A stretch of DNA of 64,000 nucleotides, taken from a virus (lineage: Duplodnaviria > Caudoviricetes). Within the stretch, counting starts at the first letter, position 1. Every line of letters starts with the position of its first letter. The stretch covers positions 1 through 64,000 of the IMG/VR virus record IMGVR_UViG_3300049988_000245. One strand, 5' to 3'. Of the stretch, positions 1-64,000 are shown piece by piece. The translations under genes and the position numbers were made by a program. The notes under the pieces were generated by a model. It searched no databases. It was given only the letters and a program-made list of their open reading frames with translations, and was not told the DNA's origin.

Positions 1-1
1 A

Positions 2-1048
2 CCCCCGGCGATCCCGCTAACCCCGGTCTTGCTCGATGCGATCTCGAAGGAGGACCCGGAGCCTTCGCTCGGAGTCCCTGCAACGATCGGGGTTGCGCCG
101 CTGGTTCCGCAATCCACCGACACGTCGGTTCCCGGTCTGACGATCAAGGAGATCATCGCCGCTGCGTCCAAGCCGACCGCCGTTCCGACCGTCCGGATGA
201 CGATCACCCCGGCGATTGCGAAGAAATTCCTCCAGCACAACAAGACCAATCGCACGATCTCGACCTCGCACGTCCAATGGTTCGCTAAGCAGATCAGCGA
301 CGACGAGTGGGATTCGGAAAATGGCGAGGCGATCAAGTTCTCTCCGGAGGGCAATCTCCTCGACGGCCAGCACCGCCTCATGGGCATCGTCCTGGCCAAC
401 ATCGACGTGGAATGCGATGTTCAGTTCGGCGTCCCCCAGACCTCGCAGGCGACGATCGATGTCGGTCGCAAGCGATCGATCGGCGATCAGCTTGCGATCA
501 GCGGCGAGAAGTACGGAAATCAGGTGGCCTCAACCATCCGCTGGGTCTACGCGATCTCCAACGGTACGATCGCGTACAAGACCTCGACCCCGGAGGTGAA
601 GCGCTTCCTCGCCCGGCACCCTTCTGTGGCGGAGGCGGTCAGCCACGTGAAGAGCCACAAGTTCACGGGTACCAACCCGACCTTGCTGTGCGCGATCTAC
701 TTCATTGCGAAGGACGCGCTTGGCGAGACCGAGAAGGCTGCGGAGTTCGTCAAGGTGTTCACCACCGGCTACCCCTCGTACGAGGGCGACCCTGCCCATC
801 GGGTTCGCGAGATGTACATCGAAGCCCGAACCAAGGGTAATACGATTACGCAGGCCCGGCAGGCGGCCAACCTCATCCACGCGTGGAACCTGTTCCGAAA
901 GGGCGTCAGTGTGAAGGCAATCCGTCTTCCGCACGAGATTCGTATCGATGGATTCGATCCGGCTTCCCTCGGAGTGTCCACGGAAGCCCGCATTCCCGCA
1001 CAGACGGTCCGGTTGGACGACGGGACAGCGGTGTTGGAGCGCGTATGA
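2..1048 (+). CDS. ParB/Srx-like (DGQHR) domain protein, 5'-truncated by the window edge
   Basis: Frame open from nt 2; motifs ITPAIAKKFL..N..NR, GEAIKF, LLDGQHRL, TIDVGRKRS. Confidence 0.7.
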   Translation, partial: PPAIPLTPVLLDAISKEDPEPSLGVPATIGVAPLVPQSTDTSVPGLTIKEIIAAASKPTAVPTVRMTITPAIAKKFLQHNKTNRTISTSHVQWFAKQISDDEWDSENGEAIKFSPEGNLLDGQHRLMGIVLANIDVECDVQFGVPQTSQATIDVGRKRSIGDQLAISGEKYGNQVASTIRWVYAISNGTIAYKTSTPEVKRFLARHPSVAEAVSHVKSHKFTGTNPTLLCAIYFIAKDALGETEKAAEFVKVFTTGYPSYEGDPAHRVREMYIEARTKGNTITQARQAANLIHAWNLFRKGVSVKAIRLPHEIRIDGFDPASLGVSTEARIPAQTVRLDDGTAVLERV

Positions 1049-1323
1049 AGCTCTCAGAATTCCAAATCGATTTGGAATTCTACATGGGGGACAGCAGATG
1101 GCGCGTGACCGATGTTGGGTCACGCGCCGTTTGCGCGATCCACGTGGATGAGGCGGTCATCGCCAATGGGACGACGAAGACCACCTACAACAAGCGACAG
1201 GCCGAAGAGAACGGCTGGTTCAACGGGCCGCCCTACGGAGTGGCGGAGACCGTCATCGACGAATACGACCAAGATGCCTGCACACTCGCGTACGCGTATA
1301 TCCTTGGGATCGACAATGAGTGA
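1045..1323 (+). CDS. Hypothetical protein (92 aa)
   Basis: ATGA overlap with upstream stop; WRVTDVGSR and GPPYGVAETVIDEYD motifs. Confidence 0.7.
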   Translation: MKLSEFQIDLEFYMGDSRWRVTDVGSRAVCAIHVDEAVIANGTTKTTYNKRQAEENGWFNGPPYGVAETVIDEYDQDACTLAYAYILGIDNE

Positions 1324-1522
1324 CCTGATCCACATTGTGTGGTTGACGCATATCAAGAGCATTGCTGAGCGCGCCGAGAAGCAAGGCGAGGCGGCGTTTT
1401 GGCTTTTGCAGAACGTTGGATTGCGGAATGGCGCATGGTCGTCGGAGAGCTATGACCATTACATGGAATATCGGTTCGCCGATCCCAACCATGCGTTCGA
1501 ATTCAAGATGCGTTTCGGCTGA
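1316..1522 (+). CDS. Family-F small paralog (FxDxxxAFxFKMRW/F C-terminus)
   Basis: Ends YRFADPNHAFEFKMRFG. Confidence 0.75.
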   Translation: MSDLIHIVWLTHIKSIAERAEKQGEAAFWLLQNVGLRNGAWSSESYDHYMEYRFADPNHAFEFKMRFG

Positions 1523-1764
1523 TGGGCAGGCTGGTTACGCGCTTTCCGATACGGATACGCGATGAAGCAAGCTGGGTCTTGTTCGATGTCGCCTGCGCCA
1601 ATGCGGATGAGACTCTTGAAGAGATCAACGACTGGATGAAAACCCGTCCGACATACTATGCAATCACCAAGATTTTGAATCAACCCTATAATAGACCAGA
1701 TATCATACAGATCGCAATTACCAATCCTAATACGTCGTTCGAGTTCAAGTTCAAATTTGGCTGA
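1522..1764 (+). CDS. Family-F small paralog
   Basis: Ends IAITNPNTSFEFKFKFG; TGATG coupling. Confidence 0.7.
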   Translation: MGRLVTRFPIRIRDEASWVLFDVACANADETLEEINDWMKTRPTYYAITKILNQPYNRPDIIQIAITNPNTSFEFKFKFG

Positions 1765-1783
1765 CACGACCCCGTTATATTAT

Positions 1784-1815
1784 GGCTAAATACCTCAAAG
1801 CCTTGAGGTATAGCC
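1784..1815 (+). promoter_or_regulatory. Late promoter CTAAATA inside an RBS-sequestering hairpin
   Basis: CTAAATA 1786-1792; ATACCTCAA/TTGAGGTAT stem masks GAGG SD of the GTG at 1816. Confidence 0.6.
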
Positions 1816-3435
1816 GTGAATTTTGAAGCCGCCGCTTCCGAAACCTTCCAGATTCTTCGTTCATACGATTACGAAGTCATTCTGTTCAGCGACGAACACC
1901 AGCAGGTGTTCGAGCCCAGCGAGGCTCGCCGCTTTTTCGCCAAGCCCGTGAATCTCCTCGTATCCCTGGTCGATGACGGGGAGGATTCGGCTGTGCGTCT
2001 TTACCTGTCGAAGTCGATCCGGATTTCCGAAGTCATCGGACTGGTTTCAAGTCTTCGTACCATGGCCACTAAATATAAAATGGTTTTCAACGTGCGCGAG
2101 TACAATAAGGTGCTCAGCCCGAAGGATTTTGCCACGCAAGCATCCGTTACCGAATCTAAGGGGAACACTATGAATCTTGTCGAAGGAATGTACGGGACTT
2201 CTCGCAGTTCGTATTTGAAGCTGGAGAATGCCCGCATGATCGTTCGGCATTCGACCCGCATCAACGAGAACATCCTCGGTGCCCGTGGCCGCAATGTCGA
2301 GACCATCCACATTGAGGACAACCAGGGGCAGCGCTTCCTGATGCCGACCCAGCAGCTTGCTCCGGCCCGCGCCATGGCCCACCACGTGGACAACGGCGGC
2401 TCCTGGGCGGACACCGTGGGCGAGCAAATCTCCCGCATGGCCCAGAACTTTGCCGACCTCGGCGCCGCCTCCCGCCATATCGGCCACTATGCCCCCGAGC
2501 TTCACGAGAGCGCCGTCCAGATTCGCGACACCGTTCGCGAGTGCGCCCGAAACATGCGTCGCACCTTCGAATCACTCGGACGTAAGACCCGATACGCGGA
2601 TGTCGCCGAAGGTCTACGCCAGCTTGGTGAGACCCTGAACGAATCCTCCGACGAGGACTACCAGGGCAAGGTCACCGAACTCGCTGGCATGCTGAACACC
2701 GAGTCGGTCCAGCTTTCCGAGCGCGTGCTCACCACGGTCGCCCGCGTCGTCGAAGGCGCCGCCGCTCAGATCGTCGAGGACACATCGGAGACCATCTCAG
2801 TGCTGGGTCACGCGATCCATAAGGACGCATGGACGGCCTTCAAGGAAGGGCGCATCGATCTGACCCAGCCGGTCGCGGAAGTCCCTGGTAGCCCCGCGAA
2901 GACGTTTAAGGCCATCGTGGCGGCCACACAGGACGACACCCTGACGAACTTCCTTAGCTTCGTCCTGGGCGAGATGCTGAAACCAGTCGATCAGCGAACC
3001 GTAGATACGAAGAATCTCCGCGCCATCACCGCCAAGGTTCTCGCATCTGCGCAGAAGCAAATTGATCCGAACGAGCCTATGTCCGTCCCAGCAGTTCGAG
3101 AGTTCCTAGAATGGGCTGACAAGCACACGGTTCGATCGATTCATGAGACCACCGAGGAAGAAACCGAAACGGTCGAAGAGGACGGCTGCTTAGCCGACCG
3201 CGATCTCATGGGCCTCGATTCCGCACTTGAGGAAGAGACCGTGGATGAAAATTGCGGTGAGTGCGAAGGTGACGACCTGACTCAAGAGGATATCCTTCTG
3301 CCAGCAAAGAATGGCGATCTCAAATCTGAAGTCACAAAGTCTTCCGTAGAGGGAGAGAACGGCGAGCAGGCCCCGGACGATAACTACATTAATAGACTTC
3401 AGTCACTCGCTGGAGTTCGTGGCAGGGGATATTAA
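1816..3435 (+). CDS. Late hypothetical protein (539 aa), probable virion/head protein
   Basis: Long ORF with late promoter; many L/V-x-E sites; acidic tail ending RLQSLAG. Confidence 0.6.
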   Translation: MNFEAAASETFQILRSYDYEVILFSDEHQQVFEPSEARRFFAKPVNLLVSLVDDGEDSAVRLYLSKSIRISEVIGLVSSLRTMATKYKMVFNVREYNKVLSPKDFATQASVTESKGNTMNLVEGMYGTSRSSYLKLENARMIVRHSTRINENILGARGRNVETIHIEDNQGQRFLMPTQQLAPARAMAHHVDNGGSWADTVGEQISRMAQNFADLGAASRHIGHYAPELHESAVQIRDTVRECARNMRRTFESLGRKTRYADVAEGLRQLGETLNESSDEDYQGKVTELAGMLNTESVQLSERVLTTVARVVEGAAAQIVEDTSETISVLGHAIHKDAWTAFKEGRIDLTQPVAEVPGSPAKTFKAIVAATQDDTLTNFLSFVLGEMLKPVDQRTVDTKNLRAITAKVLASAQKQIDPNEPMSVPAVREFLEWADKHTVRSIHETTEEETETVEEDGCLADRDLMGLDSALEEETVDENCGECEGDDLTQEDILLPAKNGDLKSEVTKSSVEGENGEQAPDDNYINRLQSLAGVRGRGY

Positions 3436-3851
3436 TGTCTGATATCCGCAAGCATATAGATTTGATCGCCGAGCGATCATACGATGGGAATAAACTAATC
3501 CCAGGAACCGAAACGGACGCGGTGGTACCAAACTACCATGACGGCGCCCCCGAGATCGGCACAAAATTCACGTTCAAGGATAAGGTCTACGCCTGCGTCG
3601 GGTGGATGGTCGAACAGCGCATTCCAGGCCAATTTGGTAAGCGCGGGGCGAACCTCATCGCTTGCCGTCACGATCAGGCCACCTGGGTGATTGGTATGGG
3701 CGGCGGTGGCCCTGGCACAATTGCGCCAATGTCACAAATTCGGGTTGTAGGACAAATGAAATGGTCCGAGGAGCAACGCTCAAAAGTTGTAGATTCTGCA
3801 ATGTTGGCAATCTCCAAAAAACTCACGTTGGTTAAACCCAATACCCCCTGA
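3435..3851 (+). CDS. Hypothetical protein with capsid-targeting-like N-terminus
   Basis: Starts MSDIRKHIDLIAE; TAATG coupling. Confidence 0.6.
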   Translation: MSDIRKHIDLIAERSYDGNKLIPGTETDAVVPNYHDGAPEIGTKFTFKDKVYACVGWMVEQRIPGQFGKRGANLIACRHDQATWVIGMGGGGPGTIAPMSQIRVVGQMKWSEEQRSKVVDSAMLAISKKLTLVKPNTP

Positions 3852-3912
3852 AAAGCGAACCCAATGCTATCAAAAGAACGTGTTGACGTACACGAAAAAG
3901 TGTACCACTAAT

Positions 3913-3967
3913 TTCGTCGGTTAGCGCCCCGGCGATTACTGCTGCGGTCGGGTCGTTAGCCGATGAA
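3913..3967 (+). ncRNA. Candidate small hairpin RNA
   Basis: 14-bp stem with 3 G-U pairs plus 6-bp inner stem, downstream of TTGACG (3883). Confidence 0.35.
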
Positions 3968-3989
3968 CATTAACTACCAGCCCTTGGGT

Positions 3990-4295
3990 CTAAAAACCCA
4001 AGGGCTTTTTCTTTTCGATCTGCTCAATAGTCATTCTATCTATTGATGAACCACTCCAAAAGGTGACGAACAGAATCATCTCACTCTCCGTAAGGAACGA
4101 GGCACTTTGATTCTCTATTTTAGTTCGTTCATGGGAGAATTGTTCGTGGCACCATTGCAACAGTGTTAGGCATCTTCTGTATGAAACCACACAATCGCCC
4201 GAGCCATTAATTCTGGGCGTCACCCGCCAAGGATTCCCAGGCTTGGGACTGTGATGCCACATGAATCTGTCGTCGGAGAGAGAGGCGTCGGTCAT
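3990..4295 (-). CDS. Divergent family-F-like protein
   Basis: WCHEQF...FLTESEMILFVTFW pattern. Confidence 0.55.
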   Translation of the reverse strand: MTDASLSDDRFMWHHSPKPGNPWRVTPRINGSGDCVVSYRRCLTLLQWCHEQFSHERTKIENQSASFLTESEMILFVTFWSGSSIDRMTIEQIEKKKPLGF

Positions 4296-5062
4296 TTGGA
4301 TTCCTTGCGGGCGCGGAGGATTTCAAAGGCTTGCTGTGGCGTATCATTGGGATTCCGACGTAGGTGCACGGTGATGGCTCCCTCGTTGTAGCCGATTGAT
4401 TTACATGCTGATGCGTATGACATCTGGACTCCGTTCACTTCAACGAATTTATTGTTCCAGGCCGTTCGGACAGGGGAAGGTACAAGACCGAACGCCTGCT
4501 CCAGGGTCCACCCGAGCTTGTTAACCCGCTGGCCAATCATCTTCTCATCAAGCCCGTAGGCGCGGGCGGCATCGCCTCTGCTTGCGTACCTAACTCCCTC
4601 AAGAATAATCACACCGACCTTCCAAGTCGGCATCGGGACGAGCCCAACTGCTTGCTCTGGCGTATGACCAAGACACAGCCGCTTGATCATCTTCTGATAG
4701 GGAACACTATGTGCCTTCGCTGCGGCGGTTTTCGAAGGGTAGACTGTTCCATTGATAGTCCACTCTTTCCGAACACCGTCGATTCCACCATGAGCAGTGT
4801 TGTATCCACATTCACGCGAGTTCAGAATACGAATTAGAATTCTTTCCCTTTCATATGCGTCTGCTAAAAGGTCAAAGCAGGCTACTTCCGACCAGAAGAA
4901 CGCTTCCGGGCCATACTTTCGAATCGCAGAGTGAAACTTGAATCTAGAGCCTGCTGCGGCTTCGCTGACGTGCTTCTTCCATCGATCCTGAATCAGACCG
5001 GTCGTCACGCCTACGTAAATCTTATGATTCTGAATGTTTTGAACAAAATATACCGAAGCCAT
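4292..5062 (-). mobile_element. Free-standing GIY-YIG homing endonuclease (Seg-like)
   Basis: VYFVQN..NHKIYVG, RWKKH, YN motif; two repeated Y.S...AA.A...R...G.T.EQA.GL DNA-binding modules. Confidence 0.85.
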
Positions 5063-5096
5063 GTTTAATATATTGCCCCGGATAGTGCTGGTTTTG

Positions 5097-5104
5097 TATA
5101 AATA
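5097..5104 (+). promoter_or_regulatory. T4-type late promoter TATAAATA upstream of gp32
   Basis: Exact T4 late consensus. Confidence 0.65.
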
Positions 5105-5188
5105 AACATAGGCAGAGAGCAAATTATCTGTCTTGGCAACCAGCACTAACAACCATTTTCATAACAAATTTTTAAAGGACAAATCATC

Positions 5189-6196
5189 ATGGCGAGCATG
5201 GCCGAGATTAGAGCAAAGCTTCTTGAGAAGAACAAGGGCGGCTCAGGCAACAATCAGCGCTCCGGTGGGGACCGAGCGAGCTATCCTTTTTGGAACGCAG
5301 CCGTCAATACGACTGCAACTCTACGCTTCCTTCCCGACGCAGACCCCGACAATACGTTCTTCTGGGTCAAGCGTGAAACTATTCGTCTTCCGTTCGAAGG
5401 CGTCGTCGGCGGCGAATACCCGACGAACAAGCCGGTCACCGTGACCGTACCCTGCAACGAGATGTTCGGCGGCACCTGCCCCATCAACACGGCGATTCGC
5501 CCGTGGTGGAAGGGTACGGATGAAGATAAGCTTCGCGCCCGCCAGTATTGGAAGAAGAAGAGCTACCTTTTCCAGGGATTCGTGACCTCTTCACCTTTCG
5601 AAGAGCAGGATGCACCTGAGAACCCGATCCGTCGCTTCATCATCAATCAGTCGATCTACGACGTGATCGAGAAGTCCATCACTGATCCGGACATGGAAGA
5701 CAACCCGACTGATTACGTCGGCGGCACTGACTTCCGCATCGCCAAGACCCAGAAGGGTGAGTGGGCCAACTACTCGTCCTCGTCCTGGGCTCGCAAGTCC
5801 CGCTCCCTCACCGAGGCCGAAATGGCTGCGGTCGAGAAGTACGGCCTGCACGACCTGAAGCAGTTCCTGGGCCGCAAGCCTGACGCGGACGAGCTTGAGG
5901 CGATCAAGACGATGTTCGAGTGCTCCGTCGCTGGCGAGCCCTACGACATGGAAGCGTTCGGCAAGTACTTCAAGCCGTACGGTTCGCGCGATGACGATGC
6001 CGGTGGTTCGTCCGCCGCTCCGGCCCGCACCGCCGCTCCGGTCTCGCGCGCTCCGGCTCGCGAGGTCGCCGAATCTTCAGGTGATCGATTCTCTGGTTCG
6101 ATCGAAGTTTCTGATGCTCCGGCGGCTCCGGCTTCCGAGACGAAGTCGAACCCGTCCGACATCCTTGAGCGTATTCGTCTCCGTACCCAGAAGTAA
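5189..6196 (+). CDS. gp32: Single-stranded DNA-binding protein (T4 gp32-like)
   Basis: LRFLPD, Zn-site CNEMFGGTCPI, YWKKKSY, GTDFRIAK..KGEWANYSSS; low-complexity C-tail. Confidence 0.9.
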   Translation: MASMAEIRAKLLEKNKGGSGNNQRSGGDRASYPFWNAAVNTTATLRFLPDADPDNTFFWVKRETIRLPFEGVVGGEYPTNKPVTVTVPCNEMFGGTCPINTAIRPWWKGTDEDKLRARQYWKKKSYLFQGFVTSSPFEEQDAPENPIRRFIINQSIYDVIEKSITDPDMEDNPTDYVGGTDFRIAKTQKGEWANYSSSSWARKSRSLTEAEMAAVEKYGLHDLKQFLGRKPDADELEAIKTMFECSVAGEPYDMEAFGKYFKPYGSRDDDAGGSSAAPARTAAPVSRAPAREVAESSGDRFSGSIEVSDAPAAPASETKSNPSDILERIRLRTQK

Positions 6197-6221
6197 GTAA
6201 GGTCTGCTCTAAAGACTGAGA

Positions 6222-6252
6222 GAATCGTGCCTAATTTGGCGCGGTTCTCTTC
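6222..6252 (+). promoter_or_regulatory. Intercistronic hairpin between gp32 and uvsX
   Basis: GAGAATCGTGCC/GGCGCGGTTCTC stem with G-U pairs. Confidence 0.45.
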
Positions 6253-6293
6253 CGCACGCCTGAATTATGCGATTCAATATTTTAAGGACAGTT

Positions 6294-7415
6294 ATGAAGA
6301 AGCCATTTGATCTAGCGAAGCTGCGTAAGAAGGTCGAGAAGTCGATCCCCGGAATGTCTTACGGATTCAGCGACCCCACGGTGTTTCTCGACACCGGCTG
6401 TTACGCGCTGAACTACCTGACCGGTGGTCGATTCTCAGGCGGCGTCCCGCTGGAAGGCAAGACCACCATGTTCGCGGGCGATTCCGGTTCCGGAAAGTCC
6501 TACATCGTCTCGGCGAATCTCATCAAGGATGCCCAGAAGCAGGGCGTGTATCCGATTCTCATCGATACGGAAAACGCCATCGATCTCATGTGGATGCAGA
6601 ACCTTGGCGTGAAGACGGACGAGGATCACCTTGAGAAGTACGTCATCTCGACGGTGGACGACTGCGCCAAGTTCATCGGCGAGACGATCGAACTCTGGAA
6701 GGAAGCCAACATGGAGCTTCCGGCGGCCCAGCGTTCGAAAATCCTTTTCGTAGTGGATTCCGTGGGCATGCTGATCACGCCGAATCAGGAACGTCAGTTC
6801 ATGGAAGGCGACCAGAAGGGCGATCTCGGTCTCAAGGCGAAGCAGGTCTCGAACATGCTCCGCGTGATCCAGGCGAAGATCGCATCGTTGCCGATCGGCG
6901 TGGTCTTTACCAACCACGTGTACGCGTCCCAGGACCAGTACACCCCGGACGTGATTCCAGGCGGTAAGATGCTCGAATTTGCCACCTCGGTGATCGTGCA
7001 GATGAACAAGTTGCTTCTGAAGAAGAACGAGCTTGACGAGAATATTACCGAGGACGGCTCCGCCGCCATGGGTATCCGTTCGTCCTGCGTCGTTCGCAAG
7101 TCGCGCTACTCGAAGCCTTTCGAGAAGCTTCAGATTTACATCCCGTACGACTCCGGAATGGACAAGTACTCCGGCCTCCACGACCTCTTCGTCAAGAAGG
7201 GTGTTCTGGTCCGCGAAGGCACTCGGTACGTCTACACGTCCCCGGTGACTGGTGAGGTGATCAAGAAGTTCAAGAAGGAACTCTATAATGATCGGTCCAC
7301 CTTTGACCAGATCATGGCGGAGTGGAATCATCTCGAAGATACCTCCGAAGTCGGGTTCGATAACATGACTGAAGTTGGCGACATTCTCGACGATCAAGGT
7401 AACGTTACAATCTAA
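6294..7415 (+). CDS. uvsX: RecA-like recombinase UvsX
   Basis: Walker A GDSGSGKS, IDTENA, VVDSVG, NHVY; SD AAGGA before ATG 6294. Confidence 0.92.
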   Translation: MKKPFDLAKLRKKVEKSIPGMSYGFSDPTVFLDTGCYALNYLTGGRFSGGVPLEGKTTMFAGDSGSGKSYIVSANLIKDAQKQGVYPILIDTENAIDLMWMQNLGVKTDEDHLEKYVISTVDDCAKFIGETIELWKEANMELPAAQRSKILFVVDSVGMLITPNQERQFMEGDQKGDLGLKAKQVSNMLRVIQAKIASLPIGVVFTNHVYASQDQYTPDVIPGGKMLEFATSVIVQMNKLLLKKNELDENITEDGSAAMGIRSSCVVRKSRYSKPFEKLQIYIPYDSGMDKYSGLHDLFVKKGVLVREGTRYVYTSPVTGEVIKKFKKELYNDRSTFDQIMAEWNHLEDTSEVGFDNMTEVGDILDDQGNVTI

Positions 7416-7416
7416 G

Positions 7417-7470
7417 TGCACGCATACGTGGTGTTGAATATAAGTAGCATTTCAACACCACGTTGGTGCA
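7417..7470 (+). promoter_or_regulatory. Long inverted repeat after uvsX
   Basis: ACGTGGTGTTGAA/TTCAACACCACGT perfect 13-bp arms; loop contains TATAAGTA. Confidence 0.5.
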
Positions 7471-7484
7471 AACAGAGAAATCAA

Positions 7485-7724
7485 ATGAAATCCGAAAGTA
7501 AGCTTCTTATCGAACTCTGGGATGCTGTTCGCGACCAGATTCAGCCCGCCCGTCGTATTGAGACGGCCTTGTCCTTTGTTCGCACGTTCGAGGAGAACGG
7601 CATGGACGAGCGCGACCTTCAGGATGTCCTTGGTGAGGATGCCTACCTGACCCGCGCCTACCGTGAGGTGTTCGACCTCGAAGAGGATCACAGCGACGGC
7701 GGCGGCTTCGGCGAGGACGAGTAA
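7485..7724 (+). CDS. Small acidic hypothetical protein
   Basis: 79-aa ORF coupled to uvsY by TAATG. Confidence 0.7.
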   Translation: MKSESKLLIELWDAVRDQIQPARRIETALSFVRTFEENGMDERDLQDVLGEDAYLTRAYREVFDLEEDHSDGGGFGEDE

Positions 7725-8191
7725 TGCACTGGTTCCGCGCCATCACGAAAGACGAAAAGAATCTGACGCCTGTCGCGGAAGCGCTTGAGTACTTCCAAGT
7801 TGAGTATGAGGAAGGACAGCGCGAGTTGAAGGTTAAAGGTCGTCGTATTGACGATGTAGCCTGCAAGCTTCCGGGCATTATGGAGTATCGTTTCGCACAG
7901 TATCAGGAGTTGGAGACGATTCTCCAGTATCTTGAGAAGGTCGAGACAAAAGCGTTGATCGAGCAGACGCAGTGGTTCATGTCTAACTATCCTCGGCAGA
8001 TTCCCGAGCATACAGCGCGGAAGTACGCTGAAGTTGAGCCGAACGTGTTTGCGCTGACGAAGATCAAGCTTGAGGTTGCGACGGTCCGCAACAACTTCCT
8101 CGCCCTGTTTAAGGGCATTGAAGCGCTCCACTATCAGGTTCGGAACATCGTAATGCTTCGGACGGCCGGATTCGACGACGCCACATTCTGA
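7724..8191 (+). CDS. uvsY: Recombination mediator UvsY
   Basis: Helical protein, ARKYAEVE, FKGIEALHYQVRNIVMLRTAG; position after uvsX. Confidence 0.75.
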   Translation: MHWFRAITKDEKNLTPVAEALEYFQVEYEEGQRELKVKGRRIDDVACKLPGIMEYRFAQYQELETILQYLEKVETKALIEQTQWFMSNYPRQIPEHTARKYAEVEPNVFALTKIKLEVATVRNNFLALFKGIEALHYQVRNIVMLRTAGFDDATF

Positions 8192-8192
8192 T

Positions 8193-8225
8193 CCGGTATG
8201 GTGGGGATAACCCTCGCCATACCGG
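8193..8225 (+). terminator. Strong hairpin after uvsY
   Basis: CCGGTATGGTGGGG/CCCTCGCCATACCGG. Confidence 0.5.
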
Positions 8226-8260
8226 TTGAACCGCTTTGACGTTTCGTGTAGCGAAAAATC

Positions 8261-8800
8261 ATGACAACATTTTTTACATCCGACACGCATTTCCAGCACG
8301 GGAACATCATCAAGTACTCGAATCGACCGTTCGGAAACGTTCAAGAGATGGACGAGGAGATGATCCGTCGATGGAACGAGACGGTTTCTCCATCAGATAC
8401 GGTCTGGCACCTTGGTGACTTCGCCATGGGCAACCAACAGAACGTTCGCTCGATCCGCCAGCGCCTGAACGGAACCATCCATCTCTGCTGGGGCAATCAC
8501 GATAAGCGTGAGATCGTCGAGAATCAGCACTGTTTCGATTCGATTCAGGACGTGGCGTTCTTCAAGCTGGATGGCGACTTCCTGTTCCTGTCACATTACG
8601 GCCACCGGGTGTGGAACGGCTCCCATAAGGGCACCTATCACCTCTATGGGCACTCCCATGGTGGACTTGAGCCGATCGCCCGCTCCCTGGACGTTGGCGT
8701 GGACGAATGGGACTTCCGTCCGGTCACGATGGGCCAGATCAAGGCCCGCCTCGACTCGATGGGTCTGGCCGAGCCGGTGACCCCACACAATCACCGATGA
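8261..8800 (+). CDS. Calcineurin-like metallophosphoesterase
   Basis: SDTH, HLGD, GNHD, LSHY, HLYGHSH motifs. Confidence 0.9.
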   Translation: MTTFFTSDTHFQHGNIIKYSNRPFGNVQEMDEEMIRRWNETVSPSDTVWHLGDFAMGNQQNVRSIRQRLNGTIHLCWGNHDKREIVENQHCFDSIQDVAFFKLDGDFLFLSHYGHRVWNGSHKGTYHLYGHSHGGLEPIARSLDVGVDEWDFRPVTMGQIKARLDSMGLAEPVTPHNHR

Positions 8801-9045
8801 GCGCTTGGTTCTATCAGGTTCCGGAGACGATGATTGCCCCAGACAACCGTGATCGGGGCTTTCGGTTTCAGTTCAACTACAATTATATGGGTAACGGGCA
8901 TTGGATGGATGTGTTCGAGGCCGTCGCCGAATGGTACGACGAAAACTTCGATGATCCCGAATGGACCCGTGTCGATGGAGGCGGCTTGACGCTGTTCTTC
9001 AAGGACGAAAACACCGCGTTCGAGTTCAAGATGAGGTTCTGCTGA
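8797..9045 (+). CDS. Family-F small paralog
   Basis: Ends LFFKDENTAFEFKMRFC. Confidence 0.8.
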   Translation: MSAWFYQVPETMIAPDNRDRGFRFQFNYNYMGNGHWMDVFEAVAEWYDENFDDPEWTRVDGGGLTLFFKDENTAFEFKMRFC

Positions 9046-9515
9046 TGTCGGATCACCGTGACGAATTGCTTAAGCTCGGGTTCCCCGAGGCAGTCGCCGA
9101 ATCGGCTGATCTCGCCGAGAAATCAGGACTGTTCGATCTCAAGCCGCCAAGCTTGGAATACAAAATGTGGTTGGTCATCCGCACGGACTTGCCCTTGAGC
9201 CAGGGAAAGATGGGCGCGCAGGTAGGGCACGCGTTCGGTCGCCTTTATATGGAAGCGTCTAAATTCCGCCCCGGCCAGTTTGAAGCCTATCTGGCAGATA
9301 ACGAGCCAAAAATTACCGTCAAAGTCTCCGATGAGGCTAAGCTGCTTCGAGTCTATCTGGAGGCGAAGGCCGCTGGAATTCCCTGTCAATTGATCCGGGA
9401 TGCAGGACGCTCGGAAATCGCCGCAAACACACCTACAGTGTGTGCGTTTGGTCCGTCCTATAGGGATGACCTGCCGCCCTATCTACGGCGCCTACAGGTG
9501 CTCAGAGACGAATAG
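9045..9515 (+). CDS. pth2: Peptidyl-tRNA hydrolase, Pth2 family
   Basis: KMWLVIRTDL.LS.GKMGAQVGHA, PKITVKV, IRDAGRSEI...T.T..A.GP. Confidence 0.9.
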   Translation: MSDHRDELLKLGFPEAVAESADLAEKSGLFDLKPPSLEYKMWLVIRTDLPLSQGKMGAQVGHAFGRLYMEASKFRPGQFEAYLADNEPKITVKVSDEAKLLRVYLEAKAAGIPCQLIRDAGRSEIAANTPTVCAFGPSYRDDLPPYLRRLQVLRDE

Positions 9516-9708
9516 ACGTCTTAGTCTCGGTTATCCCACGGGCAATCTCGGCAATGAACGGCTCAGCGGCGGGATTGGCCACTAGAGTCTGTTCGGCTAG
9601 AAGCTGGAAGCTCTGCATCGCTTCCCGCCTAGCTTCTGCGCTCTTCTGCACAAGGACCTTATCCCGCGCTGCTAATAGCAGCGCCATTCCGAGCGTGAAA
9701 TCAGACAT
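9502..9708 (-). CDS. Hypothetical protein (68 aa)
   Basis: ORF with possible GGAAC-N17-GGTT promoter at 9788-9763. Confidence 0.5.
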   Translation of the reverse strand: MSDFTLGMALLLAARDKVLVQKSAEARREAMQSFQLLAEQTLVANPAAEPFIAEIARGITETKTSIRL

Positions 9709-9849
9709 ATCTCAACCCACGTATCAACGTGAGTAGGTCTCTCACATCAAAGCGGACCTATCAACCCTGGGCACCACAAATTGGTTCCACGAAATGGATA
9801 TGAATCCCTCGTTCAGGGTTAGAACTATGGACAAATGGATTCATAGAAG

Positions 9850-10248
9850 TCATCCTGGCGTTTGAGCCAGAATCAACATGGTCATGAAATCTTCACTCGT
9901 GCATGCAACGAAGAACATGTCATCGTTCATGCGAAGAATCACCGAACGTTCGATCAGTTCCGCGCTTGCATCCCGTATTTCGACCCAATCCAAGGTGTTT
10001 GATTCGGCTACCCATTGGGTATTTTTACCAAGGGACGTTGTGGTCGGGGTAAACGCATTGTGCGTAAAGAACACACCCTCGTATTGGGTCTCTACTTCAA
10101 TCGAATGGGCATCAGGTGGAGCATCCGCTGAAACTGAAGCAACGACATCGGCAGCATAACTGAAGTACCGCTCGACCAAGGAACCGGCGGTTACGCCGTA
10201 TTGCACGGGAAGTTCTTCACGATCTAAACTCAACCTTACTGCGCGCAT
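9850..10248 (-). CDS. Hypothetical protein, possibly distant family-F member
   Basis: SD GAGGA; C-terminal WV...FFVACTSEDFMTMLILA. Confidence 0.55.
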   Translation of the reverse strand: MRAVRLSLDREELPVQYGVTAGSLVERYFSYAADVVASVSADAPPDAHSIEVETQYEGVFFTHNAFTPTTTSLGKNTQWVAESNTLDWVEIRDASAELIERSVILRMNDDMFFVACTSEDFMTMLILAQTPG

Positions 10249-10501
10249 GTGAAACAGTTTTCCTCAGCCCGGAATCGTCCCAGCCCCCTCAGGCTAATCG
10301 AGACCGCGCGAACCAATTCGTATCCAACCCAAAGCTTTTCTCAAGAGATAGGTGCCTCCGTAAGAGCTTATTAGGGGTACGGTTAATGAATTGTGAACGC
10401 AAATCGCCGGATGCATGCGACAAAAATTCTCCGTCTCTTTCACTGAGAACGCTAGTCTAGAGAATTTCTACCTCACAAAGCCGTGACCGGATCGACATAA
10501 A

Positions 10502-10535
10502 TGAAGCCACCGCCTTTGACAAGGCGGTGGCTTCA
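10502..10535. terminator. Perfect 15-bp hairpin terminator
   Basis: TGAAGCCACCGCCTT-TGAC-AAGGCGGTGGCTTCA. Confidence 0.7.
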
Positions 10536-10553
10536 CCGTTTTGGTCAAGCGAA

Positions 10554-11984
10554 TCAGTACTTCGCATACGCCTTTTTGAATCCCTCGACGCTGGTCTGCA
10601 AGGGCTCCATCAGAGTAGGCTCAACGTAGGAAGAGGCCGCCATCCGCTTGGTCACCGCATCGATATAGCAGGAGAACTTTCCTTCCGGGCTCGTGGTGAG
10701 CGCGATCGGTGCCCCGAGCAGGCTGGGGATCGACGGGTGCTGATCGAGTAGCGCCGTGTCCACGGACACACTCGCATCTTTGAACGAACTCACCGCCATC
10801 TTGAGGAAAAACGCCACGTCCTGGCCCTCGTCGTGCCGTGTAAACTCCTTCCCGAATCCGACATTCTTGTAGCCAAGCAGTAGGATGGGAATCTTCTTGG
10901 ACAAGGCGGCGTTGATAAATTCCGCCGTGACCCAGAGCGGCTGAGCCCCAACCACGTGCTGAGCCATCACCTTGACCCGCTGCCAGCCCGGATTGACCGT
11001 CGCGTTGATCTCTTCGACCAGGGCGAGACCCTTGGCGGACGAGCAAGAGACGCCAATCGCCTTGACGTATGTCTGCACGGCCTGGAGCTTGGCCGGGTCC
11101 GCGAGCCAGCGGTCCGACAGGGTCGTGAAGTTCGCCACCATCTCGTGCCCTGCGATTTCCTTGAGAATTTCGACGAAATCCGGATGGTCGGTCGGCTCTC
11201 CGCCGCCGATGGCGATCTCGAACACCTTCATCTTGGCGAGAAGATTGATGGTAGACCGAAGCGTCTTCATGCTGGCGTGCTTGCCCGCTTCGGTAGACGA
11301 CTGGTAGCAGAACTTGCACCCGGCGGCGCAGTAGTCGGTGATCTTGAGATCGACTAACTCAGGCACCGACGACTTCAGATAGGGTTCGTCCTTTACGGAC
11401 ATTCGCACCTTGTTACCTGTACGCTTGTCGAAGATCGTAATATGGTTTCCCTCCTCACGGACGGAGTTGTTGTAGCTCGACTTCAGCGTCTCGAACAACT
11501 CCTCTTCTTCGCAGCCATGCATGACGAAGGGATAGTTCGCCGAGTCGTCCCGGCCGCCGACCACGACGATGCGGTTGGACTGGAACAGGTTGATCAGCGT
11601 ATGGACATAGGCAGGGTGAAGTGGATCAGCCGGATGACTGATCTGTGAATTTCCAGAGACGTAGAAGTTGCCGTAGCCGTAGTTGTACTGCTCGTCGTCG
11701 TCCGTCTCCGTGGAGGCCACGAGTTCGGCAATGTTAGACAAATGCGGCGTGAAAATCTCGACAAGCTTCTTCTGATCGCAACCCCCGCCGAGGAGCAGGG
11801 CTGCAAGGTAACGCATCTTATCCTCGGTCGAAACCAAACGAAACTCCGTTTCACCAAAGGCGGTCTCGGTCTCGTTGATCGGCTCGAATTTGCCGACCAT
11901 GTCCTCGGGGATCAGCACGACCGAGTGGGACGAACTCGAATTGGTTGCGAATCCCGCACGAAGGTTATGAATGAAGATCGGCAT
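10554..11984 (-). CDS. Radical SAM protein with N-terminal GFATNSSSSHS domain
   Basis: CxxxCxxC (CAAGCKFC), GGGEP, NFTT; start MPIFIH with SD AAGGAG. Confidence 0.85.
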   Translation of the reverse strand: MPIFIHNLRAGFATNSSSSHSVVLIPEDMVGKFEPINETETAFGETEFRLVSTEDKMRYLAALLLGGGCDQKKLVEIFTPHLSNIAELVASTETDDDEQYNYGYGNFYVSGNSQISHPADPLHPAYVHTLINLFQSNRIVVVGGRDDSANYPFVMHGCEEEELFETLKSSYNNSVREEGNHITIFDKRTGNKVRMSVKDEPYLKSSVPELVDLKITDYCAAGCKFCYQSSTEAGKHASMKTLRSTINLLAKMKVFEIAIGGGEPTDHPDFVEILKEIAGHEMVANFTTLSDRWLADPAKLQAVQTYVKAIGVSCSSAKGLALVEEINATVNPGWQRVKVMAQHVVGAQPLWVTAEFINAALSKKIPILLLGYKNVGFGKEFTRHDEGQDVAFFLKMAVSSFKDASVSVDTALLDQHPSIPSLLGAPIALTTSPEGKFSCYIDAVTKRMAASSYVEPTLMEPLQTSVEGFKKAYAKY

Positions 11985-12011
11985 ATGCACTCCTTGAAAT
12001 CCGTTACCCAT

Positions 12012-12043
12012 GCGATACGCTGAATCATCGAAATGGTCAAACC
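12012..12043 (-). promoter_or_regulatory. Sigma70-type promoter of the recurrent GGTTTGAC class
   Basis: TTGACC-N17-TATCGC; same GGTTTGAC -35 context at 31787-31780, 48810-48803 and 59797-59790 (all minus strand). Confidence 0.55.
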
Positions 12044-12120
12044 AAATTTCGACCAAGGTTAATTTTGACTCTTCGGGTCCTTCACCCGCATGATGGATGA
12101 ATATTCTGTAGGTGGTTTTG

Positions 12121-12777
12121 ATGACCGTAGAAGATGCCATTGAGGCTTTGGCCCATCATGTGAACCGGGGTCTATTTTCGATCCAGCACGAGGACTCGTG
12201 GGCGTTCAAGTTTGTCCAGAACGTCTCCGAGTATATCCGCAGGGACAAGCCTCTTTCGACCGAACAGGGACGAATTATCCTTCGAATCCTCGGAAAGCAC
12301 CGCGCCTATATGATCGAGCATGGCAGCGATGCCGATGCGATTGATAGCCTTCTCCTAAGGCCCCGGTACCGCAACGATCCCTATCCATCGGCGAACGTGC
12401 CGCGAGAGGTTCGCCATCTCGGCGACAACCTGCTGGGATTCCGGTTCAAGCGGAACGACGAGATTTCCCAGGCCCTCCAGGCGCTTGTCGCCTATCGGCC
12501 GTACAAGCTGGATAATCTGTGGTTCCACCGCGAGCATCGGCTCTGGGTGGTCCCGATCACCCGACACAACCTCGAAGGCGCCATGTCGGTGATCCGCGAT
12601 CACCGGTTTGGATTCGACGAAGGCGTGGCCGAGTACCTGACCGCATGCGAGAACAACAAGCGCCGCCCGGCAGAGTTTGCCTCCGACGACTCGATCGGCA
12701 TCATCGCGGGTCAGGTCTATGATTGCGAGATCGTCGCGTGGTGGTCTCGGACTGTCCTCGGAGGATCACTCGCATGA
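12121..12777 (+). CDS. Hypothetical protein resembling the N-terminal part of phage SNF2-type helicases
   Basis: FVQNVSEYI...PLSTEQ, FRFKRN..I, WFHREHRLWVVP (HARP-like pattern). Confidence 0.5.
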   Translation: MTVEDAIEALAHHVNRGLFSIQHEDSWAFKFVQNVSEYIRRDKPLSTEQGRIILRILGKHRAYMIEHGSDADAIDSLLLRPRYRNDPYPSANVPREVRHLGDNLLGFRFKRNDEISQALQALVAYRPYKLDNLWFHREHRLWVVPITRHNLEGAMSVIRDHRFGFDEGVAEYLTACENNKRRPAEFASDDSIGIIAGQVYDCEIVAWWSRTVLGGSLA

Positions 12778-13547
12778 TGCAGGAATACATCTTTCCCTCA
12801 GACCCTTCGGTGGCCCGCAGGCTGGTCCAGTTAAGCCGGGTGACCCAAACACGGATTACCGTGGAGATTGAGGCTCTAGCCACACGCGGGCTTCTCGCAC
12901 CGGAAGACTTTGCCGGAGCACCATCCCTGACGGAGACCCAGCAGAAAGCAGTCCAGAAACTGATCGACTACCGCTTGCGTGGGGTGCTCTTGGGTGACTC
13001 CGACGACGGCGGGCGTAGCGCAATCCTGATGGCGTGCCGCCTCCAGGGGGTTCGGCCGATTCTCGTATGCACCCGGAGGGCCAGCCAGTGGGCACAGTCG
13101 GCCGAACTCTTTGGTCTCACCTGGGGTAGCGATCCCCTGGTGGACACGGACGTGCTGATCCTGAAAGCATCCGATATCCTACGTCAGGACGTGGTCCGGG
13201 ATCGTAGAAACGGCGTTCTGGTGATCGAGCACACTGATAAGTCCGACTTTGTCCAGGGAACGGAGAATAACGATCAGGCGATTACCCGTGAGTTTGCACG
13301 GGTAATCGTTCTAGCGAACTTCGGTTCGCTCACCCGGACGTTCCACTCGTGGACACGACAGTGTGACATCGCCCTTGGCGTGGCTCTCACCTACCTCTGG
13401 CCGGGCGAGATATTGAAGATTCTCAACCAGACCCATGCGAGGGTGATCGACCTAAAGAGCAGGGGATTCACAAAGTACCGCCCGGCAGACTTGTACTTTA
13501 TGTTCAACGTGATCCCCGACCTGCTGGGGGAACGCGGCCCGCGTTAG
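12774..13547 (+). CDS. Degenerate SNF2-like ATPase N-terminal domain
   Basis: LTETQQKAVQKL...VLLGDSDDGGRS aligns to motif I without the Walker A Lys; ILVC..ASQW. Confidence 0.45.
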   Translation: MMQEYIFPSDPSVARRLVQLSRVTQTRITVEIEALATRGLLAPEDFAGAPSLTETQQKAVQKLIDYRLRGVLLGDSDDGGRSAILMACRLQGVRPILVCTRRASQWAQSAELFGLTWGSDPLVDTDVLILKASDILRQDVVRDRRNGVLVIEHTDKSDFVQGTENNDQAITREFARVIVLANFGSLTRTFHSWTRQCDIALGVALTYLWPGEILKILNQTHARVIDLKSRGFTKYRPADLYFMFNVIPDLLGERGPR

Positions 13548-14008
13548 GACCACCGCATCCGGAATTCGAACGCGTCGTCCTGGCGGTGGAAGTCGATTCG
13601 ATCGTGTTTGAACCCCAACACGATATGGCGGCCACGCTGGTTCAGCCACTCCGCGATGTCGTCGCGGAGCTTGCGGTCATTCGATCCGTAGCGGACAGGA
13701 ACCCACATGTCCTTGGTCAAACGCACATGGGGGACCTCGGCACGCATCGTCAGGATCGGCCGGAACCAGAGAATGCGGATCGTCTCCGCATCCTTCGGGC
13801 ACTGCGGATCGTACTGGCCAATCATCCAGCGGGGCTGGCCGCCCTTCTGCTTCCATTCGAGATCGAAGTCCCCGTCGAGGCGCCGCCACGTCTTTCCGGG
13901 CGTCGTCCCCGTGGGGAGGCTCGCACTGTAGTCGGAAAGCTTCATGAACTCCAAGCAGTTCATCCGCATCACCGGGAGACTGTCGATGTACGCACGATGA
14001 TCGTTCAT
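13544..14008 (-). CDS. Family-F domain fused to an N-terminal DYSASLPTGTTPGKTW domain
   Basis: Ends IDFHRQDDAFEFRMRWS. Confidence 0.75.
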   Translation of the reverse strand: MNDHRAYIDSLPVMRMNCLEFMKLSDYSASLPTGTTPGKTWRRLDGDFDLEWKQKGGQPRWMIGQYDPQCPKDAETIRILWFRPILTMRAEVPHVRLTKDMWVPVRYGSNDRKLRDDIAEWLNQRGRHIVLGFKHDRIDFHRQDDAFEFRMRWS

Positions 14009-14241
14009 CCGAATCTCATCTTGAATTCAAATGCGGTGTTTGCATCAGTAAAAAAGAACATAATGATGTCGAAGTCGTCACGTTGATCTTGCACGTCGTA
14101 GGAGAATTCCCCAGCGGTATCGCCCGCGCCGCAGAACCCCATCATGGCGTCCCAACGCTCGTCCTCATCAAAGCCTATCTTCATCGGGACGCGATGGGTA
14201 AGATTCGGATCGAACTCGATCTCACAATTTTCCAGCGCCAT
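14005..14241 (-). CDS. Family-F small paralog
   Basis: Ends FFFTDANTAFEFKMRFG. Confidence 0.8.
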   Translation of the reverse strand: MALENCEIEFDPNLTHRVPMKIGFDEDERWDAMMGFCGAGDTAGEFSYDVQDQRDDFDIIMFFFTDANTAFEFKMRFG

Positions 14242-14480
14242 CAGCCGAACCTCATCTTGAACGCGAATGCCGTGTTCGGGTCGTTGAAGAAGAAGTCTAC
14301 TTCTTCCGGCTCGCCTTCATCGTTATCCACATAATTCCAGTCGAATTCCCCCGGATTGTCCTCGCTCTCACAAAATTCCAGCGCGGCCTCAAGCTTTGCT
14401 TGATCTAGGTCGGTCACACGGACACTGATCGTGTTGTCATCCGGATCGTAATACAGACTCTCGCTATTCTTCGCCATCAT
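14241..14480 (-). CDS. Family-F small paralog
   Basis: Ends FFFNDPNTAFAFKMRFG. Confidence 0.8.
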   Translation of the reverse strand: MMAKNSESLYYDPDDNTISVRVTDLDQAKLEAALEFCESEDNPGEFDWNYVDNDEGEPEEVDFFFNDPNTAFAFKMRFG

Positions 14481-14713
14481 CCGAACCTCATTTTGAAGGC
14501 GAAAGCGGTGTTCTCATTGGAGAAGTAGAACTCTCCCGTGTTGTCCGGACCGATACTAACCAGCCAGTCGAACGTTCCGATCGTATCGGGGTCCTGACAG
14601 AACGCCATCGCTTCTTTCCAGCGCGCGACATTGTCAAGGTCCGGATAAGCCACGGCGTACCCGTACCGCTTTTTCAGAACGTGCCTGTGCAGGGTTGGAT
14701 TGATAAGCGCCAT
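14477..14713 (-). CDS. Family-F small paralog
   Basis: Ends FYFSNENTAFAFKMRFG. Confidence 0.8.
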   Translation of the reverse strand: MALINPTLHRHVLKKRYGYAVAYPDLDNVARWKEAMAFCQDPDTIGTFDWLVSIGPDNTGEFYFSNENTAFAFKMRFG

Positions 14714-14826
14714 CTCCGCATAATGCGCCGAATCGTCGATTAGTCAAGTCTAATTCAACGCCAGAACATCCATTTTGAAGATAAATATACGCATATAACG
14801 ACAAAGCATTTTATAACAAAGGGATT

Positions 14827-16287
14827 ATGGAAAAGTGTATTTTAGAGATTACCGATCAGGTAAACGTTCGCTTTCGTGGGCTTGATGCCCAGACTAGACG
14901 GAAGCTTAACGATAAGCTGAAGTTCTTCGTCCCTTACGCCCGGCATATGCCCGCGTTCAAGCTTGGACGTTGGGACGGCAAGGTCTCGTTCGCCACGGCG
15001 GGCGGGGCAACATACCTGAATCTCCTCGACCGTGTCCTGCCCGTGGTGATGGATGCCGGATACGAGATCGAGATCGACGACAAGCGCCAGCAGTACGACT
15101 TCGAATTCCCTGAGATCACCGACGAACTCGTGGCGGACACGGATTGGCCCAAGGGCCACCCCATGGCGGGGACTCCGATCATGCTGCGCGACTATCAGGT
15201 GGAGGCGATCAAGCGGTACATCGCCAACCCGCAGTCGATCCAGTCGATCTCGACCGGAGCGGGTAAGACCCTGCTGACCGCATGCCTGTCCAAGCTGTGC
15301 CAGAACTTCGGCCGAACCATCGTAATCGTGCCCTCGAAGAGCCTCGTCGAACAGACCGAGGAGGACTACAAGAATCTCGGCCTCGACGTGGGCGTGTACT
15401 ACGGCGACCGCAAGGAATGGGGCCGCACCCACACGATCTCGACGTGGCAGTCCCTGGTCGCTCTGATGAAGCGCGGTTACGTCGAGGATGACGGCCCGAA
15501 CATCATGGAGATGATCGAGGGCGTCGTCTGCGTGATGGTCGATGAGGTGCATTCGGCCAAGGCGGATAAGCTCAAGGAGCTTCTGACCGGCCCCATGGCG
15601 GGCATCCCGCTGCGCTGGGGCCTCACCGGCACGGTGCCGAAGGAGGAGTTCGAATACCTCAGCCTGTACGCGGGTCTCGGTCCGGTGGTGGGCGAGATTC
15701 GTGCGTCCGACCTTCAGGAGAAGGGCGTGCTGGCGAATTGCCACGTGCAGATTCTTCAGCTTCGTGACGAGCACGTGGAGTTCAAGACCTACCCGGAGGA
15801 GACCGCGTTCCTCACTTCGGACAAGGCGCGGCTCAACTGGATCGCCGAGTACTGCACCGCCCTGGCGGAGTCCGGCAACACGCTGATTCTCGTCAACGGG
15901 ATCGAAACGGGAAAGTACCTGACCGACGCGATTCCTGGCGCCGCCTTCGTCTATGGGAACACCAAGTCGAAGGACCGCTCCAAGGAGTACAAAGAGGTCC
16001 AGGGGGCGACGAACAAGGTAATCATCGCCACGTACGGGGTGGCCGCCGTGGGCATCAATATCCCACGAATCTTCAACCTCGTCTTGTTCGAGGCCGGAAA
16101 GAGCTTCACCCGCGTGATTCAGTCGGTTGGACGTGGAATCCGTAAGGCGCAGGACAAAGATTCGGTAAACATCATCGACTTGTGTTCGACTGCGAAGTTC
16201 TCATCTAAGCACTTGGGTGCACGCAAGGTATTCTATTCTGATGCCGAGTACCCATTCAATATTACTAAGGTTGATTACCGTGATTGA
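14827..16287 (+). CDS. uvsW: SF2 DNA helicase UvsW
   Basis: LRDYQ, STGAGKT, VDEVH, GLTGT, TYGVAAVGINIP, QSVGRGIR; ATAAATA at 14781. Confidence 0.92.
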   Translation: MEKCILEITDQVNVRFRGLDAQTRRKLNDKLKFFVPYARHMPAFKLGRWDGKVSFATAGGATYLNLLDRVLPVVMDAGYEIEIDDKRQQYDFEFPEITDELVADTDWPKGHPMAGTPIMLRDYQVEAIKRYIANPQSIQSISTGAGKTLLTACLSKLCQNFGRTIVIVPSKSLVEQTEEDYKNLGLDVGVYYGDRKEWGRTHTISTWQSLVALMKRGYVEDDGPNIMEMIEGVVCVMVDEVHSAKADKLKELLTGPMAGIPLRWGLTGTVPKEEFEYLSLYAGLGPVVGEIRASDLQEKGVLANCHVQILQLRDEHVEFKTYPEETAFLTSDKARLNWIAEYCTALAESGNTLILVNGIETGKYLTDAIPGAAFVYGNTKSKDRSKEYKEVQGATNKVIIATYGVAAVGINIPRIFNLVLFEAGKSFTRVIQSVGRGIRKAQDKDSVNIIDLCSTAKFSSKHLGARKVFYSDAEYPFNITKVDYRD

Positions 16288-16352
16288 TATTGTGTATTAT
16301 AGTTGAACAAACTAAGCTTATTCTAGTTAATTAGCGTATCAGGAGAAAACCA

Positions 16353-16856
16353 ATTCGCATCTTGCTCCCGGAAAATACGTCATTCAATATGGCGGAACTT
16401 CCGAATGAAGTCGATGATCTGCGTTACTGTGTACTCGATTATTCGAATCAGCAGGATGTGGACTTCTACTACATTCCACTTATCTTCCTAGACGTTTTTC
16501 CTCGTCCCGCAGCAGACTTGAAGATCGGTCCCTACCGCATTCGCATGCCGCTGGATTGGTCGATCGTGATCGCGGACAAGGACTTCGGCTTCGTCGAGAT
16601 TCTAGAACTCAAGCATCTCAACGATCGTGAATTTTCGGCCTTCGCGCTGAATCCAATGAAGTCCTACATCCCGTCGTTCTTCGACATCACGATCGAGAAC
16701 GTCTTCCCGGACGCGACATGGCACATGCCGCGTTTGAAATATGGACACATTCTTGCTGTCCCTCTACACGATGGACCTGACCCGTTGTGTGCATTTTTCC
16801 TTCGGGATACCAACAAGATTCCCGAGTCACTCGATATTACCAAGATTTTTACTTAA
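16353..16856 (+). CDS. Hypothetical beta-rich protein after uvsW, probable AUU start
   Basis: AGGAG at 16341-16345, 7 nt before in-frame ATT giving MRILLPEN. Confidence 0.7.
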   Translation: MRILLPENTSFNMAELPNEVDDLRYCVLDYSNQQDVDFYYIPLIFLDVFPRPAADLKIGPYRIRMPLDWSIVIADKDFGFVEILELKHLNDREFSAFALNPMKSYIPSFFDITIENVFPDATWHMPRLKYGHILAVPLHDGPDPLCAFFLRDTNKIPESLDITKIFT

Positions 16857-16865
16857 GGACATACT

Positions 16866-17345
16866 ATGAGCATTCATAAGAAAGACATCGAAGACCTCGT
16901 TGAAGCCTTCACCGCCGCTGCCAAGCGCGGTAACAACTCGGCGATCAATCTGATCCCGAATCTCGTCAAGTCGCTCGTCCACTACGTGGAAGAGGCCACC
17001 GGCTACGTCCCGACCCCGACCCCTGGTCCGAAGGAAGAGCCGAAGATCGCCGTGCTCCCGGTCACCCCGGCCGCGCCTGCTCTGTCCACCGAGGACAAGG
17101 ACTTCGCTGCCGCTGTGGCGGAGAAGAACCTCACCGAGAACGGCAACGCCACGATCGAGACCGACGCGGGCAATTTCACCGTGACGGCGGACGAGTCCAC
17201 CGCTCCGGCTGAGATCGCCAAGGAAGCCATCGCAGAGGCCGAGGCCGAGGGTGCGACGGAGATCACCGCCGTGACCACCCAGGAGGCTGAGGAAGCCCCT
17301 GAGGCTGCGGAAACGGGCAAGAAGAAGCCCACCACGAAGAAGTAA
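16866..17345 (+). CDS. Ala/Glu/Thr-rich protein with basic tail
   Basis: SD AAGGA; strongly biased codons; ends KKKPTTKK. Confidence 0.7.
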   Translation: MSIHKKDIEDLVEAFTAAAKRGNNSAINLIPNLVKSLVHYVEEATGYVPTPTPGPKEEPKIAVLPVTPAAPALSTEDKDFAAAVAEKNLTENGNATIETDAGNFTVTADESTAPAEIAKEAIAEAEAEGATEITAVTTQEAEEAPEAAETGKKKPTTKK

Positions 17346-17349
17346 CAAA

Positions 17350-17375
17350 AAAGCCCCGGAGCGATCCGGGGCTTT
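17350..17375. terminator. Bidirectional intrinsic terminator
   Basis: AAAGCCCCGGA-GCGA-TCCGGGGCTTT between convergent genes. Confidence 0.8.
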
Positions 17376-17381
17376 CTCAAT

Positions 17382-17594
17382 TCAGGCCGGGCGGCCTGTG
17401 GTGGGACGGTCGGTTCCCAGGGTATGCTTGATCGCATCCTTGGCCGACCCAAAGACATTTTCGGCCTTGCCCTTGAGCTTGTCCAGGGTGCCCTCATTCT
17501 TGAGCTTTTCATCGCCCGTGAGGTTGCCGACGCCTTGTTTGATCGAGCCGCCCATTTGCTTGGCCGATCCCGTAATCCGGTTATTGTCTACCAT
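17382..17594 (-). CDS. csbD: CsbD-family general stress protein
   Basis: MVDNNRITGSAKQMGGSIKQGVGNLTGDEKLKNEG..DKLKGKAENVFG.AKD; SD GGAG. Confidence 0.85.
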   Translation of the reverse strand: MVDNNRITGSAKQMGGSIKQGVGNLTGDEKLKNEGTLDKLKGKAENVFGSAKDAIKHTLGTDRPTTGRPA

Positions 17595-17626
17595 AGAGTT
17601 AATCTCCAATCTAGTTGTGATTAGTT

Positions 17627-17651
17627 AACTACTATGTTAGGAAACTGTTCC
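17627..17651 (-). promoter_or_regulatory. EcfG/sigmaT-type general-stress promoter
   Basis: GGAAC-N16-AGTT versus consensus GGAAC-N16/17-CGTT. Confidence 0.55.
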
Positions 17652-17653
17652 AT

Positions 17654-18325
17654 CTAAGCTTTAACGAGCTTCATGCCTAGATTTTCGGCCTGACGCTGCA
17701 ACTCGGCAATCGCCGCCTTACGGGCATCGATCTCCGGCTTATCACCCACGCCGAGGCGAGCGAGACATTCCTTGGCCGTCCGGTGGGCTTCGGCGAGATC
17801 GGACACCGCACGCTTACGGGATTGCTCCGCATGCTCGCGATGATACTCCAGGGCATCTTTCTCCGAGTAGTCGAGAACTGCCTTGCAGAATTCGATCAGC
17901 GCAGCCTTCCACTGCGGCTCCATCGTCTCCAGGGGCAGACGGTTCAATTTGTAGGTAGAGAAGCTGGGAGGGTACTTGAACCTGTTGAAGAAGTCCTCTT
18001 CCGCCATGATCTCGGCGTTCTCGCGGGTAAAGCGGTGCTTCGCATCTTGACGACGACGGAACAGGAGATCGCGACCTTCGACCTTCCGGCCCATCTTTTC
18101 GCACTCCGCAAGATACTTGGCCTCCTGATCGATCGGAGAGGTCGTGCCGAGGCTGTCTTCGAGTTCTGGGTAGGCCCCCTCGGGAGTCTCGATCCAGTCG
18201 CCTGAACAGGTGAACACGCGCGAGAGCGCAGGGAGACGACCCTCAGTGATGCTGGGCCAGTTGTAGATCATTTGGCAGACGGTCTGAGTGACGGTGAGCC
18301 GGGGGGCGATCTGCTTGCTGGCCAT
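17654..18325 (-). CDS. Hypothetical protein
   Basis: SD GGAG before MASKQ; C-terminal coiled coil. Confidence 0.7.
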   Translation of the reverse strand: MASKQIAPRLTVTQTVCQMIYNWPSITEGRLPALSRVFTCSGDWIETPEGAYPELEDSLGTTSPIDQEAKYLAECEKMGRKVEGRDLLFRRRQDAKHRFTRENAEIMAEEDFFNRFKYPPSFSTYKLNRLPLETMEPQWKAALIEFCKAVLDYSEKDALEYHREHAEQSRKRAVSDLAEAHRTAKECLARLGVGDKPEIDARKAAIAELQRQAENLGMKLVKA

Positions 18326-18376
18326 ATTGGGTTCTCCGTTGCCGATGAACCCAATATACACCGAATCAGGAGTAAA

Positions 18377-18721
18377 TCAATCGTTCTCGTGCTGTAAAAC
18401 GACTCCCTCACCCTCGACGGGCTCGCGTCGTTCTTCGCAGTAGATTTTGATGATCTCGGGGATCGTCAGATGCGTCTCCCGGTATCCCGCTCGGTTGTAC
18501 CCACCCATCAGTTCCTCGCCTGTCTCGCCCATCTGGGAACTCGTCCCTTTGGTGAGGGCTCGATCAAGCCGCGAACCAAGGTCGGCAAACCCATGGGCGC
18601 CATACTGATCCCGGTAGTATTCCTTGAACTCGTCCAGTTTCATCCCGAACGTGACCGGCGCGTCCACTACGGTGGACCATTCGAAGAACCACCCCTCATG
18701 GTGGACGATGTATTTGGGCAA
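18377..18721 (-). CDS. Hypothetical protein
   Basis: TTG start with AGGAG; FEWSTVVDAP motif. Confidence 0.7.
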   Translation of the reverse strand: MPKYIVHHEGWFFEWSTVVDAPVTFGMKLDEFKEYYRDQYGAHGFADLGSRLDRALTKGTSSQMGETGEELMGGYNRAGYRETHLTIPEIIKIYCEERREPVEGEGVVLQHEND

Positions 18722-18731
18722 ACTGTTTCTC

Positions 18732-18983
18732 CTACGAATCCACCGAGACCGGTAGACCGAGTTCCTGAATCACTTCGTGGGCCGCATGTTCGCTGCTGAA
18801 CCGGGCGTGAGCGATATATCCGTCTTTGCGTTCGAGAACACGCCCGAAGCAGGATTTCTTCTGCTTGTTGGTCATCTCGATCACGACGACCCAACCATCC
18901 GAGTCGTTAGGTCGTTCGCGTAGGGGAAACGCCGAGATCGGTTTCCATCGGGTATCGTAATAGTATCGAGGCTTCATCTTCAA
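18732..18983 (-). CDS. Hypothetical protein
   Basis: Coupled ORF in minus-strand operon; TAG stop. Confidence 0.6.
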   Translation of the reverse strand: MKMKPRYYYDTRWKPISAFPLRERPNDSDGWVVVIEMTNKQKKSCFGRVLERKDGYIAHARFSSEHAAHEVIQELGLPVSVDS

Positions 18984-19237
18984 TACCGGTATGGGTTCCC
19001 GTTTGTCGGTAGCGGCTGCTGGTTGGTGATCCCCGGTGTGTTGCTGAACGCAGTCGCCTGAGGCTGTGTGCGCCAGTAGCTATGAATGGGAATCCCATTG
19101 CTGCGGAAGTACTCTTCCACCGAGGTCGAGTACGAGGGCACCTCCGGCTGGGCGGAACGATCGCGCTTCTTCGCCTCAGCCGACTGTGCCGAGAGGAGTA
19201 ATGAGAGCGTAAGTAGGCGGACGATTCCGTTGCGCAC
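18980..19237 (-). CDS. Small exported protein
   Basis: AGGAG then GTG; signal-peptide-like LLTLSLLLSAQSAEA. Confidence 0.6.
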   Translation of the reverse strand: MRNGIVRLLTLSLLLSAQSAEAKKRDRSAQPEVPSYSTSVEEYFRSNGIPIHSYWRTQPQATAFSNTPGITNQQPLPTNGNPYRY

Positions 19238-19700
19238 GAACTTCACTCCTATGATCCTTGAGGGCGACCAACAGATTCTCTGCCAAGCCGTCGATTTTGT
19301 CCACCTGACCCTCCCGAACGGCCCATTCCAATAGGGAGTGGCGAATCACCCGGAGCGTTGCGGCATCGCGTCTCTCGCGCCGGTCCGCCTCGGTTTTTGC
19401 GGCCTTGGCTTCGCGATCAGCCTTACGATTGGCCGTACGAATCTCCTCGTTGATCGAGTGGTTCGCCAGAAGAATGAGCGGAAACAGCGATACCGCCACG
19501 ACACTTGCCCCGAAGATCGCTATCATCAGAGCCTGTTCCCCACTGGCGCCATACTTGATACCCCAGGCGAGCCCGAAGATCATGCTGGTCACCAGCATCA
19601 GAAGAAGGGCGTTCGGGACGGCCCTTGCGAGGATCGGCGCGGGGTCATCGTACCACCGATGGGGCAGGCTCTTAGTCTCTTGGCGTTCGGTCTCGTCCAC
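19176..19700 (-). CDS. Two-TM membrane protein with coiled coil
   Basis: Two hydrophobic segments; SD GAGGA before GTG. Confidence 0.65.
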   Translation of the reverse strand: MDETERQETKSLPHRWYDDPAPILARAVPNALLLMLVTSMIFGLAWGIKYGASGEQALMIAIFGASVVAVSLFPLILLANHSINEEIRTANRKADREAKAAKTEADRRERRDAATLRVIRHSLLEWAVREGQVDKIDGLAENLLVALKDHRSEVRAQRNRPPTYALITPLGTVG

Positions 19701-19714
19701 GGTTGATCCTCAAA

Positions 19715-19915
19715 ATTCAGTGGGCGTCGCACTAACCGGGGGACGCCTCCACCGGCTCGGGTCACCGCGAGCGCGTTACTCGCAAGCTGAACCGCGAACA
19801 TCATCCGACCGCTTGCGGGAATGGACCCCATTGCCGGAATCCTCCCCCATCGGCTTCATATGAACCGTTCTGATCCCGACCTGAATGCGAAACCCCTTAC
19901 CCTCAGGAAGGCCAA
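19715..19915 (-). ncRNA. Candidate structured 5' leader or ncRNA
   Basis: TTGACT-N16-TATGTT promoter; long-range stem 19895-19884 with 19733-19722; several internal hairpins. Confidence 0.3.
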
Positions 19916-19943
19916 CCTCAACATAGCCTGAATCGCAACTAAG

Positions 19944-20039
19944 TCAATACTCTTTGCGAGCCAACCAAATGACAAACCATGCCAGAAGAAGTGCACCGAT
20001 CGGAGTGATCAGCATGGTTAAAAATGTTTCGACCGTCAT
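19944..20039 (-). CDS. 31-aa single-TM peptide
   Basis: MTVETFLTMLITPIGALLLAWFVIWLARKEY; ATGA overlap with upstream paralog. Confidence 0.6.
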   Translation of the reverse strand: MTVETFLTMLITPIGALLLAWFVIWLARKEY

Positions 20040-20320
20040 GTCCAAGTCAACCTGAATTCGATCGCGTCGTTCATGCAGCGGAACAGAAATAGCCGATGAG
20101 ATGAGTACCAGCGGGAATTGATGTCGAACGTAGTCCAATCACCGTCTTGGCTGTCGGCGTTCGCTCCATACCGCTCTGCGCACCATTCACGCATCTCGGC
20201 GAGTTCGTTCCGGAACATGGTCGGATGAAGGTCTTCGACCGCGATGAACGCGACCCATCCTTTCGCTCGATATTGATCGACCAGATAGCTGTCGTCTCGA
20301 CGGAGTTTGGCGCTTCTCAT
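20036..20320 (-). CDS. Family-F small paralog
   Basis: EMREWCAERYG...LFLFRCMNDAIEFRLTWT. Confidence 0.75.
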   Translation of the reverse strand: MRSAKLRRDDSYLVDQYRAKGWVAFIAVEDLHPTMFRNELAEMREWCAERYGANADSQDGDWTTFDINSRWYSSHRLFLFRCMNDAIEFRLTWT

Positions 20321-20688
20321 GATCTTTCAATGATTCGGGCCAGATTGATTGCCAGGGCGAGATCGTCCGGCTCCCAATCGTTCCACCATTCCACGGGGAT
20401 GTCCGCGTGCACCTCCCTCAGGTGGGTGGTGAACCCTGGAGAGTAACCGCGCCGGATCATCTCTTCCACCAGAGCGGATTGTCGATTCGCCAGCCATGTC
20501 AGACGGGGATAGAAGAATCTCACGTGGCCACGACCAAGTGTGTACGCGGGGATCGCCATAAGATTTGGAGCTTCCCCGCGTTCGGCGGCTTTCCGAACCA
20601 GATTAAAGATACGAGGAAGCTCACGGTACTCAGCCACGAGATGCTGGCGGGATAGTTCGCTGGGAGCGACAACATTAATTCGGGTCAT
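20317..20688 (-). CDS. denV: Pyrimidine-dimer DNA glycosylase / endonuclease V
   Basis: MTRIN, L..QHLVAEYRELPRIF, YTLGRGHVRFFY, EM..RGY. Confidence 0.93.
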   Translation of the reverse strand: MTRINVVAPSELSRQHLVAEYRELPRIFNLVRKAAERGEAPNLMAIPAYTLGRGHVRFFYPRLTWLANRQSALVEEMIRRGYSPGFTTHLREVHADIPVEWWNDWEPDDLALAINLARIIERS

Positions 20689-20725
20689 CCCCCATTGTAT
20701 TGGGGGACAACGTGATTCGACTATT

Positions 20726-20929
20726 TTAAACGTACCGGCTCAACGTGTCGGTGCCCCGAGTGATGTCTTCGAGACCTTCATCGATCGAATCAGATATACT
20801 CTCGATCTCGCGAGCTAGCTCACGAAGCTTATCGCGGCGATCAGCGATAACTTTAGTGTGCCGATCAACCTGCGCCAACGCTTTCTTGAGGCGTTGGCGG
20901 GCCATGATGGTCAAAACTTCTGATTCCAT
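20726..20929 (-). CDS. Small coiled-coil protein
   Basis: SD AGGAG; heptad pattern. Confidence 0.65.
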   Translation of the reverse strand: MESEVLTIMARQRLKKALAQVDRHTKVIADRRDKLRELAREIESISDSIDEGLEDITRGTDTLSRYV

Positions 20930-21000
20930 AATGATTTCACTCCTACCTTGAGCTTTTTATCGATCGCCCGAAGCTTCATCAGGCGCGAGGATTAGGGTCA

Positions 21001-21183
21001 TTACACGATACCAAACCAGTAATGGTGGCAGTACCAAATCGATAGGCACATGACAAACAATCCAGCAATCTCTGCCGCTATGCACTCGTTCCTGTGAATG
21101 TTTCCATTGCCATATAGGCGAGATAGCGTCCCGGCAGTCGTCAGAAACATACCACCGACAAGAAGTGAAAGCGCCCCGATCAT
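21001..21183 (-). CDS. Small two-TM protein
   Basis: Two hydrophobic segments; ATGA coupling. Confidence 0.55.
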   Translation of the reverse strand: MIGALSLLVGGMFLTTAGTLSRLYGNGNIHRNECIAAEIAGLFVMCLSIWYCHHYWFGIV

Positions 21184-21446
21184 TCCCCGGTCTCCTCACC
21201 GCTCCCCACGATCGTCCACGGGCGTGTGCCCTGCACCGTCTTACGCAGCACATGAATAGACCCAAGCATATCCCGGAACGCTTTCTGGGCTTTCACCTTG
21301 GCACCCGGACGCGGGCGCGGCGCCAGCCCATCCCCGACCTCAGAGGGCCGGTGCGACAGGTCACGCAGCATCTGTTCGGCCGCGAGCGTCACCTTGAGAC
21401 AGCGCTCGTACGTGTAGTGGTCAGGATTGTCCTCGGGATTCGTCAT
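21180..21446 (-). CDS. Hypothetical protein
   Basis: Coupled ORF. Confidence 0.55.
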   Translation of the reverse strand: MTNPEDNPDHYTYERCLKVTLAAEQMLRDLSHRPSEVGDGLAPRPRPGAKVKAQKAFRDMLGSIHVLRKTVQGTRPWTIVGSGEETGE

Positions 21447-21730
21447 ACCAGTCTACCCTCACCGAAGATTCCTCTATCCCAGAGATAGAACTTTCCGCTG
21501 TTCTCTTGCACCGCGATGAGCCCGGCATCTACTAGGAAGTCCATCTCGATGTACAGGGTTTCCCCTGGGGAGAGCGGCCCGGTCAAATTCAGGTAGAGGC
21601 TCCATCCGGCCGCGCGTTCCGATGGATCGACCCGGCAGATACACGAAAACCCCGGAAGGATCGGTTTCATCGAACCGTTCCTCCCGGTGGGGTAGAGCCG
21701 AATGATCGCGGGTATGCTGTCGTGTCTCAC
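21443..21730 (-). CDS. Hypothetical small beta protein (EF-Tu domain III-like pattern)
   Basis: GRNGSMKPI..GFSC; PLSPGET...MDFL; FYLWDRGIFGEG. Confidence 0.5.
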   Translation of the reverse strand: MRHDSIPAIIRLYPTGRNGSMKPILPGFSCICRVDPSERAAGWSLYLNLTGPLSPGETLYIEMDFLVDAGLIAVQENSGKFYLWDRGIFGEGRLV

Positions 21731-21912
21731 GAACGGGTCTGGTTCGGGTCTTCGCAGTAGCCGGAGTCGATCAGGTGGGCGGCGGTGCGCCCGTAGGAAC
21801 CCTGAAGGGTCCAGGCCATGCCGGAGTTGATCAGGCCCTGGAAGAACTCGACCATCTGATCGGAATCCATCTCGCCGTTCTCGTACGCAATGATGTCATC
21901 GACGTTGGGCAT
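21727..21912 (-). CDS. Small hypothetical protein
   Basis: IIAYENGEM...FQGLINSGMAWTLQGSYGRTA; SD GGAG. Confidence 0.75.
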   Translation of the reverse strand: MPNVDDIIAYENGEMDSDQMVEFFQGLINSGMAWTLQGSYGRTAAHLIDSGYCEDPNQTRS

Positions 21913-21996
21913 GTGATTCTCCGCTGCTGATAGATTCAAGATACACTGGAACGAGAAACAAGCAAGCGATCGTCGCACAAATGGTTAAACGAAAAG

Positions 21997-22026
21997 TTGA
22001 CAGCCCATTCCATAGGCAGCTATGGT
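21997..22026 (+). promoter_or_regulatory. Sigma70 promoter of the tRNA
   Basis: TTGACA-N18-TATGGT. Confidence 0.6.
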
Positions 22027-22038
22027 TAACGAATTACC

Positions 22039-22113
22039 GGGGAGGTGGCGGAATGTCATCGCGCCGGGCCGCAAGCCCGGAACATGTAGGTTCAAGTCCT
22101 ACCCTCCCCACCA
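22039..22113 (+). tRNA. Atypical tRNA, anticodon GCA (Cys codon reader)
   Basis: Cloverleaf with GGGGAGG/CCTCCCC acceptor, GGTTCAAGTCC T-arm and encoded CCA; C33, A73, no D-loop GG. Confidence 0.8.
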
Positions 22114-22144
22114 TATTATTCTGTATTTTTGAAAGACATTGCAG

Positions 22145-22780
22145 ATGAAGTACGTGCTCGCCACGCTCCAGAGCGTGCTCACCATTCTATTCGCGTATCG
22201 GTTGTTTCATTCGAGCACGACTTTCTCAGTGCTTCTCGGCCTATTCGGTACCGCATTGTTTGCGACCCTTGCGTTCCGCAACATCATGCAGATTCGTCGG
22301 GATGACGAGAAGTCCCTCTTCGGTGCCCCTCGGGATACGCTTGGGGTGATGCCGATCCATCCGGCTCCCACACCGGTCAATGCAGGTCCGTTTGCCAACG
22401 ATCTCGTGTACACCCCCGCGTACACGGCTACGGCCAACACGGTTCCCACAGGCCATAATTCGACCCTGGGCGCCTCCGTCCCTCAGGCTCCGTGGTCTCA
22501 GGACAGTTCGGGTAACGTCGCTGGGACCATGCTGGGTGGGATGGCCCTCGGTGCGGCCGGATACGCGGTCGCCCAAGCCTGGACCCACGAGTATGCCCCG
22601 TCAGATCATGGTATGCTGGCTCAGGCTCCGTCTTCGGCTCCAGTCACGATCGCATCCGAGCCCTCTATGACCACCGAGCCCTCTTCCGCGCCAACCACGT
22701 CAACCAGCACGGACACCTATACGACCTCAGATAGCTCACCATCGTTCGATTCTTCTCCGAGCGGCGGGTCGTTCGAATGA
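22145..22780 (+). CDS. Membrane protein with Ser/Thr/Pro-rich tail
   Basis: Two N-terminal TM segments; low-complexity C-terminus. Confidence 0.7.
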   Translation: MKYVLATLQSVLTILFAYRLFHSSTTFSVLLGLFGTALFATLAFRNIMQIRRDDEKSLFGAPRDTLGVMPIHPAPTPVNAGPFANDLVYTPAYTATANTVPTGHNSTLGASVPQAPWSQDSSGNVAGTMLGGMALGAAGYAVAQAWTHEYAPSDHGMLAQAPSSAPVTIASEPSMTTEPSSAPTTSTSTDTYTTSDSSPSFDSSPSGGSFE

Positions 22781-22950
22781 AGCGCCTCATCCGCATGTTC
22801 GAAGAACGTCCGGTGCGCGTCACCTTGTCGATGTTCGCCGGAGTTTGGCTGACCGCCGCCGCCTTCAGCGGGATTTATAGCGGTCTCACCTCCGGCCTCA
22901 TGGTAGTAGCCGCCCTCGCCATTATTACCGACATTTTTCTCATCACCTGA
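22777..22950 (+). CDS. 57-aa two-TM protein (not in ORF track)
   Basis: MKRLIRMFEERPVRVTLSMFAGVWLTAAAF...; ATGA overlap. Confidence 0.6.
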   Translation: MKRLIRMFEERPVRVTLSMFAGVWLTAAAFSGIYSGLTSGLMVVAALAIITDIFLIT

Positions 22951-22961
22951 AAGACTTTTTC

Positions 22962-23258
22962 ATGATCGCTGTTCTATCCCTACTGGCGCTTCTCGCCACC
23001 CCGGCGGAAGCCTCCTCACGTTCCGGATTCTGCGCCGCTCTGGTTAAGGGCAACGTCTACATCACCATGGCTAAGGAGACCCCGAGCAAGGAGTCGATCG
23101 AGCACGATTTTCGTACGCGCCTTGTCAGGACCGACAAGTTCGCTTCTCTCAGCGGCTGTCTCGTAGCAGAAACGGCGGATGAAGCCTCCGAACTGATGCG
23201 GAAGAAAGCTCTTGAGATCAGCAAGGCAGGTTACGAGATCGAACTTCTCGGCTGGTAA
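22962..23258 (+). CDS. Small exported protein
   Basis: Signal peptide MIAVLSLLALLATPAEA; two Cys. Confidence 0.65.
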   Translation: MIAVLSLLALLATPAEASSRSGFCAALVKGNVYITMAKETPSKESIEHDFRTRLVRTDKFASLSGCLVAETADEASELMRKKALEISKAGYEIELLGW

Positions 23259-23276
23259 GTCGAATTCCATTCCCGT

Positions 23277-23305
23277 AAAAAGGTCACCTCCGGGTGGCCT
23301 TTTTT
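23277..23305. terminator. Intrinsic terminator
   Basis: AAAAAGGTCACC-TCCG-GGTGGCCTTTTTT. Confidence 0.8.
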
Positions 23306-23315
23306 GTGAGCGCAT

Positions 23316-23639
23316 ATGCCGAACTACGTCTTTGTGGAGAAAACCGGGAAGGCGATCCGTCGTATTCTTGAGGTCAACTATCCGCACATCATTCACATCC
23401 CCGGATACCGGGGGTTCAAGGAGATGAACGAATGGTGCATAGTGCGATTCGGTAATAGCGCGTTGTTCGACGACACGCCCGATCGAACATACCAAACCAG
23501 CCTGTTCACTAGGGACCTGGGTCAGCCAACCCGAATCGACGTGTCCTGCATGTGGGCGGTACGATCGTCCGCATCCGATCTGATGTTCTACTTCAAGGAA
23601 CCCGACATGGCGTTCGAGTTCAAGGTTCGCTGGCGTTGA
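23316..23639 (+). CDS. Family-F small paralog
   Basis: EMNEWCIVRFG...FYFKEPDMAFEFKVRWR. Confidence 0.8.
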   Translation: MPNYVFVEKTGKAIRRILEVNYPHIIHIPGYRGFKEMNEWCIVRFGNSALFDDTPDRTYQTSLFTRDLGQPTRIDVSCMWAVRSSASDLMFYFKEPDMAFEFKVRWR

Positions 23640-23640
23640 A

Positions 23641-24159
23641 TTACTTCGCGGCGAACATCTTGGCCGTGCAGGGACGGACGAACAGGGTTGCGCGGACCTT
23701 GAGGAACTTCTGATACTTGTTCAGCGACGGAATATAGAAGTAGACGATCGAGATACCCGGCTCCTTAGGAATCTCAAGGCGCGGAGGGGTGTTTTCGAAA
23801 CCGAAGCCGAATGCGTCGTATTTCTGCTGGATTGAAAACGCAATCTTGCTCTCCCACTGTCGCGAATCTGCAACACCCGCCGCACGATCAACATCACCGC
23901 CGCCGTAGGTGATCCCGTGGAGATAGAAATATGCTTGCGGAGTTGCGCAGACCCTTGGTAGGGTCATGAAGCGCGCACAGGCACTCGTGCAAGACCCGTC
24001 AATGACAATTTGATCCGACGATTCGCTGTATTGCTTCCAACGAGCGTTATACTCCGTGACGCGACCACCGTTGTCGTTTTTGATAACGATTGGCTGTGCC
24101 ATCGACAAGGTCGAAGTCAGTGCCAAAAGAGCCATCGATAGTAGAGAATTGCGCATCAA
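23641..24159 (-). CDS. Exported ClpP/crotonase-like protein
   Basis: Signal peptide; NDNGG, IVIDGSCTSAC, YFYLHG. Confidence 0.55.
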   Translation of the reverse strand: MMRNSLLSMALLALTSTLSMAQPIVIKNDNGGRVTEYNARWKQYSESSDQIVIDGSCTSACARFMTLPRVCATPQAYFYLHGITYGGGDVDRAAGVADSRQWESKIAFSIQQKYDAFGFGFENTPPRLEIPKEPGISIVYFYIPSLNKYQKFLKVRATLFVRPCTAKMFAAK

Positions 24160-24188
24160 TATTATTTAAAAGCCATGAGAGCCAAATA

Positions 24189-24497
24189 ATGACCGCATTT
24201 ACGGAACAGAAAGAGCCTGAGGAGCGTTGGCTTTCTCTTGGTTTAGAAAAGGACTACTATAAGTCCATGTACCCGTACTGGTTCTCAGTACCCGAGACAT
24301 CCCGTTTTCCGTGCACAATTTTTCCGGAGGTGCACGAATGGTGCTCTGAACAATGGGGTGGACAATCGGCACGCCGCTGGTCGCAATCACGCGGAGCATG
24401 GCGGGTCCGCGATGATTCCACCTGGGCGTATTTTCGTGAGGTATTTTACTTCAAGGACCCCGACCACTGCGTGCTGTTTCAGCTACGGTGGCGCTGA
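24189..24497 (+). CDS. Family-F small paralog
   Basis: EVHEWCSEQWG...FYFKDPDHCVLFQLRWR. Confidence 0.8.
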   Translation: MTAFTEQKEPEERWLSLGLEKDYYKSMYPYWFSVPETSRFPCTIFPEVHEWCSEQWGGQSARRWSQSRGAWRVRDDSTWAYFREVFYFKDPDHCVLFQLRWR

Positions 24498-24787
24498 TGG
24501 CAAAGCAGCGCGTATGGAGGATTGGGATTGATTCGGACCCTCCGGCGGACTGGACCAGCGTGTACGTCGATGTCTCAAGAGTCCATCGAGGACGCTTCGA
24601 ACGTACCGAACCAGAATATCGAAACATTTCTTGGTGGGAGAATATGACAACTTGGATCGGCATGCAGCCGGGTGAGTACTGCTACGCCTTTGGGAATCGT
24701 AAACCAGAGTTCGACGGAGACAATCGCTACCTGTTCAAGTTCTCCGACCCTTTGGTAGCGTTTGAGTTCAAGATCGTATGGAGTTGA
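24497..24787 (+). CDS. Family-F small paralog
   Basis: Ends YLFKFSDPLVAFEFKIVWS; TGATG coupling. Confidence 0.75.
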   Translation: MAKQRVWRIGIDSDPPADWTSVYVDVSRVHRGRFERTEPEYRNISWWENMTTWIGMQPGEYCYAFGNRKPEFDGDNRYLFKFSDPLVAFEFKIVWS

Positions 24788-24932
24788 AACGAAACGGACC
24801 CCCACAACGCGGTCGAGGCGTCATGAGGGTCCGGAGCAACCGAGCTACCCTGGAGGAGCGCTCGTATATTTTGACCTTGCGTCTGAAATTATTTAGTCTT
24901 CACCTTATCGACATTTAAAGAGATGTTTTTCA

Positions 24933-25454
24933 TTGGCCTATAAATTGGATATGTTCGCGGAGGTTTTGCCCGCGATCGACCGGCACGATTACGGATTTCT
25001 GGAGCGCCAGGACGAAGATGCCCGCAAGGGGTTCTCACCTCCGGTGGTTCTCCGATTCGCATCAGCCGCCAAGGGCCAGCACACTGACCTGATGCTTCTG
25101 ATGGTTAACGGACGGGCCAACCTCGACTTCTACGACCTTGGTGCGCACCCGGAGCTTCAGTGGCGCCTTCTGGCCTCGTGCGGTCTCGGCGCGGGTATGC
25201 GGCACGAATGGATCGCCATGCCCACCAGTGCCCGCTCCAAGAGCACCGTACACGGGTTCCTGTGGGGGTATTGGCCGGACGCGAGCGAGTCTGAGATCAC
25301 CTTTCTGCTCAACCAATTCACGCGTGAAACGTTTATCGACTTCACCAAGGAATGCGGCCTAAATCCGGCCGATGAAAAGGCGGCTCTCGATGCATATGAT
25401 AAGTACACCGGCCATGCCCCCAAGAAAAAAGCCAGCAAGCCCAAAAAGCGCTGA
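24933..25454 (+). CDS. Possible clamp-loader small subunit (gp62-like)
   Basis: AID..D..F, FSP.V..R, N...N..FY.L..HPELQW.LL, HEWI pattern. Confidence 0.45.
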   Translation: MAYKLDMFAEVLPAIDRHDYGFLERQDEDARKGFSPPVVLRFASAAKGQHTDLMLLMVNGRANLDFYDLGAHPELQWRLLASCGLGAGMRHEWIAMPTSARSKSTVHGFLWGYWPDASESEITFLLNQFTRETFIDFTKECGLNPADEKAALDAYDKYTGHAPKKKASKPKKR

Positions 25455-26133
25455 TCTAGTCGATTTTCCGTGCCCCTATTGCACCCGGAGATTCAAGAGG
25501 GAGGCTAGTCTGTTCGCCCATATGTGCGCGAAGAAGCAGCGGCATGTCGATCGGGATGAACGGTATGTCAAGCTAGGATTTCAAATTTTCCAGAAATTCT
25601 ATTCGCTTCATTACAAGTCGTCTAAGCCGCGAACGTACGATGACTTCGCGTCGAATCAGTTCTACGGAGCGTTTACGAAATTCTCCAAATATCTACTTGC
25701 GATCAACGCAGTGAATCCCAACGGGTTCGTGGACTTTCTGCTGAAGATCAATCTGAAGATCGACCAGTGGCATCTGCCTCCGGTGTATGAACTCTACCTG
25801 CGCGAACTCACCAAGAAGGAAACCGCAGACGCCGCGCTGGAGCGGAACTTCCGGGTGATGGAGCGCTGGGGGACCGAGTACGGCGAGGACTGGAAGGACT
25901 TCTTCCGCAAGGTCGCTCCGTCAGAGGCCGTCCTGATGATCACCGCAGGGAGAATCAGTCCCTGGGTCCTTTATACGGCGCAATCCTCGGCCGATCTGTT
26001 CTCCCGGATGTCGTCGGAGCAGATCGACCTCATCCAACCCGCGTTGGACCCGCAATTTTGGGAGCGCAAGCTCTCTGACCATGCCGAAGAAGTGTCGGCG
26101 ATTCGTGAAGTATTGGAAGAGGTTGGAATCTGA
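25414..26133 (+). CDS. C2H2 zinc-finger-containing protein (start uncertain)
   Basis: FPCPYCTRRFKREASLFAHMC. Confidence 0.7.
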   Translation: MPPRKKPASPKSADLVDFPCPYCTRRFKREASLFAHMCAKKQRHVDRDERYVKLGFQIFQKFYSLHYKSSKPRTYDDFASNQFYGAFTKFSKYLLAINAVNPNGFVDFLLKINLKIDQWHLPPVYELYLRELTKKETADAALERNFRVMERWGTEYGEDWKDFFRKVAPSEAVLMITAGRISPWVLYTAQSSADLFSRMSSEQIDLIQPALDPQFWERKLSDHAEEVSAIREVLEEVGI

Positions 26134-26366
26134 TGGAAATCTGGAGAGGAATAGACGGGAAAGTTCTCGGATGGCGGGCAGATGCACGCAAGGACACCGG
26201 GTTCGTCCACAAAGCCTGGGACGCGTTCGATGCCCGCCTCACACCCGAGGCTGAGCTTTGGTTCGAACAGTCAGAGAGCGCCAATTATACGACGCTTGGT
26301 TTACATGCATTCATTCATATTAGTTCACCCAATGATCGGCTTCACTTCAAACTTAAATGGCTGTAA
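26133..26366 (+). CDS. Family-F small paralog
   Basis: Ends IHISSPNDRLHFKLKWL. Confidence 0.65.
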   Translation: MEIWRGIDGKVLGWRADARKDTGFVHKAWDAFDARLTPEAELWFEQSESANYTTLGLHAFIHISSPNDRLHFKLKWL

Positions 26367-26409
26367 TTGAAGTATTGCGTTAGACTGCATTTAAATAAGG
26401 ACGTATTTT

Positions 26410-26700
26410 ATGAGTGATTCTGAAGAGTCCATGCGACTCGCGCTGATGTATCAGTCCGACGATGAGGACGAGGTTGTCGAGGACAAGCCGAAGCCCGATC
26501 GCGGTTACGGCATTATGAACATGCCCGCGATGTCCGCCTCGATCCGCAAGATGCAGGAAACGATCGAAGCGCAGGACCGGGTCATCAAGCGTCTGAATCA
26601 GCGTGTGCGCAATCTGGAACGTCAGGCGGGCAACTTGACCCGCGAGATCAACCAGATGGGCACTGAGATGGAATCCAAGGTAGAACGCAGCTTCCGATGA
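26410..26700 (+). CDS. Coiled-coil protein
   Basis: TTAAATA at 26391; heptads. Confidence 0.65.
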   Translation: MSDSEESMRLALMYQSDDEDEVVEDKPKPDRGYGIMNMPAMSASIRKMQETIEAQDRVIKRLNQRVRNLERQAGNLTREINQMGTEMESKVERSFR

Positions 26701-27155
26701 GCACCACGGTCGTCATCATCAAGGACCATACCCAGAGCCTCGCCATGACGCTCGTATACGGTCTGAATCACAAGGAGACGATTGAAGCCCGGTTCGAGCA
26801 GGAAGACGCCCTCCTGGCCCGCCTACAGGGGAATCCGATGTTCAAGGGCGTGCTCCGGCTGGGTCAGCTTGAGCCACAGCATTATCGGGCGCTCCTGTCC
26901 CTTCATCTCTCCCTGGTGGCCGATCTCAGCCCGGAGAAGCGACGCAACACCCTGCACCCGCTGATGCGTTCCCTGGACATTCTCATGCTCGGGTTGATCC
27001 TATGCACGGAGAAGAGGATTCAGGGGTCGATCACCATGATGACGGTGAATCGCACGAACGATACCGTGCTGTTCGACATCAACGCGTCTCTGGACGAGTA
27101 CGAGATTCCAAAACCGAAACCGTCAGGGCTTCGCGTCATCGTGGACAACGCGTGA
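26697..27155 (+). CDS. Hypothetical protein
   Basis: ATGA-coupled ORF. Confidence 0.65.
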   Translation: MSTTVVIIKDHTQSLAMTLVYGLNHKETIEARFEQEDALLARLQGNPMFKGVLRLGQLEPQHYRALLSLHLSLVADLSPEKRRNTLHPLMRSLDILMLGLILCTEKRIQGSITMMTVNRTNDTVLFDINASLDEYEIPKPKPSGLRVIVDNA

Positions 27156-27266
27156 AGGGCATGGCCGCCGGATTATCCAGGCGGACAGCACACCGATCCC
27201 GAGAGTCCCGAACAGGGCCGTCAGCGGAAGGATGATGAACAGAAACGTATCGGCGGAGACCATCAT
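27123..27266 (-). CDS. 47-aa single-TM peptide (not in ORF track)
   Basis: MMVSADTFLFIILPLTALFGTLGIGVLSAWIIRR...; TGATG coupling to paralog. Confidence 0.5.
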   Translation of the reverse strand: MMVSADTFLFIILPLTALFGTLGIGVLSAWIIRRPCPSRVVHDDAKP

Positions 27267-27526
27267 CACGACCACCTGATCCTGAATTCGAACGCGTCAT
27301 CGTCGTCTCGAAAAACGAACGTCGTGCCACCGTGCTGGTCGATAAAGCCCCAGCGACCCTGAGACTCTTTCTCACGCCGACGCCATGTCTTACCGATCAT
27401 GCTGCGGTCACCGAAATGCTCAAGGCACCACAGATGGACAATGGCTTTATTGTCCCACGGGCCTTTGAACACGTGGTAGTAGCCGGGATACCAGAGGGCA
27501 TCGCTCAGGCTGTAGGTGTATGCCAT
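27266..27526 (-). CDS. Family-F small paralog
   Basis: LWCLEHFG...FVFRDDDDAFEFRIRWS. Confidence 0.8.
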   Translation of the reverse strand: MAYTYSLSDALWYPGYYHVFKGPWDNKAIVHLWCLEHFGDRSMIGKTWRRREKESQGRWGFIDQHGGTTFVFRDDDDAFEFRIRWS

Positions 27527-27858
27527 CGAAGCTTGAACTCGATCGCCTCATGGGCGTGCTCGAACAGGTAATCGTGCGTCAGGTGCGACTCCGAGACGAC
27601 GATCCATGTCCCGGTTGACCACGACACGTACGCGGTGTCCATGGCATTCGAAATCAGGCAGGGCGTGCCGATCCGCTCCCATATCCAGCGGGTAATCTCC
27701 TCATCGAGATCGCTCGTTGGCACTTTGATCGTGACCACGTGGGGGAATTTTTCCCGTAAAAACGGAATCATAAGAATGTGATTCGACCTCGGCGAAATCC
27801 ATTCCTCGTTGCGCTCCCAACTGCGCTCGAACTTGGTATCGTCGAGGCTCAGCATCAT
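27505..27858 (-). CDS. Family-F paralog
   Basis: Ends YLFEHAHEAIEFKLRWHTPTA. Confidence 0.75.
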   Translation of the reverse strand: MMLSLDDTKFERSWERNEEWISPRSNHILMIPFLREKFPHVVTIKVPTSDLDEEITRWIWERIGTPCLISNAMDTAYVSWSTGTWIVVSESHLTHDYLFEHAHEAIEFKLRWHTPTA

Positions 27859-28076
27859 CCCCACATGATCCTCACGGCGCTCGCCATGCCCCGGTCGGAG
27901 CAATGGAAGGTGATCGTCTCACCCAAAGTGAAACAGAACGAGAGGCGTTCCGGAGGCTTGTCCGGCTTCGCCTCCCATGTGAGATGCACCCAATCTTGCA
28001 TCTCCCAAATCGGGGGATGTCCTGGCTTCATGGGCACCTGATAGATCAGTTTGGCGTTATGTCCGATCGGCGGCAT
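27855..28076 (-). CDS. Family-F small paralog
   Basis: Ends FHCSDRGMASAVRIMWG. Confidence 0.65.
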   Translation of the reverse strand: MPPIGHNAKLIYQVPMKPGHPPIWEMQDWVHLTWEAKPDKPPERLSFCFTLGETITFHCSDRGMASAVRIMWG

Positions 28077-28459
28077 CAGTCGTGGTACATCTCGAAGCTG
28101 GCGTGGTTGCCCGCGTTGTCGAAGGTGAGAGCAAGGCTCTCTTTTTCGCGGCGGTTCAAGGGAAATTTCGAACCCGTGCGCTGCACCCGGAGGTACTTCG
28201 CGGTGTCACCGCCGACCGACTGGAGACGGTCGAACTCCTCGTGCGCCAGGGCGCTCGGGATACCGTCGCGGGCGGTAAACATCACGAAGATGCGGCGGCG
28301 GATCGCGACGAAGGCGGGGTCGATCACCATGGCGGCCTTTTCGATCTCCGCCGGAGTCATGCCGATCCGATAGTTGCCGATCTCACGGCCCTCGATCATC
28401 TGACGAGCAACGTCGTCGGCGACGGAGAGGGCGGGGACCAGGGTCAGGGTGATCGACAT
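28076..28459 (-). CDS. Hypothetical protein, divergent family-F-like C-terminus
   Basis: Ends LTFDNAGNHASFEMYHD; SD GGAG. Confidence 0.6.
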   Translation of the reverse strand: MSITLTLVPALSVADDVARQMIEGREIGNYRIGMTPAEIEKAAMVIDPAFVAIRRRIFVMFTARDGIPSALAHEEFDRLQSVGGDTAKYLRVQRTGSKFPLNRREKESLALTFDNAGNHASFEMYHD

Positions 28460-28510
28460 GTGGGGCTCTCCGTTGCTGATTTCCCTAATATACAGCAATC
28501 AGAGATAACG

Positions 28511-28876
28511 TCAACTACCTAGCTGGACCGAGAGCGACCCGAACATCATTTTGAACGCAAACGCCGTATTGGCATCACTGAACGAGAATCGATGCCGGTA
28601 TCCGACGATCGGAAAGACCACGTCCATCTGACTGTAGACGTGGAAGATTTCTTCCTCGTTGGTGAAGTAGACGTTATCCACCGTGTTGTGGCGAATCTTC
28701 CTCTCCCGGTGGACGTATGAGCCGGGCAACGCGACATCATCCAACCAAGCTTCGATCTCGGGCATGCATGCGTACCGGTGGGGTCGCATCGGGTTGGGTC
28801 CGGTAAAAATCTCGTCGATTTCTACCTCGGCCGTTTGGTCACCCAACCGGTACAGGTCGTCCAGGCGGCGCGCCAT
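28511..28876 (-). CDS. Family-F paralog
   Basis: EIEAWL...FSFSDANTAFAFKMMFG. Confidence 0.75.
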   Translation of the reverse strand: MARRLDDLYRLGDQTAEVEIDEIFTGPNPMRPHRYACMPEIEAWLDDVALPGSYVHRERKIRHNTVDNVYFTNEEEIFHVYSQMDVVFPIVGYRHRFSFSDANTAFAFKMMFGSLSVQLGS

Positions 28877-29904
28877 CAGGCAGCGAGACCGTTCTTCACC
28901 ACGACCATGGCCTTCTTGTTGTGCAGGTGGTTGTGGCCGGAGCGGACGTACTTGCCCACGCAGGTCTTGTACTCGGAGTAGGCGAATCTCCGGCTCACCC
29001 GAAGGACATAGCCTTCGTCGCGCTTGAAATCCATCTTCTCCTGCACCTTCATGATCGCCGTGCGATCGAAATACCCTTCCCACAGGGTCTCCACCGGGGC
29101 GATACCGAGCAGCTTGAACCAATCGTTCGTCTCGTCCACGCTCAGGCACTCGTTCTGCTCGTTCCACACTTGAAAACCGAGGAAGTACGAGGAGAGATCG
29201 TCGTACCGGATCGAGTGCTGTGCGAACAGGTTCTCACCCACCACGCGCCATTCCGGGGGAATGTCGTGGGCAATACCGGACCAGAAGCTCTTCACCCAAT
29301 GCATCTGCGGGTGATCACGACCATCGAGCGCCCGGCCGTGGATGTGGTCGGAGTACAGCGAGGTGTTCCCGCCGTCCATCTTCCGGGTCATCGTGCAGTG
29401 CTGGCCCTGGAACGCGTTCATCGTCGCGAGCACGCGGTCATCCGGGTTCATTCCGGGGGACCACGGCAGATGCCATGTCCGAGGAGCCTTCACGTGATGG
29501 GTGAAGCTGTCGAGATGATCGGCGATGATCTTCTGGACCGAGCCGTCGAAGAACAACTCTCCACGCAGACGGCGACCGCCCGGCATGACGATGTTACCCC
29601 ATTTGTCGTAGACCTGATCCTCGTACAGGTGCTCGGGCAGAACCACCCGCTGAATACCAGCGGCCTCACGAACCTCTTCCGTCGAGATGTCGGTGCGCTC
29701 GCAGGCGAGATGGTGCTTCTCGCAGACACTGGCGCCGTTATCGAGGAAGTACCCACCCAACTCATGCGGGGCCGTGAAAAGACGGCGTTCGAGGATGTGG
29801 TGGGCGTCCTTCGCAGGCGCCGAGCAGAACACGCATGTATGGTTGTCGCGTGCGAATACGCCGTTGCGGAAGTCGTCCCGGAGTAGAAGCTTACTGTTTT
29901 TCAT
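28876..29904 (-). CDS. HNH-domain / ATP-dependent RNA ligase fusion
   Basis: N-terminal CxxC..DAHH...NG...C..HH; ligase motifs KMDG, GEN, EGYV, KYVR; PRTWHLPWSPG. Confidence 0.85.
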   Translation of the reverse strand: MKNSKLLLRDDFRNGVFARDNHTCVFCSAPAKDAHHILERRLFTAPHELGGYFLDNGASVCEKHHLACERTDISTEEVREAAGIQRVVLPEHLYEDQVYDKWGNIVMPGGRRLRGELFFDGSVQKIIADHLDSFTHHVKAPRTWHLPWSPGMNPDDRVLATMNAFQGQHCTMTRKMDGGNTSLYSDHIHGRALDGRDHPQMHWVKSFWSGIAHDIPPEWRVVGENLFAQHSIRYDDLSSYFLGFQVWNEQNECLSVDETNDWFKLLGIAPVETLWEGYFDRTAIMKVQEKMDFKRDEGYVLRVSRRFAYSEYKTCVGKYVRSGHNHLHNKKAMVVVKNGLAA

Positions 29905-29954
29905 GGTGCCCTCCCCTGGTTGATTCGCCTAATATACGCGGATTCGTTCAAACG

Positions 29955-30227
29955 TCAAGCCATCGGGAAGTCGCACTTCTGGAAGCCCGTCATGGTGTCG
30001 TGCCAGCCTAGAAGCTCGTTGCCGATCTGCAAGAACCGGACGATATTGGCCTTGTCAAACATGTCGCCGTTCTGATGCGCGCGGGCAAAAATCAGAAAAA
30101 TCTGCTCGGATTCCTTGTAGATCGCTCGAACTTCTTTCTCGTTTGAAGGCATTGCCGTGATAATCTCTTGGGCCATCACCGCATAGGACTTCATCTTCGA
30201 GCTTAAATCGATTTTCTCACCCATCAT
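29955..30227 (-). CDS. Hypothetical protein
   Basis: ATGA-coupled ORF with SD GAGGTGG. Confidence 0.6.
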   Translation of the reverse strand: MMGEKIDLSSKMKSYAVMAQEIITAMPSNEKEVRAIYKESEQIFLIFARAHQNGDMFDKANIVRFLQIGNELLGWHDTMTGFQKCDFPMA

Positions 30228-30460
30228 ACCCACCTCATTTTAAATGCCGTTGCATCGTCTAAACGCTTAAAATACCAATCGTATCCAGACTTTGCGTCGA
30301 GAAACACATCGGTAATCAGACGATTACCGAGCAGGTCTTGCAGCCAATTCTCCATTTCGGGCTGCATACTGTTGTAACTGCGCTTCGCCTTCACGTGGAA
30401 GTCATAGCGGTTCATCCATTCGGTCGGGTCGATCGAGTCGTCCGCGTCTGGCTCCCTCAC
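30224..30460 (-). CDS. Family-F small paralog
   Basis: GTGA overlap with serS stop; ends WYFKRLDDATAFKMRWV. Confidence 0.7.
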   Translation of the reverse strand: MREPDADDSIDPTEWMNRYDFHVKAKRSYNSMQPEMENWLQDLLGNRLITDVFLDAKSGYDWYFKRLDDATAFKMRWV

Positions 30461-31749
30461 GTGGGCTCCTCCCGATTGATCTTCGTGACCCCACCCATGT
30501 AGGGGGCCAGGACGCTCGGCACGTTGATCGAGCCGTCCGTGTTCTGGTGGTTCTCCATGATCGCGATCAGCGTGCGACCGACCGCGAGGCCGGAGCCGTT
30601 CAGGGTATGCAAGAACTGTGTCTTGCCGTCCGGACCACGGTGGCGCGCGCCCATGCGGCGGGCCTGGAAGTCCCCGCACCACGAGATGGACGAGATTTCC
30701 CGGAACGTCGCCTGACCGGGCATCCACACCTCGACATCGTACGTGCGAGCGGCCGAGAACCCCATGTCCCCGGTGGACAACTTCATCACCCGGTGGGGAA
30801 GCTCCAACAGCTTCAGCAGGTCGGTAGCCGCGCCCAGCATCTCCATGTGCTCGAACGGCGCCCGCTCGTACGAGCAGATCGACACGAGTTCACACTTCAT
30901 GAACTGGTGCTGGCGCAGCATTCCGCGCACGTCACGCCCGGCCGATCCCGCCTCCGCGCGGAAGCACGGGGTGAGTGCGGTCAGCCGCATCGGCAGGCGG
31001 CTCTCCTCGACAATTTGATCGGCAACCAGATTGGTCAATGGGACTTCAGCCGTGGGGATGAGGAATTGCCCGGCTTCGAAGTCTGACGCGCTGCCAACTC
31101 CATAGAGATCATCTACGAACTTCGGTAGCTGACCGGTGTTGAACAGGGCGGATTCATTCACGATCAGTGGGACCGAGACCTCGCGGTAGCCCTTGCCCGT
31201 GTTGTGGTCGATCATGAACTGCCCGATGGCACGTTCCAGGCGCGCCAGAGCCCCGTACAGGACGGTGTAGCGTGATCCGGACAGCCGAGCCGCCGTCTCG
31301 AAGTCCATCAGCCCCAGGGACGGCCCTAGCTCGTAGTGAGGCCGCCCCAGGGTCCCGGAAGCACCCCAGGTGCTCACCACGACGTTCGCGGTCTCGTCCG
31401 GACCCACCGGCACGTCCCTGGCCGGGTAGTTGGGGACCTCTGCGAAGGTTTCGTGCGCCTTCAGGGCGATGTCCGCGTGCTGGTACTCCAGCGCGGTCAG
31501 CCGCTCCTTGATCGCCTGGACCTGGGTCTTCAGCAAGTCTGCGAGATTTCGATCCCCTGCCTTCATCGCCGCCCCGATTTGTCCGGACAGCGCGTTACGG
31601 GCAGACTGCTCCGCCTGAATCTGCGTGGCAAGCTGGCGACGAAGGTCATCGAGAACCAGCAAGGGGGAGGCACGGAAGGCCGATCCACGCGAGGCCATTT
31701 GGGCATCGAATTGGTCGGGATTCGCACGGACGTACTGAATGTCAATCAT
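30457..31749 (-). CDS. serS: Seryl-tRNA synthetase (alphaproteobacterial type)
   Basis: N-terminal coiled-coil arm; LIPTAEVPL, FRAEAGSAGRD.RGMLRQHQF, EISSIS, HTLNGSGLAVGR. Confidence 0.97.
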   Translation of the reverse strand: MIDIQYVRANPDQFDAQMASRGSAFRASPLLVLDDLRRQLATQIQAEQSARNALSGQIGAAMKAGDRNLADLLKTQVQAIKERLTALEYQHADIALKAHETFAEVPNYPARDVPVGPDETANVVVSTWGASGTLGRPHYELGPSLGLMDFETAARLSGSRYTVLYGALARLERAIGQFMIDHNTGKGYREVSVPLIVNESALFNTGQLPKFVDDLYGVGSASDFEAGQFLIPTAEVPLTNLVADQIVEESRLPMRLTALTPCFRAEAGSAGRDVRGMLRQHQFMKCELVSICSYERAPFEHMEMLGAATDLLKLLELPHRVMKLSTGDMGFSAARTYDVEVWMPGQATFREISSISWCGDFQARRMGARHRGPDGKTQFLHTLNGSGLAVGRTLIAIMENHQNTDGSINVPSVLAPYMGGVTKINREEPT

Positions 31750-31856
31750 GTCGCCCCAGGTAGCCGAACTGGCTTTTTTGTCAAACCAAATTGGGATTGT
31801 TGGTTAAGTCATCCCCGTGTAAGGCAGGTGCGTACCAACACGTCTGGGTTCAACCA

Positions 31857-32123
31857 ATGCCCCTGTATCAGTATACGGCCACAGCCGATTCGGAGCCCAC
31901 CCTGGTGTTCGTCGCTGCCACCTCGATACAGGAGGCCGCGCACGCCCTGGCCGACTCTGACCTCGGTGACACCGATTGGGAATCGCTGAAGCCGTACATC
32001 GACGGGGAGAAGCGTCCGCGTCCGATCAAGGCGTTGGAGACGATCCCGGACGAATATCACGACGTTGTCTACTTTGGTGATAACGACAACGAGCAGACCG
32101 TACAGGAATTCTTCGACGAATGA
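31857..32123 (+). CDS. Small acidic hypothetical protein
   Basis: ORF divergent from serS. Confidence 0.55.
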   Translation: MPLYQYTATADSEPTLVFVAATSIQEAAHALADSDLGDTDWESLKPYIDGEKRPRPIKALETIPDEYHDVVYFGDNDNEQTVQEFFDE

Positions 32124-32180
32124 TTTAGGGATTCCATAAGGGCGCATGGTAGAACGGATTGTTCATCAATCGATTCTCCC

Positions 32181-32798
32181 ATGGCCCTTGTTAATACTGA
32201 CATCGACATTGACTTCGCGAATCGTGATCATGCCCTGAAGGGGCTGCATCATATTCCAGCCACCGTTCGGGATTCGATCGGACGCCACACCCGGCACGTC
32301 TCGGGGGTCTATTTCCAGCCCGTCCCGATCGACCCCCTCAGCGGGCTGTCCGCGTACGCCTATGACGAGGCGGCCGAACGCGGCTATTTTAAAATCGATT
32401 TCCTGAACAACTCGATCTATCAGGGCATTCGGGACGAAGCCCATCTGGACGAACTCCTCGCGAAGGAAGTCGAGTGGGAGTTATTTGATGAATCAACCTT
32501 CGTGGAGGAGCTTCCTCATATTGGGAATCACTTCGGCACAGTCCAATCGATCAAGCCGCGCTCGATCGAAGACCTCGCGGTGATTCTCGCCCTGATGCGT
32601 CCGGGCAAGCGCTACCTGATTGGTCAGCCCCGGTCGAAGGTGGACGAGGAAATCTGGAAGCCTGACCCGAAGGGGTACCACTTCAAGCGCGCCCACGCCA
32701 TCGCATACTCAGTATCCATTATCGTGAAACTCCATTTGCTTATTGAACAGCTTGGTTCTTCGATCGATGCGGAAAAAGCCAACGATGCCCTCTTCTAG
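32181..32798 (+). CDS. dnaE: Short DNA polymerase III alpha (DnaE)-like catalytic-core protein
   Basis: DIDIDF, RHVSGVY, GYFKIDFL, LALMRPG, FKRAHAIAY; no PHP domain. Confidence 0.75.
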   Translation: MALVNTDIDIDFANRDHALKGLHHIPATVRDSIGRHTRHVSGVYFQPVPIDPLSGLSAYAYDEAAERGYFKIDFLNNSIYQGIRDEAHLDELLAKEVEWELFDESTFVEELPHIGNHFGTVQSIKPRSIEDLAVILALMRPGKRYLIGQPRSKVDEEIWKPDPKGYHFKRAHAIAYSVSIIVKLHLLIEQLGSSIDAEKANDALF

Positions 32799-33165
32799 CC
32801 TACACGCGGGCTATCCCCGGTGGGGGGACGATCTCTACTTGGTCGGCGACGTGTATGATTCTGAAACGAGCAAGCAGATTTGGACCTGCCTGATCATGCG
32901 AATCTATGATCACGAGAAAGACCTCGATCGTGGCCGATTCGAAAATTTCAAGCGCGAAACTCGGGAGTTCACCGTCTCGTTCAAGCTGACCAATCAGTCC
33001 CAACCCTGGGCCACCCTCATCGGACCGATGATCAACTGGATCGCCGAGATCGGCAATCAGCCATGGAGCTTGGACATCGACATCCTACACGTGGGCGAGG
33101 GGCGGTTCGACTTCAGCTTCGACGAACTCGATGTGGCGACGATGTTCAAGCTGGTGTTCGCATGA
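32785..33165 (+). CDS. Family-F paralog
   Basis: Ends FSFDELDVATMFKLVFA. Confidence 0.7.
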   Translation: MPSSSLHAGYPRWGDDLYLVGDVYDSETSKQIWTCLIMRIYDHEKDLDRGRFENFKRETREFTVSFKLTNQSQPWATLIGPMINWIAEIGNQPWSLDIDILHVGEGRFDFSFDELDVATMFKLVFA

Positions 33166-33404
33166 ACTACCAGTTCGACGTCGAGAGCGCGTGGTTTCCC
33201 GTCCACGAGAGCCCGAAGCCGCGCAAGGATTGGTTCCGGAAGCGCTACGAGGTGCTGGCCGAATGGCTGGACGAAAACACCCCGGAGTGGAAGTTCAGGG
33301 CGGAACTAGACAATTACGAGTACGACTCGATCTACTCGTTCTATCGAATCGTCGTTCAGTTCGATGAAGAGGATGACGCATTCCTCTATAAGATGCGCTG
33401 GTGA
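33162..33404 (+). CDS. Family-F small paralog
   Basis: LAEWLDEN...VQFDEEDDAFLYKMRW. Confidence 0.8.
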   Translation: MNYQFDVESAWFPVHESPKPRKDWFRKRYEVLAEWLDENTPEWKFRAELDNYEYDSIYSFYRIVVQFDEEDDAFLYKMRW

Positions 33405-33439
33405 TTCTATAGGGTGTTTATAAGGCTTTAAATAGCTTT

Positions 33440-33884
33440 ATGACCTATCAGAACCCTCCCCGTGGCGGTATCGTCCAGCCAAACTCAAAGCATAGCTATC
33501 GTGTCAAGTTTCGCGGTGGCTTCATCGATACCTCGGAATCCTACCTTGATTTCATGCAAAACATGATCTCGGTAGACCTAGACCTTGTCGCGAAGCGCAT
33601 CACCCTGGTGCCGGGACGACATTCTGGCGCTCGCCTCACAGCATATCGCAAAAATGCTGAAGCTGTCTGAATCCGATATCTGCATCGAGCATCTGTCGAA
33701 CTGTGCCGACGTGGTCTCGGTGAAGTCGTTCTCTCACTGCGAGGCGGTCTCGCACACGTACAAGCTCGATTATGCCGAGGCGGGTGCTGCCACACACACG
33801 CTGGTGTTCTCCTATTACGACTTTCGCACCTATCTGGCGCGCAAGCCCATCGATCCGGTTGAAGAGTTCGATCCGGTCATTTAG
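33440..33884 (+). pseudogene. Late gene apparently split by a +1 frameshift (33440-33670 and 33585-33884)
   Basis: TTAAATA promoter; second frame reads as a natural continuation and has no SD. Confidence 0.4.
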
Positions 33885-34144
33885 CACCAGCGCATCTTGA
33901 AATCGAACGCGTCGATTTCTTCGCGGAACATGATCTTTGGCGCCTCATGGTGCCAGAGCTTCTTTCGCTTCATCCGGTCCTCACACCACTGGACGACCTC
34001 AGAGAACTCTTTGGGCAACATACCTCTAGGTCCGATGAACCGGTACGGGTAATGACGATCCAAAGGAGACCCACCGATCCACCGACCGGTCTGGCGGTCA
34101 TAATAGTTATAGCTCCCTCGTTTCATCTCGATGAATTTTAGCAT
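33881..34144 (-). CDS. Family-F small paralog
   Basis: EVVQWCE...IMFREEIDAFDFKMRWC. Confidence 0.8.
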   Translation of the reverse strand: MLKFIEMKRGSYNYYDRQTGRWIGGSPLDRHYPYRFIGPRGMLPKEFSEVVQWCEDRMKRKKLWHHEAPKIMFREEIDAFDFKMRWC

Positions 34145-34145
34145 C

Positions 34146-34589
34146 TCAGTACCACTGCATCTTGAACCACATGGCTTCGTTCGGGTCCTCAAACCACAGG
34201 ATCGCTTCGGACAGTTGATGATCCGAAAACGGCAGCATCGTCCATTGCGAGACGAGATTCGACTTACACCATTCCCGTACGTCCTTACGCAGGGAATGCC
34301 GCTTCGCCAAACCATCCAAGATGGACCGCGCTGATCCGTAGAGTTCTCGCCGTCCATCCGCCTCCAGATTGAGGCGCGCCCCTCCGGCGTACCGAATCTC
34401 ATGATCCTCGTGAAACGCAGCGAGGCGAGCAGCATAATCCTGGCTCGCAAGAATGCGCCGTTGGTGTTCTTCCGCTTCCCGTTCGATCCACTGCTGGGTT
34501 TCATACCGCGCCGCCTTGACCCCGGCAATGACGAACGTGATTAGCATTCCCATACACAGCAGGAAAACAATGAATCCTGCCACGTTCAT
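34146..34589 (-). CDS. Family-F domain with N-terminal TM anchor and coiled coil
   Basis: TM helix; DVREWCKSN...LWFEDPNEAMWFKMQWY. Confidence 0.8.
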   Translation of the reverse strand: MNVAGFIVFLLCMGMLITFVIAGVKAARYETQQWIEREAEEHQRRILASQDYAARLAAFHEDHEIRYAGGARLNLEADGRRELYGSARSILDGLAKRHSLRKDVREWCKSNLVSQWTMLPFSDHQLSEAILWFEDPNEAMWFKMQWY

Positions 34590-34642
34590 TTGGGGTCCCT
34601 CCGACTCAGGAGAAGCTGAAACATCGTCGAGGACGGGTCCAT
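34586..34642 (-). CDS. 18-aa peptide coupled to downstream gene
   Basis: SD GGAG, MDPSSTMFQLLLSRRDPK, ATGA overlap. Confidence 0.35.
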   Translation of the reverse strand: MDPSSTMFQLLLSRRDPK

Positions 34643-34655
34643 GAAATCTCCAAAC

Positions 34656-34681
34656 AAAAAGCCGCTAGAACTCTAGCGGCT
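34656..34681 (-). terminator. Intrinsic terminator
   Basis: AGCCGCTAGA/TCTAGCGGCT followed by T-run on minus strand. Confidence 0.7.
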
Positions 34682-34706
34682 CAATGTAACCCAATCCATA
34701 TTAATT

Positions 34707-35084
34707 TCAATCAGGACGACGAAGTAGGGTTACCTGCCGCTTGCGAACACGTCGAGCGATCGTCTCCTGAAGCGAGACCGAGGGTCCAGAGATTAGGTTA
34801 AAGTCTTTTCGGGCGAAGTGCTTGAGGAAGGGGCGGAACTGGCGGAACGTGGGGTCCTTCGTGAAGATGTTGATCGGCACCATACGGTTCGATCCCCACC
34901 ACCATGCCTCTCCAAAACGAAGAAACAGAGCCCGCTGAGCTTCATCTGGAATCAGGTCAAGCACATACATCGACAGCAACTGATTGTCGCTATTCTGAAT
35001 AATACCCAAATAATGCGTTTCCTGTAGACACCCGTAACTAAGGAACGGGAATGTCTCTAGAATCTTCTCAATTCGTTCATCCAT
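34707..35084 (-). CDS. Late hypothetical protein
   Basis: CTAAATA on minus strand at 35117-35111; FPFLS, YLGIIQN, WWW.SNR..PINIF. Confidence 0.75.
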   Translation of the reverse strand: MDERIEKILETFPFLSYGCLQETHYLGIIQNSDNQLLSMYVLDLIPDEAQRALFLRFGEAWWWGSNRMVPINIFTKDPTFRQFRPFLKHFARKDFNLISGPSVSLQETIARRVRKRQVTLLRRPD

Positions 35085-35198
35085 CTCATTGTACGCCAGT
35101 TATGTACTACTATTTAGTTAAGCGTACTCAAGCTACAACTTTATTAAATCTTACAACATAATCGGCCCCTCAGCCTCCTATATTGATCTGACATAAAT

Positions 35199-36086
35199 AT
35201 GACTATGTCGGTCGTGCACGTCTATAATATTCCGCAAGTTGTAATCCTGTGCACCGGCACTGGAGCCAACACAATGAACTTTCCTGTTTCGCGAACGGAC
35301 ATCAAGCTGTCCAAAAACGTCGAGAATGTCATCGATATCTACGTTCGTGACATAGATCGAAAGCCTACTGCACCGGGCGGCATTCTGACGCTGCGAATCT
35401 TAGACCGCAAGAATCGTCGGGTTGTTGCATCCGCACCACTACTGCTGGTGGACCCGAAGAAGGTTCAGTACACCGCGACAATCTCTGGTCTCGACCTAAT
35501 CGAGGTCGATGTCGGGTACTACGACTATGTGGTCTCCTATACGGCCCCGAACGGATTGGAGAGCCTACTCTTCACAGACCGCGACCGGACCGAGATTTCC
35601 ACCGCCGAGGTCCGTCAGGGGCCGTTCCCCGATTACGTCGATGCGGTTCTCCTAACCAAGGACGGGATGCTCTCCCGCGATGTGACCACGCTGTATTCGG
35701 AGCCCCTGGATGGCGCCGCACGCGTGCGCAACGTCTCGGGAATCTCCTCGTTCGTCGTCCTGGGCAACCACTACACGGGCAAGATCACCGTGCAGGCGCT
35801 GCTCGATGCGATGCCGACCAACGATGACACGCAGTGGTTCGACGTAGCCTCGTACGAGTTCGACGATCTCACCGGGAATCAGGCGTTCACGTTCGAGGGG
35901 AACTTCGTCTGGGTCCGCTTCAAGCTGACCGACCGTTTGCCCTTGGTGATCCCGAAGGATGACGGCTGCTGCACCTCGTGCTTGGTCGGATGCCCCGAGG
36001 ATGACAAGCACAATTCACTGACCACCCCGATCGACTGGCCCGCCGAGACTCAGGTTGGTCTGCTTGAGATTCAGTTTAGAGCCTGA
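35199..36086 (+). CDS. Probable virion structural beta-sandwich protein (start uncertain)
   Basis: ATAAATA at 35193; all-beta composition. Confidence 0.6.
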   Translation: MTMSVVHVYNIPQVVILCTGTGANTMNFPVSRTDIKLSKNVENVIDIYVRDIDRKPTAPGGILTLRILDRKNRRVVASAPLLLVDPKKVQYTATISGLDLIEVDVGYYDYVVSYTAPNGLESLLFTDRDRTEISTAEVRQGPFPDYVDAVLLTKDGMLSRDVTTLYSEPLDGAARVRNVSGISSFVVLGNHYTGKITVQALLDAMPTNDDTQWFDVASYEFDDLTGNQAFTFEGNFVWVRFKLTDRLPLVIPKDDGCCTSCLVGCPEDDKHNSLTTPIDWPAETQVGLLEIQFRA

Positions 36087-36088
36087 AG

Positions 36089-36547
36089 ATGCGATATTTC
36101 GACCTACTGGAAGGCCAGACAAAATTTCATTTGAGCGTCGCTCCGCAAGACCAGAAAATCTGCATTCGGGCTCTGCGCGTCGCCACAAAGATACTTGCTG
36201 AGCGAAACTTAGCTCACATTCTTGATTGCGAGATACGTTTTTCGCCAGATCGTTCTGAATACTGGAGGGAACGCGACATCATCATTATCGATTCGCGTCG
36301 TGATGCCGAACACATGGTCAACTCCTTGCTTCATGAAGCAGGGCATCGCTTGCAGATCACAAGTTTCTCTCTACTCAGAAATTTAAAGCTTATATTTGCT
36401 CACTTTAGAGGAAAGCTCGCACCAAACGATTACTCTCGCCAAAATCACTACGAGTTGTTCGCAGAACTATTCCGTCTCTGGTCGCTTAACGAGCTTTCTG
36501 ACGAAAAGTCTCAATGGATGACAGCGGTCATCTCTAAGTATACCTGA
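36089..36547 (+). CDS. HExxH zinc metallopeptidase-like protein
   Basis: LLHEAGH and downstream ELFAE; N-terminus MRYFDLLE. Confidence 0.65.
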   Translation: MRYFDLLEGQTKFHLSVAPQDQKICIRALRVATKILAERNLAHILDCEIRFSPDRSEYWRERDIIIIDSRRDAEHMVNSLLHEAGHRLQITSFSLLRNLKLIFAHFRGKLAPNDYSRQNHYELFAELFRLWSLNELSDEKSQWMTAVISKYT

Positions 36548-36990
36548 TGCCACGCCGTTCCCGCCCAAAGCGCACTACCAAGACCGTATCCCACCGCGTC
36601 CCACCGAAACCCGCAAGCTGGTTCTGCGATCGTGGCACCTGTCGGTTCTGCGGCGAGCCGATCATCGAGAACGGTAAGGTCAACGGCCGGAAGCACTGGC
36701 ATACGCCATGCGCGCTCGTCTGGAATGTAATGAACAACCCCTCGGAGGCGCGCCTCCATGTGACGCGCCGTGAGAACTTTACCTGCGAGGAATGCGGCTA
36801 CCACAACGTGGACGGTCGATTCGAGGTCGATCACATCAAGCCTCTATTTGAGGCGAAGGGCGACCCCACCTATTGGCAATCACCCAACCTGATGCTGCTC
36901 TGCCTGGATTGCCACAAGATCAAAACCAAGGCCGACATGATCCGGTTTCGAGCGATGATCACCTGCGATGATCCGTTGACACCTGACTGA
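36547..36990 (+). CDS. HNH endonuclease with extra Zn ribbon
   Basis: CRFC..HWHTPC; CEEC..EVDHIKPL...NL.LLC.DCH..KT. Confidence 0.85.
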   Translation: MPRRSRPKRTTKTVSHRVPPKPASWFCDRGTCRFCGEPIIENGKVNGRKHWHTPCALVWNVMNNPSEARLHVTRRENFTCEECGYHNVDGRFEVDHIKPLFEAKGDPTYWQSPNLMLLCLDCHKIKTKADMIRFRAMITCDDPLTPD

Positions 36991-37028
36991 ATCAGTGTAC
37001 ATTGAGTACATCAGCAAGGAGAGCCCGC

Positions 37029-37310
37029 ATGTCGATCGAACGCGCTATCCGCTACGCCACCTCGCGCATGGACGCCGGGCGCGTCGCTCGTGATTATGGC
37101 GAGTTCTCCATGTGGCGCAGCCGAATGAAGTGGCTTCGCGAGAAAGTCCGCCTCTACAAGTCCGCAGCCGCTGAGATTGCTCGGGACGAACTCCACATCC
37201 TCGTTGAGGAGAATGCTCGCCGGTCTCCCGACCTTCACCCGAAAATCCTCGCCTACCGGATCAGGTCGTCCGCTGCGGCCGAGGAAATGCTTTTGAGACT
37301 CGGCGGATGA
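37029..37310 (+). CDS. Hypothetical protein
   Basis: SD AGGAG; basic helical protein. Confidence 0.6.
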   Translation: MSIERAIRYATSRMDAGRVARDYGEFSMWRSRMKWLREKVRLYKSAAAEIARDELHILVEENARRSPDLHPKILAYRIRSSAAAEEMLLRLGG

Positions 37311-37609
37311 AGTTTCGCCCGACCAGCCCGACCATGTTCATGCTGGACCTACCATTCGTCGGACCGAACGAGTGGGAATCCAAACTGATCCGGAAGAACG
37401 ATACCCTCAAGGCGGTATTCGACGCTGGCTGGTGGTGGTGCGTCCGTCAGCATGGCGAGCCGAAGTCGATTGGAGTACGCGATTCCGACGATGACTGGAT
37501 TTGGTCGTTCTTCGGGTTCTATCCCCTCCGGCGCGAAGGAACGCTTCGTTCAGGCATCTACTTCAAGGACCCGAATGCGGCGTTCCACTTTCGGCTGGCC
37601 TGCTGTTAA
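37307..37609 (+). CDS. Family-F small paralog
   Basis: WWCVRQHG...IYFKDPNAAFHFRLACC. Confidence 0.75.
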   Translation: MKFRPTSPTMFMLDLPFVGPNEWESKLIRKNDTLKAVFDAGWWWCVRQHGEPKSIGVRDSDDDWIWSFFGFYPLRREGTLRSGIYFKDPNAAFHFRLACC

Positions 37610-37683
37610 CCATCTCGAATCAACTTAGTTGACGTTCTCCTGAGTTGCTGTACATTGTGGACATCAGCGCAGGAGAGACACCG

Positions 37684-38151
37684 ATGTCCGACAACAAGCC
37701 CACCCGCATGATTCACGGCGCCGAGCAGGGCAAGATGGTCCGCGCCGCTCTCAAGCAGGCGTTCCCCGGCATCAAGTTCTCGGTGACCTCGAAGGGCGCG
37801 ATCAACGTGTCGTGGACCAACGGCCCGACCAAAAAGGCAGTTGCGGCGATCGTCGATACGTTCCGGGGCGGCGACTTCGACGGCATGCAGGACTTGATGA
37901 TCCCCCGTAACACCTACCTGGGTGACGAGCAGATCAGCTTCATCAACGATTGCGTGTTCTGCGACCGCACGATCACCCCGGAGTTCATCGAAACCACCCG
38001 CAAGGCCCTGGCGACCCTCGACGGGCAGACCGTGTGTGATCTGCTCAACCAGTCGCCCTTCCCGAACGAGCAGGACGTGGCCAAGCGCATCGCCTACATC
38101 CTCCCGGTGGTCGTGGCCCAGCCGGTCAATGGGCTCCCCACGGTGAAGTGA
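37684..38151 (+). CDS. LPD29-like protein (polyvalent-protein-associated domain)
   Basis: KMVRAALKQAFPGIKFSV...VSWTNGP...V......F.G..FDGMQD; promoter TTGACG-N16-TACATT at 37629. Confidence 0.7.
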   Translation: MSDNKPTRMIHGAEQGKMVRAALKQAFPGIKFSVTSKGAINVSWTNGPTKKAVAAIVDTFRGGDFDGMQDLMIPRNTYLGDEQISFINDCVFCDRTITPEFIETTRKALATLDGQTVCDLLNQSPFPNEQDVAKRIAYILPVVVAQPVNGLPTVK

Positions 38152-38162
38152 GGAGAGACCCG

Positions 38163-38309
38163 ATGACCTACGAGTTTTACCCAACCATCTCCACCTACGG
38201 GTGCCATGCGATCGTCTACCGGCCGATGGAACGGATTCGGCCTGGACCGGAATGCAACGAGTCCACGCGTATCTGGATTTTCCCGGATTCGAATCTCGAC
38301 GACGATTAG
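38163..38309 (+). CDS. 48-aa hypothetical peptide
   Basis: SD GAGGAG; TAG stop. Confidence 0.45.
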   Translation: MTYEFYPTISTYGCHAIVYRPMERIRPGPECNESTRIWIFPDSNLDDD

Positions 38310-39004
38310 TACCGGCCACCCCAACGATCGCCGTTATCGCGCTCCCGGTACTGCTGGGCCTTGTGGTTGTCCAGAATCTCGATCACGTCCTTCGCGCAGA
38401 CCGGATCGGTCACGACAATCTCGCCCGTAACCTTCTGGAGGAAGTTGCGCGGGCCGATGTCGATGGCAAACTGGCTGGCGTCGTAATTCGAGATGAACGA
38501 CCAGAACTCGTACAGCAGATGATTCTCATCCTCTGAGAAGTGCACGCACGCCTCGCGCACGCAAAGTTCGTGGGCCTCGCGATTGCTCATGCGGTAGCCG
38601 AACTTCGCCCGAGCCTTGCTCAGCACGTCGCCGACCTCCTTGCAGGCGCGGCGCACCAGCCGGATGTTCGGTCCGGAAATCTTCTCCAGCTTCGGCATCT
38701 CCAGCACGATGATCTCGATGTCGCGCATTTCCGGCACCGGGTGCATGTGAGAGTCGAACGCGTCGATGTAGCGGGCAATCCCGCAGTCGCGCATGTACTC
38801 GGCCTTGATCACGTCGCGGGTGAAGATCAGAACGGTCTCCGGGTCCTTCTCGAACACCAGACTGGTCATACCGCGACCGAGCAGCTTCAGCCCACGGTAC
38901 TTAGCCGGAATCTCACGCTTCCACACGGCAGAGGCGCGCGGACCCTCGTCTAGAATCTCTTCTTCAATAGCAGATTCGTTGATTAGGTTGATGAACTGTC
39001 TCAT
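38306..39004 (-). CDS. Protein-kinase-like protein with capsid-targeting-like N-terminus
   Basis: LGRGMTSLVF Gly loop, DIGPRN catalytic loop, VTDP; ATAAATA promoter; MRQFINLINE. Confidence 0.65.
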   Translation of the reverse strand: MRQFINLINESAIEEEILDEGPRASAVWKREIPAKYRGLKLLGRGMTSLVFEKDPETVLIFTRDVIKAEYMRDCGIARYIDAFDSHMHPVPEMRDIEIIVLEMPKLEKISGPNIRLVRRACKEVGDVLSKARAKFGYRMSNREAHELCVREACVHFSEDENHLLYEFWSFISNYDASQFAIDIGPRNFLQKVTGEIVVTDPVCAKDVIEILDNHKAQQYRERDNGDRWGGRY

Positions 39005-39030
39005 GCCAATATTTATTGATAACAACAAAA

Positions 39031-39056
39031 AAGGCACCGCATCATCGCGGTGCCTT
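39031..39056. terminator. Intrinsic terminator
   Basis: AAGGCACCGC-ATCATC-GCGGTGCCTT with flanking A/T runs. Confidence 0.75.
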
Positions 39057-39144
39057 TTCTCTGGCGTCAGACTGCTTTAGGTTCGGGTAGCAACTTTCTG
39101 TAATATATCTTTAATCTCAAGGACTGACAATTTCTAAATAACCG

Positions 39145-39789
39145 ATGTTATATTCTGTTTATAAGATCAAGAACACCCTGAACAATAAGGTATACATTGG
39201 AATCACAAGACGGCCAATGAAGATTCGGTGGAAGTGCCACGTCGGCGATGCCCGCCGGGGATCGAAATTTCATTTCCATCGTGCTATTAACAAGTACGGA
39301 TCGGATTTTTTTCAAGTCGAGATTCTTCTGTCTGGATTGACCAGCACTGAAGCTGGCGAAGCTGAAATACGTTTGATTCGAGAGCATGACTCTTACCGCA
39401 ATGGATACAACGAAACACAGGGCGGCGACATCGTTGAATGGTTCGAGAAGGCAACCCCCGAGGTTCGATCGGCCATAATTGAGCGCCGACGCAACGGGTT
39501 TCTTCGATATCTAGCTGCACGGTCTGAAGAAGAGATTCAAGCTCATCGAGATCGCACCGCCGAACAGTGGAGGAATCAGGACCCCATAGACCGAAATGCC
39601 ATGTCGAAGAAAATGGCATCTCGAAAGGCAAAGCGGTATCGTGTGACATCACCAGAAGGTCTCGTCACTGATGTACTGAATCTCAAGGCGTTTTGTCTGG
39701 AGATGAATCTTAATCAGAGTCATATGACTGGAGTCGCAAAGGGGCGTCTTCGATCATATCGTGGCTGGAAGGCTGAGTATCTTGATTGA
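39145..39789 (+). mobile_element. Free-standing GIY-YIG homing endonuclease
   Basis: VYKIKN..NNKVYIG, RWKCH, GYN; C-terminal NLKAFC.E..L...M..VA.G....Y.GW module; CTAAATA at 39134. Confidence 0.88.
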
Positions 39790-39801
39790 GTAGCATTTTT
39801 A

Positions 39802-40872
39802 ATGTCATACGTCGAAAAGCTTATTAGTGATGACTTCGTTTGGACCTCGATAACGAATCATGTAACTGGTCCGCGTAAGCGTAACAGCGGTGGTGGATTC
39901 CATATCAACTGTCCCATGTGTACGTCCCGTGGCGAAGGCGTTGATACGCGTATGCGTTGTGGTGCCAAGCCTGATCAGGGCGGCGTGGTGATCTTCTGCT
40001 TCAACTGCTCGTTCAAAACGCGTTGGAAGCCCGGCGAACTCCTCTCCCGCAACATGCAGGCGTTTCTCCAGGCGATCGGCGTCTCCTCGTCTGAGGTGGC
40101 CCGGCTGAATCACAAGGCGTTCACGTACCGCTCGATTTTCGAGAAGAGCCCGGACGCGATGAACCTCATTCCCGAGGTGACCCGCCCGAGCTTCCATACG
40201 ACCCCACTACCGGACGGCGCCAAGTCGTTCGAGGAATGGGCTGCAATGGCCGAACCACCTCAGGATTTCCTTGAGGTGGCCGACTACCTGTTCTCGCGCG
40301 GTGATGAGATCGCCCTGTCCTCGACGTTCTACTGGACGCCCGAGCCGGGTCGGCATGACCTGAACCGCCGCGTGATCATCCCGCTGAGGTTCGAGGATCG
40401 CATCGTCGGGTATACGGCCCGACACATCGATAAGGAGGCCCGTCCGCGCTACCAGATGCAGACGCAGCCGAACTTCTTGTTCAACTCCCACGCGCTCACC
40501 GCACCGAAGCGTAAATACGCCGTCCTCGTGGAAGGCGTCCTCGACGCCCTCGCGATCGACGGTGTCGGGCTCCTCGGAGCCCATCTCAACCCACAGCAGA
40601 TCGCCTGGATCAAGAGCCACGGCAAGCAGGTCATTCTGGTCCCCGATCGGGACCGACAGGGTGCCGCGCTGATCGACGTGGCCCTGGCCAATAACTGGCG
40701 GGTCGCGTTCCCGGCTTTGAAAAGCTCCGGAGGATCGTGGTGGGAGGAGGATGTGAAGGACTGCGCCGAGGCCGTTAAGCGATACGGCCGGGCGTGGACT
40801 CTTCTGTCAGTTATTGAAAGTTCGACTGACAGTAAGCTAGAGATCAATTTGAAGCGCAAGTTTTACGTCTGA
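39802..40872 (+). CDS. gp61: DNA primase (T4 gp61-like)
   Basis: CPMC..CFNC Zn finger, R.IIP, TOPRIM VEGVLDA and VPDRD. Confidence 0.9.
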   Translation: MSYVEKLISDDFVWTSITNHVTGPRKRNSGGGFHINCPMCTSRGEGVDTRMRCGAKPDQGGVVIFCFNCSFKTRWKPGELLSRNMQAFLQAIGVSSSEVARLNHKAFTYRSIFEKSPDAMNLIPEVTRPSFHTTPLPDGAKSFEEWAAMAEPPQDFLEVADYLFSRGDEIALSSTFYWTPEPGRHDLNRRVIIPLRFEDRIVGYTARHIDKEARPRYQMQTQPNFLFNSHALTAPKRKYAVLVEGVLDALAIDGVGLLGAHLNPQQIAWIKSHGKQVILVPDRDRQGAALIDVALANNWRVAFPALKSSGGSWWEEDVKDCAEAVKRYGRAWTLLSVIESSTDSKLEINLKRKFYV

Positions 40873-40940
40873 ATTTCTAAAGCATCATTTTCGCAGAATC
40901 GCTCATTTTATCTGTCCGTTTGCTAGGAAAATAATAATCA

Positions 40941-42434
40941 ATGAATACCAATGAACAATACTCGTCTGCGATTCAAGAAATGCTGTTTCAATATATGATC
41001 ACGGACACTAATGCGTTCCTGATTAGCCGTGGAATTATCAAGCCAGAATACTTCCATGACCGCTTGAAGTCGGCGGTTCGCTACGTCCTTGAGCACACCG
41101 AGAAGGGTCGGCCGCTACCGAGCCCTGAGATGATCACCGCCTATACGGGCGTGCCGGTAAACAAGTTCGTCGATCCTCACCTGCATTACGACTGGTACAT
41201 GGAGAATATCGAGGGATTCGCCCGTTACAAGGCCCTCGAACTCACCATCATGGAATCCGTGGACCTGCTGGAGAACGGCGAAGGCGGAGAGGTTGAGCGT
41301 CGCATCAAGGAGGCGATGTCCATCTCCCTTCAGACCGATTTGGGCACCGATTACTTCCACGATCCCCTGGGTCGGCTGGAGCGGATGCGTGACCGGTCCA
41401 ACTACGTCAGCACGGGTTGGAAAGACCTCGACGATAAGCTGCTCGGAGGATTCACCCGTGGGGCGCTGAACGTCTGGGCGGGCGGCTCTGGATCGGGCAA
41501 GTCCCTGTGGCTCCAGAACATCGCCCTCAATTGGGTCTTTGCCGGGCTCAACGTGGTCTATTTCACGCTGGAGCTTTCCGAAGACCTCGTCTCGGTGCGC
41601 CTGGACGCGATGGTGTCCGATCGCGGCACCAAGGACGTGATGCGGGACATCAAGGGCGCGGCGGTTGCGATCAAGGCCCGACACAAGCGAGCCAACGCGC
41701 ACCCGGACAACAAGCCGGGCACGCTCATCGTCAAGAAGATGCCCGAGGCGGGCACCACGGCGAATGACCTTCGGGCGTTCCTGAAGGAGTTCGAGATCAA
41801 GAACGGCTACAAGCCGGACGCCCTGGTGATCGACTACCTCGATCTGATGAATCCGAACAACCGGAAAATCGATGCGACCAACGCGTTTGCCAAGGACAAG
41901 TACACATCCGAGGAGATGCGCGCACTCGCGGGTGAGTACAATTGCCTTCTGGCGACGGCGTCGCAGTTGAACCGCCAGTCCGTGGAGGCGACCGAGTTCG
42001 ACCATTCGCACATTGCGGGCGGCATCTCGAAGATCAATACGGCCGATAACGTGTTCGGCATCTTCACGAGCGCACCCATGCGGGAGCGCGGTGTCTACCA
42101 GATTCAGTTTCTGAAGACCCGCTCGTCATCCGCCGTGGGATCGAAGATCGAGCTTCAGTACAATCCCGAATCCATGCGGATCACCGACGCCGATGGCGGG
42201 GAGGCCGAACAGCGCCCCCTCTCGGCAGAGGAGCAGCGGGCCACGGCTCAGCGAATGGTTGCCGAGGTTCAAAAGCCCGGCACGTTGCCGCGCGGGATGT
42301 CACAACAGAGATTCGAGAATCAGGCGGAGCTTGCCAAGCCTGCCGCAGAAGCACCACCGAGTTCGGCCAGCGGCAAAGACATGCTCGCGCTGATGGCGAA
42401 GCTGAAGAATAACAACAAAACGAACGATCGCTGA
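40941..42434 (+). CDS. gp41: Replicative helicase (T4 gp41/DnaB-like)
   Basis: GGSGSGKS, FTLE, IDYLD, TASQLNR, LKTRSS. Confidence 0.93.
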   Translation: MNTNEQYSSAIQEMLFQYMITDTNAFLISRGIIKPEYFHDRLKSAVRYVLEHTEKGRPLPSPEMITAYTGVPVNKFVDPHLHYDWYMENIEGFARYKALELTIMESVDLLENGEGGEVERRIKEAMSISLQTDLGTDYFHDPLGRLERMRDRSNYVSTGWKDLDDKLLGGFTRGALNVWAGGSGSGKSLWLQNIALNWVFAGLNVVYFTLELSEDLVSVRLDAMVSDRGTKDVMRDIKGAAVAIKARHKRANAHPDNKPGTLIVKKMPEAGTTANDLRAFLKEFEIKNGYKPDALVIDYLDLMNPNNRKIDATNAFAKDKYTSEEMRALAGEYNCLLATASQLNRQSVEATEFDHSHIAGGISKINTADNVFGIFTSAPMRERGVYQIQFLKTRSSSAVGSKIELQYNPESMRITDADGGEAEQRPLSAEEQRATAQRMVAEVQKPGTLPRGMSQQRFENQAELAKPAAEAPPSSASGKDMLALMAKLKNNNKTNDR

Positions 42435-42458
42435 AATTGCCAACCGACTAAATAGTCG

Positions 42459-42740
42459 ATGATGATGGAAGAATCAATGCGTAACTTCATCGTTCTCGCC
42501 GAAGCTTATATTGCAGCACCAGAGGACGATGTGGTTGAAACCGTTCAGGAGACCGTGGTTGAGCCTGCGCCGAGCGCATTGATTCTCCACGATCTCGATA
42601 TTCTTGTCACGCGCATGCGCACGTTTATGGAGTCCGAGTCGGGCGATTTCGGTCTGGGCGTGGAGACGGGCATGCAACAGGCGGCAGATATGATCGATAA
42701 TCTGATTCGTCGATATAATACAGGTGATCACGTTGAATAA
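42459..42740 (+). CDS. Late acidic protein, capsid-targeting-like N-terminus
   Basis: CTAAATA at 42448; MRNFIVLAE. Confidence 0.65.
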   Translation: MMMEESMRNFIVLAEAYIAAPEDDVVETVQETVVEPAPSALILHDLDILVTRMRTFMESESGDFGLGVETGMQQAADMIDNLIRRYNTGDHVE

Positions 42741-42987
42741 GAAATTCTCTGGTCTACTCGAAGAGTTGACGAACTATGCACCAACGCGAGATCGCGATCT
42801 ATTCATTGAAAGTCGCGCCCAACAGGTGATTGCGTCAGCATCACATCTCATCAATCTTATCGATGAGAACTACGACGACCAGACTGCGGATGAACTAAAA
42901 CGCAGACTGTTTAACTCGATCAAGAGCGGAGACGAAGGCAAGTTCCGCAGAAAGATTGGACAAATTCGCGAATCCAAGAAGGGGTAA
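42724..42987 (+). CDS. Small helical hypothetical protein
   Basis: IESRA..VI.SA..LI.LI.E.Y...A.EL.RR..NSIK..D..KF.R. Confidence 0.7.
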   Translation: MITLNKKFSGLLEELTNYAPTRDRDLFIESRAQQVIASASHLINLIDENYDDQTADELKRRLFNSIKSGDEGKFRRKIGQIRESKKG

Positions 42988-42992
42988 ACTCC

Positions 42993-44120
42993 GTGAAGAC
43001 TGACGAAGAACTCGTAAACGAGATCATGGAAGCCGGTTACGGCCACTCCAAGCCGAGCCTTCTCGGCACGGCGGCCCATTACGGTGCAAAGATGGCCGCC
43101 AAGGGTATCTACAAGGGCGTCAAGGCGGCCAAGAACGCCTACGACAGCCACCCGAACGTGCAGATGGCCAATCAGGCTGAGCTTCGTCAGAACGTCTACA
43201 GGAAATTGAATCAGGATTTCGCCCATTGGGAGCAGCGCATCTCCGGCTCGACCGGCGTTGAGCCGACCGAGGCAAATCTCCTGGCCTTCGCCAAGGAAGT
43301 CTACGGGTTCGATGCCACTTCGGTGCTGAGCACGATCCGGACCGCACCGAAGACGGCTACTACCCCGAAGGCGGCGCCTGCCGCTCCCGGTAAGGCTCCG
43401 GCGGCCCAGGCTGGGGAGATCGCACCCGCGCCCGCACCTGCCGCCAAGAACCCCAGGGTCGTGCAGCAGGACAAGGACGGCAAGCCGTTCTACAAGCACG
43501 ATTCCCGTGGGATCAACTTCGACGATCCGACGCTGAATGATCCGACAAACTCTCCGATCACCACGAACCAGCAGCGCAACCAGCAGCGCTTCCCCGAGAA
43601 GCCCCAGCAGTCCAAGAAGGGCAAGCCACACAAGAAGGAGTCGATCGATCTCTCGAAGTCGTTCAGCCAGATCGTCAAGGAGGCGGATGCGGCGGCGGTG
43701 AAGGCTCAAGCGGCCGAGACCGACAAGCTCAATACCGAGCAGACCCATGCGTTCTTCGACGGCATGGCTCGCCTCGTCCTGGGCAACCCCCAGATGGCCC
43801 AGAACTTCATCCAGAACGGCCAGATTGGCGCACCAACGGCGACGAACACCCAGGCGAGCGCTCCCGCGCAGAAGGGCGCTGGCAAGGCTCCTACGGCTCC
43901 GGCTGAAGCTGGTCCGGGCAACTCCGCACTCAAGGCGGAACTGAACAAGATCATCACCAAGATGGGTGCAAAGATCGACCCCTCGGTGATCCAGTCGCTC
44001 ACCGCGAAGCTCAAGGAGACGCCCGACCTGAAATCGGCCGTCGATCTGGTCGATTCTCCCCAGGAGATCGCAGCGGCCCGTGCCATCATGATCGCCGTGA
44101 TCATCGCGACGGAAATGTAA
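42993..44120 (+). CDS. Ala/Pro/Lys-rich late protein, probable internal head protein
   Basis: MKTDEELVNEIME; low-complexity linkers. Confidence 0.6.
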   Translation: MKTDEELVNEIMEAGYGHSKPSLLGTAAHYGAKMAAKGIYKGVKAAKNAYDSHPNVQMANQAELRQNVYRKLNQDFAHWEQRISGSTGVEPTEANLLAFAKEVYGFDATSVLSTIRTAPKTATTPKAAPAAPGKAPAAQAGEIAPAPAPAAKNPRVVQQDKDGKPFYKHDSRGINFDDPTLNDPTNSPITTNQQRNQQRFPEKPQQSKKGKPHKKESIDLSKSFSQIVKEADAAAVKAQAAETDKLNTEQTHAFFDGMARLVLGNPQMAQNFIQNGQIGAPTATNTQASAPAQKGAGKAPTAPAEAGPGNSALKAELNKIITKMGAKIDPSVIQSLTAKLKETPDLKSAVDLVDSPQEIAAARAIMIAVIIATEM

Positions 44121-44722
44121 TGGATTTCCTCAAGACCCTCTGCGAGAGCAAGCTATTCCCCTCGCAGAAAAGCCTCGAATCTAAGTCTCGCTCGCAGATC
44201 GCCGATCTCGCATTCCGGTACATCCTGATCTTGCGGATTCTTCTGCTGGAAGAGGAGACCCATGATTTCGCCAAGGGCTACGTGAAGAAGTCCGCCGAAT
44301 GGGGCAACTTCCACAAGTGGCACCCGAACGCGAACGACTTCTATCTACTCCTTCACGGCCTGTCCGAGGTCGATCACCCGGCAAAGACCAAGGATCACTT
44401 TCCGCTCAACCTCGATACGATCCAGCGCTGGCTCAACGCGCTTGGTCGTGGCCAGGGCAACGAGGCGACCACACGCCGGATTTTCATGCGGCTCGACTCC
44501 GACCTCAAGATTCAGAACCAGACACTGCGCGGCCAACGCCGAATCGTGATGAATTGGGAAGACCAGACCACGCGCGAGCGCGCCGATACGTCGGAGAAGC
44601 TGTTCAAGGCCCTTCGGCACGATGCCCCGCGCAGCGAGATTCTAAAACCCCTGATGAAGATCGTCGATCAGTATCAGAAAGAACGCGACGACGAGATTAA
44701 CAAAACGGAGACCGACCAATGA
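44120..44722 (+). CDS. Late hypothetical protein
   Basis: MDFLKTLCE; TAATG coupling. Confidence 0.65.
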   Translation: MDFLKTLCESKLFPSQKSLESKSRSQIADLAFRYILILRILLLEEETHDFAKGYVKKSAEWGNFHKWHPNANDFYLLLHGLSEVDHPAKTKDHFPLNLDTIQRWLNALGRGQGNEATTRRIFMRLDSDLKIQNQTLRGQRRIVMNWEDQTTRERADTSEKLFKALRHDAPRSEILKPLMKIVDQYQKERDDEINKTETDQ

Positions 44723-44931
44723 ACGTACAAGACCTTCTTGGTCGTTCGATCCGCAAGGTGATCGAGAACGCCACGTCCGGCGCTACAAGCGCGGCCAGCA
44801 TCGCAACCAGCACCGCAGGCACCGGAAAAGGTGCAATCGGTGTTGGATTCGACCCCAATGGGAACAAGGGAATCTACCAGGGCAAGCTGAAAAAGCAGTC
44901 CTCCAAAGGATCGAACATTATTCGTCGATAA
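44719..44931 (+). CDS. Small basic late protein
   Basis: IENATSGATSAASIAT motif; basic tail. Confidence 0.65.
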   Translation: MNVQDLLGRSIRKVIENATSGATSAASIATSTAGTGKGAIGVGFDPNGNKGIYQGKLKKQSSKGSNIIRR

Positions 44932-44996
44932 TTGTCACCCCTTTTAACCCTTTTGCATAAATACTTTCACAACAACCTTTTGATGAGGTAATTCAC

Positions 44997-45329
44997 ATGT
45001 ACGCAAACAAGGTCAATGGTAAGGTTTTCGCAGGCGACTTCCTCGGCGCGAATCTTCAGTTCTACGCAGTCACCACTTCGGTTGACATTACCGGCGCTTC
45101 CGCTCAGTCGCAGGCTGCTCTGGACAAGCTCGTCGAGGTCATCTCCCTGAACGGCCAGCCGGTCATCATGGGCGCCCCGACCGGTACCGGTCCGTACGTT
45201 CTGCGCTTCGCCGTCGAGCACACCAACGCCTGGGGCGACAACGCCGCTCTCGTTGCCGCGATCAAGCAGCACGCTCCGGTTGAGTTCGGCGCGTCCACCA
45301 CGACCGCCGTCATCGGCGAGACCCTCTAA
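44997..45329 (+). CDS. Small late protein, probable virion component
   Basis: ATAAATA at 44957; SD GAGG; own terminator; biased codons. Confidence 0.7.
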   Translation: MYANKVNGKVFAGDFLGANLQFYAVTTSVDITGASAQSQAALDKLVEVISLNGQPVIMGAPTGTGPYVLRFAVEHTNAWGDNAALVAAIKQHAPVEFGASTTTAVIGETL

Positions 45330-45357
45330 GTCAATACTCCCTAACGGGAATTGATTG

Positions 45358-45386
45358 AACCCGGCGCTTCGGCGTCGGGTTTTTTT
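45358..45386 (+). terminator. Intrinsic terminator with UUCG loop
   Basis: AACCCGGCGC-TTCG-GCGTCGGGTT-T run. Confidence 0.85.
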
Positions 45387-45418
45387 ATAAATACAGTAGA
45401 ATTTAATGTTGAGTACCC

Positions 45419-45574
45419 ATGATTATTCACGATCTATTTGAGCTTGCATCACCAAAGCCCAAGCATGTTTGGTCCAAACGCGGGAAAGCGGTTGAGAAGC
45501 GTGTCGAGCGCGAGCCGGATACGCGCATCACGGGTCGTACTCAGCTTGCTGTGAAGGACAATAAGAATGGCTGA
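45419..45574 (+). CDS. 51-aa basic late peptide (not in ORF track)
   Basis: TATAAATA at 45386; MIIHDLFELASPKPKHVWSKRGK. Confidence 0.55.
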   Translation: MIIHDLFELASPKPKHVWSKRGKAVEKRVEREPDTRITGRTQLAVKDNKNG

Positions 45575-46430
45575 TTCTGACGCAATCAACAAGGCCGCCA
45601 AGCTGCTCGGCATCGACCGGGATGAGGTCACCAAGCGGATGGAGAAGATGCCCGTCAACGCGGTGATCGACGCACTCGATGCGGTTGCATCCGGTGACGA
45701 AGAGCGCGTTCGCGAACTCCTCGGGAATGATGTGGATGAGGACGGCGGTCTGGAATCTCCTGAGAAGAACGTCGAGGATGACGACGAGTTCGAGATCAAC
45801 CCTCTCTTCATGAAGCGGAACAACGCGAAGAAGAAGCAGTCCGAAAAGGAGGTTGAGGAGGAAGCCTTCTCCCCCAACATCGGCGACGAGGTCCGTGTGA
45901 ACGGAGAAGAGGGAATCGTTAAGGTCGTTCATGGCCCGAATGATACGACCGGCGTGATGATCGACGGTCAGACTACCATGGTTAAGAAAGCACAGGTGAA
46001 GCGCGTGAAGACTCAGGAAAGTGTTATTGAAGAAGGTCTAATGGGAATGACCCCGATGATCGACCTGCGTCGCATGCAGGAACTCGCCGGTATGACCCCA
46101 GGGGCGTCGCCGCTCTCCCCAGGTCGTGTGGACTTGGCTGGTTCCTCGGATGCCGTGGAAGGCCCTCCAGCGCCCGTGGACGCCGTCGAGGTGTCTGTGG
46201 AGCCCGCACCAGCACCGATTCCACCGATGCCCGCCCCTGTGGCTCCTACGGCGGCTCCTGAGGCGAATCTGACCGCTGTTAGCATCGACGGCGTCATGTC
46301 GTCGTTCGATCAGATCGAGGCGGCTCTTCCGAACATCGCTCTGGGCGACGCCAAGACGGTCCGTGAGCGCATCAATGCGATCATGGCCCTGCTCAACGAA
46401 GGTCTTGACGGTCGCAAGCGCAAAATCTAA
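45567..46430 (+). CDS. Acidic late protein, scaffold/core-like
   Basis: KOW-like PNIGDEV module; IEE then LRRMQELAG motif. Confidence 0.55.
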   Translation: MADSDAINKAAKLLGIDRDEVTKRMEKMPVNAVIDALDAVASGDEERVRELLGNDVDEDGGLESPEKNVEDDDEFEINPLFMKRNNAKKKQSEKEVEEEAFSPNIGDEVRVNGEEGIVKVVHGPNDTTGVMIDGQTTMVKKAQVKRVKTQESVIEEGLMGMTPMIDLRRMQELAGMTPGASPLSPGRVDLAGSSDAVEGPPAPVDAVEVSVEPAPAPIPPMPAPVAPTAAPEANLTAVSIDGVMSSFDQIEAALPNIALGDAKTVRERINAIMALLNEGLDGRKRKI

Positions 46431-46492
46431 ACCCCCGCTGGGCTCCGGCCACTGTGCAAAAGCATACGCTCGCCCTGAATTGACAGGGGGTC

Positions 46493-46658
46493 CCCGGTGA
46501 GTAGCTACCTCGAAACCGGGATGGGAGTTTTTCAATTTGACTGTTCCGAATCTACGGAATAGTCTGACTAGGTCACCCAGGCAGGCACTGGATTCGTCCA
46601 TCCTCCACCAGTGAGCTTACACAACGGTCGCTCGGTGAGTTGCAACCTCGAAGCCGAG
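46493..46658 (+). repeat. Two copies of a 28-nt structured motif (46493-46520, 46631-46658)
   Basis: 23/28 identical; all 5 differences preserve complementarity. Confidence 0.7.
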
Positions 46659-46703
46659 ATGTGGGTATTTGTGAGGGGGTTTGGCCGCAAGGCTGGACCC
46701 CCT
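46571..46703 (+). ncRNA. Candidate structured ncRNA (~133 nt)
   Basis: TTGACT-N17-TAGTCT promoter 46537-46565; stems CACTGG/CCAGTG, GGA-TTCG-TCC, CTCGG/CCGAG; terminal 13-bp stem with GCAA loop and 3 G-U pairs. Confidence 0.5.
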
Positions 46704-46709
46704 TAAAGT

Positions 46710-47042
46710 TTACAGGCACACCCTGAGCATGACGAAGTCGCGCTGGCAGTCTTCGACGGAGCCGCCGAACGAGGTCACGTCGAATCCCTCACCGCTGAAG
46801 AGTCCCCGGACGCCCCAGGTGGACGTGTAGAGGCGTTGGGTCCAGTGGCGGCGCAGATCGGCGATCACCCATATTCCCCCAGCATAAGCCTTCCAGCGAC
46901 GAGCCGAATACTTGCTCTTTTCGTAGTCCGAATGAGCCTTGGGAATCGCGTTCATCAGCCCGGTGAAATCGAGTGCCGCGATCTCAGGCGGCGGATCGAT
47001 GTACTTGAGAGCGTACGAGGGTTTTGGTCTGGTCTCTGACAT
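46710..47042 (-). CDS. Hypothetical protein
   Basis: SD GAGG; 110-aa ORF. Confidence 0.6.
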   Translation of the reverse strand: MSETRPKPSYALKYIDPPPEIAALDFTGLMNAIPKAHSDYEKSKYSARRWKAYAGGIWVIADLRRHWTQRLYTSTWGVRGLFSGEGFDVTSFGGSVEDCQRDFVMLRVCL

Positions 47043-47071
47043 GCCTCATTATAAGGCATGTCGTGAGGAAA

Positions 47072-47683
47072 TCAAACCTTACGCTTGGTGACGAAGAAGC
47101 GGCTTTCCTCGAACTCGATCTCATATCCCCAGGTCCCGAGGCTCTGGACCCATTCCTGAACGTTGCCACCGCCGAATACCTGGGCGTCGCCATCGTCAGT
47201 GATGTATCCGACCGTGAATCCCTTATGGACGGCCTCGGACATCCGCGCGATCCAGTAGGCTTTTCCCGCCTGGGTATGAGTCTTATCCGAGAGGATCGTA
47301 TCGTAATTCTGAATCATCGGTCCCCAGAACATCTTCTGGGCGATATCTTTAACCGGGCAATCGGGTGACTTCCACAGCATGTAGGTTGAACAGCACCGAC
47401 CAAGACCATCGAGCTTGTAAATTTCGTACTGCGCGGTATAGCAGACCTTCTTGTTGACGATATCCAACAGGAAGAGTTCGCCCTCATGCTCCTCAACAAT
47501 GTTGCCGATCACATAGTGATCATTCTCCACCAGGGGATTGTATTGGCTTCGAATCAAGCGCTGATACTCTAACGTGTTCACCTCCGGGTGATTCACGTTG
47601 ACATCATCGGCCTGAGACTGTGGGACGAGTGCTGGCATCTCCGTAAGCGGGACGACAGCTTCCATAAGATCGCGCATATTCAT
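47072..47683 (-). CDS. Late protein, possible GNAT-like fold
   Basis: ATAAATA at 47695-47689; MNMRDLME..LTE; ILSDKTHTQAGKAYW. Confidence 0.5.
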   Translation of the reverse strand: MNMRDLMEAVVPLTEMPALVPQSQADDVNVNHPEVNTLEYQRLIRSQYNPLVENDHYVIGNIVEEHEGELFLLDIVNKKVCYTAQYEIYKLDGLGRCCSTYMLWKSPDCPVKDIAQKMFWGPMIQNYDTILSDKTHTQAGKAYWIARMSEAVHKGFTVGYITDDGDAQVFGGGNVQEWVQSLGTWGYEIEFEESRFFVTKRKV

Positions 47684-47691
47684 GCGCTTAT

Positions 47692-48549
47692 TTATCGGAA
47701 TCCCAATTGCAAGTAGGTCGCCATGGTCTCACTCGACGCCAGCATGAGCAGCCGATACATTACCGGAACCTGCGGGTACACCGGCTCAGGCGTATCGATA
47801 GCGATTTTCTTCTGGGCCAGGAAGGCTTTTTGGATCGGCTCGCACAATGCGTAGGTCTCGGCCTGATCGTCGTTTCGGAATCGGCATACGACGGCACCTC
47901 CCCCGAGGGTACGGACGACAAGAAGCTCGAACGACGGTAAGGCGCGATCGTCCTTCAGGTAGCGTTTAAGGTGAAGCGTTCGAGCGTTTGACAGCCGATC
48001 ACACAGGGTAAAGCCGTCGTCCGGGCGGTAGCCGCGATCCAGCACCTTATTCAGCGGGTTGTGCGCGGCAGCATCTCCTTCGATCCAGCCCGTATCGGCG
48101 ACAAACGGCTGCTTCTCGGCCTCTAGCAAGGCCGCGCTGACCAGCCGGGCGGTTTCTGAACTGATCTGGGCAAGTTTCTTCCGTTCTTCCTTAGCGAAAT
48201 AGCCACGTCCGGTTGACCGTAGCGCCGGGCGCGGCTTCTGCAATTGAAACCGCCCATACGGGTCGCGCAGCCACGTCTCAATCCGGGCGTCCTCCAGAGA
48301 GGGCGTGGGTAGAACATGGCGATTCGCAGTCAAGACAATCCGCCCTGATGCGGTGATCTCGAACGCCGTGTGGGTCTTATTCGCGTAGACGACCCGAGTC
48401 TGTTTCAGATGACCATCGTGAACGAGCTTACGCAGGTCGCGATTGGTCGAAGCCATCCCACCCTGACAGTTCACCTCGATCGGCTTGGTCTCCGCCTTCG
48501 ACAGAAGCTCAACCCGGCGGACCAGAGACCGGGCCTTATCTGCACTCAC
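47692..48549 (-). CDS. Hypothetical protein
   Basis: 285-aa ORF; winged-helix-like N-terminus. Confidence 0.6.
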   Translation of the reverse strand: MSADKARSLVRRVELLSKAETKPIEVNCQGGMASTNRDLRKLVHDGHLKQTRVVYANKTHTAFEITASGRIVLTANRHVLPTPSLEDARIETWLRDPYGRFQLQKPRPALRSTGRGYFAKEERKKLAQISSETARLVSAALLEAEKQPFVADTGWIEGDAAAHNPLNKVLDRGYRPDDGFTLCDRLSNARTLHLKRYLKDDRALPSFELLVVRTLGGGAVVCRFRNDDQAETYALCEPIQKAFLAQKKIAIDTPEPVYPQVPVMYRLLMLASSETMATYLQLGFR

Positions 48550-48752
48550 GAGGTGGTCTCCGGAAAGATCGCAAATCCGCCATCATGGGAGTCGGTATCG
48601 GAAAAATAGAACCCTCCGAGGTCATGTCCAGCCTCGACACGCTCGGCGATATTACGCAGAAGTCGCGACGCAACAGCAGCGTGCTCAGGTCCAATGACTT
48701 CACCCTCGCCAATGACGACGGAGACTTCAAGCTTGATACGGGGCTTCTTCAC
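48546..48752 (-). CDS. Small hypothetical protein
   Basis: GTG start; coupled ORF; GGTTTGACC upstream. Confidence 0.55.
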   Translation of the reverse strand: MKKPRIKLEVSVVIGEGEVIGPEHAAVASRLLRNIAERVEAGHDLGGFYFSDTDSHDGGFAIFPETTS

Positions 48753-48853
48753 GCGACGATCCTATAGTGATTCAGATTACAATCCCACAAATTTCAAATT
48801 TGGTCAAACCGTTTTTAAGATGGTAAATAGTAGTAGTTAATGAAAGGTCAGAC

Positions 48854-49606
48854 ATGCTTACTGTTGCGTGCGTATTTAAGACATTTACCCAGGGAATCTA
48901 CGGCGGCGCCTATAACGATGCTTGGATTCAGAAACTCCAGAGGAGCGTTGCCAAGCACCTGTCGGTCCCGCACCGGTTTGTCTGCCTCAGCAACAGCTTT
49001 ATCCCGCATGTGGACGTAATTCCTCTCCAGAATGATTGGGAAGGTTGGTGGTCGAAGATCGAGATGTTCCGTCCCGGCCTATTCAAGGGTCCGGTTCTAT
49101 CGTTCGATCTTGATGTTACAGTGTTGAGTTCGATCGACCACATGGCCGGACCGTTTCCGAACATGATGATGCTCCGGGATATTATCCCGACGATCAACAA
49201 CTCTACCTGCATGTGGTGGGACGCCTCGGACCCCGCATACGGTAAGATTTACGAAACGTTCAAGGCCGACCCGGATGGGCTGAAGAAGAAGCACCACGTG
49301 TTCAACACGCAGTCGATGGGAGACCAGGGCTTCATCAACGAGATTGTCACCGGCCAGGGTAAGCAGATCGACATTTGGCAGGACAAATTCGGTGACGAGC
49401 AGTTCGTACCATTTTCGTTCTTCAGCCGTTTGAATCCGATCATGAACGATATTAAGCCGTCGCCCGATCCATTCTCGTTCCTTAATACCCTGAAGGAACC
49501 ACAGATGAATCCAGAACTTCAACGGGCCAAGCTAGTATACTGCCTTGGTAAACCAAAATTTGATTCTTATAATGATCTTGTTGTTGTTAAAAAGAATTGG
49601 GTGTAA
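48854..49606 (+). CDS. GT-A fold glycosyltransferase
   Basis: TVACV, FVCLS, GWWSKIEMFRP, DLD (DxD), NST.M.W, GDQGFI; GTAAATA at 48823. Confidence 0.8.
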   Translation: MLTVACVFKTFTQGIYGGAYNDAWIQKLQRSVAKHLSVPHRFVCLSNSFIPHVDVIPLQNDWEGWWSKIEMFRPGLFKGPVLSFDLDVTVLSSIDHMAGPFPNMMMLRDIIPTINNSTCMWWDASDPAYGKIYETFKADPDGLKKKHHVFNTQSMGDQGFINEIVTGQGKQIDIWQDKFGDEQFVPFSFFSRLNPIMNDIKPSPDPFSFLNTLKEPQMNPELQRAKLVYCLGKPKFDSYNDLVVVKKNWV

Positions 49607-49703
49607 GATAACATGCTATCAGGATCACATATATTTGACAATGTGACTGCTGATATATTCATTTTTTATACTATAAATACTTCGCAAATATTTGAGGTCA
49701 TTA

Positions 49704-52700
49704 ATGAGAATCACCGGAGGAATCAAGCCGTTCAGCCAGCAGAAGGTGCGGCTTGGGCAAACGTCGGGTGTTAAAATTGATTGGGACAACCCAACGGGAA
49801 CGCTTGGATCGGTCAACGCCGGAGATGCTTTCAACTTCAATTTTTCTGCCCGCTCATCCGACAACAACGTTGTCAGGTTCTACCTAAAGTCTGGCTCTCT
49901 GCCGGATGGTATGACGCTGTCTGAAAACGGGACGCTGTCGGGGACATCAAACTCTCCGGGCATGTATGCGTTCGTCATCAAGGCGGTTGCAGGTCTCTTC
50001 TCTGTCGAGCGAACCTTCTCAGTCCTCACGAAGGCTATCACGGTCGCTTGGACCTCTCCAGCCACGCTCGGTACGATTCCAGCTTCTATTTCCACCCTGA
50101 CGACCCTGTCCGCAACGGCATCGGATGGCGGCGCGGTCGATTACCAGTTGGTTTCAGGAAGCCCGCCCTCGGGAATGGAGTTTGTCACTTCTGGTGCGGT
50201 CCTTGGCAAGCCCAGCACGGGAGGCACGGCGGCTTTCACCGTTCGAGCCACTCGAAAGGCCAACATCTTCACCGACCGTACGTTCACGCTTGCGGTTGCG
50301 GCACCAATGATCACGTGGACCACGGGTTCGCTTCCGATGACCACCGGAGGAAACGTTTACGATCAAACCGTAGTCGCTACTTCCAACCAAACAAACGCGG
50401 TCCTATCGTACTCAGTCGTTTATGGATCGCTGCCCGCTGGACTTAGCCTTAACTCGGCAACAGGTCGAATCACGGGAGCAGCGTCGAACGTCGGTGGCTC
50501 CTCGGTATTCCGAATTCGTGCGAACGACGGGTATACGTATCTGGACAAAGAATTCACCATTACGGTGAATGAAGACATCATCTCTTGGAACACCCCGTCA
50601 GGCTCTTTTGCTTCGCTCAATGGCGGACAGACCTTCATGGGTACACTCGCGTCTGTTTCTAACATCACAGGCCGTTTGGTTAATCAGTATCGGGTCGTAT
50701 CCGGCGCACTCCCTGCGGGATTGACCCTCGACCCCGTTTCGGGATCGATCTCGGGAACTGCGCAGAACGTCAACGGCCTGTCATCGTTCATCGTTCGTGC
50801 ATCAGACGGGTTTGGATTCGCGGATCGCTCATTCCAGATCACAGTTCTGGCCGACGTCATTACGTGGCAGACTCCGACCCAGGTTACATTCAACGCTGGG
50901 GATGGCGACACGAGCATTCAGCTTAATGCGACTGCGCTTTCTGGAAGCCCAATCACGTATACGGTCGTCTCGGGCACGGTTCCAACTGGATTCTCGTTCA
51001 ATCCCACGACGGCGATTATCAGGGGATCGTCCAGCACGACAGTAACTTCGGCGATCACCATTCGGGCAAGTAATTCGATTACTTCGTCTGAGCGCACGTT
51101 TACGGTTTCCGTCAACGGGGCGCCGGTCTGGTCAACCGTCTCGGGCTCGATCGGTTCGGTTCTTCCGGGTCAGCAGATCAGCTTCTCGTTGATCGCATCC
51201 GATCCGGACGGCATTCAATCATACACGGTCATCCCAGAGGGGTCGCTTGCCGAAACCGTGTCGATTCGCAAGATGGGTAACACCGGCTACCTAACCGGCA
51301 CATTCCCAACTCCCTCGGATCAGTTCCCGCCCACATGGACGACGGATCGTGCCATTCCCACGGTCAACGAGGGCGTGATTCAGCCCATCTCGCTTGCTGC
51401 GGCGCCTAGCTCGGGACGTACGATCTCTCGTTACCTCACCGTGGGTGGCACGCTGCCCTGGGGTCTGGCGATGGCCGCAAATGGTGTCGTATCTGGCTCG
51501 GCTTTCAACCAGATTGACGAGCCCTTCACGCCACTTGCTCCCGCCCCGTTGTTTGCGACTGCGACCGACCTTGGCACGAAGTCCGAAGGCGATTCAGTTT
51601 CCCTAACGATGAATGCCACCTCGGTCGCCGGTAGTTCGATTTCGAACTACTCGTTCGTATCTGGAACCATGCCATGGGGAATCGTTCTGAACGGCTCTAC
51701 CGGTGTGCTATCGGGTACGATCGGCGACATCGAACCGGTCTCTGAAAATGTTGCAGCCGGTCCGGCACCCCGTTGGATGACATCCAATGCGGTCTCTCTG
51801 GCCGTCTTGAACGAGAACGATCCCGTCTCGGGCGTGAAGTTCGAGGCCCTGTCAAATTCCGCGTCGGGTATCCGTGGGTACGTGCTTCAGTCGGGTGCGC
51901 TCCCCTGGGGACTTACGTTGAGCGCAAACACCGGAGACGTCTCGGGTAACCTCGTGTTCGATCTCATGGACACGCCATTCGTATCTGCGCCCGGTCCGAC
52001 CTTCATCACGGCTTCCGACATGGGCACGGCCAGTGAAGGAACTCCGCTATCCGCAACGATCAAGGCGACACCCGTCACCGGTAATGCCGTGACCTCTTAC
52101 GCCCTAGTCGGCGGAATCCTCCCATGGGGTATCACGGTTAATTTGAACGGCGTGATCTCTGGAACGATCGATAACATCGAACCAATCTCGGACGCCCCTG
52201 CGAATCTTCTGCCTCCGACGTGGATGACCAACGCCTCGCTGCTCTACTCGGGTGACGAGAACTCCACGTTCACCATGAACGTCTCCGCGACCCCGTCGAG
52301 CAATCGTACGGTAGTGTCCTACAACATCGCCAATGGTGCGATTCCGTGGGGCGTAACGCTGAACAATCTTGGTACTCTCTCGGGCACGATCTCGAACATC
52401 GAACCGGTCCGTGATCCCGTTGTGATTCCGGAAGGCCCGATCTGGCAGACCTCGAATGCGACCGTGCTGTTCGCGGGCGACGAAATCATGTCGTTCAACG
52501 CTACCGTAGTCGCGAATTCCGCTACGAATACGGGCATCGCCGCATACACGATCACCAAGGGTGGAGCCCCGTGGGGCGTCTCTCTCAATTCGAAGACCGG
52601 CCAGTTCACCGGAAACGTTACGTTGATCGAGCAGGACGACCCGTTCGTGGTCACGAACACTCCGGTATTCGTAACCCCGGCGGGTAGCCTGGGTACGGTC

Positions 52701-53831
52701 GATGAAGGCACTGTCATGACGACGCCAATCATTGTTACGCCTGGACCACGCTCGGCCCCCGTGAGTGGTTATTCGGTTGTTGCTGGCGCGATCCCTTGGG
52801 GCCTCACTCTGAGCCAGACCGGTGTCCTTTCGGGAACGATCGATAACATCGAGCCGATCGTCGAAATGACCGCGAATCTTAATCCCCCGGTATGGCAGAC
52901 GAACGCCGCAACCCTCTACTCGGGCGATGAGCTTAGCTCATTCTCGACTACTGTGATGGCGAACGCCGCGACCAACAAGACCGTCGTTTCGTACACCGTC
53001 ATGAATGGGACGATTCCGTGGGGAACGACCCTGAACAGTGCGGGCGTCCTCACCGGAACCATCTGGGGAATCGAGCCAGTATCCGATCCAGTGGCGATTC
53101 CGGCTGCTCCAGTCTGGATCACCGCAAACACCTCGGTGCTCTTCTCGGGTGACGAGATCATGCCGTTCACCGCCACCGTGGTTGCGAACTCCGCCACGAA
53201 TACGGGGATCGCCGCCTACATGATTGCGAACGGCACCGTCCCCTGGGGCGTAACGCTGAACTCGAAGACCGGTCAGTTCACCGGCAACGTGACGCTGATC
53301 GAGCGCGATGACCCGTTCATCGTGACCACCCCGCCGGTATTCACCACCCCCGGCGATCTGGGGACGGTCAACGAAGGCGCTCTGATCTCTCAGAGCATCG
53401 TGGCGCTCCCAGGGGCGGCTTCCATCCCTGTGGCTACCTACGCGGTCTCTGGTGGAGCTATGCCGTGGGGAATCACCCTGAGCCCATCTGGTACGCTATC
53501 TGGAACGATCGATAACATCGAGCCAGTCAGCGAAGGAATCGTTCTTGGGACACCCCCATCGTTTACGACTCCGGCGGGCTCGCTCGGAACGTTCTCGAAC
53601 TCAGCAACCGTCAGCACCTCTGTGAGTGCGACTCTAGCAGGTTCATCCATCTCTTATGGAGTTCAATCGGGCACGCTTCCTTGGGGTGTTGTCCTAAATC
53701 AAACGAACGGTTCTATTTCTGGATCATTGAATCCTACTGATGATTCAAATCGTACATTTGCTTTCTCAATTAGAGCTTTTTCGTCAAATGCAGGTTATAT
53801 TGACCGTGCATTCTCTATTACTGTTCAGTAA
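49704..53831 (+). CDS. Giant Ig-like (He_PIG-type) repeat fibre protein, 17 repeats
   Basis: TATAAATA at 49672; SD GAGG; repeats P.W.T...LG...G.LP.G.TL...G.ISG. Confidence 0.85.
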   Translation: MRITGGIKPFSQQKVRLGQTSGVKIDWDNPTGTLGSVNAGDAFNFNFSARSSDNNVVRFYLKSGSLPDGMTLSENGTLSGTSNSPGMYAFVIKAVAGLFSVERTFSVLTKAITVAWTSPATLGTIPASISTLTTLSATASDGGAVDYQLVSGSPPSGMEFVTSGAVLGKPSTGGTAAFTVRATRKANIFTDRTFTLAVAAPMITWTTGSLPMTTGGNVYDQTVVATSNQTNAVLSYSVVYGSLPAGLSLNSATGRITGAASNVGGSSVFRIRANDGYTYLDKEFTITVNEDIISWNTPSGSFASLNGGQTFMGTLASVSNITGRLVNQYRVVSGALPAGLTLDPVSGSISGTAQNVNGLSSFIVRASDGFGFADRSFQITVLADVITWQTPTQVTFNAGDGDTSIQLNATALSGSPITYTVVSGTVPTGFSFNPTTAIIRGSSSTTVTSAITIRASNSITSSERTFTVSVNGAPVWSTVSGSIGSVLPGQQISFSLIASDPDGIQSYTVIPEGSLAETVSIRKMGNTGYLTGTFPTPSDQFPPTWTTDRAIPTVNEGVIQPISLAAAPSSGRTISRYLTVGGTLPWGLAMAANGVVSGSAFNQIDEPFTPLAPAPLFATATDLGTKSEGDSVSLTMNATSVAGSSISNYSFVSGTMPWGIVLNGSTGVLSGTIGDIEPVSENVAAGPAPRWMTSNAVSLAVLNENDPVSGVKFEALSNSASGIRGYVLQSGALPWGLTLSANTGDVSGNLVFDLMDTPFVSAPGPTFITASDMGTASEGTPLSATIKATPVTGNAVTSYALVGGILPWGITVNLNGVISGTIDNIEPISDAPANLLPPTWMTNASLLYSGDENSTFTMNVSATPSSNRTVVSYNIANGAIPWGVTLNNLGTLSGTISNIEPVRDPVVIPEGPIWQTSNATVLFAGDEIMSFNATVVANSATNTGIAAYTITKGGAPWGVSLNSKTGQFTGNVTLIEQDDPFVVTNTPVFVTPAGSLGTVDEGTVMTTPIIVTPGPRSAPVSGYSVVAGAIPWGLTLSQTGVLSGTIDNIEPIVEMTANLNPPVWQTNAATLYSGDELSSFSTTVMANAATNKTVVSYTVMNGTIPWGTTLNSAGVLTGTIWGIEPVSDPVAIPAAPVWITANTSVLFSGDEIMPFTATVVANSATNTGIAAYMIANGTVPWGVTLNSKTGQFTGNVTLIERDDPFIVTTPPVFTTPGDLGTVNEGALISQSIVALPGAASIPVATYAVSGGAMPWGITLSPSGTLSGTIDNIEPVSEGIVLGTPPSFTTPAGSLGTFSNSATVSTSVSATLAGSSISYGVQSGTLPWGVVLNQTNGSISGSLNPTDDSNRTFAFSIRAFSSNAGYIDRAFSITVQ
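51117..53543 (+). repeat. Eleven tandem strand-incomplete Ig repeats
   Basis: Repeats 6-16 (about 70-76 aa) lack the F.IRA...DR.F.I.V hairpin present in repeats 1-5 and 17 (about 90 aa). Confidence 0.75.
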
Positions 53832-53848
53832 ATTTAAAGGATCAATTT

Positions 53849-54910
53849 ATGGCGACTTATAACTTTACGATTCGCGCTACCGATAACGTTGGCGCCTATG
53901 CGGATCGCAACTTCTCGATCAATGTCAACAACACGATTTATGACCGATTCGTTGCTGTCGGCAACGCCGGTCTCGCCCGTTCACCCGATGGTGTGAATTG
54001 GCTTTGGGAAGCTGGTCTGTCGGGAGAGGGCGTTGCTTTTGGTGGCGGCAAATGGCTGGTTTGGAACGGCACAACGTTTCGCTCTTCACCCGATGGAACC
54101 TCTTGGACCAACTATACCCCGACGTTTACCGGCGCGAGCGTTGGTGGTGTCTCCCGTATCAAATACCGTATCGCGAATAGCACGTGGGTCGCGCACACTT
54201 ACTATTTCAATGGGTCGAGCTATTCATATGATGAATTTAGTTCCACCGATGCCGTAACATGGGCGAGATCAACAAATATCTTTACCGGCGGTGGCAACAC
54301 TCTGTCGTATGCAACCTGTGACTTCGATCATGACGCCGCAGGTAATTGCGTTGCTTATCTCAATGGTGGAGCAACTTTCTACAAGCCAGCCGCTTCATCT
54401 ACATGGACAAGCCAGTCAATTAGCGGCCTCGGTCAAATTTCTGCCAGCACTTTTTGGGGAAATGTTCGAAACTATAACGGCTTGTGGATCATTTCGGCTG
54501 GCTCATCAAACGTTGCCACGTCAGTTGATGGTACCAATTGGGTCGGGCGCGCCACCGGTGCCGCTCAGTATGGTCTGCTGTATCTGAACGGTCGAATCCT
54601 TTCTCTTCCTACGAATACTGGAGCCAACACGTCCGCGACAATCCGAGAAAGCCTTACTGCGGGTCGTTCATGGGCAGGCCGCACTGGAGCAACTGCATCC
54701 AATAATCTTCCGTACGGACTGCTTACCGGCACGGGTGGAAATACGTATAAGCAGCCTATGTGCTATTTCGGCGGCACGCTACTGGCTCACTCAAACGGCA
54801 ACACTGCACTTTCTAGAAGCGTGGATGATGGTCTTACGTTTACGAGCTTTGCACCGGCCGGTTCATCAGGGGTATTCAACGCAATTGCTGCTCGTGACGG
54901 TATTAGCTAA
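53849..54910 (+). CDS. Beta-propeller-like receptor-binding protein with N-terminal Ig-completing hairpin
   Basis: Starts MATYNFTIRATDNVGAYADRNFSINVNN; repeated S.DG..W (BNR/Asp-box-like) motifs. Confidence 0.75.
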   Translation: MATYNFTIRATDNVGAYADRNFSINVNNTIYDRFVAVGNAGLARSPDGVNWLWEAGLSGEGVAFGGGKWLVWNGTTFRSSPDGTSWTNYTPTFTGASVGGVSRIKYRIANSTWVAHTYYFNGSSYSYDEFSSTDAVTWARSTNIFTGGGNTLSYATCDFDHDAAGNCVAYLNGGATFYKPAASSTWTSQSISGLGQISASTFWGNVRNYNGLWIISAGSSNVATSVDGTNWVGRATGAAQYGLLYLNGRILSLPTNTGANTSATIRESLTAGRSWAGRTGATASNNLPYGLLTGTGGNTYKQPMCYFGGTLLAHSNGNTALSRSVDDGLTFTSFAPAGSSGVFNAIAARDGIS

Positions 54911-54928
54911 GATTTTGAGGTAAAATAA

Positions 54929-56092
54929 ATGGCAACCTATAACTTTACAGTCCGTGCGATTGATAATTCTGGTGCATTTTCAGATCGCAACTTTGCGATG
55001 ACTGTGAATAACACTCAGGTAGATCGTTTTATCATTTCCACTTATAATGGATTCCTTCGTTCTACCGATGGGACTACTTGGAATCTCGACCAGAATATTT
55101 ATAGCGAACAGGTTCGTTGGGAAAATAACCAATGGATTGGATACTCGTCAAATGCGTACGCCTATACTGGAACTATTCGCACATCTGTCGATGGCTTGAA
55201 TTGGAAAAGCATCACACCCACAGTTCCCTTCAGAGCGGCAATCACTTCGACTGAAGGATTTAGCAACCTTTTGTTTCAGGGTTGGAATTCTATCAAATAC
55301 CGCAAGGGTGCTTGGAGAGGTTTTGCGATCGTCTATGCAACACTCAATTCTACTGGTGTGGTTTGGTACTTGTACGAAGAGTACTCATCTCCTGATCTTG
55401 TTAATTGGACTCCGGTGGGACAAGTAACTGCCAGAGTTGGTACGTCGGTAAATCTTGGCAACGGCGTTGTGGACTTTGATTATGATCCTGCTACGGATAC
55501 GACTGTGGCGTTGTTTTCTAATTATCAACAAGGCGGATGTTTTGGTTATCGTAGAGTTGGCACAGGAGCTTGGGGAAATATTTATATCACAGGTACCAGC
55601 CTGGGAGGTACTGTTCCCCTAGAGTCTTCACGAACCGGTTTTACTTCTTCGACCAGAACAGGAAAAGTGTTCTTCCAAAACGGCGTATGGATTATTTCGA
55701 TCGGTGCGATTCTTGTTTGGACCAGCACGGATGGGAATAATTTTATTACGCGAGACCTGTCTATTTCTTCGGCTGGTATCGGTAATGTGATATACTCGAA
55801 CGGTCGGCTACTTGCATATCCGATGAACTCAACGGGCCTAACCAACCCGCTTCTGCAAAGCACGAATGCGGGCCATACTTGGACAACCCGACCGATCACT
55901 TCGACGCAGAAACTTTTGTCTACTTTTACTTCAAATCAAATGAATCGCCAGAATATTGCTTCCTATGGTGGCACGATTATCGCGATCTCGCCAGCAGAGG
56001 CAAACATCGTCGTTTCGAAGGACGACGGTTTAAACTGGTCTCTGATTAATGTGGGTGGCACTCCAATTAGCATCGCCTCCCGCGAGAGCTAA
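54929..56092 (+). CDS. Second beta-propeller-like receptor-binding protein with N-terminal Ig-completing hairpin
   Basis: Starts MATYNFTVRAIDNSGAFSDRNFAMTVNN; STDG..W, SVDG.NW, SKDDG.NW; AT-rich DNA. Confidence 0.75.
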   Translation: MATYNFTVRAIDNSGAFSDRNFAMTVNNTQVDRFIISTYNGFLRSTDGTTWNLDQNIYSEQVRWENNQWIGYSSNAYAYTGTIRTSVDGLNWKSITPTVPFRAAITSTEGFSNLLFQGWNSIKYRKGAWRGFAIVYATLNSTGVVWYLYEEYSSPDLVNWTPVGQVTARVGTSVNLGNGVVDFDYDPATDTTVALFSNYQQGGCFGYRRVGTGAWGNIYITGTSLGGTVPLESSRTGFTSSTRTGKVFFQNGVWIISIGAILVWTSTDGNNFITRDLSISSAGIGNVIYSNGRLLAYPMNSTGLTNPLLQSTNAGHTWTTRPITSTQKLLSTFTSNQMNRQNIASYGGTIIAISPAEANIVVSKDDGLNWSLINVGGTPISIASRES

Positions 56093-56099
56093 TCCATAC

Positions 56100-56127
56100 A
56101 ACTCCGGGTCCTACGGGACCCGGAGTT
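56100..56127. terminator. Bidirectional hairpin with UACG loop
   Basis: AACTCCGGGTCC-TACG-GGACCCGGAGTT. Confidence 0.75.
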
Positions 56128-56158
56128 TCCGCCTACTGGAGGCTGAAAATGGAGAGAG

Positions 56159-56413
56159 TCAACCCCATCGCATCTTGAAGGCGAACGCGTCATTCTCATC
56201 GGAAAAATAGAATGCGTCGCCTGCATCGATCCAGCGATTGCAATAGGTGGACCTGTGGGACGGGTACAAGACGGGTCCGAACTGCTCCGTGCACCACTCA
56301 ATCATCTCGGGGCTGGCCCCGTCATTAGTCCAGATCAGATGAGGGAATTGCCGATAGAGGTTCTTTTCCCTGATGGCTTGGCGCTTGGCCAACACGCTAT
56401 CCCAAAGGCTCAT
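56159..56413 (-). CDS. Family-F small paralog
   Basis: EMIEWCTEQFG...FYFSDENDAFAFKMRWG. Confidence 0.82.
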   Translation of the reverse strand: MSLWDSVLAKRQAIREKNLYRQFPHLIWTNDGASPEMIEWCTEQFGPVLYPSHRSTYCNRWIDAGDAFYFSDENDAFAFKMRWG

Positions 56414-56631
56414 CAGCCCCACCGCATCTTGCAGGCAAATGCCGTATTTTTATCGGTGAAGTATAGACGCTGGCACTTCTCGGTCGAGTCATATGCCAGC
56501 GTCCACTTACCCTTTTGTTCGGGAAGAGTTAACCAATCCCGAACATAACCGAGATACTTGATTTTCTCTCGATCGAGGATGAAGCTCTCCGGCATCTCGG
56601 TATGTCGATGATGCGGGAGATACTTCGCCAT
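56413..56631 (-). CDS. Family-F small paralog
   Basis: Ends LYFTDKNTAFACKMRWG. Confidence 0.8.
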   Translation of the reverse strand: MAKYLPHHRHTEMPESFILDREKIKYLGYVRDWLTLPEQKGKWTLAYDSTEKCQRLYFTDKNTAFACKMRWG

Positions 56632-57104
56632 CAGATGACGCCGTGCGCCTTCAGGAATGCGATGCACTTCTGCGCGTCGCCGTCGTACCGATAGGCGCGA
56701 CCCCCTGCCTTCTCCCACCGCTTGGTGTTCTTCGACATGTCGTCCACGAGCCAGTCACCGGGCTGCTTCATGTGAAGAGCCTTGTTCTTGGACAGGCAGG
56801 TGATGACCTTCTTGTGCGCGAAGTGGCCATTGGCCCACCACGACATCTTGGACTCGGCAGCGCGCTCGTAGTCCCCCTTGGGGCATCCGGTGAGGACAGT
56901 CGGCTCGACATGCTTGATCGCGTCCCAAAGCTCGATCGCTCCGGGCTTCATCGGCATGTGGGACCAGAACGTGTCCGAGGCGTTCGCCTTGGCCCACATC
57001 TCGTCATCATTCATATCTTTTGGATATTGGCCGAACAGATCGAAGATGTGCTGGTCGAAATCCGCAAAAACGCCGTCAGAATCTACGAATAAGTGGTTTG
57101 ACAT
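56631..57104 (-). CDS. HAD-family 5'(3')-deoxyribonucleotidase
   Basis: FVDSDGVFADF, VLTG, K..W, LVDD..KN...W. Confidence 0.85.
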   Translation of the reverse strand: MSNHLFVDSDGVFADFDQHIFDLFGQYPKDMNDDEMWAKANASDTFWSHMPMKPGAIELWDAIKHVEPTVLTGCPKGDYERAAESKMSWWANGHFAHKKVITCLSKNKALHMKQPGDWLVDDMSKNTKRWEKAGGRAYRYDGDAQKCIAFLKAHGVI

Positions 57105-57181
57105 AATTCCTCCAAAGTCAATTGATGTGCGGATTAAGCACCGTTGTCAACCCTGGAGGCAATTTTCGTGTTACGAAAAAT

Positions 57182-57910
57182 TCACTTGCGGCGAGTCAGT
57201 CTGTCGAGTTCCGCATTCAGGTTGATCACCTTCGGGCGGGAGCCATATGGCTTTCCAGAGATTCGAGCGCGTTCCTGCTCATCTCGGAGCATGGATTGAA
57301 TCTTCTTGATCCGAGCCTTGACCGTTTCGTCTTCTGATTCGTTTTCCACAAGAGCATCATTCAGGTCGGTAATCTTCGGAACCGGGAGTTTTCCACGCTC
57401 CGCGACCATCGCAACCTCCTCGACACCGCGCATGAGGTATTCCTTACCACCCGTGGCGGTGCGGACCTTCAGCGCACAATTCTGAAGCTCGCCGCCCTGG
57501 TCCTCGAAGAACACGCGCATGAGCTTGATCAACTGCGACGCGCTGGCGCCCTCGAAGATCATGTACTGATTCGGGTTGTTCCGATTTTGAGAGGCAACGC
57601 GAATCCAACCTTTGGCGCAGACCGCGTTCATCACGACAGGGTCGCGATCCTTGCCGGTGGCACCATGAAGTTCCTCGGCGGTGACACCGAACTCTTCCGG
57701 GTTCTTCATGACCTGCTGGACGTGGTTGTTGATGCCCACAACAGGGACGAACTCGCCGTTGGCGGAATTGTACCAGCTACGGTAGGCGTACTTGTAAGAG
57801 AGCTTCCAGGCCGCCTCAAGTAGGGACTGGTACTTGCGGCGCTGTTCCGGCTGATGCTCAGCGGCTTCTGCTGTCGAACCAAGTAGGTTCAAAATGCTAC
57901 GAATGTCCAC
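57182..57910 (-). CDS. Late hypothetical protein
   Basis: ATAAATA at 57947-57941; GTG with GGGAG; MDIRSILNLL; LVENES. Confidence 0.65.
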   Translation of the reverse strand: MDIRSILNLLGSTAEAAEHQPEQRRKYQSLLEAAWKLSYKYAYRSWYNSANGEFVPVVGINNHVQQVMKNPEEFGVTAEELHGATGKDRDPVVMNAVCAKGWIRVASQNRNNPNQYMIFEGASASQLIKLMRVFFEDQGGELQNCALKVRTATGGKEYLMRGVEEVAMVAERGKLPVPKITDLNDALVENESEDETVKARIKKIQSMLRDEQERARISGKPYGSRPKVINLNAELDRLTRRK

Positions 57911-58088
57911 AAATAGGACTCCCAAAATGAAATGACTTAATATTTATCCGTTTGGGAGGTTTGGACGGGCTACCAGCCCCACCCAGGGGGCTGGCCCGGT
58001 TTTCCCAGGGAGGGCCAATGGCTGTCCCTGGGTCCTGATGTCGGGGCCGCGTAACTCCGGAGAGCAGAGGGGGCGCACCGACTATTCG

Positions 58089-58319
58089 TCATCCATGCAT
58101 GATCGCGATAACCGCCTGGGTCTCATCGCGGTACCACACCCGAATACGGTACTTGTCGAACGGCTCGATCACCTGCTTTGCGCGGGTAGCCCATTCGATC
58201 TTGTAGATATGCGTGAACCTCTGGAGGTAGTCGAGGGCGTCGAACAGATTTAGACCGACCAGATCGAGGTCGTCCAGGGCACATTGAAGCCCATAGTTCT
58301 TCTGCATTTCCGCGTTCAT
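58089..58319 (-). CDS. Divergent family-F-like protein
   Basis: Ends IRVWYRDETQAVIAIMHG. Confidence 0.55.
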   Translation of the reverse strand: MNAEMQKNYGLQCALDDLDLVGLNLFDALDYLQRFTHIYKIEWATRAKQVIEPFDKYRIRVWYRDETQAVIAIMHG

Positions 58320-58873
58320 GCGGCCACCACGTGGGCATTGTACCCGACATAGCGGAAAAACAGCTTGGTTCCGTAGGAGAGCCACCCCAGATTCTCTTCC
58401 GAGAGCGCCTTGTACGTGAGCGGGTAATCGACCGGCTTCAGATCGACCGTCGCAATGGCCGTCTCATGATCACGCTCGATCACGAACCCGAGGGCGAGCA
58501 GGCGGCGCATCATCCAGCGATTCTGGGTCAGGCATTGAGAAGAGAATCGTTTGGCACGAAAGCGGGACCATTCAACCGCTCTGGCCAGGAGGTTCGCGCC
58601 GTTTCCGGCTTTCCGGAAGGGCTCTTCCACGGACAGGCCGAGGTCGGCGGTTCCGTGGGCAAACGCGACGTGCGCGGCGGCGCGAAGCGTACAGTTTTCG
58701 TCGAAGAATCCGAAAATCGCGTCTTGGGTCAGATCGATCCCAGAGACATACCGGTTGATAGCCTCGTCCGTAGTGGACGATTCGAATCGCATCATGCGAT
58801 CGTTATAATCGAGGCGCTTCAGATGCTCCTCAAATTTCCACCGCTCCATAGGAAGCAGCATACGAATGGTCAT
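58316..58873 (-). CDS. GNAT-family acetyltransferase
   Basis: RMMRF, ADLGLSVE..FRKAG.GA.LL, N..M..L...LGF. Confidence 0.8.
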   Translation of the reverse strand: MTIRMLLPMERWKFEEHLKRLDYNDRMMRFESSTTDEAINRYVSGIDLTQDAIFGFFDENCTLRAAAHVAFAHGTADLGLSVEEPFRKAGNGANLLARAVEWSRFRAKRFSSQCLTQNRWMMRRLLALGFVIERDHETAIATVDLKPVDYPLTYKALSEENLGWLSYGTKLFFRYVGYNAHVVAA

Positions 58874-58973
58874 TGGAAATGCCTCGAAAAATAGCTGAGT
58901 ACCGCTGGGGAAAGCGGAGTATTTATTCAACTACATTTCAAGGCGCAGCCGCAATATTTTCGCGACGTGAATT

Positions 58974-59342
58974 CTAGTTGGCTGGATCGTTGTAGTAATT
59001 CGATACGTACTGGAAGTCGTCCGCCGACATCCGAATCTTCCCGTCCTTCGCGCCGATCGCCAAGGCGAGCAGGACTTTCATCTCTCGGATGTGGTGACCG
59101 TGCCAGTAATAAGTCGCGTTCACACCTGCGAGTTCTCTGAGATTCTTGTCGGCCTTTTGGGTCGCTTGATCCGCCGTGAGGGTCACATCGAGCCCGAAGA
59201 ACTTGCGTGGCTTACTGTACTCAGCGATCCTCTCCTGACGCAACCGGACGCGCTCGGCCTCCCGCCACTCGATGGCGTCTTTCAGAGCCGCAACAACGCG
59301 CGGGGCGCTGACTTCGGCCGAGGTGAATGCCTTGTCGGTCAT
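58974..59342 (-). CDS. Hypothetical protein
   Basis: SD GGAG; TAG stop. Confidence 0.6.
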   Translation of the reverse strand: MTDKAFTSAEVSAPRVVAALKDAIEWREAERVRLRQERIAEYSKPRKFFGLDVTLTADQATQKADKNLRELAGVNATYYWHGHHIREMKVLLALAIGAKDGKIRMSADDFQYVSNYYNDPAN

Positions 59343-59575
59343 CTGTGCTCTCCATAGTCGTTGAATTCGATCCGGCGGGTCTTCCAGGGCTTCCACATGA
59401 GGAGATCGGCGCAGCAGAAGCCGACGCCCCCGGCGAGGTAGGAGTACCAGTTGATCCCGCCAGCCGCCCAGGGAAGCCACGAGATGGCAAAACCGATTGG
59501 CGCGGTCACCGAGGTTCCGATGAGGAATAGCGCGGTCTGCCGGTAAATCTCGTACTTGAGCGGCGTGTTCAACAT
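59339..59575 (-). CDS. Two-TM membrane protein
   Basis: Two hydrophobic segments; ATGA coupling. Confidence 0.6.
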   Translation of the reverse strand: MLNTPLKYEIYRQTALFLIGTSVTAPIGFAISWLPWAAGGINWYSYLAGGVGFCCADLLMWKPWKTRRIEFNDYGEHR

Positions 59576-59597
59576 GAAATACCCCGGATGAATAAAA

Positions 59598-59672
59598 TGG
59601 CGTCCCCTCAGGGATTCGAACCCTGGATCGCGGAGTTAGAAGCCGCTGCCTTAACCGCTTGGCTAAGGGGAC
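59598..59672 (-). tRNA. tRNA with CUA anticodon on a tRNA-Glu-like body
   Basis: GTCCCCT/AGGGGAC acceptor, G73, CCA, 4-nt variable loop; anticodon arm GCGGC-TTCTAAC-TCCGC. Confidence 0.8.
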
Positions 59673-59678
59673 ATACGG

Positions 59679-59752
59679 TGTCTCTGGTCGGGCTCGAACC
59701 GACGACCAATGGAGTTAGAAGCCACCGCTCTGACCAACTGAGCTACAGAGAC
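59679..59752 (-). tRNA. Second tRNA with CUA anticodon, A73, CCA not fully encoded
   Basis: GTCTCTG/CAGAGAC acceptor; GCTC/GAGC D-arm; GTGGC-TTCTAAC-TCCAT; GGTTCGAGCCC T-arm. Confidence 0.8.
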
Positions 59753-59881
59753 ATCCCGTACTTATGTGCTAAACGATCCGGTGATTTTCGTCAAACCAAT
59801 CTGATCTGGATGGTTAACGACCCACCTGAATCTCAAACGATTGCCGCTTAAATATTAGAGACATCCAACTGAGGTATTACC

Positions 59882-60004
59882 ATGGATTCACTGTTTAACG
59901 TCTTCATTGCCGACAAGCTGATCTTCTACCCGTTCGCCGCACTGGTGTTCTACTTCCTCTGCCTCGAAGCAGTCCACAAGACGAAGATCGTTCTACGTCG
60001 CTAA
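59882..60004 (+). CDS. 40-aa late single-TM peptide (not in ORF track)
   Basis: TTAAATA at 59848; SD GAGG; MDSLFNVFIADKLIFYPFAALVFYFLCLEAVHKTKIVLRR. Confidence 0.6.
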   Translation: MDSLFNVFIADKLIFYPFAALVFYFLCLEAVHKTKIVLRR

Positions 60005-60011
60005 AACGACA

Positions 60012-60042
60012 AGCCCGACCAAAGCAATGCTCTGGCCGGGCT
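60012..60042. terminator. Hairpin between convergent small genes
   Basis: AGCCCGACCAAAGC/GCTCTGGCCGGGCT. Confidence 0.65.
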
Positions 60043-60086
60043 ACACTCAGTACGACGTACAGTTCCGTCGAATTTGTATTGCAGTC

Positions 60087-60176
60087 TTAGTTGAAGGTGT
60101 CGATCTCAGCCGAATCGTAGCTGGTGACTTCCATACCAACGCAGACTTCCTGAACGATAGGGGCAGACCACTTCAT
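60087..60176 (-). CDS. pqqA: PQQ precursor peptide PqqA (29 aa; not in ORF track)
   Basis: MKWSAPIVQEVCVGMEVTSYDSAEIDTFN with ExxxY (EVTSY); SD AAGGAG. Confidence 0.95.
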   Translation of the reverse strand: MKWSAPIVQEVCVGMEVTSYDSAEIDTFN

Positions 60177-60214
60177 AGCGTTTCTCCTTAGTGACGTATG
60201 TTAACGTCTCGTAC

Positions 60215-60243
60215 ATAATAAGGTTGCGCGCAATTCTTTTCAA
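60215..60243 (-). promoter_or_regulatory. Near-consensus sigma70 promoter of pqqA
   Basis: TTGAAA-N17-TATTAT; spacer contains palindrome TTGCGCGCAA. Confidence 0.7.
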
Positions 60244-60397
60244 GCACAAAGATTCTTAGGAAATCATTATTTTCGCATTCCCATCAAATGATGAATTTTG
60301 CGACAAAATGCCATCTTTTGATGCACCCCAAATATCTGATTTTGGAGATAACGGGCGTCCGCATCGACCCTGCTGCACATGGTGTTGCAGGCGCCCG

Positions 60398-60428
60398 GAC
60401 CGCTCCCAGAGTCGTTTTGGGAGCGGTC
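60398..60428. terminator. Hairpin downstream of the 60466-61041 gene
   Basis: GACCGCTCCCAGA/TTTGGGAGCGGTC. Confidence 0.55.
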
Positions 60429-60465
60429 ACTAGGGGGTCAGCCAACCTAAGGCTGGACGCCTCCG

Positions 60466-61041
60466 TTACGCGGCGAGAGCCACATCCTTGACCTCCTTCG
60501 GTGTGATCCGAGCCGAACCGTCTGCGTTCAGTGTCAGCGTACAGTGGCGGAAACGGATCGCACCCTTGGTGGAGGGGTGATCGGGGGTCTCTCGGGTGGT
60601 CCCGGTGGTGGCCGAGAAGTCCACGTGATGGACGTAGTAGGATTTGCCCTTCGTCTTGAGCACCCAGGCGGGGAGCGAGGGGAACTCAATCGAGCCCTTG
60701 TTGAAGTGGAAGTCCACCATGGGGCAGTTTTCCACCGTCAGGGGGAAGCTTGCCATCTGATCGGCCATCTGCTGGTCCATCGCCAGGATACGCGCCCAGC
60801 GCTGCTTGGCCGAGTCGAGAAGCGTCATCGTCTTGAACGCCATGATGGATTGGAAATGAAGCTCGCGCTGGAGCTTGCGCGTGGCATCCGCACCGGGGTT
60901 GGTCCGGGCCATCCGCTTGAGCTTCGCCCGATCGGCGCGAATCTTCTTTGTCTGGTGCGCGTAGAGGGCGCGCCACGTCTGGCGCCAGGACTTGTACTGC
61001 TCGGGGGTGGTGAAGGTCGGGTGCATTGCGTGAGCGGACAT
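60466..61041 (-). CDS. Hypothetical protein
   Basis: SD AAGGA; N-terminal helices, C-terminal VDFHFNK...YYVHHV...TRETPD.P.TKGAIRF. Confidence 0.7.
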   Translation of the reverse strand: MSAHAMHPTFTTPEQYKSWRQTWRALYAHQTKKIRADRAKLKRMARTNPGADATRKLQRELHFQSIMAFKTMTLLDSAKQRWARILAMDQQMADQMASFPLTVENCPMVDFHFNKGSIEFPSLPAWVLKTKGKSYYVHHVDFSATTGTTRETPDHPSTKGAIRFRHCTLTLNADGSARITPKEVKDVALAA

Positions 61042-61051
61042 GGTCGATTCC

Positions 61052-61321
61052 TTACTGTGTGATCGTGGGGTTCTTGATTCCGGCCCACCGAATACGAAAA
61101 TGGAAGGCCGTGTTCTCATCGCTGAAGTAATACAACTCGTATCCATCAGCGTGGTACCAGTATCCGGGCTGATCGGTACACCATTCCCGGAGTTCTTTAC
61201 TGTAGTTGAAGTTCCTTTTTCCCAAATAGACTTTGTGGACTTTTCCCCACTTCTTTCGAATGTGGTTAAGGAGAAAATCTTTGTGCCGCATCTCTGGTGG
61301 TCGGTTCTCGTAATTCGTCAT
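61052..61321 (-). CDS. Family-F small paralog
   Basis: ELREWC...YYFSDENTAFHFRIRWA. Confidence 0.8.
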   Translation of the reverse strand: MTNYENRPPEMRHKDFLLNHIRKKWGKVHKVYLGKRNFNYSKELREWCTDQPGYWYHADGYELYYFSDENTAFHFRIRWAGIKNPTITQ

Positions 61322-61323
61322 GA

Positions 61324-61899
61324 TCACTTCCACCTCAGTGTGTACATGATCGCGTCATGCTGGTACTCGAACGCGATACCTACGGTGGTGGAACAGCCCG
61401 AGGCCCATCCCACACGCTTGTGCTGGCCCATGCAGGTGTCGGCCAACCAAACTTCGATTTCCTGAAGCTTCTTCACGTCGAAGCGGATGACCTTCATCAG
61501 GTACCAACTTGGGTCGATCTGGAGCGTCGCCTTCAGGGAGGCCATCTGCGCCTGATCCTCCCATTTCTCAGTGCCGACGAAGTTCGAATCCGTGTAGCCG
61601 TATTCGCCCGGCTCCCACTGATCCGCCTCGGGTAGCGCACAGATGCGCGTCAGGCCCTCGTGGAGCTTGGCGAGCAGTTCCGGGTCATTGGCGTTGCCTT
61701 CTTCCTCGAACGCCACGCCAGGGCTGTCGAAGGTCACCTGAAGGTAGGCGTCCTTCGTGAGGGAGAAGAACAGGGAGGAATTGTACTGACGGTCGATCGA
61801 ACACCCGATCTCGGTGTCCTCCGCGTCGAGTTCGGCGTCGTCTGGTAGGGCTGGAAGGCGGGCGAGCAGAGTCGCCCAATCTCTTTCGAGATCAGTCAT
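61324..61899 (-). CDS. Family-F domain with acidic N-terminal extension
   Basis: EIEVWL...IAFEYQHDAIMYTLRWK; SD GGAG. Confidence 0.75.
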   Translation of the reverse strand: MTDLERDWATLLARLPALPDDAELDAEDTEIGCSIDRQYNSSLFFSLTKDAYLQVTFDSPGVAFEEEGNANDPELLAKLHEGLTRICALPEADQWEPGEYGYTDSNFVGTEKWEDQAQMASLKATLQIDPSWYLMKVIRFDVKKLQEIEVWLADTCMGQHKRVGWASGCSTTVGIAFEYQHDAIMYTLRWK

Positions 61900-62102
61900 G
61901 GAGGTCTCCGGAATGTGATGGGGTTGAAACGCAGAAACGCCCGCCGCCGGAATCAACCGGTGACGAGCGTCAGATAGGCAAACTGTGGGCGAGCAGGCGA
62001 AACGGCCGGTGATCCGGGCCAGGAACGCGATGATCGCGGAAAGGCGGTTCTACAAGGTCATGAGGGGAATCTAGCGCAGCCGTGTCGGACTGGCAATATG
62101 AT

Positions 62103-62540
62103 TTATCTGCCTGTGCACCACGTAATTTTGAACTGCATCGCGGTTGCCAAATCCTCGAACAGATAGTGTTTGCGAACGGCGTCACCTCGCCAAAGCGTAG
62201 GTGGATTCCCGGCAATGGCGCGAGACCCTAGGCGCTGCCTCATCGTGCGCTCATCCGTAGTCAGATCGACGAGCGTTTCCCAGCGCTTTACCACACCGGT
62301 TCCGCAATCATACGCCCAGCTTTCAGGCGTATCGAAGCCGCTAGATCGAGATGGGAAGCGGCGCGTTGTCATGAACCTATCGAGACGAGAAACTTCGTGG
62401 AAATGGTGTTGATTCTGGATCAGCGCGATAACCTGTGCATCCAAATCCCATTCGTCTGCCCACATGATCCGGCAAGGGTTTGGTCGGTCTCGGTCGCCAC
62501 GCTCGGTGCGCCAAACACCATCCGAACCCTGCCACCACAT
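62103..62540 (-). CDS. Family-F domain protein
   Basis: Ends YLFEDLATAMQFKITWCTGR. Confidence 0.7.
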   Translation of the reverse strand: MWWQGSDGVWRTERGDRDRPNPCRIMWADEWDLDAQVIALIQNQHHFHEVSRLDRFMTTRRFPSRSSGFDTPESWAYDCGTGVVKRWETLVDLTTDERTMRQRLGSRAIAGNPPTLWRGDAVRKHYLFEDLATAMQFKITWCTGR

Positions 62541-62746
62541 CAGCGTGCCTTTACGACGAACATCCTACCCACGGAATCCCGGTGTAGCGTATCACCCTTA
62601 CGACAGACAATGCGGCCCTCCCAATCGTGCACGATGATCTTTTCGGCATCAGCACCGAAATTCAGAAAGATCACCCACCTGGGCCATTCGCTCGTTGGAG
62701 TGTCGGTGCCCGGATAAACCCAGGAGACTGTAGGAAGCGTGCTCAT
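62540..62746 (-). CDS. Small hypothetical protein
   Basis: TGATG coupling to downstream gene. Confidence 0.5.
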   Translation of the reverse strand: MSTLPTVSWVYPGTDTPTSEWPRWVIFLNFGADAEKIIVHDWEGRIVCRKGDTLHRDSVGRMFVVKAR

Positions 62747-62782
62747 CAACATACAATAATTGGCTTAAGCGTTTACGGACAA

Positions 62783-62796
62783 TATTTATCTAAATA
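62783..62796. promoter_or_regulatory. Back-to-back late promoters
   Basis: ATAAATA (minus, 62789-62783) abutting CTAAATA (plus, 62790-62796). Confidence 0.5.
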
Positions 62797-62819
62797 AAAG
62801 CATTGTTTAGGAGAACACA

Positions 62820-63476
62820 ATGCATTCGATGCGAGAAATCATGACGCTCATGGAGGCACCTCGTAAGAAGGCCGCTGCCTTCCCGACCGTCAATCCTGAC
62901 GAGCTTCTTGGACGCGTGATGAATCTCATGGCCGTCCTCCAGGGCATGAACTTCCAGTTTACCGCCGATTGGGTCTTCGCCATGGTAGAGCAGGCCAAGC
63001 AGCAGAAGCTCGCGTTCGAGCGCCAAGCGGCGGAGGATCACGAGCGCTACGGGGACGAGCACGACCCGGCAGATTGGACCTTCGACGTGAAGGATGCCTA
63101 TCGGGACCTCGCCGAGCCGTTCTACCGTAAGGCCACCCACGCGTTCAACATTCTGGCGGACGCCCAGGTGGCCCAGCGGGTCTATCAGGACTCCATGGTA
63201 ACCAACCCGGACGACCCCATGGATATGGTCGAAGATTCCGATTACCTGCGTTGTCTCCAGGCTCAGCGGAATCTCGGACAGGCGATCGAGGCGATCAATC
63301 CGTCTCGCCCCTCGACGTTTGTTGCCGTGCTCGACGGCATCGAGAGCGTCCTCCAGACGTTCAAAAGCGCAATGAGCGGGGGCGAGCAGCGTATTCCACC
63401 GGAATGGCTTGATAGTGTGGAAAAGGAACTGGAACATCTTCTCCCACTAATGCGTTTTACTCTTAAGAACCTTTGA
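62820..63476 (+). CDS. Late helical protein with capsid-targeting-like N-terminus
   Basis: SD AGGAG; MREIMTLME. Confidence 0.7.
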   Translation: MHSMREIMTLMEAPRKKAAAFPTVNPDELLGRVMNLMAVLQGMNFQFTADWVFAMVEQAKQQKLAFERQAAEDHERYGDEHDPADWTFDVKDAYRDLAEPFYRKATHAFNILADAQVAQRVYQDSMVTNPDDPMDMVEDSDYLRCLQAQRNLGQAIEAINPSRPSTFVAVLDGIESVLQTFKSAMSGGEQRIPPEWLDSVEKELEHLLPLMRFTLKNL

Positions 63477-63503
63477 GGCTTTAGGTTTGACGAATTCCAA
63501 GTA

Positions 63504-63531
63504 AAAAGGGCGCCCGGCGGGGCGCCCTTTT
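63504..63531. terminator. Bidirectional intrinsic terminator
   Basis: AAAAGGGCGCCC-GGCG-GGGCGCCCTTTT. Confidence 0.85.
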
Positions 63532-63579
63532 CGTTATACGGGAATGCGTATATTTGGGTTTTATACGGATTTGCGTATA

Positions 63580-63999
63580 TCAGTTGGATTCGTTCAGCCA
63601 GGGCGCAACGACGTGGACCACGTTGCCGTACTTGCTCAGGTGTCGCTCCATGGGTCCGCCGATCTTCCCGTCCGTGAGGATGAACGAGAGCGTGTGGTCG
63701 AACTCCAACATGCCACGGTGATCGAAGAAGCCGTCCGTGAACACGAACACCTTCCGAACCCCCTGGGGACCGTCATGATTCCGAACAAAGGTTAGCGGAG
63801 CAGCGATGTTGGTCCCACCCCCACACTGGAGACCCTTGACGCGCGTCAGCACATGGAAGTTGCCGGTCACGTCGAACACCTCCAGCACGGATGCGTCGAA
63901 CGTGCACACAACGACACGCTTCACTCCGTGGGCGATGCAGGCCAGGGCGATGTTCTTGAACTGTGCGGCCACGTCGTCGAAGCGCGTGGCACCAGAAAC
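63580..63999 (-). CDS. vWA (MIDAS) domain protein, 5'-truncated by the window edge
   Basis: Frame open to window end; VSG, FDA, GGGTN, VFTDG. Confidence 0.8.
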   Translation of the reverse strand, partial: VSGATRFDDVAAQFKNIALACIAHGVKRVVVCTFDASVLEVFDVTGNFHVLTRVKGLQCGGGTNIAAPLTFVRNHDGPQGVRKVFVFTDGFFDHRGMLEFDHTLSFILTDGKIGGPMERHLSKYGNVVHVVAPWLNESN

Positions 64000-64000
64000 A

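What the first reader, a model, noticed from the sequence alone, without database searches (positions are those of the whole stretch)
1316..62540. About 31 dispersed small paralogs sharing a C-terminal F-x-D-x3-A-F-x-F-K-M-R-W/F motif
Seen: 27 clear and 4 divergent ORFs (most 68-145 aa; about 9.5 kb, ~15% of the window) end in variants such as FFKDENTAFEFKMRFC, FYFSDENDAFAFKMRWG and LWFEDPNEAMWFKMQWY. Most have an upstream E-x-x-(E)-W-(C/L) helix. They occur singly and in tandem runs (13544-14713, 27266-28459, 32785-34589, 56159-56631, 61052-62540) on both strands, inserted between core genes. The middle region is hypervariable, and some members carry extra N-terminal domains (TM anchor at 34146, acidic domain at 61324, LPTGTT domain at 13544). 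Inference: a conserved small alpha/beta scaffold with a variable surface, expanded as a library of host-protein binders or anti-defence factors. Similar motifs may exist in related jumbo phages; I know of no assigned function.
Basis: partly seen in the sequence, partly recalled or inferred. Interest (0 to 1): 0.75.

Follow-up and report, generated by a model that had tools for sequence, protein, structure and literature searches.

The report
Ninety-copy small-protein family in jumbo phage
An uncultured giant phage from leaf and silage samples spends about a tenth of its DNA on some 95 old, individually conserved copies of one tiny undescribed protein domain ending in ...AFxFKMRW; its job is untested, but two cultured phages of Sinorhizobium and Agrobacterium also carry it, so it can be studied at the bench.

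Summary
Shuffled and reversed controls gave none. The whole 266-kb contig, which CheckV rates 57% complete, holds about 93-100 copies. That is 10.5% of the DNA and roughly one gene in five.

Two members modelled separately share one fold: strand, helix, strand, strand, helix, a ferredoxin-like sandwich lacking the last strand. No Pfam, PHROG, NCBIfam or PDB family matches.

The family is phage-specific. It forms 1,097 clusters at 50% identity in metagenomes. Copy number runs from 3 (Agrobacterium phage Atu_ph07) and 5, through about 40 (Sinorhizobium phage Phosso), to 56 in one 75-kb fragment.

The copies are old: the best within-genome match is about 36% identical. They are syntenic in a relative and under purifying selection (median dN/dS 0.17, neighbours 0.07). 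So this is not a hypervariable library.

New here: family genes are chained by stop/start overlap, and the Arg codon of the terminal motif becomes AGR exactly where it serves as the next gene's ribosome-binding site.

Function remains inferred: probably a set of intracellular protein binders. This scan had already noted the same family in other windows of this genome.

The parts
1316..1522 (+). family member, 68 aa, ends KMRFG
   Evidence: HMM E 2.5e-11; gene model
1579..1764 (+). divergent member, ends KFKFG (start uncertain: 1522 or 1579)
   Evidence: borderline with the window profile (E 0.003-0.006); E 1e-6 with the genome profile
8830..9045 (+). family member, ends KMRFC
   Evidence: E 1.9e-14
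13544..14008 (-). member with an extra N-terminal LPTGTT domain, 154 aa; last gene of a four-gene coupled array
   Evidence: E 1.6e-11; sequence; N-terminal part hits phrog_24427
14005..14241 (-). minimal member, 78 aa
   Evidence: E 3.3e-11; stop/start overlap
14241..14480 (-). minimal member, 79 aa
   Evidence: E 4.1e-13; AGG Arg codon plus TGATG overlap
14477..14713 (-). minimal member, 78 aa; modelled
   Evidence: E 3.1e-12; AF2 pLDDT 82, strand-helix-strand-strand-helix
20036..20320 (-). member, ends FRLTWT
   Evidence: E 2e-11; orthologue 67% identical, dN/dS 0.18
23316..23639 (+). member with a long helix1-strand2 loop
   Evidence: E 2.1e-11; dN/dS 0.15
24192..24497 (+). member, ends FQLRWR (start uncertain)
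   Evidence: E 6e-12
24497..24787 (+). member, ends FKIVWS
   Evidence: E 2.6e-8; dN/dS 0.15
26133..26366 (+). divergent member, ends FKLKWL
   Evidence: E 8.3e-6; dN/dS 0.20
27266..27526 (-). member; absent from the syntenic relative
   Evidence: E 6.2e-13; no tblastn hit in L028/L030
27505..27858 (-). member with a 5-residue C-terminal tail
   Evidence: E 1.2e-11
28511..28876 (-). member, ends FKMMFG plus a tail
   Evidence: E 1e-7
30224..30460 (-). member directly downstream of the seryl-tRNA synthetase gene
   Evidence: E 1.1e-11; Pfam hit of the neighbour
32785..33165 (+). borderline member, ends FKLVFA
   Evidence: E 0.003-0.05; hhalign probability 49%; 94% identical in the relative
33162..33404 (+). 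member, ends YKMRW
   Evidence: E 1.9e-8
33881..34144 (-). member, 87 aa (not 215 aa)
   Evidence: E 4.3e-13; start fixed by the 89-aa orthologue in L009
34146..34589 (-). member with an N-terminal transmembrane helix; mostly deleted in a silage strain
   Evidence: E 7.4e-10; hydropathy 2.76; dN/dS 0.19; a contig skips 34216-34616
37307..37609 (+). divergent member, ends FRLACC
   Evidence: E 6.1e-7
56159..56413 (-). member; modelled
   Evidence: E 2.1e-18; AF2 pLDDT 85
56413..56631 (-). member, coupled to 56159-56413
   Evidence: E 2.6e-12
61052..61321 (-). member with a 10-residue C-terminal tail
   Evidence: E 1e-15
61324..61899 (-). member with an acidic N-terminal domain; its subfamily is conserved in Atu_ph07 (gp258)
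   Evidence: E 2.9e-10; sequences
62103..62540 (-). divergent member, ends FKITWCTGR
   Evidence: E 5.2e-6
27855..28076 (-). possible very divergent member (ends VRIMWG); judged by eye only
   Evidence: sequence; hhalign probability only 1.9%

Best explanation
SHOWN. The ORFs encode one real, phage-specific domain of about 60-80 aa. Its predicted topology is strand1-helix1-strand2-strand3-helix2, a ferredoxin-like two-layer sandwich without the fourth strand. The family signature is mostly the hydrophobic core plus two basic residues: W-C/L and the E-x-F-G cap of helix 1, the aromatic of strand 2, F-x-F of strand 3, and A-F-x-F-K-M/L-R-W of helix 2. The helix1-strand2 loop (about 3 to 40 residues), the N-terminal extensions and the net charge all vary.

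The copies are ancient paralogues. Each is kept under purifying selection, mostly at fixed genomic positions, with occasional loss between strains. They are expressed as translationally coupled chains at the distal ends of gene runs. The stop overlaps the next ATG (TGATG). The Arg and Trp codons of the terminal motif (AGG TGG), lying 5-8 nt upstream, act as the next gene's Shine-Dalgarno sequence.

INFERRED. The proteins are non-virion, mostly cytoplasmic, single-domain binders. Each has its own fixed partner, either a host protein or another phage protein. Together they form a repertoire for host takeover or counter-defence that expanded from about 3-5 ancestral copies in this phage lineage. 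The confidence figure refers to this functional reading. That the family is real is near certain.
For: Family and copy number: with controls.

Shared fold in two separately modelled members: pLDDT 85 and 82.

No known family. The nearest structures are only generic ferredoxin-like or ABM-type folds (Z up to 6, TM about 0.6) or uncharacterised phage proteins.

Phage-specific: 1,097 clusters at 50% identity. Contexts are phage contigs. Atlas neighbours are 86-100% viral. None was confirmed in 185,579 prokaryote species genomes.

Lineage-specific expansion: Atu_ph07 has 3 copies, a complete 500-kb relative has 5, Phosso has 37-40, G001 has 56 in 75 kb, and this contig has about 95.

Old copies: the median best within-genome identity is 36%, and only 11 of 93 have their nearest paralogue within 2 kb.

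Purifying selection and synteny: 14 of 15 members have positional orthologues. The median family dN/dS is 0.17, against 0.074 for neighbours. Amino-acid identity is 76% against 87.5%.

Dispensable singly: one member is absent in the relative, and one has a clean 401-nt deletion in a silage strain.

Coupling: 62% of family genes abut or overlap the upstream stop, against 27% of other genes. The motif Arg is AGR in 24 of 42 coupled cases, 5 of 33 uncoupled cases, and 8.5% genome-wide. This was replicated in other phage contigs.

Against a nucleic-acid role: pI ranges from 4 to 10.7, and the domain median is 5.5.

Against a virion role: the two annotated Atu_ph07 members (gp255 and gp258 by my count) are not in the 131-protein virion table of PMC6102473.
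Against: No partner, phenotype or expression datum exists for any member. No RNA data set was available.

Timing could not be set from promoters. Only 1 of 26 family-first genes has the late-like ATAAATAC element directly upstream. However, several arrays lie 3-7 kb downstream of such an element in the same gene run.

Purifying selection and old, stable copies fit an arms-race library less well than a set of fixed housekeeping-like interactions. The partners could therefore be the phage's own proteins.

Small proteins are easily missed by virion mass spectrometry. My Atu_ph07 gp numbering is inferred from gene order.
Confidence: 0.4

Rival explanations
1. The proteins work on the phage's own processes rather than on the host. 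They could be small chaperones, assembly factors or regulators, each paired with a particular phage protein.
For: The copies are old, positionally stable and under purifying selection. Many sit directly downstream of, and are translationally coupled to, larger phage genes: seryl-tRNA synthetase, RNA ligase and ClpP.
Against: Copy number ranges from 3 to about 95 among related phages with similar core gene sets. This is hard to explain if each copy serves a core phage protein. Single members are lost between close strains.
Confidence: 0.2
2. The proteins are adaptors on a common hub. The conserved helix pair would dock on one shared partner, for example the phage ClpP or a host Clp or Lon machine. 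The variable surface would recruit different substrates, as F-box proteins do.
For: There is a near-invariant K/R-x-R-W C-terminal helix that almost always ends one residue before the stop. The phage encodes a ClpP immediately downstream of one member. Relatives are reported to carry several Clp genes (PMC11242549).
Against: The conserved residues are mostly hydrophobic and are modelled at pLDDT above 90 as part of the fold core, not as a free docking peptide. The fixed C-terminal length is also explained by the ribosome-binding-site spacing. No binding test was possible.
Confidence: 0.07
3. The proteins are small DNA- or RNA-binding proteins, such as transcription factors or nucleoid or RNA modulators, using the exposed face of the sheet as RRM or ACT-like folds do.
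For: The weak structural neighbours include RRM, ACT and ribosomal-protein domains. Conserved aromatic and basic residues lie on strands 2-3 and helix 2.
Against: The median domain pI is 5.5, and 54 of 93 domains are acidic. The structural Z scores are at most 6, the background level for this common fold. The conserved aromatics alternate as core-facing residues.
Confidence: 0.1
4. The proteins are virion-internal or ejected proteins, packaged and delivered with the DNA.
For: Several arrays lie in gene runs headed by a late-like ATAAATAC element. Jumbo phages package many small proteins.
Against: The two annotated Atu_ph07 members are not among the 131 virion proteins listed. Only 1 of 26 family-first genes has the late-like element directly upstream, against 44 of 185 other genes.
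Confidence: 0.08
5. The copies are selfish or neutral duplicated filler, small gene cassettes that spread by recombination with no benefit to the phage.
For: The copies are dispersed on both strands between core genes, and some copies are lost between strains.
Against: All 13 usable orthologue pairs have dN/dS of 0.07-0.28. There are no recent duplicates, with a best paralogue identity of about 36%. Synteny is conserved in 14 of 15 cases. I did not search for flanking repeats.
Confidence: 0.04

Closest known systems
Lineage-specific expansion of about 35 zinc-ribbon proteins in Bacillus phage G (Iyer et al. 2021, PMC7824862)
   Same: One small domain is amplified to dozens of copies in a single jumbo-phage lineage. 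Its function is inferred only.
   Different: The fold is unrelated: a zinc ribbon there, a metal-free alpha/beta sandwich here. This family has about three times more copies. It is shared at low copy number with relatives and occurs in alphaproteobacterial T4-like (group 2.2-type) phages.
Giant small-protein families of RaK2/121Q-type jumbo phages
   Same: They have tens of diverged small paralogues, take up about a tenth of the genes, occur in tandem arrays, and have a conserved helix with a variable remainder.
   Different: The signatures differ. My profile, which finds Phosso and Atu_ph07 members, finds nothing in RaK2 or BcepSauron. Homology is not shown.
Dimeric alpha+beta barrel / ABM and other ferredoxin-like domains (Pfam PF03992 ABM, PF04175 DUF406, ACT, RRM)
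   Same: The arrangement of strand-helix-strand-strand-helix is the same, with both helices on one face of the sheet. TM is 0.5-0.6 and Z is 5-6.
   Different: There is no fourth strand and no sequence similarity. None of the catalytic or ligand motifs are present. The scores are at the background level for this very common fold.
Small early 'hyperplastic region' genes of T4-type phages and small phage anti-defence proteins (such as anti-CRISPRs); comparison from general knowledge
   Same: They are short single-domain phage proteins of no enzymatic family. They are clustered, variable between relatives, and dispensable one at a time.
   Different: Those are many unrelated families with one or a few copies each. 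Here a single family has about 95 copies. No defence-inhibiting activity was tested.

Membership tests
The ...AFxFK(M/L)RW family itself (undescribed; defined here) | Profile match over about 65 residues, including the W-C/L helix, the strand-2 aromatic, F-x-F and the terminal A-F-x-F-K-M/L-R-W | tested here: met
   25 window ORFs at E<1e-3 plus 1 borderline; 0 in the controls
The ...AFxFK(M/L)RW family itself | Common predicted fold among members | tested here: met
   Models of 56162-56416 and 14480-14713 both give strand-helix-strand-strand-helix at pLDDT 85 and 82. Only two members were modelled.
Any Pfam-A, PHROG or NCBIfam family | Score above threshold, or a consistent sub-threshold hit across members | tested here: not met
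   20 proteins scanned singly and 60 scanned as a set. There were only scattered single hits at E>0.002, and no family was hit twice.
ABM / dimeric alpha+beta barrel superfamily | Full beta-alpha-beta-beta-alpha-beta unit that dimerises into a barrel | tested here: inconclusive
   The fourth strand is absent from both models. The structural matches are weak. The homodimer prediction gave no verdict.
RRM / ACT-type nucleic-acid or ligand-binding ferredoxin-like domains | RNP1/RNP2 motifs or a ligand loop, and a significant structural match | tested here: inconclusive
   Z is 4.5-5.3, at background level. No motif was recognisable in the alignment.
Virion structural or internal proteins | Detected in the purified virion proteome | not testable with these tools
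   Indirect only: Atu_ph07 gp255 and gp258 are not listed in the published virion table. There are no data for this phage.
Anti-defence proteins (Acr, Tad, Acb and the like) | Sequence or structure match to a known inhibitor, or inhibition shown | tested here: inconclusive
   The only hit was AcrIF13 at E 1.5, which is chance level. The PADLOC library was not scanned. No activity was tested.

The most novel reading that the evidence does not exclude
The family is a phage-encoded adaptor repertoire. The invariant helix pair would plug every member into one common machine, such as the phage's own ClpP-based protease. The roughly 95 different surfaces would each deliver a different host protein to it. 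This would be a bacteriophage analogue of the F-box or BTB substrate-receptor expansions of eukaryotes and giant viruses.
Probability: 0.06. Interest if true: 0.9.

Novelty: new variant of a known kind. Interest (0 to 1): 0.62.

Why it matters
The contig holds roughly 95 copies and is estimated to be only 57% complete. That is well above the ~35-copy zinc-ribbon family of Bacillus phage G, which the one comparative review I read called unprecedented (PMC7824862). The domain has no entry in Pfam, PHROGs or NCBIfam, yet it forms more than a thousand sequence clusters in metagenomes.

The copy-number range among relatives, from 3 to about 95, offers a natural experiment on why jumbo phages grow by amplifying small genes. 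The family also occurs in cultured phages: Phosso on Sinorhizobium meliloti and Atu_ph07 on Agrobacterium tumefaciens. Its function can therefore be tested directly by deletions, pull-downs and structures.

The finding that a conserved protein C-terminus doubles as the next gene's ribosome-binding site is a clean example of dual coding. It explains part of the motif's fixed position.

Tried and rejected
- Homodimer prediction for the 78-aa member gave no verdict (score 0.00). It is evidence neither for nor against binding.
- The search for related loci with the 25-sequence alignment failed because no stretch was conserved enough. With a 30-aa block it confirmed nothing in prokaryote genomes, but the short query makes this weak.
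- tblastn of single members against 50,697 GenBank phages found nothing. The profile search of whole records was needed to find the Phosso and Atu_ph07 copies.
- The search for fused forms with known domains found none, within length limits of 34-378 aa.
- Sequencing runs: no RNA holder was listed, so there is no expression evidence either way. The laid contigs were too fragmentary to rank variation by gene.
- Promoter-based timing was inconclusive. 57 of 86 members could not be assigned to either the TTGACR-N14-TGTAYATT class or the ATAAATAC class.
- The canonical T4 late box TATAAATA is not clearly enriched: 9 sites against about 3 expected.
- Relatives of a virus record cannot be drawn by the genome search.
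- RaK2 and BcepSauron have no match to the profile. The weak BFVD fold hits to these phages are therefore not evidence of membership.
- Literature searches found no description of the family.


Full report
**Observation**

A regular-expression scan of all six frames found 16 ORFs that end, within 0-5 residues of the stop, in [FY][KR][MVIL][RQK][WF] preceded by ...D-x-x-x-A-F-x-F. A profile built from the last 50 residues of 14 of these recovered 22 window ORFs at E<1e-3. Eight of the 22 were not in the seed. Four more were borderline. Iterating on the whole contig (265,895 bp, 56% GC; the window is its first 64 kb) converged on 93-95 ORFs. hhalign added about five very divergent ones.

Reversed ORFs and ten shuffled windows gave no hit at E<0.01. 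By my gene models, the window holds 26 members covering 7.8 kb, or 12%. The contig holds about 93 members covering 27.9 kb, or 10.5%. That is about 22% of roughly 418 genes called with a crude caller. CheckV rates the contig 57% complete, so the true count may be higher.

For example, 33881-34528 is really the 87-aa gene 33881-34144, as its 89-aa orthologue shows. The TM anchor, the acidic domain and the LPTGTT domain are all present.

**Anatomy**

Across 245 domains from at least eight phage contigs, these positions are most conserved:
- W (93%) followed by C or L in helix 1, then E-x-F-G, with the G at 85%;
- an aromatic residue in strand 2 (98%), often preceded by R;
- F-x-F in strand 3;
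- D-x-x-D-A-F-x-F-K/R-M/L-R-W/F, usually followed by one residue (G or C) and the stop.

AlphaFold2 models of two different members show the same order of elements: strand, helix, strand, strand, helix. They are 56162-56416 (pLDDT 85) and 14480-14713 (pLDDT 82). An optional N-terminal helix or short strand may precede the core.

The conserved residues are mostly hydrophobic. In both models helix 2 lies in the stretches of pLDDT above 90. I infer that the signature is mainly the folding core. The variable parts are the helix1-strand2 loop (about 3 to 40 residues), the N-terminal extensions and the charge. Whole-protein pI runs from 4.1 to 10.7, and the domain median is 5.5. Three of 93 members have a transmembrane segment.

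**What it is not**

- Pfam, PHROGs and NCBIfam give no consistent hit for 80 proteins scanned.
- A profile search of PDB sequences gives nothing better than E 0.25.
- Foldseek against PDB gives nothing at E<=0.001.
- VIA-align gives Z up to 6.0 to assorted ferredoxin-like domains, which is below the usual background for this tool.
- AlphaFold DB and the ESM Atlas give ABM, DUF406 and chlorite-dismutase-type domains at TM about 0.5-0.6, along with uncharacterised viral proteins.
- BFVD gives only uncharacterised proteins of large phages.

**Distribution**

An exhaustive profile search of 1.84 billion representatives found 1,097 clusters at E<=0.001. Those I looked up come from metagenome assemblies and carry no name or only 'hypothetical protein'. 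Their contexts are phage contigs with arrays of small genes, ranging from 59% GC down to 35% GC. Atlas neighbours are 86-100% viral. A pattern scan of 185,579 prokaryote species genomes confirmed none, though that test used a short query and is weak.

Single-sequence tblastn against GenBank phages found nothing. The profile, run over whole records, found the following:
- 37-40 copies in Sinorhizobium phage Phosso (469 kb);
- 3 copies in Agrobacterium phage Atu_ph07 (490 kb);
- 5 copies in a complete 500-kb IMG/VR relative whose DnaB-like helicase is 57% identical;
- 56 copies in a 75-kb IMG/VR fragment.

RaK2 and BcepSauron have none. The family is thus old in this group of alphaproteobacterial jumbo phages and was strongly amplified in some lineages. 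The member with the acidic N-domain (61324-61899) has a recognisable counterpart in Atu_ph07, which points to an ancestral subfamily.

**Age and selection**

Within the genome, the best paralogue match has a median identity of 36% over short local alignments. No pair looks recent. Only 11 of 93 members have their nearest paralogue within 2 kb. About half match a copy in another phage fragment better than any copy at home.

A 65.7-kb contig of a related phage is syntenic with window positions of about 13-35 kb. There, 14 of 15 members have positional orthologues, and 27266-27526 is missing. Family dN/dS is 0.07-0.28 (median 0.17), against a median of 0.074 for 33 neighbouring genes (Mann-Whitney p=0.013). 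Amino-acid identity is 76% against 87.5% (p=0.0004). A second relative gives dN/dS 0.19 for the TM-anchored member.

A silage-metagenome strain carries a clean 401-nt deletion that removes most of that same gene. So the copies are functional genes that evolve about twice as fast as their neighbours and can be lost one at a time. They are not hypervariable.

**Expression architecture (new here)**

Family genes start at or inside the upstream stop codon in 62% of cases, against 27% for other genes (p=7e-8). They lie towards the distal end of co-directional gene runs (median relative position 0.67 against 0.43, p=7e-4).

The typical junction reads ...AAG ATG AGG TGG NNN TGA TG.... The Arg codon of the motif is AGA or AGG in:
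- 24 of 42 members followed by an overlapping start;
- 5 of 33 members without one (p=3e-4);
- 8.5% of Arg codons in long ORFs genome-wide.

The same contrast holds in independent contigs: 14/27 against 1/18 in G001, and 10/22 against 0/12 in L002-L005. I conclude that the R-W codons double as the Shine-Dalgarno sequence of the next gene. This helps to explain why the protein so often ends exactly one residue after the W. The motif is also conserved as K-W or R-W in a 35% GC phage, where codon usage was not examined. The protein-level constraint is therefore probably primary.

**Timing**

Two promoter-like classes exist. The first is a very regular TTGACR-N14-TG-TAYATT element whose -10 box ends 24-28 nt before the start codon. 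The second is a T4-late-like ATAAATAC element 30-45 nt before the start. Only 1 of 26 family-first genes has the late-like element directly upstream, against 44 of 185 other genes. However, most members are internal to gene runs, and 57 of 86 cannot be assigned to either class. I leave timing open.

The published Atu_ph07 virion proteome (131 proteins) does not list the two annotated members. These are gp255 and gp258 by my count from gene order (PMC6102473). This is weak evidence for a non-virion role.

**Interpretation**

The data fit a stable alpha/beta scaffold whose variable loop, sheet face and N-terminal add-ons give each paralogue its own partner. The broad and mostly acidic charge range argues against a common nucleic-acid-binding role. 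The range of copy numbers among relatives, and the loss of single copies, argue for accessory functions such as host interaction or counter-defence. The age, synteny and purifying selection argue that each copy has a fixed job, and they keep open the rival that the partners are phage proteins. I put 0.4 on the intracellular-binder reading. The hub-adaptor idea is unexcluded but unsupported; a ClpP gene lies next to one member.

**Habitat and earlier notes**

Near-identical DNA occurs in leaf and silage metagenomes from several studies. Earlier follow-ups in this scan, on other windows of the same contig, reported the same roughly 90-copy family (e1-5370894 and e1-5370934). My counts agree with theirs. 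I found no paper that describes the family.

Noticed in passing
window: -10 box ends at 18353(-), 28487(-), 29931(-), 37003(+), 37656(+); 13 exact copies in the contig: A very regular promoter-like element, TTGAC[AG]-N14-TG-TA[TC]ATT, followed by a conserved ATCAGC. It is always intergenic. Its -10 box ends 24-28 nt before a start codon. It is probably the phage's strong host-sigma-70-type (early?) promoter together with a conserved leader.
   Followed up: partly
window, e.g. 49672 (before the 1375-aa Ig-repeat gene), 45386, 5097; 41 intergenic sites in the contig: A T4-late-like element, [ACT]TAAATA[CTA], is enriched about 15-fold in upstream regions. It lies mostly 30-45 nt before start codons of large, probably structural genes.
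   Followed up: partly
G000 174001-174543 (outside the window): The phage encodes a true ClpP protease subunit (PF00574, E 2e-74). It lies directly downstream of family member 173572-173877 in the same gene run.
   Followed up: no
window 34216-34616: A contig from a silage metagenome strain joins cleanly across this 401-nt stretch. That strain therefore lacks most of the TM-anchored family member.
   Followed up: partly
window 13544-14008, N-terminal about 90 residues: The N-terminal LPTGTT-containing part of this member matches phrog_24427, of unknown function (E 2.8e-5). It seems to be a separate small phage domain fused to the family domain. A paralogue at G000 236180-236914 shares 50% identity over 40 aa.
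   Followed up: no
Atu_ph07 MF403008.1 347400-347579, minus strand (locus L013): A family-type ORF (E 6e-7) lies in a gap between the annotated genes AUZ95236 and AUZ95237. It is not annotated in GenBank.
   Followed up: no
window 10554-11984, 28876-29904, 30457-31749: The window also encodes a radical-SAM protein, an RNA ligase (Pfam family seen on the relative's orthologue) and a full seryl-tRNA synthetase. Each has a family member close by.
   Followed up: no

Follow-up and report, generated by a model that had tools for sequence, protein, structure and literature searches.

We found that the small open reading frames (ORFs) dispersed through this jumbo phage genome are real genes of one phage-specific, previously undescribed protein family, with 92-100 copies in the sequence recovered, or about one fifth of its predicted genes. 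The source is a 265,895-bp fragment (CheckV completeness 57%) of a giant soil-type jumbo phage that has Sinorhizobium phage Phosso and Agrobacterium phage Atu_ph07 as distant relatives, and the window analysed here is the first 64 kb of this fragment. When the C-terminal motif was written as a strict regular expression, it matched 14 ORF tails within the window and 61 across the contig (2 of these 61 spurious), and an iterated HMM built from the motif retrieved 26 ORFs in the window and 92 in the whole contig at E<=1e-3. A six-frame search of the contig with alignment A1 yielded 99 matches at E<=0.01. On the reversed and triplet-shuffled genome, used as controls, the HMM had no match and the regular expression had 2-3. 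A codon-usage gene caller called 85 of the 92 copies as genes. The family, with at least 92 copies, makes up ~9% of the fragment by DNA length and ~20% by gene number, and the next-largest paralogue group of the contig has 3 members.

In the window, the family accounts for 26 of ~109 genes and 7.9 kb, or 12% of the sequence (Table 1). The initial annotation had described about 31 paralogs (27 clear and 4 divergent) covering about 9.5 kb, or 15%: the family stands, while both figures were too high, the count being 26 by HMM plus one divergent copy (26-27 in total). The span that it gave, 1316-62540, runs from the first to the last HMM member, and the five tandem runs that it named exist, at 13544-14713 (4 copies), 27266-28076 (2-3), 32785-34589 (4), 56159-56631 (2) and 61052-62540 (3). 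Counting genome-wide with an HMM, as it had proposed, gave the 92 members of the contig and matched no characterised family.

Table 1. Family members in the 64-kb window, with strand and supporting evidence (HMM E, E-value of the iterated profile; orthologues are those of the closely related contig L045).
Position	Strand	Description	Evidence
1316..1522	+	Member, 68 aa, ends …HAFEFKMRFG	HMM E 5.4e-11
1579..1764	+	Member, ~61-80 aa, divergent tail …SFEFKFKF	HMM E 1.4e-7
8797..9045	+	Member, 82 aa, ends …TAFEFKMRFC	HMM E 1.8e-12
13544..14008	-	Member, 154 aa, extra N-terminal domain of ~90 aa (LPTGTT stretch; weak phrog_24427 match)	HMM E 2.7e-8
14005..14241	-	Member, 78 aa, in tandem array	HMM E 2.9e-11
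14241..14480	-	Member, 79 aa, in tandem array	HMM E 4.4e-10
14477..14713	-	Member, 78 aa, gene 1 of 4-gene array, sigma70-like promoter just upstream	HMM E 7e-11
20036..20320	-	Member, 94 aa	HMM E 1.5e-11
23316..23639	+	Member, 107 aa	HMM E 1.3e-12
24189..24497	+	Member, 102 aa	HMM E 3.4e-12
24488..24787	+	Member, 99 aa	HMM E 1.5e-8
26133..26366	+	Divergent member, 77 aa	HMM E 6.9e-5
27266..27526	-	Member, 86 aa	HMM E 2.3e-12
27505..27858	-	Member, 117 aa, 5 residues past motif	HMM E 5.1e-13
27855..28076	-	Probable very divergent member, 73 aa (…EMQDW…ASAVRIMWG)	By eye in translation; under HMM threshold
28511..28876	-	Member, ~121 aa, short C-terminal tail	HMM E 1.5e-9
30224..30460	-	Member, 78 aa, directly 3' of phage seryl-tRNA synthetase gene	HMM E 1.3e-10
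32785..33165	+	Divergent member, 126-132 aa	HMM E 9.1e-5; orthologue 94.7% identical
33162..33404	+	Member, 80 aa	HMM E 7.8e-10; orthologue 82% identical
33881..34144	-	Member, 87 aa	HMM E 1.1e-13; orthologue 73% identical, dN/dS 0.09
34146..34589	-	Member, 147 aa, N-terminal transmembrane helix and helical linker	HMM E 4.8e-9; Kyte-Doolittle 2.76
37307..37609	+	Member, 100 aa, no counterpart in L045	HMM E 5.4e-9
56159..56422	-	Member, 87 aa, best-scoring copy, modelled	HMM E 5.2e-18; AF2 pLDDT 90.7
56413..56631	-	Member, 72 aa	HMM E 1e-12; orthologue 75% identical
61052..61333	-	Member, 93 aa, C-terminal tail of 9 residues	HMM E 1.5e-13
61324..61899	-	Member, ~191 aa, N-terminal extension of ~140 aa, moderately acidic	HMM E 1.7e-7
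62103..62540	-	Divergent member, 145 aa, with N-terminal extension	HMM E 2e-6

The shared domain comprises ~80 residues at the extreme C-terminus, preceded by variable N-terminal additions, and 65 of 83 proteins stop one residue past the motif of the last helix. Columns of high information content are mostly aromatic or hydrophobic, plus K78 and R80, two polar residues conserved as strongly as the core, and most other columns carry less than 1 bit. The upstream E-x-x-(E)-W-(C/L) helix of the initial annotation was recovered: W38 is kept in 88 of 92 copies, the residue after it is C in 44 copies and L in 28, and positions 34 and 41 are most often Glu (E34, E41). The middle described there as hypervariable corresponds to the region of the helix 1-strand 2 loop, which varies in length, with 18 to 61 residues separating helix 1 from the last helix. 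The transmembrane anchor and the LPTGTT stretch were also found where reported, and the supposedly acidic domain at 61324 is indeed an N-terminal extension, of only moderate acidity (17% D+E). Among the 38 copies with the exact motif, all underlying DNA 24-mers differ, using 6 codons for Arg and 4 for Ala, so that conservation acts on the protein and not on the DNA. Most of the proteins are acidic (median pI 5.7, 75% of members below 7, median net charge -2) and soluble, a transmembrane helix being present in only 2 of 85 members.

The AlphaFold (AF2) model of the copy at 56159-56422 (pLDDT 90.7, pTM 0.75) has the order helix 0-strand 1-helix 1-strand 2-strand 3-helix 2, with helix 2 last, and, in an unrelated metagenomic protein with two domains, the second was predicted to have the same fold from an independent alignment, in agreement with the conserved small alpha/beta scaffold proposed at the outset. 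Related predicted folds were found only in uncharacterised viral proteins, and the best structural matches were at background level (VIA Z 4.8; Foldseek against the PDB, E 0.8 and probability <=0.1). Weak PDB matches were dominated by RRM, KH or KH-like and ACT/RCK_C domains, the best RRM match by VIA being 6exx (Z 4.3, rmsd 2.3 over 50 residues, a background-level score) and those by Foldseek having E>=2.5 and probability <=0.06. By eye only, the 'F-x-D-x-x-D-A' junction looks RRM-like. The model lacks the fourth strand of the four-stranded b1-a1-b2-b3-a2-b4 RRM fold because the protein ends directly after the helix in most copies; RNP1 and RNP2 motifs were not seen, and RRM_1 is not among the Pfam families matched by the 92 members.

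Searches of the 92 members against Pfam-A 2025, PHROGs v4 and NCBIfam 20.0 gave no significant match to a curated family, each family with a sub-threshold match being hit by no more than one member, and the A1 profile found nothing among PDB sequences at E<=10. Approximately 3,685 metagenomic cluster representatives match the profile. The presence of the family in related jumbo phages, which the initial annotation had anticipated, was confirmed in the isolate Phosso (PV764938.1), where profile searches detected 38-49 copies, all annotated as hypothetical (e.g. XYS97177.1, XYS97205-08), with arrays likewise present among tRNA genes and a lower density of copies than in the present fragment (38-49 in 469 kb vs at least 92 in 266 kb). 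Multi-copy arrays occur in every carrier seen, namely Phosso, other metagenomic phage contigs, a 52-kb IMG/VR contig and a Methylobacterium chromosome, and metagenomes contain two-domain in-frame fusions of the family (P0001, P0009, P0020, P0027 and others). Judged by these searches, the family is virus-only in distribution and, as first suspected, has no assigned function in any of the databases searched.

Paralogues share a median identity of ~24% and a maximum of 45%, indicating an old birth-and-death family and not a recent amplification. Adjacent copies average 26.8% identity vs 24.1% for all pairs, and the closest paralogue lies within 3 kb for only 7 of 92 copies. A genomic accordion of near-identical tandem copies was considered and rejected given this maximum. 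Six orthologue pairs, compared with a relative at 82-90% nucleotide identity, have dN/dS of 0.05-0.20, with a median of 0.14 vs 0.08 for 23 neighbouring genes. Selection on whole genes is thus purifying and not positive, and an arms race is not demonstrated; the word 'library' in the initial annotation, with the fast diversification it implied, does not suit paralogues that are old and individually conserved between close relatives. Pairwise comparison still detects a Phosso counterpart for only 2 of 85 family genes, vs 24 of 179 small genes outside the family (p=0.004), and copies cluster partly by genome in the tree (30 label changes vs 45.6±2.2 with shuffled labels). Individual copies are therefore kept by purifying selection over short timescales and gained, lost or altered past recognition over long ones. 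The reverse transcriptase (PF00078) of a diversity-generating retroelement was not found in the 266-kb fragment, ~57% of the genome.

Copies occur singly, many of them alone, and usually in tandem, in arrays of 2-8 with overlapping stop and start codons, dispersed between conserved replication, tRNA-synthetase and metabolic genes. Their insertion between core genes, noted initially, is borne out by a block collinear with Phosso that holds 19 copies in this contig vs 2 in Phosso. The 22-kb block of giant structural ORFs (236.9-258.7 kb) contains no copy. Units headed by a T4-late-like motif include 6% of family genes vs 22% of other genes, and units with sigma70-like promoters 20% vs 12%, a weak contrast (p ~0.07-0.08 by transcription unit) with 74% of family genes in unclassifiable units. 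Virus-only distribution, acidic soluble proteins and a tendency towards non-late promoters are the indications, all indirect, for an anti-defence or host-takeover role.

The initial annotation proposed host-protein binders or anti-defence factors, and the most economical reading, which we favour tentatively, is likewise that the copies are diversified binding proteins that are not part of the virion and serve host takeover or counter-defence. Each copy would be a small, mostly acidic, soluble cytoplasmic protein whose common fold is held by an invariant aromatic core (W38, W59, F68, A74, F75, F77, M79, W81), and the variable helix 1-strand 2 loop, other variable positions and occasional N-terminal add-ons (transmembrane anchor, extra domains) would give each its own partner. 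Together the copies would make up a repertoire of host-protein inhibitors or adaptors, working ahead of virion assembly or independently of it. The conservation of K78 and R80 would also fit one ligand or docking partner common to all copies, in place of 100 different targets.

The copies might instead be nucleic-acid-binding regulators, in which a truncated RRM/KH-like module binds specific RNA or DNA and controls phage or host expression. The strand-helix-strand-strand-helix order also characterises RRM, KH-like and secretin-N domains, the first two of which are prominent in the weak PDB matches together with ACT/RCK_C; in our reading, 'h-x-F-x-D-x-x-D-A' (where strand 3 ends and the final helix has its N-cap) looks like the strand 3-helix 2 junction of RRMs; K78 and R80 are conserved; and a similar proposal was made for Bacillus phage G and its Zn-ribbon expansion (PMC7824862). 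We nevertheless consider such a role unlikely, as three quarters of members are acidic, Pfam RRM and KH models match no member consistently, the fourth strand is absent, with 65 of 83 proteins ending one residue past the helix, and structural scores remain at background (Z<5, Foldseek probability <=0.1).

Poxvirus expanded adaptor families share a C-terminal ligase-docking motif. By analogy, the invariant C-terminal domain or helix face (K78 and R80, with E34 and E41) could dock on one machine, e.g. the phage ClpX/ClpP, while variable parts recruit different cargo. The polar residues K78 and R80 match the core in conservation, the domain is strictly C-terminal while N-terminal additions vary, and the contig encodes its own ClpP (173965-174561) and ClpX-type AAA+ protein (156987-158294), both with Phosso counterparts. 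We judge this improbable: K78 and R80 are flanked by the conserved aromatics F77 and W81, which we take to belong to the fold core, making the motif something other than a free peptide tag, and adjacency to ClpP is meaningless for a family that makes up 20% of all genes. If true, the variable loop and N-terminal additions would capture different host proteins, many host factors or defences would be removed or re-routed at once, and the family would be a phage counterpart of the poxvirus adaptors.

Other large phages have inner-body and internal-protein families that multiply as paralogues, and the copies here could be virion-associated or internal (ejected) proteins or assembly factors. Very large capsids hold many accessory proteins (virions of Atu_ph07 contain 112 unannotated proteins; PMC6102473), and a shared module could serve incorporation into the particle; the under-representation of family genes in units with the late-promoter-like motif, the lack of copies within the giant structural gene block and their scatter among replication and metabolic genes make this a poor prospect. 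Neighbouring copies could also pair or form a heteromeric assembly, with no foreign target each, as the two-domain fusions and the overlapping codons of tandem copies might suggest; since most copies in the contig are single-domain, many stand alone and simple stop-codon loss can yield fusions, we regard this as no more promising. A repeated DNA element or chance ORFs, for which no supporting point was found, are refuted by the differing 24-mers with free synonymous codon use, the empty HMM controls, the orthologue dN/dS of 0.05-0.2, the gene-caller predictions and the confident predicted fold.

Among known systems, the small alpha/beta SUKH/SMI1-KNR4 and Imm immunity proteins of polymorphic toxin systems form tandem divergent paralogues whose presumed role is to neutralise a different partner each. 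The present proteins resemble them as divergent small proteins in tandem arrays of 2-8 copies, but they are virus-borne, not beside toxin genes and far more numerous, and none of the 92 members has a SMI1_KNR4, SUKH or Imm Pfam match. RRM, KH-like, secretin N and ACT/RCK_C domains (split beta-alpha-beta, ferredoxin-like) share the element order and account for the weak PDB matches, whereas the present domain differs from them by an extra N-terminal helix, the missing fourth strand, the lack of a profile match and background-level scores. The Phosso hypothetical proteins are true homologues, although only 2 of 85 copies here have a pairwise counterpart there. In Bacillus phage G, a lineage-specific Zn-ribbon expansion of ~35 copies was termed 'unprecedented' by Iyer et al. 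(2021, PMC7824862), who proposed a role for its members in transcription, as factors, or as structural DNA-binding proteins. Both cases multiply a single small domain within one jumbo-phage genome; the present family, in contrast, is alpha/beta without a metal-binding Cys set, has a ~3-fold higher copy number in roughly half a genome, and occurs in several phage lineages and the metagenomic clusters.

In poxviruses and other nucleocytoviruses, large paralogous families are interpreted as anti-host-defence adaptations and drivers of genome growth (review PMC13359090). With 92-100 paralogues in one viral genome, the present family is a lineage-specific multigene family of a large virus, unlike genomic accordions of recent, near-identical copies in that its copies are at most 45% identical and individually conserved. 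The observation stands and, at about one fifth of the genes of the fragment, is larger than first noted; the expanded multigene families of large eukaryotic viruses may be the counterparts of this phage set.

The initial annotation had recognised the family by its C-terminal motif and proposed counting it with an HMM. We built this profile and iterated it to convergence (E<=1e-3), yielding 92 ORFs in the contig, 26 of them in the window, and no match in either the reversed or the triplet-shuffled genome. A broader HMM including foreign homologues (E<0.1) retrieved 101 ORFs and gained none in the window, and matching the C-terminal motif with a strict regular expression returned 61 ORF tails in the contig (2 of the 61 spurious), including 14 in the window. 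By eye, ORF 27855-28076(-) looks like a very divergent copy. Among the 427 genes predicted in the contig with a rough codon-usage gene caller, the family accounts for 85-92 (~20%) and for 25.1 kb (9.4% of the contig); of the 109 genes in the window, 26 are family members, spanning 7.9 kb (12%). All other paralogue groups in the contig are limited to 3 members at most. The analysis recovered every tandem run described from the sequence, together with the end coordinates, the TM anchor and the LPTGTT stretch. For comparison, a 2021 survey of jumbo phages (PMC7824862) termed "unprecedented" a ~35-copy expansion of Zn-ribbon proteins in phage G, about one third of the copy number found here.

The 38 copies with an exact motif are encoded by 38 distinct 24-mers, with Arg drawn from all six codons and Ala from four, which rules out a repeated DNA element. 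Six pairs of family orthologues were found on the metagenomic contig ERR11040811_32560, which is collinear with window positions 30-58 kb at 82-90% nucleotide identity. These pairs are 73-95% identical with dN/dS values of 0.05-0.20 (median 0.14, vs 0.08 for 23 neighbouring genes), and the family has a modestly higher dN than the neighbouring genes (p=0.04). The window copy at 37307-37609 has no counterpart on this contig. A 6.5-kb segment (49607-56160) carrying a 1,379-aa protein of He_PIG Ig-like repeats along with a pair of paralogous genes (353 and 387 aa) is also missing from the otherwise collinear relative; given this absence and this gene content, the segment looks like a variable cassette, probably involved in host recognition.

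The product of 56162-56407 was modelled with AlphaFold2 using the 92 paralogues as alignment (pLDDT 90.7, pTM 0.75), and comprises a helix (2-20), a strand (23-26), a second helix (33-43), two strands (59-61 and 65-68) and a last helix (71-81). The helix-strand-strand-helix part recurs with a pLDDT of ~90 in the second domain of P0001, an unrelated two-domain metagenomic homologue modelled from a different alignment. The whole P0001 model is poor (pLDDT 63.5, pTM 0.47) because its first domain has almost no alignment depth, and it is confident for the second domain only, not for the packing of the two domains. Using the numbering of the reference copy, the high-information columns are W38 (88 of 92 copies), C/L39, G44, W/Y/F59, F68, A74, F/M75, F77, K/R78, M/L79, R80 and W/F81; E34, E41, R58 and D70 are moderately conserved, and nearly all remaining columns hold less than 1 bit. 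The strongly conserved positions are thus mainly aromatic or hydrophobic, and most others vary. Between the helix-1 Trp and the last helix lie 18 to 61 residues, the protein ends exactly one residue past the K-M-R-W motif in 65 of 83 copies, and the median length is 88 aa. A Cys follows the invariant Trp (position 39) in 44 of 92 copies and is the last residue (position 82 of the reference copy) in 20 of 90. Only two copies have a TM helix, and a few carry N-terminal extensions of 60-140 residues. In Pfam and PHROG scans, these extensions matched no recognisable family: they gave a weak match to phrog_24427 (unknown function) and a marginal "RNase H" PHROG match (E 0.001) that we treated as noise. 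The N-terminal part of 13544-14008 was searched against the ESM Atlas with a low-confidence query model.

Family members had no consistent match in Pfam-A, PHROGs or NCBIfam, the family profile found nothing among PDB sequences, and Foldseek gave no PDB match below E 0.8. An exhaustive VIA structure search reached a top Z of 4.8 with KH, secretin-N, RRM and ACT domains, which make up the generic strand-helix-strand-strand-helix class. Among predicted viral structures, dozens of matches were obtained, to uncharacterised proteins of "uncultured Caudovirales phage", and the ESM Atlas returned viral hypothetical clusters only, one with 4,872 members. When 1.84 billion cluster representatives were searched with the profile, 3,685 proteins reached E<=1e-3; the best 150 of these are mostly 65-100 aa long with the domain at the C-terminus, some with two domains per chain. 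A dedicated search for longer, fused homologues found none (E<=1e-3), and this negative is weak evidence.

In the Sinorhizobium phage Phosso (PV764938.1), the six-frame search gives 49 matches and the ORF-based HMM 38, every one of them annotated as hypothetical; the Agrobacterium phage Atu_ph07 has one plausible copy (AUZ95037.1). Phosso was found by profile search only: tblastn with three single members gave no match among 50,697 phage records. Another phage type (Logan contigs, 77-122 kb as fetched, GC 59%) carries ~18 copies within 20 kb, and arrays of 3-13 copies occur on other IMG/VR contigs. A pattern scan of 185,579 bacterial and archaeal species genomes gave 10 loci, of which 8 were chance matches, approximately the number expected from the pattern's information content; the other two, in Methylobacterium carpenticola, hold 4 copies and were the only ones with real members. 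One of these two loci adjoins a DEAD/Helicase_C protein of 1,087 aa, and they may belong to a prophage or a different mobile element. Neither the paper on Atu_ph07 nor that on the Sinorhizobium jumbo phage AP-J-162 refers to such a family. The family is real, large and virus-restricted, with a common small alpha/beta fold; in line with the scaffold proposed in the initial annotation, one fold is common to the predicted structures, and the family matches no characterised one.

The median domain identity within the genome is 24% and the highest 45%, and these low values rule out recent tandem duplication. Adjacent copies are on average 26.8% identical vs 24.1% for random pairs, and the nearest paralogue lies within 3 kb in only 7 of 92 copies. 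A Phosso counterpart was detectable by pairwise comparison for 2 of 85 family genes, vs 24 of 179 other small genes (Fisher p=0.004) and 65 of 163 larger genes. On a FastTree phylogeny of 138 domains, the genome label switches 30 times vs 45.6±2.2 times when labels are shuffled, with single-genome clades of up to 8-10 copies at modest support. Where the window and Phosso are collinear (5.2-42.4 kb of the window, 307.5-327.3 kb of Phosso), 19 copies are present here vs 2 in Phosso, and the block measures 37 kb vs 20 kb. Together, the low paralogue identities, scarce Phosso counterparts, genome-clustered tree and 19 vs 2 copies point to an old family with birth-and-death evolution and lineage-specific growth, not to recent amplification. 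A diversity-generating retroelement was rejected, as no reverse transcriptase was found in the fragment.

The single contig of 265,895 bp (GC ~55%), of which the window is the first 64 kb, is classed as linear in its IMG/VR virus record, with a CheckV completeness of 57%. Core genes in the window encode a RecA-like protein, two helicases, DnaB, a radical-SAM protein and a seryl-tRNA synthetase. Phosso (469 kb) has homologues of 89 non-family genes (median amino-acid identity 38%), and the He_PIG protein also matches Atu_ph07. These homologies indicate that the contig is a fragment of a T4-related jumbo phage, whose host is probably an alphaproteobacterium. Three genes are probably homing endonucleases among the replication genes. 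The two tRNAs with a CUA anticodon (59598-59752) are amber suppressors, with a TTCTAAC anticodon loop keeping U33 and A37. TAG is the stop in 52 of 427 predicted genes, and ORFs of at least 300 aa number 144 with TAG readthrough vs 123 with TAA readthrough and 93 under the standard code, so that TAG readthrough lengthens ORFs only slightly more than TAA readthrough. Recoding of TAG across the fragment is not clearly indicated. Phosso likewise has family members interspersed with tRNA genes and a histidyl-tRNA synthetase.

Features of the contig and of the bacterial loci carrying family members
Feature	Position	Strand	Remark
Seryl-tRNA synthetase gene	30457-31749	(-)	Phage-encoded, window
tRNA-Cys gene	22039-22113	(+)	Window
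tRNA gene, anticodon CUA	59598-59672	(-)	ARAGORN label tRNA-Pyl; tandem pair member
tRNA gene, anticodon CUA	59677-59752	(-)	ARAGORN label tRNA-Pyl; tandem pair member
Putative homing endonuclease	36547-36990	(+)	HNH/GIY-YIG endonuclease domains in relative's counterparts of this gene and 39145-39789
Putative homing endonuclease	39145-39789	(+)	Domain in relative's counterpart; paralogue at 4292-5146
Putative homing endonuclease	4292-5146	(-)	Paralogue of 39145-39789
ClpP gene	Contig 173965-174561, outside window	(+)	E 2e-74
ClpX-type AAA+ ATPase gene	Contig 156987-158294, outside window	(+)
Sigma70-like promoter	Upstream of window 14713 and 29904, e.g.	(-), (-)	~13 sites across contig
Family members in bacterial chromosome	Loci L055 and L060, M. 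carpenticola ID0610, NZ_JBHZEO010000001.1		Four members

Our tentative reading is that the copies form a repertoire of specific binding proteins that would act outside the virion and serve in host takeover or counter-defence, close to the host-protein binders or anti-defence factors suggested in the initial annotation. A nucleic-acid-binding role of the RRM/KH type is unlikely, being weakened by the acidity of the members (75% acidic, median pI 5.7) and by the missing fourth strand. We consider it very unlikely that the copies are a library of adaptors docking on one machine. The phage itself encodes ClpP and a ClpX-type ATPase, and both genes have counterparts in Phosso. That they are virion or internal proteins is quite improbable. 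The T4-late-like motif [ACT]TAAATA, which resembles the T4 late promoter TATAAATA, shows ~20-fold enrichment in the intergenic regions upstream of genes across the whole contig, and units headed by it contain 22% of non-family genes vs 6% of family genes. A clear sigma70-like class (TTGAC-N16-17-TAyATT, then GGnGAATCAGC) may be the phage's early promoter cassette, and its units contain 20% of family genes vs 12% of other genes; at the level of transcription units these promoter contrasts are marginal (p about 0.07-0.08), most units being unclassified. The long form of this class, gTTGAC(a/g)-N14-yGTGTAyATTaGGgGAATCAgC, has a conserved box downstream of the -10. A 22-kb block with the three largest ORFs, homologous to Phosso genes, holds 0 family copies. 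Finally, self-assembly of the paralogues has little chance of being their role, and a two-copy homodimer prediction with the family alignment (score 0.02) makes no call either way.

It is still an open question why some phages reach 400-500 kb, and "ORFans" make up most of the genes in such phages. Here, about one fifth of the fragment's genes correspond to one previously unrecognised domain, and the family explains some of the additional DNA that separates conserved core genes here when compared with a related isolate. Its metagenomic relatives number in the thousands and are apparently almost all viral, yet it has no Pfam, PHROGs or NCBIfam model. A family profile would merge hundreds of "hypothetical" or "unique" ORFs of rhizobial jumbo phages into one annotated family, and its function is directly testable because a cultured carrier, phage Phosso on S. 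meliloti, is available.

Follow-up and report, generated by a model that had tools for sequence, protein, structure and literature searches.

Gene layout and the incomplete repeats of the fibre protein

Three genes were found on the same strand between positions 49704 and 56092 of the window (the whole 64,000-nucleotide stretch of viral DNA that was analysed, part of a 266-kb record), encoding a long fibre protein (P0001) and two smaller proteins (P0002 and P0003) which are proposed to be its heads. Each gene has its own Shine-Dalgarno sequence and its own TAA stop. The features of the locus are as follows.

49704..53831 including the stop (coding 49704-53828), + strand: fibre gene, P0001, 1375 aa; open reading frame that ends in TAA, with GAGG 7 nt before its ATG
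49704..49763, + strand: N-terminal motif of about 20 aa (M-R/S-I-x-x-G-x-x-x-P and a basic strand), common to P0001 homologues and the small "X" proteins of related phages
49773..51119, + strand: repeats 1-5 (aa 24-472), all complete, with F-G strands in cis; HMM positions 1-89
about 51120..53561, + strand: eleven short repeats, 6-16 (aa 473-1286), without the F-G hairpin by HMM coverage; candidate sockets
53562..53828, + strand: complete terminal repeat 17 (aa 1287-1375), HMM positions 4-88, with a PWG loop (W1327); predicted propeller docking platform from the complex model
53849..54910, + strand: putative head 1 gene, P0002, 353 aa; F-G hairpin and BNR/Asp-box beta-propeller from AF2, Foldseek and profile matches
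53852..53932, + strand: orphan F-G hairpin of head 1 (P0002 aa 2-28), candidate plug; HMM positions 65-89, AF2 strands 2-11 and 17-26, interface residues 4-13 and 17-27
54929..56092, + strand: putative head 2 gene, P0003, 387 aa; paralogue of head 1 (39% identity to P0002), 40 homologues
54932..55012, + strand: orphan F-G hairpin of head 2 (P0003 aa 2-28); HMM positions 65-89
56102..56125, + strand: GC-rich inverted repeat directly past the last stop, read from the sequence

The inverted repeat likely represents the end of the operon and was missed by the terminator scan because its T run is short. The neighbours of the operon in this genome include a primase, a helicase and a glycosyltransferase-like gene, with no recognisable tail module, and a DNA search of a phage collection gave no match. 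Joining of the three genes by read-through or frameshifting was ruled out by the three TAA stops, the separate Shine-Dalgarno sequences and the presence in repeat 17 of its own F-G strands. It should also be noted that two tRNA(CUA) genes (59598-59752) are irrelevant to the operon, since all three stops are TAA.

The only Pfam or PHROG match of P0001 was to He_PIG (PF05345; E 2.9e-79, 262 bits against a cut-off of 24, in 14 stretches). A 90-position HMM was built from six complete repeats of the protein and identified 17 He_PIG repeats, the number given in the original prediction, which had also described a two-strand element at the end of repeats 1-5 and 17 that repeats 6-16 lack. The HMM coverage agrees with this description: the former extend over positions 1-89 or thereabouts, while the latter (matched over aa 476-1272) begin at about position 3 and end at 59-62 of 90, so that only some of the repeats are complete seven-strand domains. 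The PWG motif was confined to repeats 7-17, again as had been described, with P-D/S/A/A/T-G at the corresponding place in repeats 1-5. Its Trp is not kept in the last repeat of more distant homologues, where V, F, L or I is found. AF2 monomer modelling left the C strand unpaired in the short repeats and gave the linkers a pLDDT below 50, with values of 70-84 for the short repeats without a partner; in repeat 17 (81-92), C forms a strand. Short repeats were essentially absent from seven unrelated He_PIG proteins of the same search (P0048, P0050-P0056), in which nearly all repeats are complete. The motif at the extreme N-terminus of P0001 may serve to anchor the fibre to the virion.

The part that is missing from the short repeats was found at the start of the next two genes, where the original prediction had placed it. 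Residues 3-28 of both P0002 and P0003 align to HMM positions 65-89, which correspond to the F-G hairpin, so that one domain model is exactly partitioned between the short repeats (about 3-60) and the propeller N-termini (65-89), with homology that is significant in both directions. The AF2 model of P0002 shows a propeller (pLDDT 88.5, pTM 0.86) for which Foldseek and profile searches returned Ycf48, sortilin, GH74 and sialidases, including a profile match to the GH74 xyloglucanase 2cn3 at E 1.6e-10, and seven motif-like Asp-box sites (S-x-D-x-G-x-x-W) can be read in its sequence. Neither P0002 nor P0003 gave a match above threshold against Pfam or PHROG; a member of the same family, P0022, does exceed the Pfam BNR_2 threshold. 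The two propellers had been described as different domains, which was not borne out, as they are diverged paralogues of one family. About 280 representatives of this hairpin-propeller family (clusters at 50% identity) were found, all of them annotated as hypothetical. The paralogous heads would serve as alternative or additional binding modules, with glycans as the probable ligand.

Conservation of the hairpin and its linkage to short repeats

An HMM constructed from the cis F-G elements only was searched against the 5175 ORFs given by six-frame translation of the 266-kb record. P0002 (E 2.4e-5) and P0003 (E 2.2e-4) were recovered along with P0001 and another He_PIG ORF, and nothing else scored better than E 1.2. 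The search for more ORFs starting with the hairpin, which the original prediction had proposed, thus found none in the record beyond P0002 and P0003. Among 133 family representatives (clusters at 50% identity), about 110 start with the hairpin, 92 by a strict pattern and about 18 by eye. Mean pairwise identity across 56 sequences was 65% for the hairpin versus 25% for the propeller, and hairpin residues F6, R9, A10, G15 and F22 are invariant. Judged from these alignments, the hairpin is under strong purifying selection. Recent gene conversion was ruled out as the origin of the similarity between the hairpins of the two heads, their DNA being 70% identical with 12 synonymous codon changes in 30 codons. 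The comparisons support the hairpin as a conserved, anchor-like part of the propeller family.

A hairpin-propeller gene adjoins a short-repeat He_PIG gene in 17 modules on 14 jumbo-phage contigs; the exception is one locus, L029, where no He_PIG gene could be seen near the hairpin-propeller gene. Among the He_PIG proteins examined, short repeats were seen only in fibres that travel with hairpin-propeller genes. In related phages 4 to 11 short repeats accompany one or two propeller genes. As there are 3 to 5.5 short repeats to each head gene, most may stay unfilled and would then need other stabilisation.

Homologous modules are present in two cultured jumbo phages, Sinorhizobium phage Phosso (gp681-679) and Agrobacterium phage Atu_ph07 (gp239-gp241). 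All three homologues of Atu_ph07 (gp239, gp240 and gp241) were detected by MS/MS in purified virions (PMC6102473, Table S5). In both of these phages the fibre comes as two proteins, a small X and a Y that contains 4 short repeats, and there is a single head; the fibre described here is a fusion of X and Y, enlarged to 17 repeats, and has two heads. Among the relatives, the X-Y-Z modules have one short repeat divided over two polypeptides, with strands A-B on one and C-C'-E on the other. A programmed frameshift at this X/Y split is unlikely, as the stop/start overlaps are 1, 4 or 8 nt and the frames therefore differ between phages; gp239 of Atu_ph07 moreover runs mainly as a small protein, in band 11 (PMC6102473).

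Modelling of the proposed joint and alternative explanations

The last three short repeats and repeat 17 of P0001 (residues 1060-1375) were modelled in complex with P0002, a check which had been suggested in advance with the expectation that the hairpin would complete a short repeat. This is what the model predicts for repeat 16, with an ipSAE of 0.68 (0.64-0.70 over three runs) and 0.00 for the best of three controls. When the tool was calibrated, 58 of 80 solved complexes but only 2 of 110 mismatched pairs attained this mark, counts which are only a rough guide with alignments of one's own. At least 79% of the contacts agree between runs and the pLDDT of the partner is at least 80. In repeat 16 (aa 1210-1263), the last short repeat, strands A, B and C are in contact with hairpin residues 4-13 and 17-27, while propeller loops 209-212, 245-249 and 269-273 contact the C-C' loop of repeat 17, including W1327; residues 1317-1365 of that repeat, again including W1327, contact the propeller at the lowest expected error. 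The invariant N247-G248 was discarded as a sign of interface conservation, since this NG turn is found in several blades and probably has a structural role. The model supports binding of the P0002 hairpin to a short repeat of P0001 at the F-G position, with the caveat that a structure predictor which has learnt the intact fold may put any split domain back together.

P0001 is probably a fibre in which He_PIG Ig-like domains follow one another like beads on a string, and in eleven of them loss of the F and G strands would leave the G-F-C-C' sheet open. The hairpin of a head would insert into such a short repeat, with F pairing with strand C and G with strand A, and would complete the sandwich in trans; this would be donor complementation with two strands, and could equally be called fragment complementation of a split Ig domain. 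The propeller would then lie along the next repeat and touch the exposed Trp of its PWG motif. Plugging into repeat n combined with docking on repeat n+1 would explain the offset between the repeats that lack F-G (6-16) and those that carry PWG (7-17). Physical insertion, stoichiometry and ligand are what we infer here, beside the observed sequence complementarity, conservation, linkage and presence of homologues in a virion. On balance, the three genes probably make up an operon for a virion appendage of an Atu_ph07-like jumbo phage, with a fibre-head joint complemented by strands in trans. The unpaired C strand of the short repeats, the detection of the Atu_ph07 homologues in virions and a Rosetta-stone fusion of a complete He_PIG repeat to a propeller (L023/P0192, below) also speak for this reading; the high number of short repeats per head gene, the variable Trp position in distant homologues, locus L029 and the absence of a recognisable tail module around the operon speak against it. 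The original prediction of fibre sockets completed in trans by heads is supported in part, by homology, conservation, linkage and a complex model with clean controls, the model having used the last of the three short repeats that it was given.

A wider reading, which is tentative, would make this a split-Ig joining code of Atu_ph07-like jumbo phages. All short repeats would be sockets, and the fibre a bottle-brush with up to 11 heads, of which there are two kinds; a head plugged into repeat n would dock on the PWG loop of repeat n+1 (and the neighbouring plug). The same logic would apply to the X/Y split (A-B and C-C'-E) and to a conserved N-terminal hairpin-like motif anchoring the fibre to a baseplate-side He_PIG protein.

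It is unlikely, but deserves consideration, that the hairpin is a true anchor for another site, attaching by edge-strand augmentation to another virion protein or to the split X/Y repeat, with the short repeats acting as self-sufficient spacers. Their number relative to head genes and their pLDDT without a partner would fit such spacers, and the split repeat of the relatives might need the hairpin as a staple; P0001, however, has no split junction and yet two head genes are kept, the complex model with its controls at 0.00 placed the hairpin inside a regular short repeat, and the restriction of short repeats to fibres that travel with hairpin-propeller genes also argues against this. It is rather improbable that the proteins are not a receptor-binding fibre at all and form capsid or tail "hairs" adhering loosely to the environment or slime (Hoc-like), or that the propellers are polysaccharide enzymes. 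The hairy whiskers of Atu_ph07, which are mainly capsid-associated, favour the first version (PMC6102473) and the GH74 xyloglucanase and sialidase matches the second. Gene context argues against this rival: at L004, L020, L021, L025 and L028 the module lies beside a He_PIG gene related to the ORF at 210658-212688 of this genome (by blast for L004 only), that of L004 is also near a gp9/gp10-like baseplate gene, and the ORF at 210658-212688 is itself followed by a tail-fibre-like gene. The hair and enzyme explanations concern location and ligand only and are compatible with a plug-and-socket joint. Finally, it is most improbable that the hairpin is a gene-fission remnant of a He_PIG-propeller fusion, serving mainly as a recombination boundary for head swapping with no binding role of its own, for although a Rosetta-stone fusion exists (metagenomic fragment L023/P0192, in which a complete He_PIG repeat with the same hairpin within runs directly into a propeller) and recombination in phage fibre genes classically falls in conserved N-terminal coding segments, the hairpin is conserved at the protein and not the DNA level and its invariant residues persist in a family with 25% identity elsewhere.

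Were the strand-complemented joint confirmed, phages would mount receptor-binding heads by completing a broken Ig fold, a principle which was found described only for bacterial and archaeal pili. A full-text literature search, of partial coverage and thus weak evidence of absence, returned only pilus and unrelated papers for strand or donor-strand complementation in phage fibres, in keeping with the earlier statement that no phage precedent was known. The joint would also account for the attachment to virions of a large giant-phage protein family that has no annotation, and would give a function to the gp239-241 homologues of Atu_ph07 and Phosso. The 28-residue tag and 60-residue acceptor would constitute a natural genetically encoded plug-and-socket pair of potential use in modular display or, with laboratory phage-host pairs, in host-range studies.

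Comparison with known systems

The propellers of P0002 and P0003 share Asp-box motifs in every blade, the fold and profile matches with BNR/Asp-box propellers (Ycf48, sortilin Vps10, GH74, sialidases; DUF6242), from which they differ by carrying an N-terminal Ig hairpin and falling below Pfam thresholds. Repeats 1-5 and 17 of P0001 are ordinary members of the He_PIG or dystroglycan-type cadherin-like repeats of bacterial fibrillar adhesins (closest solved structure SraP, 4m03), whereas in repeats 6-16 the final third of the domain is missing.

The heads resemble those of branched phage receptor-binding complexes (G7C gp63.1/gp66, CBA120 TSP1-4 and the second depolymerase of Klebsiella KP32-type phages, which has a short conserved N-terminal peptide) in combining a short conserved N-terminus with a variable C-terminal domain (65% versus 25%), in being encoded beside the primary fibre and in that several heads may be carried per scaffold. 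In those complexes trimeric proteins provide the dock, through T4 gp10-like or XD branching domains. No such domain was detected on P0001 with Pfam or PHROG, the only T4_gp9_10_N match in this genome being a weak one at 209582-209752, and the predicted dock is instead an incomplete Ig domain whose missing piece is the anchor.

In chaperone-usher pili (type 1, P), type V pili and archaeal Tafi, the missing C-terminal strand of an Ig-like subunit is supplied by the N-terminal extension of another polypeptide, giving a non-covalent and very stable joint. The fibre described here is similar in that its acceptor Ig fold is without C-terminal strands (F and G in eleven repeats) and in that the N-terminal extension of the partner (residues 3-28 of P0002 and P0003) matches the missing strands, by alignment and in the predicted complex. 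It differs from chaperone-usher pili in that the donated piece would be two strands, the F-G hairpin, where pili use one. A repeat within one long polypeptide takes the place of the polymerising subunit as acceptor, a globular head that of the next pilin as donor, and the domain family is He_PIG and not pilin. The proposed joint would also form without chaperone or usher, no gene for either having been noticed among the scanned neighbours, and assembly would be cytoplasmic. We therefore read the joint, by analogy, as working like donor-strand complementation without membership in the chaperone-usher pilus family.

Repeat architecture of the fibre and its gene surroundings

It is considered fairly probable that the heads encoded here are mounted on the fibre through complementation in trans of an incomplete He_PIG domain by a two-strand hairpin. 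The fibre and head genes are co-directional, with a GC-rich hairpin directly after the last stop codon:

48854–49606, + strand: glycosyltransferase-like gene (250 aa, PHROG 1962), directly upstream of the fibre gene
49704–53831, + strand: fibre gene (P0001), own ribosome-binding site, TAA stop
53849–54910, + strand: first head gene (P0002), own ribosome-binding site, TAA stop
54929–56092, + strand: second head gene (P0003), own ribosome-binding site, TAA stop

The fibre protein matches Pfam He_PIG (E 2.9e-79), and 17 repeats were detected in it with a 90-position HMM trained on its six complete repeats. Repeats 1–5 and 17 span positions 1–89 of this HMM, while repeats 6–16, which have a period of 72–77 residues, all stop at position 59–62, directly past the G-x-[IL]-[ST]-G strand, bearing out the division into complete and short repeats in the original prediction. 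The PWG motif was likewise found to be limited to repeats 7–17, as had been claimed, the short-repeat and PWG ranges being offset by one repeat. The position of its Trp is occupied by a small or polar residue in repeats 1–5 and by other large hydrophobics (V, F, L, I) in more distant homologues. An N-terminal motif of about 20 residues, M-R/S-I-x-x-G-x-x-x-P followed by a basic strand (49704–49763), is common to P0001, its homologues and small proteins of related loci, and may be a further plug, anchoring the fibre to the virion.

The virus record is 265.9 kb in length with a completeness of 57% by CheckV, which indicates a jumbo phage, and the window is its first 64 kb. The closest cultured relatives for the three-gene set are Agrobacterium phage Atu_ph07 (490 kb) and Sinorhizobium phage Phosso (469 kb). 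Primase and helicase genes lie farther upstream of the fibre operon. A 58%-identical homologue of the glycosyltransferase-like gene follows immediately after the two head genes of a related locus (L005, 11168–11926), so that this gene travels with the fibre-head module; its product may glycosylate the fibre. It should also be noted that a tandem pair of CUA-anticodon tRNA genes (amber suppressors, labelled Pyl by ARAGORN) lies at 59598–59752 on the − strand, and that Phosso likewise carries a tRNA(CUA). As the fibre and both head genes stop with TAA, these tRNAs have no effect on them.

The N-terminal hairpin of the heads

Residues 3–28 of both P0002 and P0003 align with positions 65–89 of the repeat HMM, so that the two genes do open with just the element which the short repeats lack. 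A search of the record's 5175 six-frame ORFs with an HMM made from the F-G element of the fibre alone yielded P0001, one further He_PIG ORF, P0002 (E 2.4e-5) and P0003 (E 2.2e-4), with the next-best ORF at E 1.2. Reciprocally, an HMM built from the propeller N-termini recovered the F-G elements of P0001 (E 4.5e-7). The sequence complementarity of hairpin and short repeat is real and not due to chance. A search for more ORFs starting with the hairpin, suggested with the original prediction, found none beyond these two in the whole record.

The AF2 fold of P0002, obtained with 56 homologues (pLDDT 88.5, pTM 0.86), shows a long two-strand hairpin (residues 2–11 and 17–26) leading by a short linker into an Asp-box beta-propeller. 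Foldseek and profile searches matched it to Ycf48, sortilin Vps10, GH74 xyloglucanase (E 1.6e-10), sialidases and DUF6242 proteins, and one member of the family passed the Pfam BNR_2 threshold. The predicted propeller character was thus upheld; the two domains are not different ones, however, P0003 being a paralogue of P0002 (39% identity). An exhaustive search (E below 0.001) gave a family of about 280 representatives at 50%-identity clustering. The hairpin starts at residue 1–4 in about 110 of the 133 listed representatives (92 by strict pattern, about 18 by eye), and most of the remaining ones are long cellular propeller proteins matching to the blades alone.

Among 56 aligned members, mean pairwise identity is 65% in the hairpin against 25% in the propeller, with F6, R9, A10, G15 and F22 invariant. 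Attachment modules of phage receptor-binding proteins are recognised by just this pattern, a conserved N-terminus joined to a variable distal domain. The P0002 and P0003 hairpins have a DNA identity of only 70%, and 12 of 30 codons differ synonymously. Their likeness is thus maintained by selection at the protein level, and recent conversion is excluded as its source.

Related loci and virion proteins

The survey of gene neighbourhoods around family members drew on metagenomic and IMG/VR contigs and on two cultured phages. Seventeen modules, spread over 14 contigs, have the hairpin-propeller gene (Z) adjoining a He_PIG gene with short internal repeats and a complete last repeat, the exceptions being L029, with no He_PIG gene within reach, and L019, where the contig end cuts the locus. 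In one layout, long P0001-like fibres (five complete, 7–11 short and one complete repeat) are accompanied by two Z genes. In the other, X-Y-Z, the small X protein has the P0001-type N-terminal motif, one complete repeat and, C-terminally, only strands A-B of another; Y opens with strands C-C'-E, after which come three short repeats and one complete repeat. Per head gene there are 3 to 5.5 short repeats. In the 1211-aa fibre of L005 (5241–8876), a Gly/Tyr-rich low-complexity insert of about 150 residues (aa about 295–445) replaces one complete repeat.

The same search also turned up seven unrelated He_PIG proteins (P0048, P0050–P0056), whose repeats are essentially all complete. The sole other short-repeat protein, P0049 (metagenomic, 1037 aa), has three short PWG repeats mid-protein, then complete PWG repeats and, at the C-terminus, a glycine-rich domain (Pfam Gly_rich_2), and again a propeller-like gene, resembling DUF6242_C, lies downstream. 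At locus L023, a single open frame (P0192) leads from a complete He_PIG repeat directly into a propeller, with F-G strands and junction resembling those of P0002. This fusion shows that the orphan hairpin descends from the end of a He_PIG domain; the first five strands of that domain now have to be supplied by another source.

In related jumbo phages a He_PIG domain is also divided exactly in the B-C loop, with A-B on X and C-C'-E on Y:

L004: 7918–9989
L016 (Atu_ph07): 10479–11998
L017 (Phosso): 10388–11991
L020: 4368–5988
L021: 1136–2756 and 4124–5988

A shared frameshift is unlikely, as the X stop and Y start overlap by 1, 4 or 8 nt and the frames therefore differ between phages; the divided domain is a second conserved joint of the split-Ig type, at which the hairpin may act as a staple. 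For Atu_ph07 gp240, the start appears to have been annotated 75 nt too far downstream, the true start overlapping the gp239 stop (ATGA), by which gp240 regains its C and C' strands.

The X, Y and Z homologues of Atu_ph07 were all detected by MS/MS of purified virions, namely gp239 (15.8 kDa, 3 peptides, 40.6% coverage), gp240 (36.3 kDa, 2 peptides) and gp241 (43.7 kDa, 6 peptides) (PMC6102473, Table S5), and the particle bears tail fibres and hairy whiskers (PMC6102473). Modules in L004, L020, L021, L025 and L028 adjoin a He_PIG gene of 666–717 aa, that of L004 also lying near a T4 gp9/gp10-like baseplate gene. Outside the window, the present record (G000:C1) encodes a comparable protein:

210658–212688: second He_PIG protein (676 aa), homologous to L004_717 (blast, L004 only)

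It is followed by a gene for a 727-aa tail-fibre-like protein, and there is a weak T4_gp9_10_N match at 209582–209752 (−). The pair (G000:C1:210658–214888) is a candidate for the attachment partner on the baseplate side.

Modelled complex and comparison with known systems

The AF2 model of P0001:1060–1375 (nine aligned sequences) had a mean pLDDT of 75, with 70–84 in the short repeats and below 50 in the linkers. The C strand is unpaired in the modelled short repeats and forms a regular strand beside F in repeat 17. A multimer prediction of the kind proposed earlier, run with this segment and P0002, each with a custom alignment, did place the hairpin at the F-G site of repeat 16, with ipSAE values of 0.64, 0.70 and 0.68 in three runs against 0.00 in all three controls. 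The same ipSAE level was attained by 58 of the 80 solved complexes and by 2 of the 110 mismatched pairs used to calibrate the tool, a guide that is only rough with custom alignments. The runs had at least 79% of contacts in common and a partner pLDDT of at least 80. Hairpin residues 4–13 and 17–27 contact P0001 1210–1263, the A, B and C strands of repeat 16, the last short one, which F and G likewise contact when a domain is intact. Propeller loops 209–212, 245–249, 269–273 and 308–309 contact residues 1317–1365 of repeat 17, centred on the PWG-loop Trp W1327, where expected errors are lowest. The hairpin insertion could also stem from intact folds that the predictor has learnt; such learning cannot explain the modelled propeller contact with repeat 17. 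The model supports binding of P0002 to P0001, short of showing it.

Heads that plug into repeat n and lie along repeat n+1 would make repeats 6–16 the sockets and repeats 7–17 the docking loops, which we infer from the model as an account of the otherwise unexplained offset of one repeat.

The original prediction knew of no phage precedent, and none was found in the literature searched, coverage of which was incomplete. The proposed joint would work like donor-strand complementation in pili, although it does not belong to the chaperone-usher family. Compared with branched phage receptor-binding complexes, the hairpin would take the role of their N-terminal anchors, while the dock differs.
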